A stretch of 29,970 bases of DNA from Candidatus Angelobacter sp. (GTDB lineage Bacteria > Acidobacteriota > Terriglobia > Terriglobales > Acidobacteriaceae): positions 1 through 29,970 of the forward strand of contig DATBVH010000280.1 in the NCBI GenBank assembly GCA_036515395.1, written 5' to 3'. This document shows, one piece after another, positions 1-29,970 of this stretch; position 1 is the first letter of the stretch; the number at the start of each line of letters is the position of its first letter. A program made the translations under genes and the position numbers. The notes beneath the pieces were generated by a model. The model searched no databases. It was not told where the DNA came from and saw only the letters and a list, made by a program, of their open reading frames with translations.

Positions 1-158
1 TTCCTATCGCCCAAACGTTCGATGCCGCATCCAATTTGCGTGCTCAGGACCGCATGAAACAACTCGCCGCTTCGCCCCGGCTCATCGTCCCTGGTCATGA
101 TCCCGCAGTGTTCGATAAATTTCCCAAAGTCAGCGAGCGCGTGGTGCGAATTGAGTGA
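1..158 (+). CDS. 3' end (partial) of a metallo-beta-lactamase-fold hydrolase, N-acyl homoserine lactonase-like
   Basis: Frame starting at base 3 reads PIAQTFDAASNLRAQDRMKQLAASPRLIVPGHDPAVFDKFPKVSERVVRIE* (TGA 156-158). IVPGHDP is the typical C-terminal PGHD motif of MBL-fold AHL-lactonase-like proteins. Truncated by the window edge. Confidence 0.7.
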   Translation, partial: PIAQTFDAASNLRAQDRMKQLAASPRLIVPGHDPAVFDKFPKVSERVVRIE

Positions 159-210
159 CGATTGATTGCCAAAATTGTCAATTTTTCTCTCCCTTTTCAG
201 ATCCATGAAA

Positions 211-343
211 ATCAGTGTCATCAGTTTGATCAGCAGTAAGGTTTTCAGCTTCAGTGCAGATCGGTGCAATCCGTGTGATCAGCAGTAAGGTTTTTCAGCT
301 TCAGCGCAGATCAGTGTCATCAGTGTGATCAGTGGTAAGGTTT
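211..343. repeat. Tandem intergenic repeat, about 2.7 copies of a 49-50 bp unit (REP-like)
   Basis: Units 211-259, 260-309 and 310-343 (partial), consensus about ATCAGTGTCATCAGTGTGATCAGCAGTAAGGTTTT(T)CAGCTTCAGYGCAG. Each unit begins with three ATC(A/G/C)G-led 9-mers. Confidence 0.9.
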
Positions 344-377
344 GCTCCGGCGCGGGATTCTGTTAGCTTGAAATTGG

Positions 378-2015
378 ATGATCTCTTTCTCCAATATCAA
401 TAAGCAGTACGGCAAACAGTTGGTTTTTGTCGACGCATCATTCCAGCTCAACCCCGGCGAAAAGGTCGGCCTCGTCGGCCCCAACGGAGCAGGGAAGACA
501 ACGCTCTTTCGCATGGTCGTGGGTGAAGAAGAGCCTGACGAAGGTGAAGTCTCCGTCCCCAAGCGTCTTACCATCGGCTATTTCCGTCAGGACGTTGAAG
601 AGATGTCCGGGCGCTCCGTGCTGGATGAAGCCATTGCGGGCAGCGGGCGCGTGGGCGATCTTCACCATGAACTGGAAGCCTTGCAGCATGAAATGTCCGA
701 TCCTGCCAAGGCCGACGAAATGGACCGCGTGCTTGCGCGCTTTGGTGAAGTCCAAGAAGAGTATGAGCATCTTGGGGGATATGCCCTTGAAGCGCAGGCG
801 CGTGAAGTGCTTCATGGCCTCGGCTTTAAAGACGACCAGATTGATGGCGATGTGGGCGCGCTTTCCGGCGGATGGAAGATGCGCGTCGCGCTGGCCCGGG
901 TGCTCCTCGGCCGTCCCGATGTTCTGCTGATGGATGAACCTACGAACCACCTTGATCTTGAATCGATCATATGGCTGGAGCAGTTCCTGAAGAATTTTCA
1001 GGGCGCTCTGCTCATGACCTCGCATGACCGCGAGTTCATGAACCGCCTGGTTTCAAAGATTGCAGAAATTGAATCCGGCGAGATCATCACCTACTCCGGC
1101 AACTATGATTTCTATGAGCGCGAGCGGAACATTCGCTCCGCCAATCAGCAGGCAGCTTTTGCGCGGCAGCAATCCATGCTGGCCAAGGAGCAGCGCTTCA
1201 TTGATCGTTTTCGGACGCACGCCGCCAAAGCCGCGCAGGTGCAGAGCCGCATCAAGGCCCTGGATAAGATTGAAAAAATCGAACTGCCCAAAAAACGCCA
1301 GATCGTAAAGTTTGACTTCCGTCCGCCGCCGCGTTCCGGCGAGCAGGTTGCAGTGATTGAAGACCTGCACAAGAGTTATGGTCCGCGCGTGATCTATGAC
1401 GGCTTTAATCTCACCATCCGGCGCGGTGAGCGTTGGGCCGTGATGGGCAGAAATGGCGCGGGTAAAACCACTCTGCTCAAGATGATTGCAGGCGCTTCGC
1501 AGCCTGATTCCGGTTCAGTCCGCTTGGGCGCGAGCCTGTACATGGGCTATTTTGCGCAGCAATCTCTTGACGTGCTCGATCCTGATCTCACCATCATTGA
1601 GCAGCTACAGCGTGATTTCCCGCATGACGGCCTGGGCTCATTGCGCAACCTCGCCGGAGCTTTCCAGTTTTCCGGTGACGATGTGGACAAGAAAATCCGC
1701 GCGCTTTCCGGCGGAGAAAAGTCGCGGCTGGTGATGGCCTTGATGCTCTATAACCCGCCAAACTTCCTCGTGCTCGACGAGCCCACCAACCATCTCGACC
1801 TGGCGACAAAAGAAATGCTGGTGGAAGCTCTCAAAGATTTTGAAGGCACCATGATTTTCGTTTCGCACGATCGCATGTTCCTGCGCGGACTGGGTTCACG
1901 CGTGCTGGAACTCGGCGGCGAAAGCGGTACGGATCGCACACCGCAGGTCTATCCCGGATCATACGTTGAATACGTGCAGAAGATCGGCCATGAAGCGCCA
2001 GGGATTTACGTCTAG
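378..2015 (+). CDS. ABC-F family ATP-binding protein (two ABC domains, no transmembrane segments; likely ribosome-associated)
   Basis: Walker A GPNGAGKTT and GRNGAGKTT, signatures LSGGW and LSGGE, DEPTNHLD twice, SHDR H-loops, helical inter-domain linker, no hydrophobic segments. 545 aa. Confidence 0.93.
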   Translation: MISFSNINKQYGKQLVFVDASFQLNPGEKVGLVGPNGAGKTTLFRMVVGEEEPDEGEVSVPKRLTIGYFRQDVEEMSGRSVLDEAIAGSGRVGDLHHELEALQHEMSDPAKADEMDRVLARFGEVQEEYEHLGGYALEAQAREVLHGLGFKDDQIDGDVGALSGGWKMRVALARVLLGRPDVLLMDEPTNHLDLESIIWLEQFLKNFQGALLMTSHDREFMNRLVSKIAEIESGEIITYSGNYDFYERERNIRSANQQAAFARQQSMLAKEQRFIDRFRTHAAKAAQVQSRIKALDKIEKIELPKKRQIVKFDFRPPPRSGEQVAVIEDLHKSYGPRVIYDGFNLTIRRGERWAVMGRNGAGKTTLLKMIAGASQPDSGSVRLGASLYMGYFAQQSLDVLDPDLTIIEQLQRDFPHDGLGSLRNLAGAFQFSGDDVDKKIRALSGGEKSRLVMALMLYNPPNFLVLDEPTNHLDLATKEMLVEALKDFEGTMIFVSHDRMFLRGLGSRVLELGGESGTDRTPQVYPGSYVEYVQKIGHEAPGIYV

Positions 2016-2094
2016 CAACAAGAGGGCTTGCCGCGTGAATAAATGGTGCAGACGCTCTATTGATTCCCCACGCTGGCTATCATGTCGCAGGCAG

Positions 2095-3441
2095 CTATTT
2101 TTTAAATACCACACCACCCTTCATGACGAAGCTAATTTTCTGCATCACAGAAATATCGTGGAGCGGATTACCCTGGACCGCAATGATGTCGGCGTATTTG
2201 CCCTCTTCGATTGTGCCGATGTCATTTTGCATCTGCATCAGCTCCGCGCCGCGAATGGTGGCGGCACTCAGGGCCTGCGCCGGCGTCATTCCCCACTTGA
2301 CTATGGTGACGAGTTGGCGGGCGGGGCTCATGTCCCACTCGAACGCACCTACGTCAGTGCCAAACGCAATCTTTACGCCTGCCTGCAGTGCACGGCGGAA
2401 GGTGTCCTCCTCAATCTTCAGGCCGGGTGATTCCTGCGGCTGAGTGCCCGCGCGTTCAGCCCGCCACTGCGCGTCGTATTCGGCCACATACGGCGTAGGC
2501 ACAAACCAGATGCCCTTGGCGACCATCGTTTTCATGTCTTCTGGCGCCATGTAATTGCCGTGCTCGACGGTGTCAACGCCCGCTTCCACGGCATTGTGCA
2601 CTCCCAGCAGCCCAGTGGCGTGTGCCGCCACACGGTGGCGCTCACGGTGAGTTTCGTCGACGATGGCGCGAAGTTCGTCGAGGGTGAACGTTGGAATGGT
2701 GTCGAGGATACCGTCATGAATCCTGCCGCCCCGGTCAGCGTAGATCTTGACCCAATCGGTGCCGTGCGAAAGCTGTTCCCGCACTGCCTTGCGCGCACCC
2801 TCGACGCCATCCACCGTCTCCACTCCAACCGGCACCGGGACATCCCAGGCATACGCAGGTTGTAGCGGATATGAGCCGGTCACATCCATTGCGCGCCCCA
2901 CCACTTGCATGCGTGGTCCCCAGATCAAGCTGGCGTTAATGGCATTGCGGATGTCAACATCGGCGTAACCGGCGCCCTCGGTTTCGAGATCACGGATGGT
3001 CGTGAAGCCCCAATCCAGGGCCGCATGCGCGGCGGTGGTTGCCTCGATCGCACGATAGGCCACCGACTGCTTTAGCAGTTGCGCATCATACTGGCCCGGC
3101 TTGCGGTCACCCTGAAGAAAGACGTGCGTGTGCGACTCCACCATACCGGGCAAGCACGTCAGACTTGAGAGGTCGATGACCTGTGCATCTGCTGGCGGCG
3201 AGAACTTGCCCACCTGCTTGATCCTGTCGCGCTCGACGGCAATGACTATATTCAACTCGAGCTTGCCGGATTTGGGATCGAACAGCGCGCCGCAACGGAT
3301 ATACACCGGGCCAGTTGATGGCGCGGGTACGAGTTTTACCGGTCGCGGAGCGTTGGCAGTGTCTTCGGCAATGTTTTGCGCAAGCGCAAATCCAGACAAT
3401 AACGGTAAGAACCAAAGCGAGATAAATAGCCGTTTCAGCAT
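2095..3441 (-). CDS. Secreted amidohydrolase-superfamily enzyme (Xaa-Pro dipeptidase/M38-like)
   Basis: Signal peptide MLKRLFISLWFLPLLSGFALAQ; PGMVESHTH (HxH), GFTTIRDL, WVKIYA, VAAHA, TVEHG and IAFGTD metal-binding motifs; C-terminal G.IEEGKYADIIAV beta-sandwich. 448 aa. Confidence 0.9.
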   Translation of the reverse strand: MLKRLFISLWFLPLLSGFALAQNIAEDTANAPRPVKLVPAPSTGPVYIRCGALFDPKSGKLELNIVIAVERDRIKQVGKFSPPADAQVIDLSSLTCLPGMVESHTHVFLQGDRKPGQYDAQLLKQSVAYRAIEATTAAHAALDWGFTTIRDLETEGAGYADVDIRNAINASLIWGPRMQVVGRAMDVTGSYPLQPAYAWDVPVPVGVETVDGVEGARKAVREQLSHGTDWVKIYADRGGRIHDGILDTIPTFTLDELRAIVDETHRERHRVAAHATGLLGVHNAVEAGVDTVEHGNYMAPEDMKTMVAKGIWFVPTPYVAEYDAQWRAERAGTQPQESPGLKIEEDTFRRALQAGVKIAFGTDVGAFEWDMSPARQLVTIVKWGMTPAQALSAATIRGAELMQMQNDIGTIEEGKYADIIAVQGNPLHDISVMQKISFVMKGGVVFKK

Positions 3442-3844
3442 GGCGGCAACTCCTGAAAGTAATGTGCCTTGGCAGGCAGTCGAACATCATAAACCGCCGC
3501 CCGGCCATCGACCTTCCTGCAATTACATGCAAGCACCATTTAAAGATAGCGCGAGCGGAGGACAGGAGTTCAGCTGGAAGCTGCGACAGATATATCTGCC
3601 AGTGATCGCCGGTGTCGGTTGAGCCGGGAGCTGAACCGTCCCGAGCGTCCCACGTGCTTTCTTCAATTTACGAGCGAACAAGCTTGCAAGAAATCACGAA
3701 ACGCAAGCGGCCGATACGCTTTTGTATCCAAGCTTGTGGCGAACTGGAAAATTGATAAATAATTCCTTAACCATGTGGTTTGCCGCACAGACGCAGTTCT
3801 TGCCGCGCCTTATGCTCTAGCACTTTGATCGGTAGAGCATCAGA

Positions 3845-4258
3845 ATGGAACTTAAGCCTGGAAGCGAGAACGAGGATTGCAGGCCAGTAATTCTGGTTGT
3901 GCATGATGTTGAGGAGGTGAGGAATGGCATAGAACACCTTCTCGAAACTACCGGCTATAAAGTTGTCTCGGCCCGCAATGGAACGGATGCCATCGAAAAA
4001 ACCAGAGCTCAGCCTCCCAATCTGATTCTTGTAAGCCTGCCGGGACCCGGCCAGAGCGTGATAGCCGCGGCTTTAAGAGTCCGTGCGGGCGCGGGCTTGA
4101 GCATGAAGCTCCCGATTGTGATTTTCTGCGTGGAAACCATCGGCGCTGGGACTGAACTGGAGGTCGCAGACAGCGTCTACCTGATCCGCCCCGATAATTT
4201 CGATCAGTTGAGAGCGCTTCTCCGGAGCCTTGTCCCTATTTCACCCGTTAACGGATGA
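3845..4258 (+). CDS. Stand-alone atypical (pseudo-)receiver domain protein
   Basis: CheY-like pattern ILVVHD...LLETTGYKVVSARNGTDAI...PPNLILVSL...PIVIFC...YLIRP.NFDQL; the phospho-acceptor Asp position is Ser64 and the conserved Lys position is Arg115. 137 aa. Confidence 0.75.
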   Translation: MELKPGSENEDCRPVILVVHDVEEVRNGIEHLLETTGYKVVSARNGTDAIEKTRAQPPNLILVSLPGPGQSVIAAALRVRAGAGLSMKLPIVIFCVETIGAGTELEVADSVYLIRPDNFDQLRALLRSLVPISPVNG

Positions 4259-4564
4259 ACAAGCATCACCGCCCACTCAGTTCGCTCATTGGCAGCGTCT
4301 CGACGCAACCGCCATGCGACTCTTGTTGGCCCTGATTGGATAAATTCATTCCTTATGAGTGCTGGCGCACAGACAGCCACAAACTCAAATCTCTATGGTG
4401 TATTGGATTCATCAAGTATGCCGCTCTTTCGCGCTCGGGCAAAAGCCCGTGTCATTGCGATGGCTTATCAGGTATTCGCGACTCGCGATGACTGCTAAGA
4501 ACCTGACCGTTGTACCAGGTCGCTACTGTGGCGGTGCAGTTCAGTATTTCCGGCAAAAGACATT

Positions 4565-4570
4565 GAGGAG
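4565..4570 (+). promoter_or_regulatory. Shine-Dalgarno site of the sheath gene
   Basis: GAGGAG 9 nt upstream of ATG 4580. Confidence 0.75.
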
Positions 4571-4579
4571 ACTAGAACC

Positions 4580-6238
4580 ATGCCTGCATCTTTGACCTAT
4601 CCCGGGGTTTACGTCGAGGAAATCAAGAGCGGTGTGCGCACCATCACCGGAGTAGCCACGTCGATTGCCGCGTTCGTCGGCAGCGCGGAACGCGGCCCTG
4701 TAAACGATCCAACCACGATTTTCAGCTTTGGTGAGTTCGAAAGAAACTTCGGTGGGCTGGATCTAGACCACAGCATGAGCTTTGCCGTAAGAGATTTTTA
4801 TCTGAATGGCGGCAGCCAGGCAATCATTGTTCGCTTGGTGAATGTGCCTGTTGCCGCGGCGGGGCCTGCTCCGGCACCGGGACCGGGACCTGCGCCAGCA
4901 GCTGCAGTGGCTCCCGCAATAGCGCAGATAGCGTTGCCAACCGGGGCGGCAGCTCCCAATGACAATCTTACGCTGGTTGCATCCAGTCCGGGCGCCTGGG
5001 GAAACCAGCTGCAGGCCATCATCGATACCAAGAACACGCGCGACAAAGGCGCGAGCAAGAAGCTCTTCAACCTCACCGTCCTGGAAATAGACGCCAACAA
5101 CACGGTGGTGCAAACAGAGAAATATCTCAATCTATCAATCGATGATTCCAACCCGCAGTACGCTCCGCGGCAGCTCAAGCAAAGCTCTTCGCTTGTCCGC
5201 GTCCTCAGGAATGACCAGGATACTGACTGGCTCGTTCCAAATGTTCTCCCAAAGGATACGAAGACCGATGCCAAAGGCAATGCGATTCCCGCTACAGTTT
5301 CAAAAAAGGGAGTCGATGGTGTCACTGCTGACGGTGATTTGCTGGCCGACGCGGATTTCTTCCCGCCGAATGGTCCAGAGAAGACGGGGGTCTTGGCTCT
5401 GGAAAAAGCAGACATCTTCAATATTCTCTGTATTCCCCCTTTCGGCACGGACCTTGAATATGCCAGCGTGATTTCGCAGGCTGTTCCTTATTGTGAAAAG
5501 CGTCGGGCCATCTGTCTGGTCGATCCTCCCACCTCATGGAATTCGGTCAAGACAGCCTTGGACGGCGTGGATCAGGTGCTCCCACGCAGCTCTAACGCAG
5601 CTTTGTTCTTTCCTCGGCTAGTCGAGCCCAACCCGCTGTTGAACAGCCAATTACAGACCTTTGTCCCTTGTGGCGCGGTGGCCGGTATCTTTGCCCGCAC
5701 TGACACTCAGCGCGGCGTGTGGAAGGCGCCTGCTGGAATTGATGCCACGCTGGCAGGAGTCTCGGATCTTTCCGTACATCTCACAGACGACGAAAACGGC
5801 CAGTTGAATCCAATTGGAATCAACTGTCTGCGTTCCTTCCCGATTGTGGGCAGGGTTGTGTGGGGTTCTCGCACCGCCAGAGGCGCAGACATTCTGTCTG
5901 ACGACTACAAGTACATTCCCGTGCGGCGGCTGGCCCTGTACATCGAGGAAAGCCTTTTCCGGGGTACCAAGTGGGTGGTGTTCGAACCCAATGATGAGCC
6001 GCTGTGGGCGCAGATCCGTCTGAACGTCGGCGCTTTCATGCAGGACCTGTTCCGGCAAGGAGCTTTTCAGGGCACCACGCCACGGGACGCGTACTTCGTG
6101 AAGTGCGATAAGGAAACGACAATCCAGAATGACATCAATCTGGGCATTGTCAATATTGTGGTAGGTTTCGCGCCTTTGAAGCCCGCCGAATTCGTCGTAA
6201 TCAAGCTGCAACAGATCGCCGGGCAGATCCAGGCGTAA
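4580..6238 (+). CDS. Contractile tail sheath protein (T4 gp18-like; Afp2/3/4 equivalent)
   Basis: N-terminal YPGVYVEE...ITGVATSIAAFVG, WKAPAG, LNPIGINCLR.F, VWGSRT, YIPVRRL, VVFEPNDEPLW, C-terminal VGFAPLKPAEFVVIKL. 552 aa. Confidence 0.96.
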   Translation: MPASLTYPGVYVEEIKSGVRTITGVATSIAAFVGSAERGPVNDPTTIFSFGEFERNFGGLDLDHSMSFAVRDFYLNGGSQAIIVRLVNVPVAAAGPAPAPGPGPAPAAAVAPAIAQIALPTGAAAPNDNLTLVASSPGAWGNQLQAIIDTKNTRDKGASKKLFNLTVLEIDANNTVVQTEKYLNLSIDDSNPQYAPRQLKQSSSLVRVLRNDQDTDWLVPNVLPKDTKTDAKGNAIPATVSKKGVDGVTADGDLLADADFFPPNGPEKTGVLALEKADIFNILCIPPFGTDLEYASVISQAVPYCEKRRAICLVDPPTSWNSVKTALDGVDQVLPRSSNAALFFPRLVEPNPLLNSQLQTFVPCGAVAGIFARTDTQRGVWKAPAGIDATLAGVSDLSVHLTDDENGQLNPIGINCLRSFPIVGRVVWGSRTARGADILSDDYKYIPVRRLALYIEESLFRGTKWVVFEPNDEPLWAQIRLNVGAFMQDLFRQGAFQGTTPRDAYFVKCDKETTIQNDINLGIVNIVVGFAPLKPAEFVVIKLQQIAGQIQA

Positions 6239-6243
6239 TCCGC

Positions 6244-6249
6244 AGGAGG
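6244..6249 (+). promoter_or_regulatory. Strong Shine-Dalgarno site of the tube gene
   Basis: AGGAGG followed by ACAT and ATG 6254. Confidence 0.75.
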
Positions 6250-6253
6250 ACAT

Positions 6254-6781
6254 ATGGCGCAGTTTACTGTCAACGCACAGAGGTTCGACCCGTATAAGAA
6301 CTTCAAGTTTCGCGTCAAATGGGACGGCAAGTATGTAGCCGGAGTTAGCAAGGTAGGCGGATTGAAGAGGACTACCGAGGTGGTCAAGCATCGCGAGGGC
6401 GGCGATCCCAGCAGCACAAGGAAGTCGCCCGGACGCACCGAGTTCGAGGCCATTTCTCTGGAAAGAGGAGTGACCCACGACAAGGAATTTGAGCAGTGGG
6501 CCAACAAGGTCTGGAATTTCGGCGCCGGTCTGGGCAGCGAAACCTCGCTGAAGGACTTCCGCAAAAATATCCTGATCGAGCTCTATAACGAGTCCGGCCA
6601 GCTTGCCATTACCTACAAGGTATATCGCTGCTGGGTCTCTGAATACCAGGCAATGCCCGATCTGGACGCGAACGCTAACGCCGTCGCCATTCAGCATATC
6701 AAGCTGGAAAACGAAGGCTGGGAGCGAGACGTTGAAGTAGCCGAGCCGGCCGAACCCTCGTTCACGGTTCCCGCCGTCTAG
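6254..6781 (+). CDS. Tail tube protein (T4 gp19-like; Afp1/5 equivalent)
   Basis: DPYKNFKFRVKWDG, HREGGD, KSPGRTEFEAISLERG, RKNILIELYNESG, YRCWVSEY, LENEGWE; directly after the sheath gene. 175 aa. Confidence 0.95.
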   Translation: MAQFTVNAQRFDPYKNFKFRVKWDGKYVAGVSKVGGLKRTTEVVKHREGGDPSSTRKSPGRTEFEAISLERGVTHDKEFEQWANKVWNFGAGLGSETSLKDFRKNILIELYNESGQLAITYKVYRCWVSEYQAMPDLDANANAVAIQHIKLENEGWERDVEVAEPAEPSFTVPAV

Positions 6782-6783
6782 CT

Positions 6784-7509
6784 ATGCGAGCACTCTCTGC
6801 GGAAGATTTGCTCAACGTCTGGGATGTGGGCCAGCGGCAGTGTCACTGGGACCGCGCGCTGAGTTTGCTTTCAGCCGCGAACCGCGATCAACCTCGGTCT
6901 GTCCTGGCTGATTTGAGCTTGGGAGAACGCGACCGGCTGCTGTTGCAACTGCGTCAGATCGTCTTCGGTCCGGAACTGGAGGGGCTTGTAGACTGCCCAT
7001 CGTGCGGGGACCATCTGCAGTTTATATTGCGCACGGCCGATTTGCTCGCGCCCGCGGGCCAGCCTGTGGGACTGCTGGAAAGCAACGGCTACCGAATTGA
7101 ATTTCGTCCTACGGTCGGAGCCGATCTGGAATCCCTGCCTGCTGACGTCGATGTCGCAGAGGCCAGAATGTTCCTAATTGATCGCTGCGTTCTCAGAGTT
7201 GTTTACAAGGACGCACAGGTCTCGACTGCAGACCTGCCGCCGGAAGTTATTCAGAAGCTTGCCGGCGCCATGGATGAGGTCGATCCGCAAGGCAACGTCG
7301 AACTGGCGTTGGTTTGCGCGGGCTGCGGCCATCATTGGCAACAGCTGTTTGACATAGCTAGCTTCTTCTGGGCCGAGGTCCATGCCTGGGCCATGCGCGC
7401 GTTTTATGAAGTGCACCAACTCGCGCTTAATTATGGATGGCATGAGGCGGAAATCATTCGGATGAACACCAGCCGAAGACAGATATACCTGGGAATGCTT
7501 GGAACGTGA
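6784..7509 (+). CDS. Tail/baseplate-hub assembly chaperone-like protein with two CxxC motifs and a DUF6760-like C-terminus
   Basis: LSLGERDRLLLQLRQIVFG, CPSC and CAGC, FRPTVGADL, C-terminal EVHQLALNYGWHEAEIIRMNTSRRQIYL resembling the small tail-assembly module that follows CIS tube genes. 241 aa. Confidence 0.65.
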   Translation: MRALSAEDLLNVWDVGQRQCHWDRALSLLSAANRDQPRSVLADLSLGERDRLLLQLRQIVFGPELEGLVDCPSCGDHLQFILRTADLLAPAGQPVGLLESNGYRIEFRPTVGADLESLPADVDVAEARMFLIDRCVLRVVYKDAQVSTADLPPEVIQKLAGAMDEVDPQGNVELALVCAGCGHHWQQLFDIASFFWAEVHAWAMRAFYEVHQLALNYGWHEAEIIRMNTSRRQIYLGMLGT

Positions 7510-8417
7510 ACGACTACTTCACCAACGTAGTGGTAAAAGCGCTGAACGCCGTGCCGGTGGTGCGACCACGGCTGGCGTCGTGGTTTGGTGCGCCGGGTCC
7601 TGATCCGGCAGAAGTGTCGCCGGAAATAACATCTAATAGCAATTTCTCCGAACAGCACGTCAACCAGAGTGCGAATCGCATAAACGCAGCGCCGCAACTT
7701 GATGCCGGACCCACAACGCTGCCAAGAGAAGCGCCGCCTGCAGAAGTAGCCCCGGCAGTCTTGCATGCAATAGGCGTGAGAAGAGTGACCACAGCCGATG
7801 ACGACAATGGGGGAAATTCCGAGGCTGAAGCTGCTGACGCCCCTTTAAGAATTCAGACAATTCCGAATGCTCCGGACCGCCGCGTAACTGGGCGGCTTCC
7901 GCGCCGGTTGCCTCCCATAGAAGCAGGAGCGCCCGAACAGGAAGTTACAGCAGAGTTGCACAAGAATGTTTCGCCGGAGCAGGCCACCGATGATCGGGGA
8001 CATGCGCCGAATGAAGTGAACTCCAACGATCGCGTAAGCGCAAGTCCCGCCTCTGCAGTAGCGGGCAGAAAAAGTTTCCAGGCGCTTCTTGCGCAACCAT
8101 CGGTTCATCCCGTGGTTGCAAATAGGGTAACAAAGCAAACTGCGCCAATAATGCAGCAAGAGAACGGCGGCAATGCTGGTGTGCAAAGGACAGAGCAAGA
8201 GTTACTATCTCATGCTCGCCAATTAGCGCCTGCCGGCATGGCGCGTGGGATGACAGCGGGAGCTGCTGCTGCGGACACAATCCATGTGAGCATTGGCCGC
8301 ATAGAGGTGAGGGCCACACCTGCGCCTCAACGCCCCAGAAATGAGCGCCAAGACCGCAAATCGCCCAATGCCCTGGAACAATACCTTGAGCGGCGAAGTG
8401 GAGGGCGGAATGAGTAG
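7506..8417 (+). CDS. Pro/Ala-rich, probably disordered eCIS protein with conserved ends
   Basis: GTG start overlaps the upstream stop (GTGA). Ordered-looking ends (MNDYFTNVV...RPRLASWF; IHVSIGRIEVRA...LEQYLERR) flank a low-complexity core. 303 aa. Confidence 0.75.
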   Translation: MNDYFTNVVVKALNAVPVVRPRLASWFGAPGPDPAEVSPEITSNSNFSEQHVNQSANRINAAPQLDAGPTTLPREAPPAEVAPAVLHAIGVRRVTTADDDNGGNSEAEAADAPLRIQTIPNAPDRRVTGRLPRRLPPIEAGAPEQEVTAELHKNVSPEQATDDRGHAPNEVNSNDRVSASPASAVAGRKSFQALLAQPSVHPVVANRVTKQTAPIMQQENGGNAGVQRTEQELLSHARQLAPAGMARGMTAGAAAADTIHVSIGRIEVRATPAPQRPRNERQDRKSPNALEQYLERRSGGRNE

Positions 8418-9639
8418 CCCCCTGGCAATTGCTGCCGTTACGGCGACGCTCCGCAACCTGCTCACGACGAGTATTGCCTCAGACCCGGAACTGAACGACA
8501 CGAATGTCACCATGCAGCCTTTGGACCGGGCGCGTCCAGCGGGGAACAACGCCAATCAACTCAACATTTTTCTTTATCAGACTCTCCCCAATGCCGCGTG
8601 GCGAAACCAACCCATGCCGGGACGCGTATCCGGGAATGAGATAGCGATGCCGCCGGTTGCGCTGAATCTTTATTACCTGATCACCGCATTCGGTCGCGAT
8701 AACGATCTTAATAGACCATTTAGCCATCAGCTTCTGGGCAAAGCCATCAGCGCGCTGAACGATCATCCGGTATTACTGCGGGACGAACTAAAGAATGGTC
8801 TACCCAACAACGATCTGTATGCGCAGATTGAACGGGTGCGCCTGACTCTTCAACCTCTCGCAGTGGATGAAATTTTCAAGTTGTGGTCCGGCTTTCAGAC
8901 GCAGTATCGGCTTTCGGTGGCATATGAAGCTTGCGTCGTATTGATTGACAGCGGTTTGCCGGCGAAGGCCGCTCTTCCGGTATTGACGCGCGGCCCGAAC
9001 AACAGCGGCATCGTGGCGCAGCCGAATCTGCTTCCGCCGTTCCCCGAGATCACGGACATTACGATTCTCTCGCACCAGCCGACAGCAATTCTTGGCGACA
9101 CCATCACAATTACCGGCCGCAATCTCACTGGTAGTATCCAGGCAGTGTTTCGCTCCGTAAGGCTGCCGGACCCGATTCGTGCAACTGCTCTTTCATCCAA
9201 AAGCGATCAGGTGCAGATCTTAATCGACAAGGACCCAGCCAAGTGGGTGGCCGGATTTTATACGGTATCGCTCGAACTGACCGAGAACAAAGGCAAGCCG
9301 GACGAAAGGGTGCGCACCACGAACGAACTTCCCTTCGCGATTGCTCCGGACATTACCACGAAATTTCCCATCAATGTTGCCGCGGGCGCGGCCGCTACCG
9401 TCAATTTGCGGTGCACACCACGCGTGCTGCCGGAACAGCGTGTTGCATTGCTCCTGGGGGATCGCGAGATCATCGCGGAGCCCATTGCTGCGCCCGTTGG
9501 CCAGGTACGCTTTTCGATTCCGCCTGCCGAACCCAACCGTTTGCTGGTACGGCTGCGGGTCGATGGCGTAGACAGTTTGCTGGTCGACCGCTCCGGGCCG
9601 GTGCCGGCATTTAAGGACCAAAGGGTGATCATTAAATGA
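8410..9639 (+). CDS. DUF4255/Pvc16-like tail terminator (cap) with C-terminal IPT/TIG-like Ig domains
   Basis: MSSPLAIAAVTATLRNLL, LNIFLYQ..PN..WRN, LNLYYLITAFG, KLWSGFQTQYRLSVAYEA, then PEITDI...GDTITITGRNL. Start moved from ORF-track 8341 to ATG 8410, which overlaps the upstream stop. 409 aa. Confidence 0.88.
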   Translation: MSSPLAIAAVTATLRNLLTTSIASDPELNDTNVTMQPLDRARPAGNNANQLNIFLYQTLPNAAWRNQPMPGRVSGNEIAMPPVALNLYYLITAFGRDNDLNRPFSHQLLGKAISALNDHPVLLRDELKNGLPNNDLYAQIERVRLTLQPLAVDEIFKLWSGFQTQYRLSVAYEACVVLIDSGLPAKAALPVLTRGPNNSGIVAQPNLLPPFPEITDITILSHQPTAILGDTITITGRNLTGSIQAVFRSVRLPDPIRATALSSKSDQVQILIDKDPAKWVAGFYTVSLELTENKGKPDERVRTTNELPFAIAPDITTKFPINVAAGAAATVNLRCTPRVLPEQRVALLLGDREIIAEPIAAPVGQVRFSIPPAEPNRLLVRLRVDGVDSLLVDRSGPVPAFKDQRVIIK

Positions 9640-11663
9640 GCAATGCTGCGTCCTGGCAAGAGGCCAATTCGCGCTTTCTCTCGCTTTCATTGCACTGGCT
9701 GCGGACACGGCTTGAACGCGCAGCAGAGCATGAAAGCCCAAAGCCTGCTCATGAAAATCGGGTTGCCGCGGCCGGCGACAGCGGCGATCCTGACACCCTT
9801 TTGAAACAACTCGCTGAACTGGAAAAGAAAATGGATCCTCCGCCCGCACTTGTGCTGCTCGCCCACCAATTCGGGCTATCGCGCTTTGAAAGAGATGTGC
9901 TTCTGCTCTGCGTGGCTATGGAGTTGGATACTCGCGTGAGCAGGCTGTGTGCCCTCGCCCAGAACAATGCCGGAACGTGCTTCCCTACTTTTGCTCTTGC
10001 GCTCATTGTCTTTGACGATGCCGCGTGGGAAGTGGTTTCTCCTGAACGTCCCCTCCGATTCTGGCGGGCGATTGAAGTGTGTACCTCGCCGGGCCAATCT
10101 CTAACCACTTCGCCGTTGCGCGCTGATGAGCGGATCGTAAATTTTGTGAAGGGGTTGAATCATCTTGATGATCGTCTGCTCTCATCGCTCACTCCGCTGG
10201 GATCGTGCGACGCCGCTGAAATAAGCGGGTCACAACAGGAAGCAGTGGAACAGATCGTCTCCCATTGGAGGAACGGATCCGGCCACGTTCTGCCGTTGAT
10301 TCAGCTGCTCGGTACGGATTCCGCCAGCAAGTATCTTGTGGCCACGGCCGCAGCCGAGCGCGTTGGACGCAAAGTCTATCGTCTGAGCCCCGAGTTGCTG
10401 CCGGCGCAACACGCGGAGATGGAAGTCCTGAGCCGTCTCTGGCAACGCGAAAGCCTGCTCCTGCCTCTGGCACTCTATGTTGATGCACAGGAGATGGATG
10501 CGGGATCTGAAACGATGTCTCAAGTGGCATTGCGACGCTTTCTGGCGCAATGTGAAGGCCTCGTGTTTCTTGGCACGCGAGAGTTCTGGCCCCGGATTGA
10601 TCGCCCCAGTTCCGCCGTGGAAGTACGTAAGCCGACGCCGGCCGAACAAGAGCGCGCATGGTCCCTTGCGCTGGGCGAAGTGGCGGACGGCCAACCCCCG
10701 AAGTTGGCAGCGCAATTCAATCTGAATCTCTCCACGTTGCAGAAGATCGTCCACACAGCCGTGGAAAGCGCGGCAAACGGAAGCGATCTTTCCCCGGTCC
10801 TTTGGGAGTGTTGCCGCAACAGCGTGCGTCCGCGCCTGGATCAGCTGGCACACCATCTGGAAGTGAAGGCCGGTTGGGATGACATTGTGCTTCCTCCAGA
10901 AGAAACGAACCTGCTGCGCCAGATCGCCGCACAAGTCGGTGCCCGCGCCAAGGTGTACGGCGAGTGGGGCTTTGCGCGGAAGATGAACCGCGGCATGGGA
11001 ATCAGTGCTTTGTTCGCGGGCGACAGCGGAACGGGCAAGACCATGGCTGCCGAGGTAATCGCCCGGGAGTTGCATCTGAATCTCTATCGCATTGACCTTT
11101 CCACGGTAGTAAGCAAGTACATCGGCGAGACAGAGAAGAACCTGCGCCGGCTGTTCGACGCGGCCGAGGATGGCGGCGCAATCCTTTTCTTCGATGAGGC
11201 CGATGCCTTGTTCGGCAAGCGCAGCGAGGTGAAGGACAGCCATGATCGCTACGCCAACATCGAAATCAACTATTTGTTGCAACGGCTGGAGACCTACAGC
11301 GGCCTCGCCATTCTTGCCACCAACATGAAAAGCGCTCTCGATCAGAGCTTTCTGCGCCGCTTGCGCTTTGTCGTTAACTTCCCTTTTCCCGGAGTCACAG
11401 AGCGCAGGCGCATTTGGCAAAGGGTGTTTCCTCCGGATACCCCGCTGGGCAGCCTGGATTATGACCGCCTGTCGCGCTTGAACCTGACTGGAGGCACAAT
11501 CCACAACGCGGCGCTGAACGCGGCCTTTCTGGCCGCGCACGCGGGAACTCCGGTCACCATGCCGTTGGTGCTGGCGGCGGCGCGGACTGAGATGCTCAAG
11601 CTCGACCGTCCTGTGAATGAAACCGACTTCATCTGCCAAGCGGGCCCGGAGGCGGTGGCATGA
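9636..11663 (+). CDS. eCIS AAA+ ATPase (Afp15-like) with N-terminal helical/winged-helix region
   Basis: FGLSRFERDVLLLC N-terminus, degenerate first AAA-like region, Walker A GDSGTGKT, Walker B LFFDEAD, DRYANIEINYLLQRLE, ATN...LD.SFLRR. 675 aa. Confidence 0.93.
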   Translation: MSNAASWQEANSRFLSLSLHWLRTRLERAAEHESPKPAHENRVAAAGDSGDPDTLLKQLAELEKKMDPPPALVLLAHQFGLSRFERDVLLLCVAMELDTRVSRLCALAQNNAGTCFPTFALALIVFDDAAWEVVSPERPLRFWRAIEVCTSPGQSLTTSPLRADERIVNFVKGLNHLDDRLLSSLTPLGSCDAAEISGSQQEAVEQIVSHWRNGSGHVLPLIQLLGTDSASKYLVATAAAERVGRKVYRLSPELLPAQHAEMEVLSRLWQRESLLLPLALYVDAQEMDAGSETMSQVALRRFLAQCEGLVFLGTREFWPRIDRPSSAVEVRKPTPAEQERAWSLALGEVADGQPPKLAAQFNLNLSTLQKIVHTAVESAANGSDLSPVLWECCRNSVRPRLDQLAHHLEVKAGWDDIVLPPEETNLLRQIAAQVGARAKVYGEWGFARKMNRGMGISALFAGDSGTGKTMAAEVIARELHLNLYRIDLSTVVSKYIGETEKNLRRLFDAAEDGGAILFFDEADALFGKRSEVKDSHDRYANIEINYLLQRLETYSGLAILATNMKSALDQSFLRRLRFVVNFPFPGVTERRRIWQRVFPPDTPLGSLDYDRLSRLNLTGGTIHNAALNAAFLAAHAGTPVTMPLVLAAARTEMLKLDRPVNETDFICQAGPEAVA

Positions 11664-11917
11664 ATATCAAACTCCACATCGAGCGTCTGGTTCTGGATGG
11701 ATTGCCAGTGACGCGCGCCCAATCGACCATTCTGAAGCAGGCGGTGGAATCCGAACTGTCGCGGCTGGTGATTGAAGGCGGGATCCATCCCGAATTGACC
11801 AGCGGTGGAGCGCTGGCCCATGTTCCGGGCGCATCGATGGAATTCGATCCTTCAGCGAGGCCGGCCGCATTAGGAGCGCAAATCGCGCAAGCCGCTTACA
11901 AGGGGTTTGGAAAATGA
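11660..11917 (+). CDS. Small conserved eCIS-associated hypothetical protein
   Basis: MNIKLHIERLVLDGL start; ATGA overlaps on both sides (11660-11663 and 11914-11917). 85 aa. Confidence 0.8.
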   Translation: MNIKLHIERLVLDGLPVTRAQSTILKQAVESELSRLVIEGGIHPELTSGGALAHVPGASMEFDPSARPAALGAQIAQAAYKGFGK

Positions 11918-13230
11918 GCGCCCGCGTCACAGCAACGCTCCAGCGCAAGTGCGCTTGCGGCCAGCACACCGCAGGCGGGGAGCAGTGTGAGGAGTGCAAA
12001 AAGAAAAAGCTGCAACGCCGCGCTATTTCGGATTCTGGTCCAGCTGTCGCGCCGCCAATCGTGCATGAGGTGCTGCGCTCGCCGGGACAGCCGCTGGACA
12101 ACGCGACGCGGGACTTCATGGAGCCGCGGTTCGGGCATGATTTTAGCCAGGTGCGCGTGCATACGAACGAGAGAGCGGCTGAGTCGGCAAGAGCAGTGAA
12201 TGCCCGGGCTTATACCGTGGGCAAACATGTCGTGTTCGGAGCGGGGCAATACGTTACGTCGGCACACGCAGGAAGGCAATTACTCGCGCACGAACTTGCG
12301 CATTCTGCGCAGCAGCAGATGGCTCAAGGGACTTCCTCACCTCTGATGGTGAGCGATGACGCTGCGGCAGAACGGGAAGCGGATTTGGCAGCGCTTCACA
12401 TGACTGGCGATGCGCCGCATGGACTGAAACTGTCTCCAGCAACATCTCGGCTGAGCCGCAAGGTGAACGTCATCAAACCAGCAGACAACATCCCGAATCC
12501 CGGGGGCAAAGGTGCAGTGCAAACAAATGCACAGACAATTCAGGACTATTTGAAGACCATCTGCCCCACAGGAGGCGTCATTGGTGACGCGAAAACGGGT
12601 GTGGTAACAATCAACGCGAGTTTCTGCACGCCTAAAGCATTGCCCTCGGGAGTCAGCGGCCCTCCCGACCCGTCCCCTGCACAGAAATCAGCGACAGCTA
12701 CTGGATGCGGCTGCATATGCGACTTGGTGAATTCCTCCAACCAGTGGAACATCGTTGTAGATGACGGAAGTTGGCCGCATACGGATTTTGACAATCCTGC
12801 AGGGAGCGCGAAGCCGGGAGGGACAGGTGGAACGGTAACGGCGCCTTCGCCGAACACCCCCAAGTTGTGGGGAGCGGGCACCGTGAGCGGCAAAACACTG
12901 GACATTGATCCATGGCTGGTTCTGGGACATGAACTCTGTGGTCACGCCTGGCTTGGTAATTCTGGCAGTCACGGGCCTGATGAAGCTTCGCCCCGAGGAG
13001 AAGGCGGACATCAGGAAACGGTGAAACGAGAGAATTTATTGCGCACCGAACATGGAATCGACTTGCGGGGAACCTTTAAAGATCCAGATTGCGGCGAATC
13101 TTACTGGCGTGATAAGTCAGGGCCAGGACCGGTTAACTGGTCATCATTCCACGCGGTTTGTGCAAACTGGCGCAAAGACTACAACAAGGCGCATGGCACG
13201 AGTTACAAGATGACCGACAAGATCCCGTAA
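11914..13230 (+). CDS. DUF4157 (eCIS core) protein 1 with a Cys-rich C-terminal zincin-like putative effector domain
   Basis: LQRKCACG...CEEC leader; DUF4157 core SPGQPLD..TR.FME.RFGHDFSQVRVHT...ARAYTVG.HVVFG...LLAHELAH; C-terminal LVLGHELCGHAW at 12928-12945. 438 aa. Confidence 0.9.
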   Translation: MSARVTATLQRKCACGQHTAGGEQCEECKKKKLQRRAISDSGPAVAPPIVHEVLRSPGQPLDNATRDFMEPRFGHDFSQVRVHTNERAAESARAVNARAYTVGKHVVFGAGQYVTSAHAGRQLLAHELAHSAQQQMAQGTSSPLMVSDDAAAEREADLAALHMTGDAPHGLKLSPATSRLSRKVNVIKPADNIPNPGGKGAVQTNAQTIQDYLKTICPTGGVIGDAKTGVVTINASFCTPKALPSGVSGPPDPSPAQKSATATGCGCICDLVNSSNQWNIVVDDGSWPHTDFDNPAGSAKPGGTGGTVTAPSPNTPKLWGAGTVSGKTLDIDPWLVLGHELCGHAWLGNSGSHGPDEASPRGEGGHQETVKRENLLRTEHGIDLRGTFKDPDCGESYWRDKSGPGPVNWSSFHAVCANWRKDYNKAHGTSYKMTDKIP

Positions 13231-13754
13231 TGGTAGGCCGGAGGGAATTGAAACAGCGGAGATTGGGCTTGAGCGAATCATTAAAAATTACGATTACTTC
13301 CATGGTGAGCCATGAAGATCTTCCCGGCACGGATTTGGAATACGTGGTCCGGAACGATATGGATTCGGCAATTTGGCTGGTCAACGATGGCTGGCTGACT
13401 TGGCGGCAGATGGGGCCAGAGATCGAATTGTCTTATGCAAGAGGCCGAATGAGGACGGGAGCGCAGGTGTTTGGTTATTTTCCACCGGATACCGTCAAGA
13501 TTCCACCAGGCGAGCAGCTCACGCGCACCATTCATCTCAAGTGGCCCCAGGCCCTTGATCGATTATGGAATACGGCGAGCGAGGCAAATCCCGCGCCAGG
13601 AAAATATCGAGTCTCGGTGCGAATCGGCTATGGAGCGACTCCGGGGCCGGAGCCGTCCAGGAGCGGGGAAGGCGTAGAGGAGCCGGTTCTCCGCTGGCAG
13701 CAAGAAGCAGTCAGTGAATCTGCAATGATGACGGTTTTTGGGAGCAACTCATGA
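13230..13754 (+). CDS. Hypothetical beta-rich protein; candidate immunity or adaptor for DUF4157 protein 1
   Basis: ATG 13230 overlaps the upstream TAA (TAATG). 174 aa with an Ig-like pattern (LEYVVRN, VKIPPGEQLTRTIHL, APGKYRVSVRIGYG). Function inferred from position only. Confidence 0.65.
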   Translation: MVGRRELKQRRLGLSESLKITITSMVSHEDLPGTDLEYVVRNDMDSAIWLVNDGWLTWRQMGPEIELSYARGRMRTGAQVFGYFPPDTVKIPPGEQLTRTIHLKWPQALDRLWNTASEANPAPGKYRVSVRIGYGATPGPEPSRSGEGVEEPVLRWQQEAVSESAMMTVFGSNS

Positions 13755-13847
13755 TCAGGGAAGGATTAATGTTCTGATTTTTTTGATTGGAGCAAAACGA
13801 TCGGGGTCTGCTCCTGGCAAAGCACACCCAAAGAAAGGAATGGCTGA

Positions 13848-16007
13848 TTGAAGAGTACGAACCAAGTCGCGCCCGCCCCATCCACGTCGCCCGCCACGTC
13901 CGGGCTTCTGCAGCGCAAGTGCGCCTGCGGCAAGAACGCTTCCGGCGGCGAGCAGTGCGAGGACTGCAAGAAAAAAACGCTGCAGCGGCATGCCGTCTCC
14001 CATTCCGGGTCGGCAATTGCTCCGCCGATCGTGCATGAGGTGCTACGTTCGCCGGGCCAGCCGCTGGGCAAAACGACTCGTGATTTTATGGAACCCAAGT
14101 TCGGGCACGACTTCAGCCATGTGCGGGTGCACACGGATGAACGCGCCGCGGAATCCGCCCGAGCAGTCGACGCTCGCGCGTATACGGTTGGCAATCACAT
14201 TGCATTCGACAGCAGAAATTATTCACCGGGTTCCCGTGATGGACAAAAGCTGATTGCCCACGAACTTGCCCACACGATCCAGCAGAAGGACGCCGGCAAT
14301 TGGAACGCAAGTGCATTGGAGGTGGCACCCAGCACAACTCCGGCGGAGTCCTCAGCGGATGCGGTAGCAGAAGCCGTAGCCACAGGACAATCCATCGCGA
14401 TGGCCGGAGAGAGAAGCGCCGGAACAAGTATCCAGAGACAACCAAACCCACAATCGCCGAAGCCGCAGTCTAAAGGCTGTGATGATGTTCATCAACAGAG
14501 CATCAACAAGGGAGCACAAACCGCGCAAACCTGGATCAGCAGCGTTGTGCAGTGGTTCGATACCTATCAGGCCGAACTGGAACGGCGCAAGAAAGTTGAG
14601 ATTGCCGTCGGATATCGTTCGATTGGCGAATCTCTGTTTGCCAAGCTGTCATTGCTGAATGACAATTTCGGATTCAAGCAGCTGGTGACAGGCGGGGATT
14701 ACCACGCCACATTCCCGGATTCCGCGAAGTCAGATGTATCGAACAAGGACCTCACCGCGTTCTGGAGCGCGGCTATTCCCATCCGATCCAAGTTTGTCGG
14801 CGTAAAGACGAATTTGCAATACAACTGCCAGCCAACCTGCCCTGGCACTGAAGGAGCAGAGCGGGCCGGGCAGGCTGTGGCGGGTTCTGAAGAGTACACG
14901 ATCTGCACCGGTACTTTTGACAAACAGAGCGACGACGCCAAGACAGCCGTGGTCCTCCACGAAGCCTTTCACGCCACGTTTAACTCATTCGATCATGACA
15001 CCTATTCCAGTGCTGCCGGCTATCCTGGCGCGGACGCGCTGACGAATGCGGATTCCTATGCCACCTTTGCTTCGATCGTCGCCACAGGAAGCAGCTACCG
15101 AATTCAGAAGGTTGAAGAGACGGTAATTAAAGCGTCCGCAGAGGACTCGCCTTCAACTGGGTCGTCGCAAGGAAGTGAAATGTTGGGTTCGCCGCAGGTG
15201 CAGCGGCAAATAAAGTCCGATGCTGGAACGCCGAAGCCGATGATGCCCGCGGCCGCTCCGATGGTTCGTGTAGGTGAGCATGCCGTGAAATCAAAACCTA
15301 GCAAAGTGGTTAGGCAAGATGCAGAAGAGGGTTTCATCCGGGTAACTCCCGATCAAGAGTTTAGAGTGGAGGCCCAGGCTTCAGTTGCGGCAGCGAATTG
15401 TCCCGGCCTGCAGTTCGGGTTTGTGCAATTATGCCGGCCGTTTTCATTGTATCGGGCGGTATACAAATCATTGAAGGGCAGGCAGGATATTGAAATCGAT
15501 CCCAGCACCAAGATCAGAGCACGCCAACCCGTGCTCGATGTTGCGAACACAGGAGATACATTCACAAAAAAAATCCCCCCGCTTTGCAGTATTGAAGGCG
15601 CGGAAAAGCCATTACTAGCAGGTTATTCAGACCGTCCATCCTCTCCATTCAAGCTGTTCTGGGACAGTGATCATTATTTACAAGGAATAGCCCTGCAACA
15701 TTTTTTCTTTGTCACTCTCACAGCGGTGCCGGCAGGACAGCCTCCACAACACCTGAAATCTCTCTATTGGGAAATGAAGTACTGCGAAGGTTTTGATCCT
15801 GATCCCAGAGGACCGCAGTTTCTGGGAGCCAGTCGCCTAAGAACGACCGAGGCAAACGTTGGCGACTTCATCGATGGTGCGCCGGCTGAAGGAGGAATCG
15901 ACAAAATGGGTAAACCTGCCGACAAGATATGTAAGAACGTTGTTAATGAGGAAATTGCGGCGGCTACTGCGAACCCAAGCAAAGGCACCTTCAATTTTGG
16001 CTGTTAA
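13848..16007 (+). CDS. DUF4157 protein 2: DUF4157 core, M35 (aspzincin/deuterolysin-like) metallopeptidase-like domain and an unknown C-terminal domain
   Basis: TTG start with AAAGGA 8 nt upstream and an in-frame TGA directly before it; LQRKCACG leader; LIAHELAH (14259); VVLHEAFH (14958) followed by HDTY and ALTNADSYATFA (NADSY at 15045-15059). 719 aa. Confidence 0.88.
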   Translation: MKSTNQVAPAPSTSPATSGLLQRKCACGKNASGGEQCEDCKKKTLQRHAVSHSGSAIAPPIVHEVLRSPGQPLGKTTRDFMEPKFGHDFSHVRVHTDERAAESARAVDARAYTVGNHIAFDSRNYSPGSRDGQKLIAHELAHTIQQKDAGNWNASALEVAPSTTPAESSADAVAEAVATGQSIAMAGERSAGTSIQRQPNPQSPKPQSKGCDDVHQQSINKGAQTAQTWISSVVQWFDTYQAELERRKKVEIAVGYRSIGESLFAKLSLLNDNFGFKQLVTGGDYHATFPDSAKSDVSNKDLTAFWSAAIPIRSKFVGVKTNLQYNCQPTCPGTEGAERAGQAVAGSEEYTICTGTFDKQSDDAKTAVVLHEAFHATFNSFDHDTYSSAAGYPGADALTNADSYATFASIVATGSSYRIQKVEETVIKASAEDSPSTGSSQGSEMLGSPQVQRQIKSDAGTPKPMMPAAAPMVRVGEHAVKSKPSKVVRQDAEEGFIRVTPDQEFRVEAQASVAAANCPGLQFGFVQLCRPFSLYRAVYKSLKGRQDIEIDPSTKIRARQPVLDVANTGDTFTKKIPPLCSIEGAEKPLLAGYSDRPSSPFKLFWDSDHYLQGIALQHFFFVTLTAVPAGQPPQHLKSLYWEMKYCEGFDPDPRGPQFLGASRLRTTEANVGDFIDGAPAEGGIDKMGKPADKICKNVVNEEIAAATANPSKGTFNFGC

Positions 16008-16019
16008 GAGCGATAATTT

Positions 16020-16676
16020 ATGAGCACATTTCCCAACTCGCCACGGCTGATCAAGGGCGGCATTGTGCTGATCAGCGCAGACACCGCCGCGGTGCAGCGG
16101 ATCATTCCGCTGCAGTACAACCCGGACACGCTCTCGCGCACGCTGCAGGTGCAGTCGGTTGGCGAAGGCAGCGACCGCTCAGAGGCGTTGCGCCTGAAAG
16201 GGCCGCCGGTGGAAACCATTAAGGTGGACGCCGAGATTGACGTCACCGATCAGCTGGAGTTTCCTGACCAGAATCCCAACGCGGCCAAGCTCGGATTGCA
16301 TCCACAGCTTGCTGCGCTGGAAACAATTATTTATCCCACCAGCGCGCAACTGATCTCCAACAACTCGCTGGCGCAGGCGGGCACGCTGGAGATCGCGCCG
16401 ATGGAGTCATCGCTTACCCTGTTCATCTGGAGCAAGAACCGCATCATGCCCGTGCGGATCACCGACTTCAGCGTCACTGAAGAAGCGTTTGATCCGCTGC
16501 TGAATCCGATTCGCGCCAAGGTGAGCCTGGGGATGCGCGTGTTGAGCGTGACCGATCTGGGCTTCCAGCACAAGGGTGGAAGCCTGTACATGGCATACCA
16601 GCAGCAAAAAGAAAAACTCGCGGCCATGAGCGCGGGCGGGGCATTCTCCACGCTGGGGATCCCGGGAATTTCATAG
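16020..16676 (+). CDS. Tube initiator / baseplate gp48-gp54-like protein (Afp7 N-terminal equivalent)
   Basis: IIPLQYNPDTLSRTL, LFIWSKNRIMPVRITDFSVTEEAFDPLLNPIRAKVSL. 218 aa. Confidence 0.82.
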   Translation: MSTFPNSPRLIKGGIVLISADTAAVQRIIPLQYNPDTLSRTLQVQSVGEGSDRSEALRLKGPPVETIKVDAEIDVTDQLEFPDQNPNAAKLGLHPQLAALETIIYPTSAQLISNNSLAQAGTLEIAPMESSLTLFIWSKNRIMPVRITDFSVTEEAFDPLLNPIRAKVSLGMRVLSVTDLGFQHKGGSLYMAYQQQKEKLAAMSAGGAFSTLGIPGIS

Positions 16677-16688
16677 ATAAGGAGCAGC

Positions 16689-17000
16689 ATGTTTGCCGCC
16701 AACAGCCGTTATCTGAACGTGACCACCGTCGAATACGAATCTCCCACGGGCAAAAAGTATGTTTATCTGCGCCGCCGCTTCCTGCCGCAGCCGGAAAGCT
16801 TTGTCCTGTTGCAGCAGCATGTTGTGACCGGAGGCGAGCGCTTGGACAACGTGGCCGCGCAGTTTCTGGGCGATCCTGAATTGTTCTGGCGGCTTTGCGA
16901 TGCCAATGGCGCTATGCAACCTGAAGAACTGACGCGGACAGTGGGAAGACGGCTGCGCATCACCTTGCCGGAAGGAATACCAGGAACCCCGAATGCTTAA
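16689..17000 (+). CDS. LysM-domain baseplate protein (gp53/gpX-like)
   Basis: SRY N-terminus; HVVTGGERLDNVAAQFLGDPELFWRLCDAN...GRRLRIT LysM pattern; SD AAGGAG at 16679-16684. 103 aa. Confidence 0.87.
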   Translation: MFAANSRYLNVTTVEYESPTGKKYVYLRRRFLPQPESFVLLQQHVVTGGERLDNVAAQFLGDPELFWRLCDANGAMQPEELTRTVGRRLRITLPEGIPGTPNA

Positions 17001-18126
17001 AGGGCTTTATCTTACGTTGATGGTCGGGCCGCTGGTGCCGGTCCCTGTGCCTCAGTCCGTTCTGGACTCGCTGGTTAGTGTCACCGTCAGCACCTCGGCT
17101 GAGCCCCATCACCCAAGCGGATTCGAGTTGAACTTTACCTTGAGCACGCGTTCGCCGCTGCACACCATTTTTCTACTCAGCGGCGGAGCTCAGATTCCAG
17201 TGATCCGGGTGATTCTTATTACTACCATCAATGGAATTCCGGATGTTGTAATCGATGGCGTAATCACCAAGCAGGAGGTCAGCCCCGGAGCAGACGCCGG
17301 CCATTCCACTCTTAAGATTACAGGCGTGGACCTTACCGCTGTAATGAACCTGATCCCGTTTGACGGGTTTCCATTTCCGGCGATGCCCGCGGAGGCGCGT
17401 GTTGCAATCATGTGCGCCAAATATGCCATGTTTGGCATTGTTCCGCTGATCGTGCCGAGCATCCTCATCGATGTCCCCATCCCGGTAGACCGGATTCCGC
17501 GCCAGCAAGGCACGGACTTGGAATATATCAACCAACTCGCGGACGAGGTCGGTTATGTGTTCTTCATCACCCCCGGACCGGCGCCGGGAATGAACGTGGC
17601 TTATTGGGGGCCGGACATCAAGATCGGAGTGCCGCAACCGGCCCTGAACACGAATATGGACGCTCATACGAATGTAGAATCGATCAGCTTTTCTTTCGAT
17701 ACGGAGAACAAGGTTCTTCCGATTCTCTTTATACAAAACCTCTTCACCAAGGTTCCCATTCCGATCCCAATCCCGGACATAACTCCACTCAGCCCCCCTC
17801 TGGGCCTCATACCGCCGATTCCGAAGAAGCTGGAGTTCATCACTGGGACAGCCAAGTTATCGCCGATTCAGGCAGCGTTGATCGGACTGGCGAAAGCGGC
17901 GCGCTCATCCGATTCGGTTACCGGAAATGGATCTCTCGATGTGCTTCGCTACGGTCGCGTGCTCAAGGCGCGCGGTCTGGTGGGAGTGCGAGGCGCAGGA
18001 ACGGCTTTCGACGGTTTGTACTATGTGAAGAGCGTTACCCACAACATCAAACGTGGAGAGTACAAGCAGAATTTTACGCTGACGCGGAATGGCCTGATCT
18101 CCACCGTGCCTATGGTGCCATCATGA
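16993..18126 (+). CDS. Baseplate hub protein (gp27/gpD-like; N-terminal half of VgrG/Afp8)
   Basis: SGFELNF, DGVIT.QEV.PG, ITGVDLTAVM, QQGTDLEYINQLADEVGYVFF, GSLDVLRYG, VGVRGAG..FDGLYYVKSVTHNI...YKQNFTLTRNG. 377 aa. Confidence 0.85.
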   Translation: MLKGLYLTLMVGPLVPVPVPQSVLDSLVSVTVSTSAEPHHPSGFELNFTLSTRSPLHTIFLLSGGAQIPVIRVILITTINGIPDVVIDGVITKQEVSPGADAGHSTLKITGVDLTAVMNLIPFDGFPFPAMPAEARVAIMCAKYAMFGIVPLIVPSILIDVPIPVDRIPRQQGTDLEYINQLADEVGYVFFITPGPAPGMNVAYWGPDIKIGVPQPALNTNMDAHTNVESISFSFDTENKVLPILFIQNLFTKVPIPIPIPDITPLSPPLGLIPPIPKKLEFITGTAKLSPIQAALIGLAKAARSSDSVTGNGSLDVLRYGRVLKARGLVGVRGAGTAFDGLYYVKSVTHNIKRGEYKQNFTLTRNGLISTVPMVPS

Positions 18127-18641
18127 GCGCGGGAGCCAAAAAGTACTACGGAAAATATCGGGGGACGGTGGTCAACAACATTGATCCCCTCCAGATTGGC
18201 CGCATTCAGGCGATGGTTCCTGACGTTTCAGCGCTGCTGCCGACGAGTTGGGCCATGCCGTGCGTTCCTATTGCGGGTAAGCAGATGGGAACGTTCTTCG
18301 TCCCTCAGGTGGGAGCGGGAGTTTGGGTGGAATTCGAGCAAGGAGATCCCGATTATCCGATCTGGGTAGGCGGATACTGGGGGCTGGTGGCGGAGGTGCC
18401 GGTACTGGCATTGGCCGGCATCCCGGCGAGTCCCAACATCGTTCTTCAAACGGCGGCCCAGAATGCCATCGTGGTGAGCGATCTTCCCGGCCCCACAGGC
18501 GGCATCATGCTGAAGAGCACTACGGGCGCCACCATCATTGTGAATGACGTGGGAATCACGATCCAGAATGGAAAGGGCGCCAGCATCATCATGGCCGGCC
18601 CGACTGTAACCATCAATAACGGCGCAATGGTGATCGTATGA
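18123..18641 (+). CDS. Central spike protein (gp5/gpV OB-fold plus short beta-helix)
   Basis: YYGKYRGTVVNNIDPLQIGRI...VPDV, WAMPCVP..G, PQVGAGVWVEFEQGDPDYPIWVG, then short beta-strand repeats. Start is ATG 18123 (ATGA overlap), not ORF-track 17412. 172 aa. Confidence 0.9.
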   Translation: MSAGAKKYYGKYRGTVVNNIDPLQIGRIQAMVPDVSALLPTSWAMPCVPIAGKQMGTFFVPQVGAGVWVEFEQGDPDYPIWVGGYWGLVAEVPVLALAGIPASPNIVLQTAAQNAIVVSDLPGPTGGIMLKSTTGATIIVNDVGITIQNGKGASIIMAGPTVTINNGAMVIV

Positions 18642-18708
18642 CCATGCCGAACATTTCGTCGGCGCTTCATCGGTCGCGCACAGCACGCCAAAAAGGGAGG
18701 GTTTAGCC

Positions 18709-19032
18709 ATGCCCGGGTTCCTGCTCCATGTAGGAGCGCAAGTCCTCTGTTCCCATTTGGGGCAGGCGCAGCCCACGGTTCCGAATCCTCGTGTAACAGT
18801 GAGTGGGCAGCCCATTGTCAATATGACTGCTCCATATGTCGTCGCTGGTTGCTTGTTGCCGCCGCCCATTATCGCGAACGGTCCGTGTGTAACGGCCCAA
18901 TGGATCACCGGCTCAACTCGCATCCTCTCCAACGGCCAGCCCGTTCTGTTGATGGATAGCCAAGCCATTTGCGTGCCCACGGGTACGCCGCTGATCGTGG
19001 TTGCAGCGCAGATGCGCGTCATGGGGACCTAA
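18709..19032 (+). CDS. PAAR-like spike tip protein
   Basis: LLHVGAQVLCSHLG, RVTVSGQPIV, AGC...GPCVTAQW, NGQPVLL...ICVPTGTP; Cys/His set suitable for a metal site; SD GGAGG at 18696-18700. 107 aa. Confidence 0.85.
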   Translation: MPGFLLHVGAQVLCSHLGQAQPTVPNPRVTVSGQPIVNMTAPYVVAGCLLPPPIIANGPCVTAQWITGSTRILSNGQPVLLMDSQAICVPTGTPLIVVAAQMRVMGT

Positions 19033-19037
19033 ACGAT

Positions 19038-19394
19038 ATGAACATCGATTTTCCAATTCGTTTCACCGCACAGGGCCGCACGGCAGATGCGAACGATAGC
19101 GACCACATCCGGCAGATGATCGAGCAGTTACTCTTCACCAGCCCAGGAGAGCGCGTGAACCGGCCCGATTTCGGCAGCGGCCTCATGCAGATGGTGTTCG
19201 CGCCAAACAGCCCGGAACTTGCGGCCACGCTGCAGTTCACAATGCAGGCGGCGTTGCAGCGCTACATGAATGATCTGATCGATGTGCAGTCGCTGGAGGT
19301 CTTGAGCGAGGATTCCACGCTGCGCGTTTCCATCAACTATGTAGTGCGGATCACGGGCGAAGCGTCGAATGCCCAGTTTACGAGGACGGTGTGA
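19038..19394 (+). CDS. Baseplate wedge protein gp25/GPW (Afp9-like)
   Basis: IDFPIRF, HIRQMIEQLLFTSPGERVNRPDFGSGL. Start at ATG 19038 rather than ORF-track 18969. 118 aa. Confidence 0.92.
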   Translation: MNIDFPIRFTAQGRTADANDSDHIRQMIEQLLFTSPGERVNRPDFGSGLMQMVFAPNSPELAATLQFTMQAALQRYMNDLIDVQSLEVLSEDSTLRVSINYVVRITGEASNAQFTRTV

Positions 19395-22342
19395 CCGGTA
19401 TGAGGATCGCAGAAACCTGCCAGGACGAACGGCGCGCTTTGGAAGCCCGGCGCAAGGGTCTGAATGGCATTGATACCATCGAGATCGGCAAGGAACTCGG
19501 CGGCCCTACCTTGACGGTATATTTTTTCGGCGCTGCGCCGGAGCATCTGTCGCCGAAACACATCGCGATTGAAGGCGGCAGCCGCGTTACTGGAATCGTG
19601 GCTGTGGATGTTCAGCTCTGCAAGATGGAAAATCCAGAACACCAGGACTGCGCTCGTGTGCTGGTAAACAAAGAAGGTGATTTTTCCATCTACACGTTGA
19701 GCATCACGGGACTGCAGGGATTTGATCCAATCTATTCCCAATTTGATTTCAGCTTCAAAGTAGACTGTCCAAACGATCTTGATTGCCGCCAGACGAATTT
19801 GTGTCCGGTGGTCCCGCGGCTCGAACCTGAGATCAATTATCTGGCAAAGGACTACGCTTCCTTTCGCCAGTTGGTCCTGGATCGCTGGGCGCTCATCATG
19901 CCTTCATGGAAGGAGCGCCATGTTCCCGATCTTGGCATCACACTGGCCGAGGTCCTCGCGTATGCCGGCGACTATCTCAGCTACTATCAGGATGCTGTCG
20001 CAAGTGAAGCTTATCTGGGCACGGCGCGACAGCGCATCTCAGTTCGCAGGCACGCTCGGCTCGTCGGCTACACCGTCCATGAAGGCTGCAACTCCCGGGC
20101 ATGGATTTGCATTGAGACCAGCTCCGATCTTCCTGAACTGAACCCGGAAGATATCTTCTTTATTACCAGCACCCCAGGTGTTCCAGAAGAAGCAGTGATC
20201 CAGCCGGATGCTCTTCGCTCCGTGCAGGACGACTCTCTTCTGGTGTTTGAGCCGGTGAGCAAAGCCCCGATCCGTCTGTATGCGGCACATAGCGTCATTT
20301 ACTTCTATACGTGGGGGAACCGCCAGTGTTGTCTTGCCCAGGGAAGCACTCATGCAACGCTTCAGGATGATTGGGATGCAGGCGCGCCAGAAATGCCTCC
20401 AGAGGAAAAGGAGCGGGGCACTGCGGCACGCAAGAAATCAGTGAGGGTGCGAAAAAAGGCGTCACTCACTCTCTCCAGTATCGAGCAAGAGGGAGCTTTA
20501 CCAATAAAGCCAGCCGACACTGAAGCCGAAAGCCAGTACAGTGACGCGTCCAAAGAAACAATCAACCTGGAGCCAATCCTAAAATTACGCAATCTGAAAG
20601 CCGGTGACATCCTTGTGTTCATGGAGGCGTTGGGGCCGCGGACAGGCTCTCCCAATGACGCGGACCGTGAGAAACGGCACGCCGTCCGCCTAACACGGGT
20701 GGAACGGGACACAGACGAATTGAACCACCAGCCGGTAGTCAACATATGGTGGGAGATGGAAGACGCTCTGCCGTTCCCAATGTGTCTTTCCAGTCTCGGC
20801 GGCGCTCCTGAGTGCAGCTATTTCGAACATTGCACTATCGCTTGCGCGAACGTGATTCTAGCCGATCATGGACGCAGCGTCCGGGGAGAAGCTCTCCCCG
20901 GCTATGTCCAAGTTTTGTCATCGACACAGACGTGTTCCGGTGAAGGTCGTCCGCGCGAATGGACGCGCCTTTCGGGGACCTACAGGCCGGCATTGAGTAG
21001 CGGCCCGCTCACTTTCTGCCAGACACTGCACCCTGATGCGCCTGCGTCAAGAATGCTTACCCATGATCCCTATGCCGCGACGCCACAAATCACATTACAG
21101 ATGATCAGCCTGACTGGCGTGTGGGACGTTACGCTGGACGAACACCACCGGGCCCTTCTGCTGCTGCAGCAAGACGGCTTGGACTTGAGTGGAAGTTACT
21201 CCGGTGAACTCGGGGCGGACCTGCGGGTTTGTGGCTCAATTGCTCAAGACTGGAGCAGCGCTACTTTCGGTATCTACCAGCCTCTTGGCCCGGACGTCCC
21301 ACTGGATGCAACCGTTTTCTGCAAAGTGGAACAAGGCGTTCTAACTGGAACTATGGACGGCCCGAAGGGCAAAGTCCCGTTTCTAGCTAAGGGCCGGCGC
21401 ACGGATTCAAACTGGGTTCCGCGCTCCGATCTCATGCGCAGTGGTCCGCGTGACAACCACTTTGTGGTGGAAGTGGACAATGACTCTCTTGCCCATCTCC
21501 GTTTTGGCAACGGTGATCTGGGGCGTGTTCCCGAAGGCGGGGCGGGATTTGTGGCCGCGTTCCGACTCGGTAACGGTCCGGAAGGCAATGTCAGCCGGGA
21601 CAGCATCACTCATATGGTATTGAGCTCCCCCATAGAGAACCTGGAAATTACTAAGATCACCAATCCTCTCCCAGCCAAAGGTGGCAGCGCGCCGGAAACG
21701 CTGCCGGACATCAAGCTGCAGGCCCCATCCGCATTCCGCAGACATCTGCAACGGGCCATTACCGCCGATGATTACGCGACTCTTGCGGCGGGCAATCCTA
21801 AAGTGCAGCGGGCAGCCGCATCCTTGCGCTGGACTGGCGCCCGTTACGCGGTTCAAGTCACCATTGACCCACTGGGCACTGAAAAAGCCGACCCCGCGTT
21901 GCTGGAGGATATTAAGCATTATCTATATCGCTTCCGCCGCATCGGGCACGATCTGGAAGTCATGCCAGCGCACTATGTTCCGCTCGATCTTGAAATGACA
22001 ATCTGCGTGCGCCCGGAATTTCTCCGTGCACATGTAAAAACCGGCGTCCTCAATGCTCTTAGCTCGGCGCGATTAGCTGACGGCAGTTTGGGATTTTTCC
22101 ATCCCGATAATCTCACCTTCGGCGACAGCATTTACGTCAGCCGCCTGGTGGGAACAGCGCAGAAAATAGATGGAGTAGAGTCCGTCACGGTCACAAAGCT
22201 GGAGCGGCTGTACCAGGGAGCAAACCGCGAATTAGAAGACGGAGTGTTGTTAATCGGTCCTCTGGAAATCGCCCGGCTGGACCGCGATCCCAGCTTCCCT
22301 GAGAACGGCACGCTCAAGCTCGATATGCGAGGTGGAAGATGA
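19391..22342 (+). CDS. Baseplate J-like wedge protein 1 (gp6/Afp11-like) with insertions
   Basis: INYLAKDYASFRQL, DLGITLAEVLAYAGDYLSYYQDAVASEAYLGTARQRISVRRHARLVGY, LRFGNGDLGRVP, RAITADDYA, ARLDRDPSFPENG. 983 aa. Confidence 0.9.
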   Translation: MTGMRIAETCQDERRALEARRKGLNGIDTIEIGKELGGPTLTVYFFGAAPEHLSPKHIAIEGGSRVTGIVAVDVQLCKMENPEHQDCARVLVNKEGDFSIYTLSITGLQGFDPIYSQFDFSFKVDCPNDLDCRQTNLCPVVPRLEPEINYLAKDYASFRQLVLDRWALIMPSWKERHVPDLGITLAEVLAYAGDYLSYYQDAVASEAYLGTARQRISVRRHARLVGYTVHEGCNSRAWICIETSSDLPELNPEDIFFITSTPGVPEEAVIQPDALRSVQDDSLLVFEPVSKAPIRLYAAHSVIYFYTWGNRQCCLAQGSTHATLQDDWDAGAPEMPPEEKERGTAARKKSVRVRKKASLTLSSIEQEGALPIKPADTEAESQYSDASKETINLEPILKLRNLKAGDILVFMEALGPRTGSPNDADREKRHAVRLTRVERDTDELNHQPVVNIWWEMEDALPFPMCLSSLGGAPECSYFEHCTIACANVILADHGRSVRGEALPGYVQVLSSTQTCSGEGRPREWTRLSGTYRPALSSGPLTFCQTLHPDAPASRMLTHDPYAATPQITLQMISLTGVWDVTLDEHHRALLLLQQDGLDLSGSYSGELGADLRVCGSIAQDWSSATFGIYQPLGPDVPLDATVFCKVEQGVLTGTMDGPKGKVPFLAKGRRTDSNWVPRSDLMRSGPRDNHFVVEVDNDSLAHLRFGNGDLGRVPEGGAGFVAAFRLGNGPEGNVSRDSITHMVLSSPIENLEITKITNPLPAKGGSAPETLPDIKLQAPSAFRRHLQRAITADDYATLAAGNPKVQRAAASLRWTGARYAVQVTIDPLGTEKADPALLEDIKHYLYRFRRIGHDLEVMPAHYVPLDLEMTICVRPEFLRAHVKTGVLNALSSARLADGSLGFFHPDNLTFGDSIYVSRLVGTAQKIDGVESVTVTKLERLYQGANRELEDGVLLIGPLEIARLDRDPSFPENGTLKLDMRGGR

Positions 22343-25245
22343 ATCCGACCTGTGGTTGCTGCGATAGTATCCATCAGATCGTGCCGGAAAACACCGCCAA
22401 TCTTCCTGTTTTGAGCGCGATCCGCTATCGCATAGGCACCCATGCAACGTTTCTCGAGACCATGAAGGCGCGGCTGGCGAACTACTCTCTGCCCCAGGAG
22501 ATTCTGGACCGCTGCCTGGGTTCTAACCCCACGTTCCCTCTGAATGGTTTGCTGACCCGCGACTCCGAAGATCCCGCAATTGCGCTTCTGGATGCGTGGG
22601 CCGTGATTGCCGATGTGCTTACCTTCTATCAGGAGCGCATCGCCAATGAAGGATACCTGCGCACGGCGACCGAGCGCTTCTCTGCCATGGAACTCGCGAG
22701 GCTTATCGGATACAAACCTCGCCCCGGCGTCGCCGCCAGTGTATATCTCGCGTACATGCTCGAGAAAAACCATGCAGTTGACATTGCGCCGGGCAGCCGT
22801 GCCCAAAGCATCCCCGGGCCGGGTGAACTGCCACAGTCATTTGAGACCTCCGTCGTATTGAAAGCACAGGACGTCACTAATAACCTGCAGCCGAGAATGG
22901 TTCGACCGCAGAAAATCATGCCGGATACCGATGTGATCTACGCGAACGGCGTCAATACGAATCTAAAGCCCAATGACCGCTTGTTATTCGATTTTGTAAC
23001 AAGTTTCCCGGCAAATGCCGTAAATGACGAGAGCGAAAAAAAGATACCTCCCCTGATACGACGGATTATTTCGGTTGAGCCCGATAGTGTTAAGAACTGG
23101 ACCAAGATCACTTTGCTGTCCTCCAGCCAGAAACCGGGGAACAGGCCAAGCGAAAGCGCAAGCGTAGCTCTGAAGAAGGTCCTCCACAAAATGATTCAGC
23201 CCCTGGCCAAGGCTCCCGCACTACATCCTTCCGATCCTTCGCGGTTGCCGAGCGACCTGTCGACTTCATTCTCCGCCACCTCGGATGTTTTGCTCCGGAC
23301 CGTTGCCGCACTCAAGCCGGAGTTAAGCTCACGCCTGTACGCGGGATTGCAAAATGCCAATGTGAGTGAACCTCAAGAAGTGAATATCTTTGCTTTCCGA
23401 GTGCGTGCTTCGGTTTTCGGGCACAACGCCCCGAAGCACCAGAAATTCGGGAGGAACAATGAGATCGGGGACGCCGAAGAATGGCCTCTTTACGTGCCGC
23501 CATCAGTGCCGCAGCCTGTGACATTCCAAGATAAGGTCTTGGCTGGTGAAATAGAAATATCTCGACACCCGGTTAAGGCCACAGAAACACCGGACAAAGT
23601 GTCCCTCGATGCTGTTTATGACAAGATCATGGCCGGTAGTTGGGTTTTCCTGGAGCGAGCGGATTCTGGTAAATCAGAGCCGCTCCTGGTGACCAGGATC
23701 GGCAATGTGATTGAGCGCTCCCGTGCCGATTATGGGATCACCGCGAAAGTTACGGAGCTATATTTTGCTCGCGACACAAAAGTCGAATGGATCGATCCTC
23801 AAAAGGATGATTTGAGCACGATTCGCAGCACAATAGTATTTGCCCAAAGTGAAAATTTGGAATTAATTGATGAACCAATCGATGATCCTGTTCGAGGTGA
23901 CCGGATCGAGCTTGACGGCATATATCAGGGCCTTGAGGCAGGGCGCTGGCTGATCGTTGCGGGTGAACGCACAGACATTCCGGAAAGCGACAAGATCCAG
24001 GATGCTGAACTGGTAATGCTTGCAGGCGCTGATCTGGATACGAACGCGGATGTGCCAGGTGACTCGCTGCATACATTCATTAATCTGGCGAGCGGCGGTC
24101 TCGCTTTCAGCTATGCCCGTGAAACAGTCAAGATCTATGGCAATGTGGTTCCCGCCACGCACGGCGAAACCCGCAGTGAGGTCATGGGCAGCGGTGACGC
24201 TTCGCGGACGCTGCAGAGCTTTCAATTGCGGCAGTGGCCCCTGACGTACGTGTCAGCCACCACGCCCAGCGGAGCGCAGAGTACGCTGCAAGTTCGCGTC
24301 AATGAACTGCTGTGGCATGAGGCGGAGCAAGTGGCATATCTGGCGCCGGCCGACCGATCCTACATCACGCGCACGGATGACAGCGCAAAGACTACAGTGA
24401 TCTTCGGCAATGGCGTTCGTGGAGCGCGCGTGCCCACTGGCGTTGAGAATATAAAGGCCACCTATCGGACTGGAATCGGCGCGAGCGGCAACGTGGATGC
24501 AGGACAGATTACTCTCTTAACGACCAAGCCGCTGGGAGTTAAGGAAGTGATCAATCCGCTGCCCGCGTCCGGGGGCGCTGATCGCGACAGCCGCGATCAG
24601 ATCCGGCGAAATGCTCCCGTGGCTCTCATGGCGCTGGACCGGCTGGTTTCCGTGCAAGACTATGCGGAGTTTGCCCGAGCATTCGCCGGAATCGGTAAGG
24701 CTAGCGCCGTCCATATTGCGGCGGATGGGGGCGAGATCGTTTACGTTACCATTGCCGGGGCAGAGAATGCCCCGATCGACACGACGTCAGACCTGTTCCG
24801 GAACTTGCTTGCTGCGTTTGCCAAATTTGGCGACCCTCAACAGCCCGTGCGTGTTGGGGTGGCGGAAACCAAGCTGTTGCTGGTGCAGGCCACCATCGCG
24901 GTCCTGCCGGACTACCAATTCGAAAGTGTAGTTCCCCAGATTCGTGCCACGCTGCTCAGCGCGTTTGCTTTCGATAACCGAGACTTGGGCCAAAGCATCG
25001 CCGCCAGCGAAATCACTTCAATCATTCAGAACGTTGAAGGCGTGGCGCACGTGGAATTAAAAGCGCTTGGCGCCTCATCTGAGCAGGACATTACCGTTCC
25101 CCTCTCGTCGAGGGTGCCGCAAGTCATTCGCGTCGAACCGGCGCGGTTTGATCGAGAAGGACGGAATATTTTGCCGGCACAGGTTGTCTTTCTGACCCCC
25201 GATGTTCCAGAAACCCTGATTATCACGGAGCAGGAACATGCTTGA
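22339..25245 (+). CDS. Baseplate J-like wedge protein 2
   Basis: DPAIALLDAWAVIADVLTFYQERIANEGYLRTATER.S..ELARLIGY, VPATHGET, FGNGVRGARVPTG.EN..ATYRTGIG..GNV, DRLVSVQDYAEFARAFAGIGKA. 968 aa. Confidence 0.9.
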   Translation: MNPTCGCCDSIHQIVPENTANLPVLSAIRYRIGTHATFLETMKARLANYSLPQEILDRCLGSNPTFPLNGLLTRDSEDPAIALLDAWAVIADVLTFYQERIANEGYLRTATERFSAMELARLIGYKPRPGVAASVYLAYMLEKNHAVDIAPGSRAQSIPGPGELPQSFETSVVLKAQDVTNNLQPRMVRPQKIMPDTDVIYANGVNTNLKPNDRLLFDFVTSFPANAVNDESEKKIPPLIRRIISVEPDSVKNWTKITLLSSSQKPGNRPSESASVALKKVLHKMIQPLAKAPALHPSDPSRLPSDLSTSFSATSDVLLRTVAALKPELSSRLYAGLQNANVSEPQEVNIFAFRVRASVFGHNAPKHQKFGRNNEIGDAEEWPLYVPPSVPQPVTFQDKVLAGEIEISRHPVKATETPDKVSLDAVYDKIMAGSWVFLERADSGKSEPLLVTRIGNVIERSRADYGITAKVTELYFARDTKVEWIDPQKDDLSTIRSTIVFAQSENLELIDEPIDDPVRGDRIELDGIYQGLEAGRWLIVAGERTDIPESDKIQDAELVMLAGADLDTNADVPGDSLHTFINLASGGLAFSYARETVKIYGNVVPATHGETRSEVMGSGDASRTLQSFQLRQWPLTYVSATTPSGAQSTLQVRVNELLWHEAEQVAYLAPADRSYITRTDDSAKTTVIFGNGVRGARVPTGVENIKATYRTGIGASGNVDAGQITLLTTKPLGVKEVINPLPASGGADRDSRDQIRRNAPVALMALDRLVSVQDYAEFARAFAGIGKASAVHIAADGGEIVYVTIAGAENAPIDTTSDLFRNLLAAFAKFGDPQQPVRVGVAETKLLLVQATIAVLPDYQFESVVPQIRATLLSAFAFDNRDLGQSIAASEITSIIQNVEGVAHVELKALGASSEQDITVPLSSRVPQVIRVEPARFDREGRNILPAQVVFLTPDVPETLIITEQEHA

Positions 25246-27388
25246 GAACAGTGACCGCCTATACAACCTGCTTCCTGTTTACATCCGCCAGCGCGATGTG
25301 ATTGCCGGGCAGCCTTTGCGCGCGCTGCTGCAGGTAGTCTCGGAGCAGGTCAACCAGTTGGAGAGCGACGTTCAGCAGCTCTATGAAAACTGGTTTATTG
25401 AAACGTGCGAAGACTGGGTGGTCCCATATATTGGTGAGCTGGTGGGATACCAACTGCCCCCGCAAGCCGCGCTGACCGGCGCTGCAACGGATGGGCCGGG
25501 GCAACGCAGGCGTGTTCTGTCGCCACGCCGGGATGTCGCAAATGTAATCAGCTACCGCCAGCGCAAAGGGACTTTGGCTCTACTGGAACAGCTGGCGCAT
25601 GACCTTGCAGGATGGCCGGCACGGGCCGTTGAGTTCGGCAGGCTATTGGATGTCACCCAATCCATGCATCACCTGCGCTCTGAGCGGGGGAAATCCGTTA
25701 GCGTACGGCAAGTAGAGGCGCTGGAACTGCTTGGCTCGCCTTTCGATCTGCTGTCTCATTCAGTCGATGTCCACCGTATCGACTCCATGTACCGCCGGGG
25801 CCGCTACAGCATCCCCAACATTGGCGTGTTCGTCTTTCGCCTGCAGCCCTATACCGTCACCCGCGCGGAAGCACGATGCATGGAAGAAGAAGACAATGCC
25901 GGAGGCAACTGTTTTACGTTTAGCCCACTCGGCAATGACACTGCGTTATTTTGTTCTCCGGAAGCAGAGTCCGCGCCGAGGCGCTTCTCCGGTGAATTGA
26001 ATCTTCCCACCGCCATCCGCCGGCGCGCTTTTGAAGAGCATCTTTCGGAACGACCGCACAACATCGCCTCCGCCCGCTATTACGGCGAGGGCAAGAGTAT
26101 TACTCTCTGGGATGGCCGGCAGGCGATGGCTCCCATATCCCGGGAATTAATCATTCCCGCTGACCTGACGCGCTGGCACTATTCACCGCCTTCAGGTTAC
26201 GTTGCGATAGATCCTGAGCTTGGCCGCATCTGTTTTCACCCTGGTGAGGAACCGGAGGATGTAATCGTGAGCTATTCCTACGGCTTCAGCGATGAGATTG
26301 GAGGCGGCGAGTATCCACGGCCGGAATTCGCGCTCCAGAACGAACGACTCTATACGGTAGACTCTGGTGGGGCGGAAGCGCGAGGGCTTCTGCGCAAAGC
26401 GCTGGAGCAGTGGAAAGCAGAGCGACCGAAACGCGCTGTCATTGAAATCACTGATAGCCAGACCTACAGCGAGGACCGGCTGCCTATTGAACTCGCGCCA
26501 GGGCAGTTCCTGGAATTTCGCGCCCGGCAGGGGACGCGCCCCATTGTCCGCATCACTGATTCGGAATCAGGCCGGGCTGAGTCACTCTCCATCAGCGGGA
26601 GCGGCGGCGGAACTTGTATTTTTGACGGGGTGACCCTGACAGGGAGAGGCATCCAGGTCAAAGGTGGTGTGGAGGAAGTGATTTTCCGCCACAGCACTCT
26701 CGTCCCTGGATGGGGATTACATCACGATTGCAGGCCACGGCATGCCGGAGAGCCGAGCATTCTGCTCTTCAACAGCAGCGCCCGCGTGACCATCGAGCAT
26801 TCTATTGTGGGTGGCATCCGCTGTGAGCAACGCGAGAGAAAAAACGAGCCGAATGTCGTCCGGATTACGGATAGCATCCTGGACGCAACGGACCTCACGG
26901 CTGAGGCGGTGTGGTCTGAAGAAACGTTTGCCGCGTTTATCAAGCTCACAATCGCGCGTTCTACAGTGATCGGCAAAATGTTGCTTCACCAGGTCGAGCT
27001 TGCGGAAAACTGTATTTTCACCGGTGAAGTCACCGTGGCGCGCAGGCAATCCGGCTGTTTCCGATTCTGCTATGTGCCGCCTCATTCCATTACTCCGCGC
27101 CGCTATCACTGTCAGCCCGACCTGGCGATTAGCGCCCATGATGCGTTGAATCGGGCGGCTGCGGAGATGAGCGTGGCGCCGGTTTTCAGCAGCACACGTT
27201 ACGGCAACCCAACTTATTGCCAACTGGCTGAGAGCTGCCCCAATGAAATCCGAAGTGGAGCTGACGATGAGTCGGAGATGGGTGTATTTCACAATTTGTT
27301 TCAGCCGCAGCGCTATGCCGGATTGCGGACGCGGCTTGAGGAATATGTCCCGGCAGGCTCCCAGGTAGGAATTATCTTTGCGAGCTAG
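25238..27388 (+). CDS. Baseplate gpI/gp7-like protein (Afp12 equivalent) with a C-terminal right-handed beta-helix-like region
   Basis: RLYNLLPVYIRQRD, WFIETCEDWVVPYIGELVG, RRDVANVISYRQRKGTL; later strand repeats (IFRHSTLV, TIEHSIVG, RITDSILD, TIARSTVIG, AENCIFTG); ends GADDESEMGVFH. 716 aa. Confidence 0.8.
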   Translation: MLENSDRLYNLLPVYIRQRDVIAGQPLRALLQVVSEQVNQLESDVQQLYENWFIETCEDWVVPYIGELVGYQLPPQAALTGAATDGPGQRRRVLSPRRDVANVISYRQRKGTLALLEQLAHDLAGWPARAVEFGRLLDVTQSMHHLRSERGKSVSVRQVEALELLGSPFDLLSHSVDVHRIDSMYRRGRYSIPNIGVFVFRLQPYTVTRAEARCMEEEDNAGGNCFTFSPLGNDTALFCSPEAESAPRRFSGELNLPTAIRRRAFEEHLSERPHNIASARYYGEGKSITLWDGRQAMAPISRELIIPADLTRWHYSPPSGYVAIDPELGRICFHPGEEPEDVIVSYSYGFSDEIGGGEYPRPEFALQNERLYTVDSGGAEARGLLRKALEQWKAERPKRAVIEITDSQTYSEDRLPIELAPGQFLEFRARQGTRPIVRITDSESGRAESLSISGSGGGTCIFDGVTLTGRGIQVKGGVEEVIFRHSTLVPGWGLHHDCRPRHAGEPSILLFNSSARVTIEHSIVGGIRCEQRERKNEPNVVRITDSILDATDLTAEAVWSEETFAAFIKLTIARSTVIGKMLLHQVELAENCIFTGEVTVARRQSGCFRFCYVPPHSITPRRYHCQPDLAISAHDALNRAAAEMSVAPVFSSTRYGNPTYCQLAESCPNEIRSGADDESEMGVFHNLFQPQRYAGLRTRLEEYVPAGSQVGIIFAS

Positions 27389-27397
27389 GAGGAGTTC

Positions 27398-28834
27398 ATG
27401 AAAGGGGATTTTTCCCGATTTAACTTCGAGGCCAGGAAGGACTCTGCGAAGAAGCACTATGCACGTGTCCTGAAGCAGCAGGGCCGAGTGGACCTTGATG
27501 CTGACTGGAACGAACAGGTCGCTATTCTTTTGCATCGGCTGGAAACCATGGCGGCGGATATCATCGGTCCATTTGGAGGGCCAAGAGACGCGTGTGGATT
27601 CGAGATCACTCCAGACAAATGGGATTTCAAAATCTCCAAAGGCAGATACTACGTCGGCGGACTGCTCTGTGAGAACGACGACGAAAATACGACATTTCTC
27701 AAACAACCGTTTGCTCCTGCCGAAATGAAATTCACGCCGGGAATAACCTACGTGGTGTATCTCCAGGCATGGGAGCATTACGTAAATTCGATTGAAGATC
27801 CTGGCATTCTGGAGAAGGCGCTCGGCGGGACCGATACGGCAGGCCGTTCGAAGGTGGTATGGCGGGTAATGGCAAATGAATTCAATCCCTATAACGACGT
27901 GGAAAGCGTGAAACAAGCCATTAGGGAGGCAGAGACTGCCAATCCATCGGCAGACAAGAAAAGGCTGTTCACCTGCAAGATGCTACGGGACCATTGGCAC
28001 GATGTGCGGAACGTCTTTCATCCTCCAAACCGCGGGATGCTAAGTGTGCGGGCGGAACAACATGACCCGCGCAGTTCCAGTCCCTGTATTACGTCTCCTG
28101 CCGCCCGGTTTCGCGGCACGGAGAATCAGCTTTATCGTGTTGAAGTCCACTCGGGAGGTCCTGCCTCGGCCAGCCCGGTAAAACGGTCCAGCAAAGGCGT
28201 CATTGATCCCAATCTGGCAAGCTTCAGATGGTCACGAGAAAATGGCTCAGTCGTGTTTCCCGTAATTTCCGGTTCGGGAAATACAGTGACTCTTGCCGGG
28301 ATGAGAGGGGATGCAACACTTGACCTTAAGGTAGGAGACTATGTGGAACTGGTGGATGACGCCTCTGCTCGGCAGCCATCCACGCCGCTCATGCAAGTGG
28401 AAAATGTGAAGCAGTCTGAAAGGCAAGTCGTGCTGAAGCCCGCCCCACCCATCATTCCTGAGCACCAACATTCGTATTTGAGGCGCTGGGACCAAAAGGC
28501 AGGAACGGAAAACAAAGGCGGATTGGTCCTGCGCGAAGGAGAAGCCATCATTGTGGAAGATCGCTGGCTTGATCTGGAGGATGGAATCCAGGTTCGGTTC
28601 GAACCGGCCAAAAACGGAGTCCACCAATATCGGCCCGGCGATTACTGGTGCATTCCAGCCCGCACTGTTGACGATGGCAAAATCGACTGGCCGAGCCCTG
28701 TGGAGCCCCATGGCATTGACTATCGCTTTGCCCCCCTTGCGGTCTTGAATTGCACTGAGAAAGGGTTTGATCACCAGAATATGGGGAATTGCGTGATACG
28801 TTTTGATCCGCAGGGCCACTTTGGAAAGGTATAA
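27398..28834 (+). CDS. DUF6519-like tail-fibre base protein, with no C-terminal extension
   Basis: MKGDFSR, VLKQQGRVDLDADWNEQ, GRYYVGGLLCEN, ENQLYRVEVH, FRWSRENGSVV, LEDGIQVRF, YRPGDYWCIPART, APLA; SD AGGAGGAG at 27387-27394. 478 aa. Confidence 0.85.
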   Translation: MKGDFSRFNFEARKDSAKKHYARVLKQQGRVDLDADWNEQVAILLHRLETMAADIIGPFGGPRDACGFEITPDKWDFKISKGRYYVGGLLCENDDENTTFLKQPFAPAEMKFTPGITYVVYLQAWEHYVNSIEDPGILEKALGGTDTAGRSKVVWRVMANEFNPYNDVESVKQAIREAETANPSADKKRLFTCKMLRDHWHDVRNVFHPPNRGMLSVRAEQHDPRSSSPCITSPAARFRGTENQLYRVEVHSGGPASASPVKRSSKGVIDPNLASFRWSRENGSVVFPVISGSGNTVTLAGMRGDATLDLKVGDYVELVDDASARQPSTPLMQVENVKQSERQVVLKPAPPIIPEHQHSYLRRWDQKAGTENKGGLVLREGEAIIVEDRWLDLEDGIQVRFEPAKNGVHQYRPGDYWCIPARTVDDGKIDWPSPVEPHGIDYRFAPLAVLNCTEKGFDHQNMGNCVIRFDPQGHFGKV

Positions 28835-28912
28835 GCGTTTAACGACGAATTTGAGCTTGAACTAAGGAGTCAATTTAGAGGTAAGATGTATGACCTCGCG
28901 AGGTACCCTGGC

Positions 28913-29836
28913 ATGATCATTTGTCCTGGATGTAAGGCCGAAAACAAGGACGGCGTTGAGGCGTGCCCTTACTGCGGCACGAGTCTGGTGGCAGCCAAAA
29001 AATCTGCCGCTGCAGCAGCGGGAACCGGCGCCGTATCCTCGGGTAGTGCAGCTCCGGGTTTGAATTCCGCCGCAAATGCCGTCGACTCGGATCAGACAGG
29101 TTCCGGAGCACAATCCGCATCGCAGGTGCACCAAGGGGTGAAGGACTTATCCAGGCAAGTAGAGCTGGCCGTGGAAAAAGTGGTGTTAGGACAACCACAG
29201 AATGGTTCCGCGAATGTCCCGAACACAACACGGCGCAGGCTGCTGGCAGCGCTCGGCCTTGTGGCAACGGGCGGAGCTTCAGGATTTGGCGGGTTTCGCT
29301 TCGGCGCCGGTCATAGTGACGCAGCCAACTCGCAGGATTTGCAAACGAAGCTGCAGCTGCTGCTGACGGCAAATCAGAAACTCAATACCGCTATCGCAGA
29401 ACTCAACCGCCAACTCGCGAGCAAGCAAGCGGAATATGAAAAACTAGCCAAGAAGCAAACTTCATCCAGGAGCCAGGAAACGCAGATGGAGAGTTCGCTG
29501 CGCGTGACGGAGCAGAAGCTGAAGAAGGCGCAGGACGACGCAGCTTCGCTGCAACAACAACTCAATGCAGAACGCCATGGCGCCAAGTACGGCAAGATTG
29601 AGTGGACCGGCAACCTGGACAAAAAGGGAGAATCCCTGCTGGTGGAAATCAACAATGGGAAAGCAATGAAGGGATCGTTGGCCGGTGCGTTACCTGGAGT
29701 TCCCTGCAAAATCTATCCTATTGATGTATCGGCAAGTGTTGTGGAAGCGCCAAACCGCACGAGCCCCAACCATGTGGTCTTCCGCGTATATGGCAAGGGG
29801 AAGACGAGCGTAAGATTCTTCTGGGAAGTCAGCTGA
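28913..29836 (+). CDS. Zinc-ribbon / putative single membrane segment / coiled-coil / beta-domain protein
   Basis: CPGC...CPYC ribbon, Ala/Ser/Gly linker, RRR plus LLAALGLVATGGASGFGGF, heptad-rich coiled coil, C-terminal KIEWTG...LAGALPGVP...VVEAP beta-domain. ATG 28913 has GAGGT 8 nt upstream, better placed than for 28886. 307 aa. Confidence 0.75.
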   Translation: MIICPGCKAENKDGVEACPYCGTSLVAAKKSAAAAAGTGAVSSGSAAPGLNSAANAVDSDQTGSGAQSASQVHQGVKDLSRQVELAVEKVVLGQPQNGSANVPNTTRRRLLAALGLVATGGASGFGGFRFGAGHSDAANSQDLQTKLQLLLTANQKLNTAIAELNRQLASKQAEYEKLAKKQTSSRSQETQMESSLRVTEQKLKKAQDDAASLQQQLNAERHGAKYGKIEWTGNLDKKGESLLVEINNGKAMKGSLAGALPGVPCKIYPIDVSASVVEAPNRTSPNHVVFRVYGKGKTSVRFFWEVS

Positions 29837-29970
29837 CCTGCTGCGACTGGATTAGCACTCCCAAGTCACAAGTGGATCTTCCTCAGCGGGGCCGATTGAT
29901 TCATAAGTGCAGAGATTCGGCTTGGTGGGAACACCGCCGCCTTACCCAACAACCGCTCAGATTCGTCTCG

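Follow-up and report, generated by a model that had tools for sequence, protein, structure and literature searches.

A predicted lineage II contractile injection system of the eCIS superfamily in a soil Terriglobia bacterium

The window, a 29,970-nucleotide stretch of DNA, contains a single co-oriented block of 21 genes on the + strand (4580-29836), most of which overlap: overlaps of 1-8 nt occur at 12 junctions and gaps between block genes are at most 93 nt. Profile searches of the block matched sheath, gp19-type tube, Pvc16_N cap, AAA+ ATPase, two DUF4157/eCIS_core genes, VgrG-type spike, PAAR-like protein, gp25 and baseplate-J genes. Together with the gene layout, these matches confirm the co-oriented 25-kb eCIS-type operon with core structural genes that had been proposed in an earlier, sequence-only reading. 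The DNA comes from a soil bacterium of the Terriglobia (Acidobacteriota), bearing out the suggested phylum; the same-genus genome identified by kinship (G019:C48) is Terriglobia bacterium isolate S3. Housekeeping genes flank the block and the MAG is fragmented. Upstream of the block, 320 nt before the sheath gene, lies a stand-alone 137-aa receiver-domain protein (3845..4258, +), whose Pfam Response_reg match (E 4.7e-7) covers the first half of the domain only. It is a possible regulator, although its membership of the system is uncertain, and relatives carry a sigma-54 activator and a ~100-aa ORF at this position instead. All features described below are likewise on the + strand.

The block opens with a 552-aa sheath (Cis2/Afp2-4 homologue, 4580..6238; Pfam Phage_sheath_1 and Phage_sheath_1C), a single copy as previously stated, whose homologues number more than 8000 and are roughly 57-68% identical. 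Its best PDB match is the Streptomyces CIS sheath 8bky, over the full length (E 2.6e-80), followed by H. borinquense 9ezm (E 3.3e-68). The 175-aa inner tube protein (Cis1, gp19 type, 6254..6781; Pfam Phage_T4_gp19 E 3e-46, TIGR02241 E 1.9e-44) is 76-89% identical to its relatives. Next, in the tail-assembly-chaperone position, is a T4 gp51-like protein (6784..7509; Pfam T4_baseplate E 5.8e-13, PHROG 150 'baseplate hub' E 7e-14) that is syntenic in all relatives and has four conserved cysteines arranged as two CxxC pairs. The following 303-aa protein (7506..8417) had no Pfam, NCBIfam or PDB match; it has conserved N- and C-termini around a disordered, variable middle. An N-terminal motif is common to six syntenic proteins, about 240-335 aa long, as is the C-terminal motif I-x-V-[ST]-I-G-R-[IV]-[ED]-[VI]-R-A ... 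L-x-x-Y. In the P2-like order sheath-tube-chaperone-TMP-terminator this protein occupies the TMP slot, making it a tape-measure or tube-lumen candidate, contrary to the earlier statement that no tape measure was recognisable.

The cap or tail terminator (Cis16/Afp16, 8410..9639; Pfam Pvc16_N E 4.4e-48) has a C-terminal Ig-like region with a weak TIG match and probably starts at the ATG at 8410, because homologue alignments begin there. The AAA+ ATPase (Cis15/Afp15, 9636..11663; Pfam AAA E 2.1e-25) carries an N-terminal winged helix (WHD E 3.5e-18) and is 45-56% identical to relatives. Between the ATPase and the first cargo gene is a conserved 85-aa protein (11660..11917), placed by synteny, with no Pfam or NCBIfam family match; its counterparts in loci of Caballeronia, Pyrinomonadaceae and Terriglobia are 30-36% identical. 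The DUF4157 domain is a well-established marker of CIS cargo proteins, and both cargo-like genes reported earlier were recovered with Pfam eCIS_core. Cargo 1 (11914..13230; E 1e-30) combines this N-terminal module with a C-terminal zincin-like domain; residues 180-438 structurally resemble Peptidase_M91 toxin modules (TM 0.57-0.59) and their features agree, a tentative lead towards an M91/NleD-like zincin. A TAATG overlap couples cargo 1 to a 174-aa beta-sandwich protein (13230..13754), an immunity or inhibitor candidate without a Pfam match that belongs to a conserved ~160-aa family (scores 0.95-0.98) and gave a BsuPI protease-inhibitor lead at 0.88 in the Atlas. Cargo 2 (13848..16007; eCIS_core E 1.6e-31) has an M35 aspzincin-like domain, which when excised matched Aspzincin_M35 under the curated cut-off (E 1.7e-4), and ~265 C-terminal aa without assignment.

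The claim of a single tube gene did not survive: a second tube-fold protein is encoded at 16020..16676 (Pfam CIS_tube E 0.0011, below cut-off), syntenic and 51-64% identical in relatives. It is probably the tube initiator (Cis5/Cis7-like beta-barrel part), because its gene directly precedes those for the LysM-like and hub proteins. The former is a 103-aa LysM/gp53-like small baseplate protein (16689..17000; PHROG 'baseplate wedge subunit' E 4e-4 and 1e-3, Pfam Phage_gp53 E 0.045), 44-59% identical to relatives; AlgoCIS has its LysM part as a fusion with Alg7 (PMC8894135). The spike is split into a 377-aa gp27-like hub (Cis8a, 16993..18126; PHROG 52 tail protein E 4.6e-5), of which residues 306-363 align with positions 289-348 of the NCBIfam VgrG_rel profile, and a 172-aa gp5 OB-fold protein (Cis8b, 18123..18641; Pfam Phage_base_V E 1.9e-23, residues 12-86), whose start lies inside an ATGA overlap with Cis8a at 18123-18126 (sequence 18120-18130). 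The same split is present in the same-genus genome, where Cis8a is 50% identical. A frameshift at the overlapping ORFs 16993-18126 and 17412-18641 was considered and rejected, as these correspond to the gp27-like and gp5-like genes with their ATGA overlap. A 107-aa PAAR-like spike tip (18709..19032; PAAR_motif E 0.0039) matches DUF4280 at 26.6 bits against a cut-off of 26.3 (E 9.9e-6), and the gp25-like baseplate wedge or sheath initiator (Cis9, 19038..19394; Pfam GPW_gp25 E 2.4e-19) probably starts at the ATG at 19038.

Two baseplate-J/gp6-like wedge proteins follow, namely Cis11a (983 aa, 19391..22342; TIGR02243 E 2.2e-89, Pfam Baseplate_J) and Cis11b (968 aa, 22339..25245; TIGR02243 E 2.5e-71, Baseplate_J E 3.3e-10). 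Cis11a matches the Baseplate J-like chain 9gtp_1K (E 6e-11), from a PDB entry that also contains the 8bky sheath sequence. The AF2 model (pLDDT 91.5) of the next, 716-aa protein (25238..27388; 4673 representative homologues) predicts a baseplate-periphery protein with an N-terminal Mu gp48/P2 gpI-like domain and a C-terminal right-handed beta-helix. The helix, residues 365-687, is of the pectate-lyase/tailspike type, scoring Z 23.2 against a PL6 alginate lyase and Z 14-16 against depolymerase tailspikes of phages. The model also matches Mu-like Gp48, 'Tail protein I' and baseplate wedge entries (prob 0.99-1.0); these short gp48/gpI-type matches, listed with no aligned range, presumably fall on the N-terminal part. 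Against the gpI-like adaptor reading, Pfam finds no match in this protein, Tail_P2_I included. On the near-identical contig L016 the 716-aa gene was called as two pieces. The 478-aa DUF6519 protein (27398..28834; Pfam E 2.2e-76; AF2 pLDDT 85) lacks an extra C-terminal binding domain. Its modelled fold matches phi812 baseplate proteins (E 5e-7), lactococcal phage RBP shoulders (Z 7.8), Mtd, TssK, archaeal and cyanophage tail fibres and tCIS 7b5h, making it a candidate shoulder-type baseplate-attached fibre/RBP or TssK-like protein. DUF6519 has been named eBAP5, a fibre-anchor domain paired with a Tail_P2_I adaptor (PMC12923769). These two proteins are fibre candidates, contradicting both the reported lack of recognisable fibres and the idea that targeting differs for want of them.

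The block closes with a protein (28886..29836, alternative start 28913; Pfam Zn_ribbon_3 E 5e-6) laid out as a Zn-ribbon, a ~80-aa linker, RRR and a Gly-rich hydrophobic segment, a coiled coil and a conserved C-terminal beta domain. Its earlier description as membrane-type was borne out only in part: the protein is present and conserved, while the hydrophobic segment is weak (<1.6 on a 19-residue Kyte-Doolittle window). Homologues fall into only 4 protein clusters among 5.8 billion, and the 4 homologues were aligned. In all five contexts read the gene directly follows DUF6519; a convergent Crp-like gene comes after it. It is absent from 80 of 80 other loci with an identical baseplate block, in which the downstream slot is variable or empty. 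By sequence comparison it is the sole clade-specific part of the operon.

Judged on gene content, the block is almost certainly a complete contractile injection system of the eCIS superfamily, lineage II. The eCIS-type assignment follows from the presence of all core families in a tight operon whose gene order is the same in Caballeronia, Pyrinomonadaceae and the same-genus Terriglobia genome. Chen et al. 2019 (PMC6899500) reported that lineage II generally lacks afp14, that most IIc/IId loci lack afp12/13, that afp11 is duplicated in IIa/IIc and that afp8 is split in IIa-c. The split afp8, two afp11 copies, PAAR protein and absence of afp12/13/14 matches in the operon fit these traits and place it in lineage II; subtype IIc fits best, with IIa possible. 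Under Levy's scheme its baseplate is of the type with DUF6519 (eBAP5) plus a gpI-like adaptor. The block Cis11a-Cis11b-716-aa-DUF6519 is identical in 80/80 fetched loci, a sample of those in at least 597 species, which span more than 10 phyla. On these comparisons the parts list is a standard, already catalogued layout rather than the unusual combination first described. Calling it an uncharacterised variant stands insofar as the searched literature held no paper with an experimentally characterised member of this subtype; the architecture is common, and characterised only in the sense of cataloguing.

The reading we favour, at a probability of roughly 60%, is a lineage II system whose particles would act outside the cell and deliver cargo, with the extracellular mode of action itself held to the same degree. 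By homology, a baseplate would form from the gp27 hub, gp5 spike, PAAR tip, LysM-like protein, tube initiator, gp25 and the two Cis11 paralogues, on which tube and sheath would polymerise before closure by the Pvc16-type cap. Following the order of genes in P2, the gp51-like protein may be the chaperone, and the 303-aa disordered protein may set length or be a lumen protein. The AAA+ ATPase might aid assembly and the loading of the two DUF4157-tagged zincin-like cargos, on the model of AlgoCIS Cgo1/2 and haloarchaeal secreted DUF4157 proteins, and the 174-aa protein might shield the producer from cargo 1. Outside the cell, the 716-aa beta-helix and a DUF6519 trimer could bind surface polysaccharide, whereupon particles would contract and deliver their cargos. 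The terminal Zn-ribbon membrane protein would be a clade-specific accessory, possibly for release, sensing or regulation.

In favour of this reading, the tailspike-type beta-helix has a sensible role only on extracellular glycans and has no obvious ligand in the cytoplasm, the folds of phage RBP shoulders and tail fibres resemble the DUF6519 model, and a search of the MAG (74% complete) turned up no canonical T6SS sheath. Against it, the closest solved sheath relatives (Streptomyces IId, haloarchaeal IIa) both act inside the cell, DUF6519 resembles TssK, the protein that connects the T6SS baseplate with the membrane, and lacks a C-terminal binding domain, and no holin or endolysin was recognised in the window with Pfam, NCBIfam or PHROGs, as the sequence-only reading had stated. 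These points lend some weight to a rather unlikely alternative, in which cytoplasmic or inner-membrane-docked particles are retained and fire in a Streptomyces CIS/CisA-like or haloarchaeal T6SS-like manner, with the terminal protein as a bitopic membrane adaptor or trigger and the TssK-like DUF6519 as connector. The terminal gene sits just 3' of the baseplate genes, the position of CisA, and only ever directly after DUF6519 (5/5 contexts); its product resembles CisA in predicted topology, with a flexible cytoplasmic N-terminus, RRR before one membrane segment and, on the outer side, a conserved domain that includes an oligomerising coiled coil, and the haloarchaeal mode of action correlates with an accessory membrane protein. 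However, sequence comparison detects no relationship between the terminal protein and CisA or other families, its narrow distribution and weak hydrophobic segment count against such a role, a pectate-lyase-type helix on the baseplate would have no obvious ligand inside the cell, and in a diderm host inner-membrane firing must also cross the outer membrane, for which the window contains no trans-envelope genes.

A phage-derived tailocin or prophage tail remnant, killing by puncture without injected cargo, would share the P2-like gene order, a gpI-like baseplate periphery as in R-pyocins and a tailspike-like beta-helix, yet it is very improbable given the Afp15-type ATPase, Pvc16_N cap and two DUF4157 genes, eCIS markers absent from tailocins, the housekeeping flanks, and a window in which Pfam/NCBIfam profile searches found no capsid, portal, terminase or integrase genes to accompany the missing lysis genes.

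It is similarly improbable that the operon is silent or decaying and makes no particles, a view favoured by the lack of any recognised promoter or terminator in a search of the operon, by the fragmented MAG and by the divided 716-aa gene on L016. Against it, none of the 21 ORFs is disrupted, their starts are coupled and every component is clearly conserved among relatives. The operon is probably expressed: contigs with 0-1 differences to its 5'UTR, sheath, tube and baseplate-J genes occur in four soil metatranscriptomes, runs that were selected by these same sequence words and in which DNA carry-over is possible. For the last two genes, 5-7% of their words were found in other soil metatranscriptomes.

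The block at 4580-29836 is a complete CIS operon in an acidobacterium, and the peculiarity first claimed for it dissolves on comparison. All 21 genes lie on the plus strand with gaps of no more than 93 nt, and 12 of the junctions overlap by 1-8 nt, mostly of the ATGA type, indicating a single translationally coupled operon. The operon and its flanks have an even GC content; in the upstream flank (378-4258) family search assigned genes for an ABC-F ATPase, for a minus-strand amidohydrolase and for a receiver domain that stands alone. The window is one entire contig (C280) of a fragmented MAG (4.19 Mb in 708 contigs, 74% complete). Sheath, tube, gp25, baseplate-J and VgrG-type spike are encoded together (Pfam, NCBIfam), and the eCIS-specific markers are all present, i.e. 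the Pvc16_N cap, the Afp15 AAA+ ATPase and DUF4157/eCIS_core. Gene order and family matches bear out the sequence-only reading in its central claim that a whole CIS operon runs in one direction here, with a single sheath gene and a pair of DUF4157 genes, and its guess of an Acidobacteriota origin was correct, the host belonging to the Terriglobia. Family searches of the window's 24 ORFs identified no capsid, portal, terminase or T6SS core gene, and no lysis genes were recognised in the window; an R-type tailocin was rejected given the ATPase, the Pvc16_N cap, the DUF4157 genes and the lack of lysis genes among the matches. The T6SS core marker TssC (PF05943) was not detected in the 74% complete MAG, and tblastn found no further CIS loci elsewhere in it, only an orphan DUF4157 gene.

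The operon opens with the single-copy sheath (4580-6238), a gp19-type tube (6254-6781) and a T4 gp51-like protein with four conserved cysteines (6784-7509), all assigned by family search, followed by a 303-aa protein without a family match (7506-8417), the Afp16-type Pvc16_N cap (8410-9639, E 4.4e-48), the Afp15 AAA+ ATPase with its winged helix (9636-11663, AAA E 2.1e-25) and a conserved 85-aa protein (11660-11917). Beyond the cargo genes, family searches place a second tube-fold protein (16020-16676), which is the initiator and corrects the earlier count of a single tube gene, and a LysM/gp53-like protein (16689-17000). These precede the gp27-like hub (16993-18126, matching part of the VgrG_rel profile), a 172-aa gp5 OB spike (18123-18641, Phage_base_V OB domain at residues 12-86), a PAAR-like DUF4280 protein (18709-19032, DUF4280/PAAR match), gp25 (19038-19394, family search) and two large baseplate-J paralogues matching TIGR02243, Cis11a (19391-22342) and Cis11b (22339-25245). 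The 716-aa protein (25238-27388) has no family match, and the 478-aa DUF6519 protein (27398-28834, Pfam DUF6519 E 2.2e-76) and a Zn-ribbon/coiled-coil terminal protein (28886-29836, family search) complete the operon. Pfam searches up to E 10 returned nothing for the 716-aa, 303-aa, 85-aa and 174-aa proteins, and PDB sequence searches with the 303-aa, 716-aa, DUF6519 and gp51-like proteins gave no useful match. In the gp51-like protein two CxxC pairs are kept in 6/6 relatives examined, which from the sequence points to a zinc-binding fold that descriptions of T4 gp51 do not mention. The VgrG_rel profile is divided between ORFs 16993-18126 and 17412-18641 at about 18082-18132; a frameshifted VgrG was considered and rejected in favour of separate gp27 and gp5 genes, ATGA-coupled at 18123. 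The same split is seen in a genome of the same genus (G019), and splitting of afp8 into gp27 and gp5 ORFs has been published for subtypes IIa-c (Chen et al. 2019, PMC6899500).

Family and PDB searches found no match to afp14 or a tape-measure family in the window, and the sequence-only reading had listed the tape measure as missing, but the slot itself is filled. The gene order sheath, tube, gp51-like, 303-aa, cap mirrors the P2 tail gene order FI-FII-E/E'-T-U. Six syntenic proteins of about 240-335 aa, from the family of the 303-aa protein, conserve the N-terminal ~25 residues and a C-terminal block, I-x-V-[ST]-I-G-R-[IV]-[ED]-[VI]-R-A ... L-x-x-Y, around a non-conserved middle rich in Pro, Ala and Glu. 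On this basis the 303-aa protein is a candidate for a non-homologous tape measure that would determine length, raising the question of whether a conserved, disordered protein of ~300 aa is the missing length determinant of lineage II systems.

Both cargos (11914-13230, eCIS_core E 1e-30; 13848-16007, eCIS_core E 1.6e-31) have a Cys-rich leader and the DUF4157 module in common and then diverge. The C-terminal 260 residues of cargo 1 resemble the M91/NleD-type zincin toxin modules of RHS/PAAR proteins in predicted structure (TM 0.57-0.59) and in language-model features, a lead towards cargo 1 being an M91/NleD-like zincin. Coupled to it is the 174-aa protein (13230-13754), of a conserved beta-sandwich family with a BsuPI protease-inhibitor match of 0.88, which fits, but does not prove, a candidate immunity or inhibitor role. 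For cargo 2 the match to M35 aspzincin stays below threshold (E 1.7e-4). A third DUF4157/eCIS_core gene lies outside the operon, on contig C44 of the MAG (2435-2638, minus strand; open frame 536 aa, E 4e-8), and is a candidate orphan cargo.

In lineage II of Chen et al. (2019, PMC6899500) afp6, 12, 13 and 14 are divergent or absent, with afp14 generally absent across all of its subtypes; most IIc and IId loci lack afp12/13, two afp11 copies occur in IIa and IIc, afp10 is missing from IIb only, and genes of unknown function are conserved within each subtype. The window resembles IIa/IIc in its two afp11 copies, its afp8 split into gp27 and gp5 ORFs, the presence of afp10/PAAR, the absence of afp14 and its own subtype-specific genes of unknown function (PMC6899500). 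No Afp12/13-type match was found in Pfam, NCBIfam or PHROGs, absence being a IIc trait and divergent copies a IIa one. The operon fits lineage II and is compatible with every IIc trait; judged by gene content only, with pairwise scores, IIc is the more probable subtype and IIa a possible one.

Among solved systems, the closest sheath is that of the Streptomyces coelicolor CIS (IId; PMC12237407, PMC10066040), matched over its full length at E 2.6e-80. The two share a single sheath gene and DUF4157-type effectors, neither has an annotated Afp14-type tape measure, and in both a gene for a membrane-type protein follows the baseplate genes, in Streptomyces that of the bitopic CisA. The Streptomyces system differs in having one afp11 type and a contiguous afp8, where the window has two afp11 copies and a split afp8, and it is without fibre-like genes, whereas the window encodes DUF6519 and a beta-helix protein. 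The archaeal T6SS of Halogeometricum borinquense (IIa; PMC11566945) likewise has Cis11a/Cis11b and Cis8a/Cis8b split or duplicated, lacks plug, tape measure and crown homologues, and is accompanied by secreted DUF4157 proteins, with DUF4157 genes also outside the cluster as in the window's MAG. It differs from the window in encoding homologues of Cis12 and Cis13 as well as a membrane anchor with six helices, and the match to its sheath (PDB 9EZM, E 3.3e-68) lies mainly in the C-terminal half. AlgoCIS of Algoriphagus machipongonensis (PMC8894135) holds a pair of DUF4157 cargos, Cgo1 and Cgo2, inside its tube, the C-terminus of one being metalloprotease-like, and tCIS, like AlgoCIS, has DUF4157 cargos. 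In AlgoCIS the LysM at the tube initiator is fused to Alg7, whereas in the window it is a separate gene; AlgoCIS further differs in its Alg6 plug, Alg12, downward fibres, bipartite cap and larger sheath (match E 1.4e-35).

Set against its relatives, the supposedly unusual combination of parts turns out to be the standard list of a very widespread, catalogued lineage II type. More than 8000 proteins are homologous to the sheath, with identities of about 57-68%, in hosts including Acidobacteriota (Pyrinomonadaceae, Blastocatellia), Chloroflexota, Caballeronia and a Methanotrichaceae archaeon. Loci of a Caballeronia sp. and a Pyrinomonadaceae MAG share the window's sheath-to-hub order, and G019 is colinear from the sheath through DUF6519. 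The 716-aa protein has 4673 representative homologues and occurs in at least 597 species in a scan of one genome per species, whose hosts were Gamma-, Beta-, Alpha- and Deltaproteobacteria, Cyanobacteria, Acidobacteriota, Actinomycetota, Chloroflexota, Bacteroidota, Gemmatimonadota, Verrucomicrobiota, Bdellovibrionota and Methanothrix. The order Cis11a, Cis11b, 716-aa, DUF6519 is kept in all 80 loci fetched from other genomes with a homologue of the 716-aa protein. Related sheaths are found on megaplasmids (Rhizobium leguminosarum, 58%; Ensifer adhaerens, 48%; others), and the plasmid-borne sheaths of Streptomyces clavuligerus and Deinococcus grandis, at about 31-33% identity, are taken here as IId-type. 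The sheath gene of G019 (contig C48, 32498-34387) aligns in two blocks (residues 1-208 and 204-551) about 220 nt apart, which suggests, from sequence, an extra inserted surface domain. Since the architecture is catalogued and the listing of Geller et al. 2021 already included eCIS from Acidobacteria, a single locus adds little. The sub-lineage itself spans soil, water and plant-associated bacteria as well as Methanothrix, and no structural or functional study of a member was found in the searched literature; the architecture is common and catalogued, but it is not already characterised in that literature, which reports no characterised IIc system.

The claim that fibres were lacking does not hold, as the DUF6519 and 716-aa beta-helix proteins are both fibre-like. 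The AlphaFold2 model of the 716-aa protein is confident (pLDDT 91.5, pTM 0.88) and residues 365-687 form a right-handed beta-helix, matching PL6 alginate lyase at Z 23.2 and many phage depolymerase tailspikes at Z 14-16. Against a viral library the model gave short matches to Mu-like Gp48, 'Tail protein I' and baseplate wedge subunits (prob 0.99-1.0, TMt 0.39-0.44); Tail_P2_I was not matched by Pfam in this protein even at E 10. The DUF6519 model (pLDDT 85) matches phi812 baseplate proteins (E 5e-7) and lactococcal phage RBP shoulder domains, as well as Mtd, TssK, archaeal and cyanophage tail fibres and a tCIS baseplate chain, and has a small beta-barrel inserted at residues 283-366. The protein stops with the DUF6519 fold, a variable C-terminal receptor-binding domain being absent; close homologues are 420-520 aa long, its counterparts in 80/80 loci measure about 415-590 aa, and a bare DUF6519 beside an adaptor bearing a pectin-lyase-type helix is the norm in all 80. 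The reading of this gene as a truncated fibre remnant was rejected on these grounds. In one relative contig (L016:2126-4276), whose DUF6519 protein is identical, gene calling splits the 716-aa gene in two (105 + 604 aa); either a sequencing error or a broken copy in that strain could account for it. In the Levy lab catalogue of eCIS receptor binding, DUF6519 goes by the name 'eBAP5' and is paired with Tail_P2_I adaptors where loci lack Afp12; for eBAP3, a related type, the catalogue notes relations of a TssG/TssK-like kind (PMC12923769). The window resembles the eBAP5 type in having no recognised Afp12, in the DUF6519 gene lying directly 3' of a putative gpI-like gene and baseplate-J genes, and in a shoulder-like DUF6519 model with an inserted small beta-barrel. 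In published examples macroglobulin, lectin or pectin-lyase domains follow DUF6519, whereas the window's protein is bare at 478 aa, and the reported correlation of eBAP5 with Actinobacteriota contrasts with loci of the window's type, found in more than 10 phyla (PMC12923769). The most likely mode, with a probability of roughly 0.6, is extracellular injection with glycan binding via the beta-helix adaptor and DUF6519. Whether the gpI-like beta-helix protein, rather than DUF6519, carries target specificity is a question that arises directly. AlgoCIS, with a similar cargo pair, is an extracellular particle (PMC8894135).

An unlikely alternative is that the machine is retained in the cell by means of its clade-specific membrane protein. 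Two characterised lineage II systems are intracellular, the cytoplasmic Streptomyces CIS (PMC12237407, PMC10066040) and the H. borinquense T6SS, which is bound to the cytoplasmic membrane; the Roseiflexus/Deinococcota clade (IId) is intracellular too. The Streptomyces host is monoderm, unlike that of the window, and the archaeon has no outer membrane (PMC11566945). The membrane-type protein noted earlier at the operon's end is real and conserved, with the reservation that its membrane segment is Gly-rich and only moderately hydrophobic. A search of 5.8 billion proteins, bounded by a word pre-filter, returned only 4 related protein clusters (44-99% identity); none is named CisA, and this pre-filtered search detected no sequence similarity to CisA. 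The ESM Atlas gave no usable match. Aligned, the four proteins conserve a CxxC...CxxC ribbon, a T-T-R-R motif before the Gly-rich hydrophobic stretch, a heptad-rich region and, strongly, the C-terminal ~80 residues. By the positive-inside rule the ribbon and linker are probably cytoplasmic and the coiled coil and beta domain periplasmic, so that position and predicted topology resemble CisA whereas the sequence does not. The terminal gene lies directly 3' of DUF6519 in every context read (L014-L018), and on every contig that extends further the next gene is convergent, on the minus strand, and encodes a Crp-type HTH regulator (L014:10965-11759, L016:6754-7626, L017:4296-5168), so that the terminal gene ends the operon; in the window this regulator would fall just past the contig end. 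The terminal gene is absent from all 80 other loci, where DUF6519 is followed either by nothing or by unrelated genes, among them members of a DUF6734 family (5 loci), of a membrane family with three helices (4) and DUF4157 genes (3). The DUF6734 protein (~300 aa) of G019 lies at L013:7346-8269, with others at L022, L035, L046 and L083, and these loci span Cyanobacteria, Gammaproteobacteria, Myxococcota and Acidobacteriota, which makes it a further accessory family of the variable terminal slot. It may be asked whether variable genes 3' of DUF6519, such as that for the terminal membrane protein, switch the mode of action.

More doubtful still is a specific version of cell retention, in which a narrow Terriglobia clade added to a standard DUF6519-type CIS a bitopic Zn-ribbon/coiled-coil protein as an independently evolved, CisA-like tether or trigger, which would act on the particle at the inner membrane via the TssK-like DUF6519 or Cis11 proteins; if true, a diderm acidobacterium would use an eCIS-type machine in a cell-retained manner, for regulated cell death or in a T6SS-like mode.

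The operon is probably expressed. The window sequence occurs in soil and rhizosphere metagenomes, and four soil metatranscriptome assemblies contain contigs with 0-1 differences to the operon, which fall in the 5' leader (4422-4583), at six places in the sheath gene and two in the tube gene, and at 7377-7658 and 20394-20636. In five other RNA runs 5-7% of the words from the operon's last two genes are present, the runs having been picked by means of such words. Together these data are suggestive of transcription, strongest for sheath and tube, from word-selected runs and strandless contigs in which DNA carry-over is possible. In Caballeronia and Pyrinomonadaceae relatives a sigma-54 activator and a conserved ORF of ~100 aa lie just 5' of the sheath gene (L007:8289-9967; L008:7917-9916). 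Sigma-54 control was rejected for the window, where 3845-4580 has no activator, small upstream ORF or -24/-12 match, and the only regulator there is the stand-alone receiver domain, a partial match. As these upstream regulator genes are unlike, regulation differs between members. Sigma-70 promoter and terminator scans of the window were uninformative. In one metatranscriptome run (X16) a single contig joins 4613-4630 to 17580-17598 via 10 unrelated letters, most likely an assembly chimera or chance given that the matches either side of the join (at 4630/17580) span only 18-19 bases.
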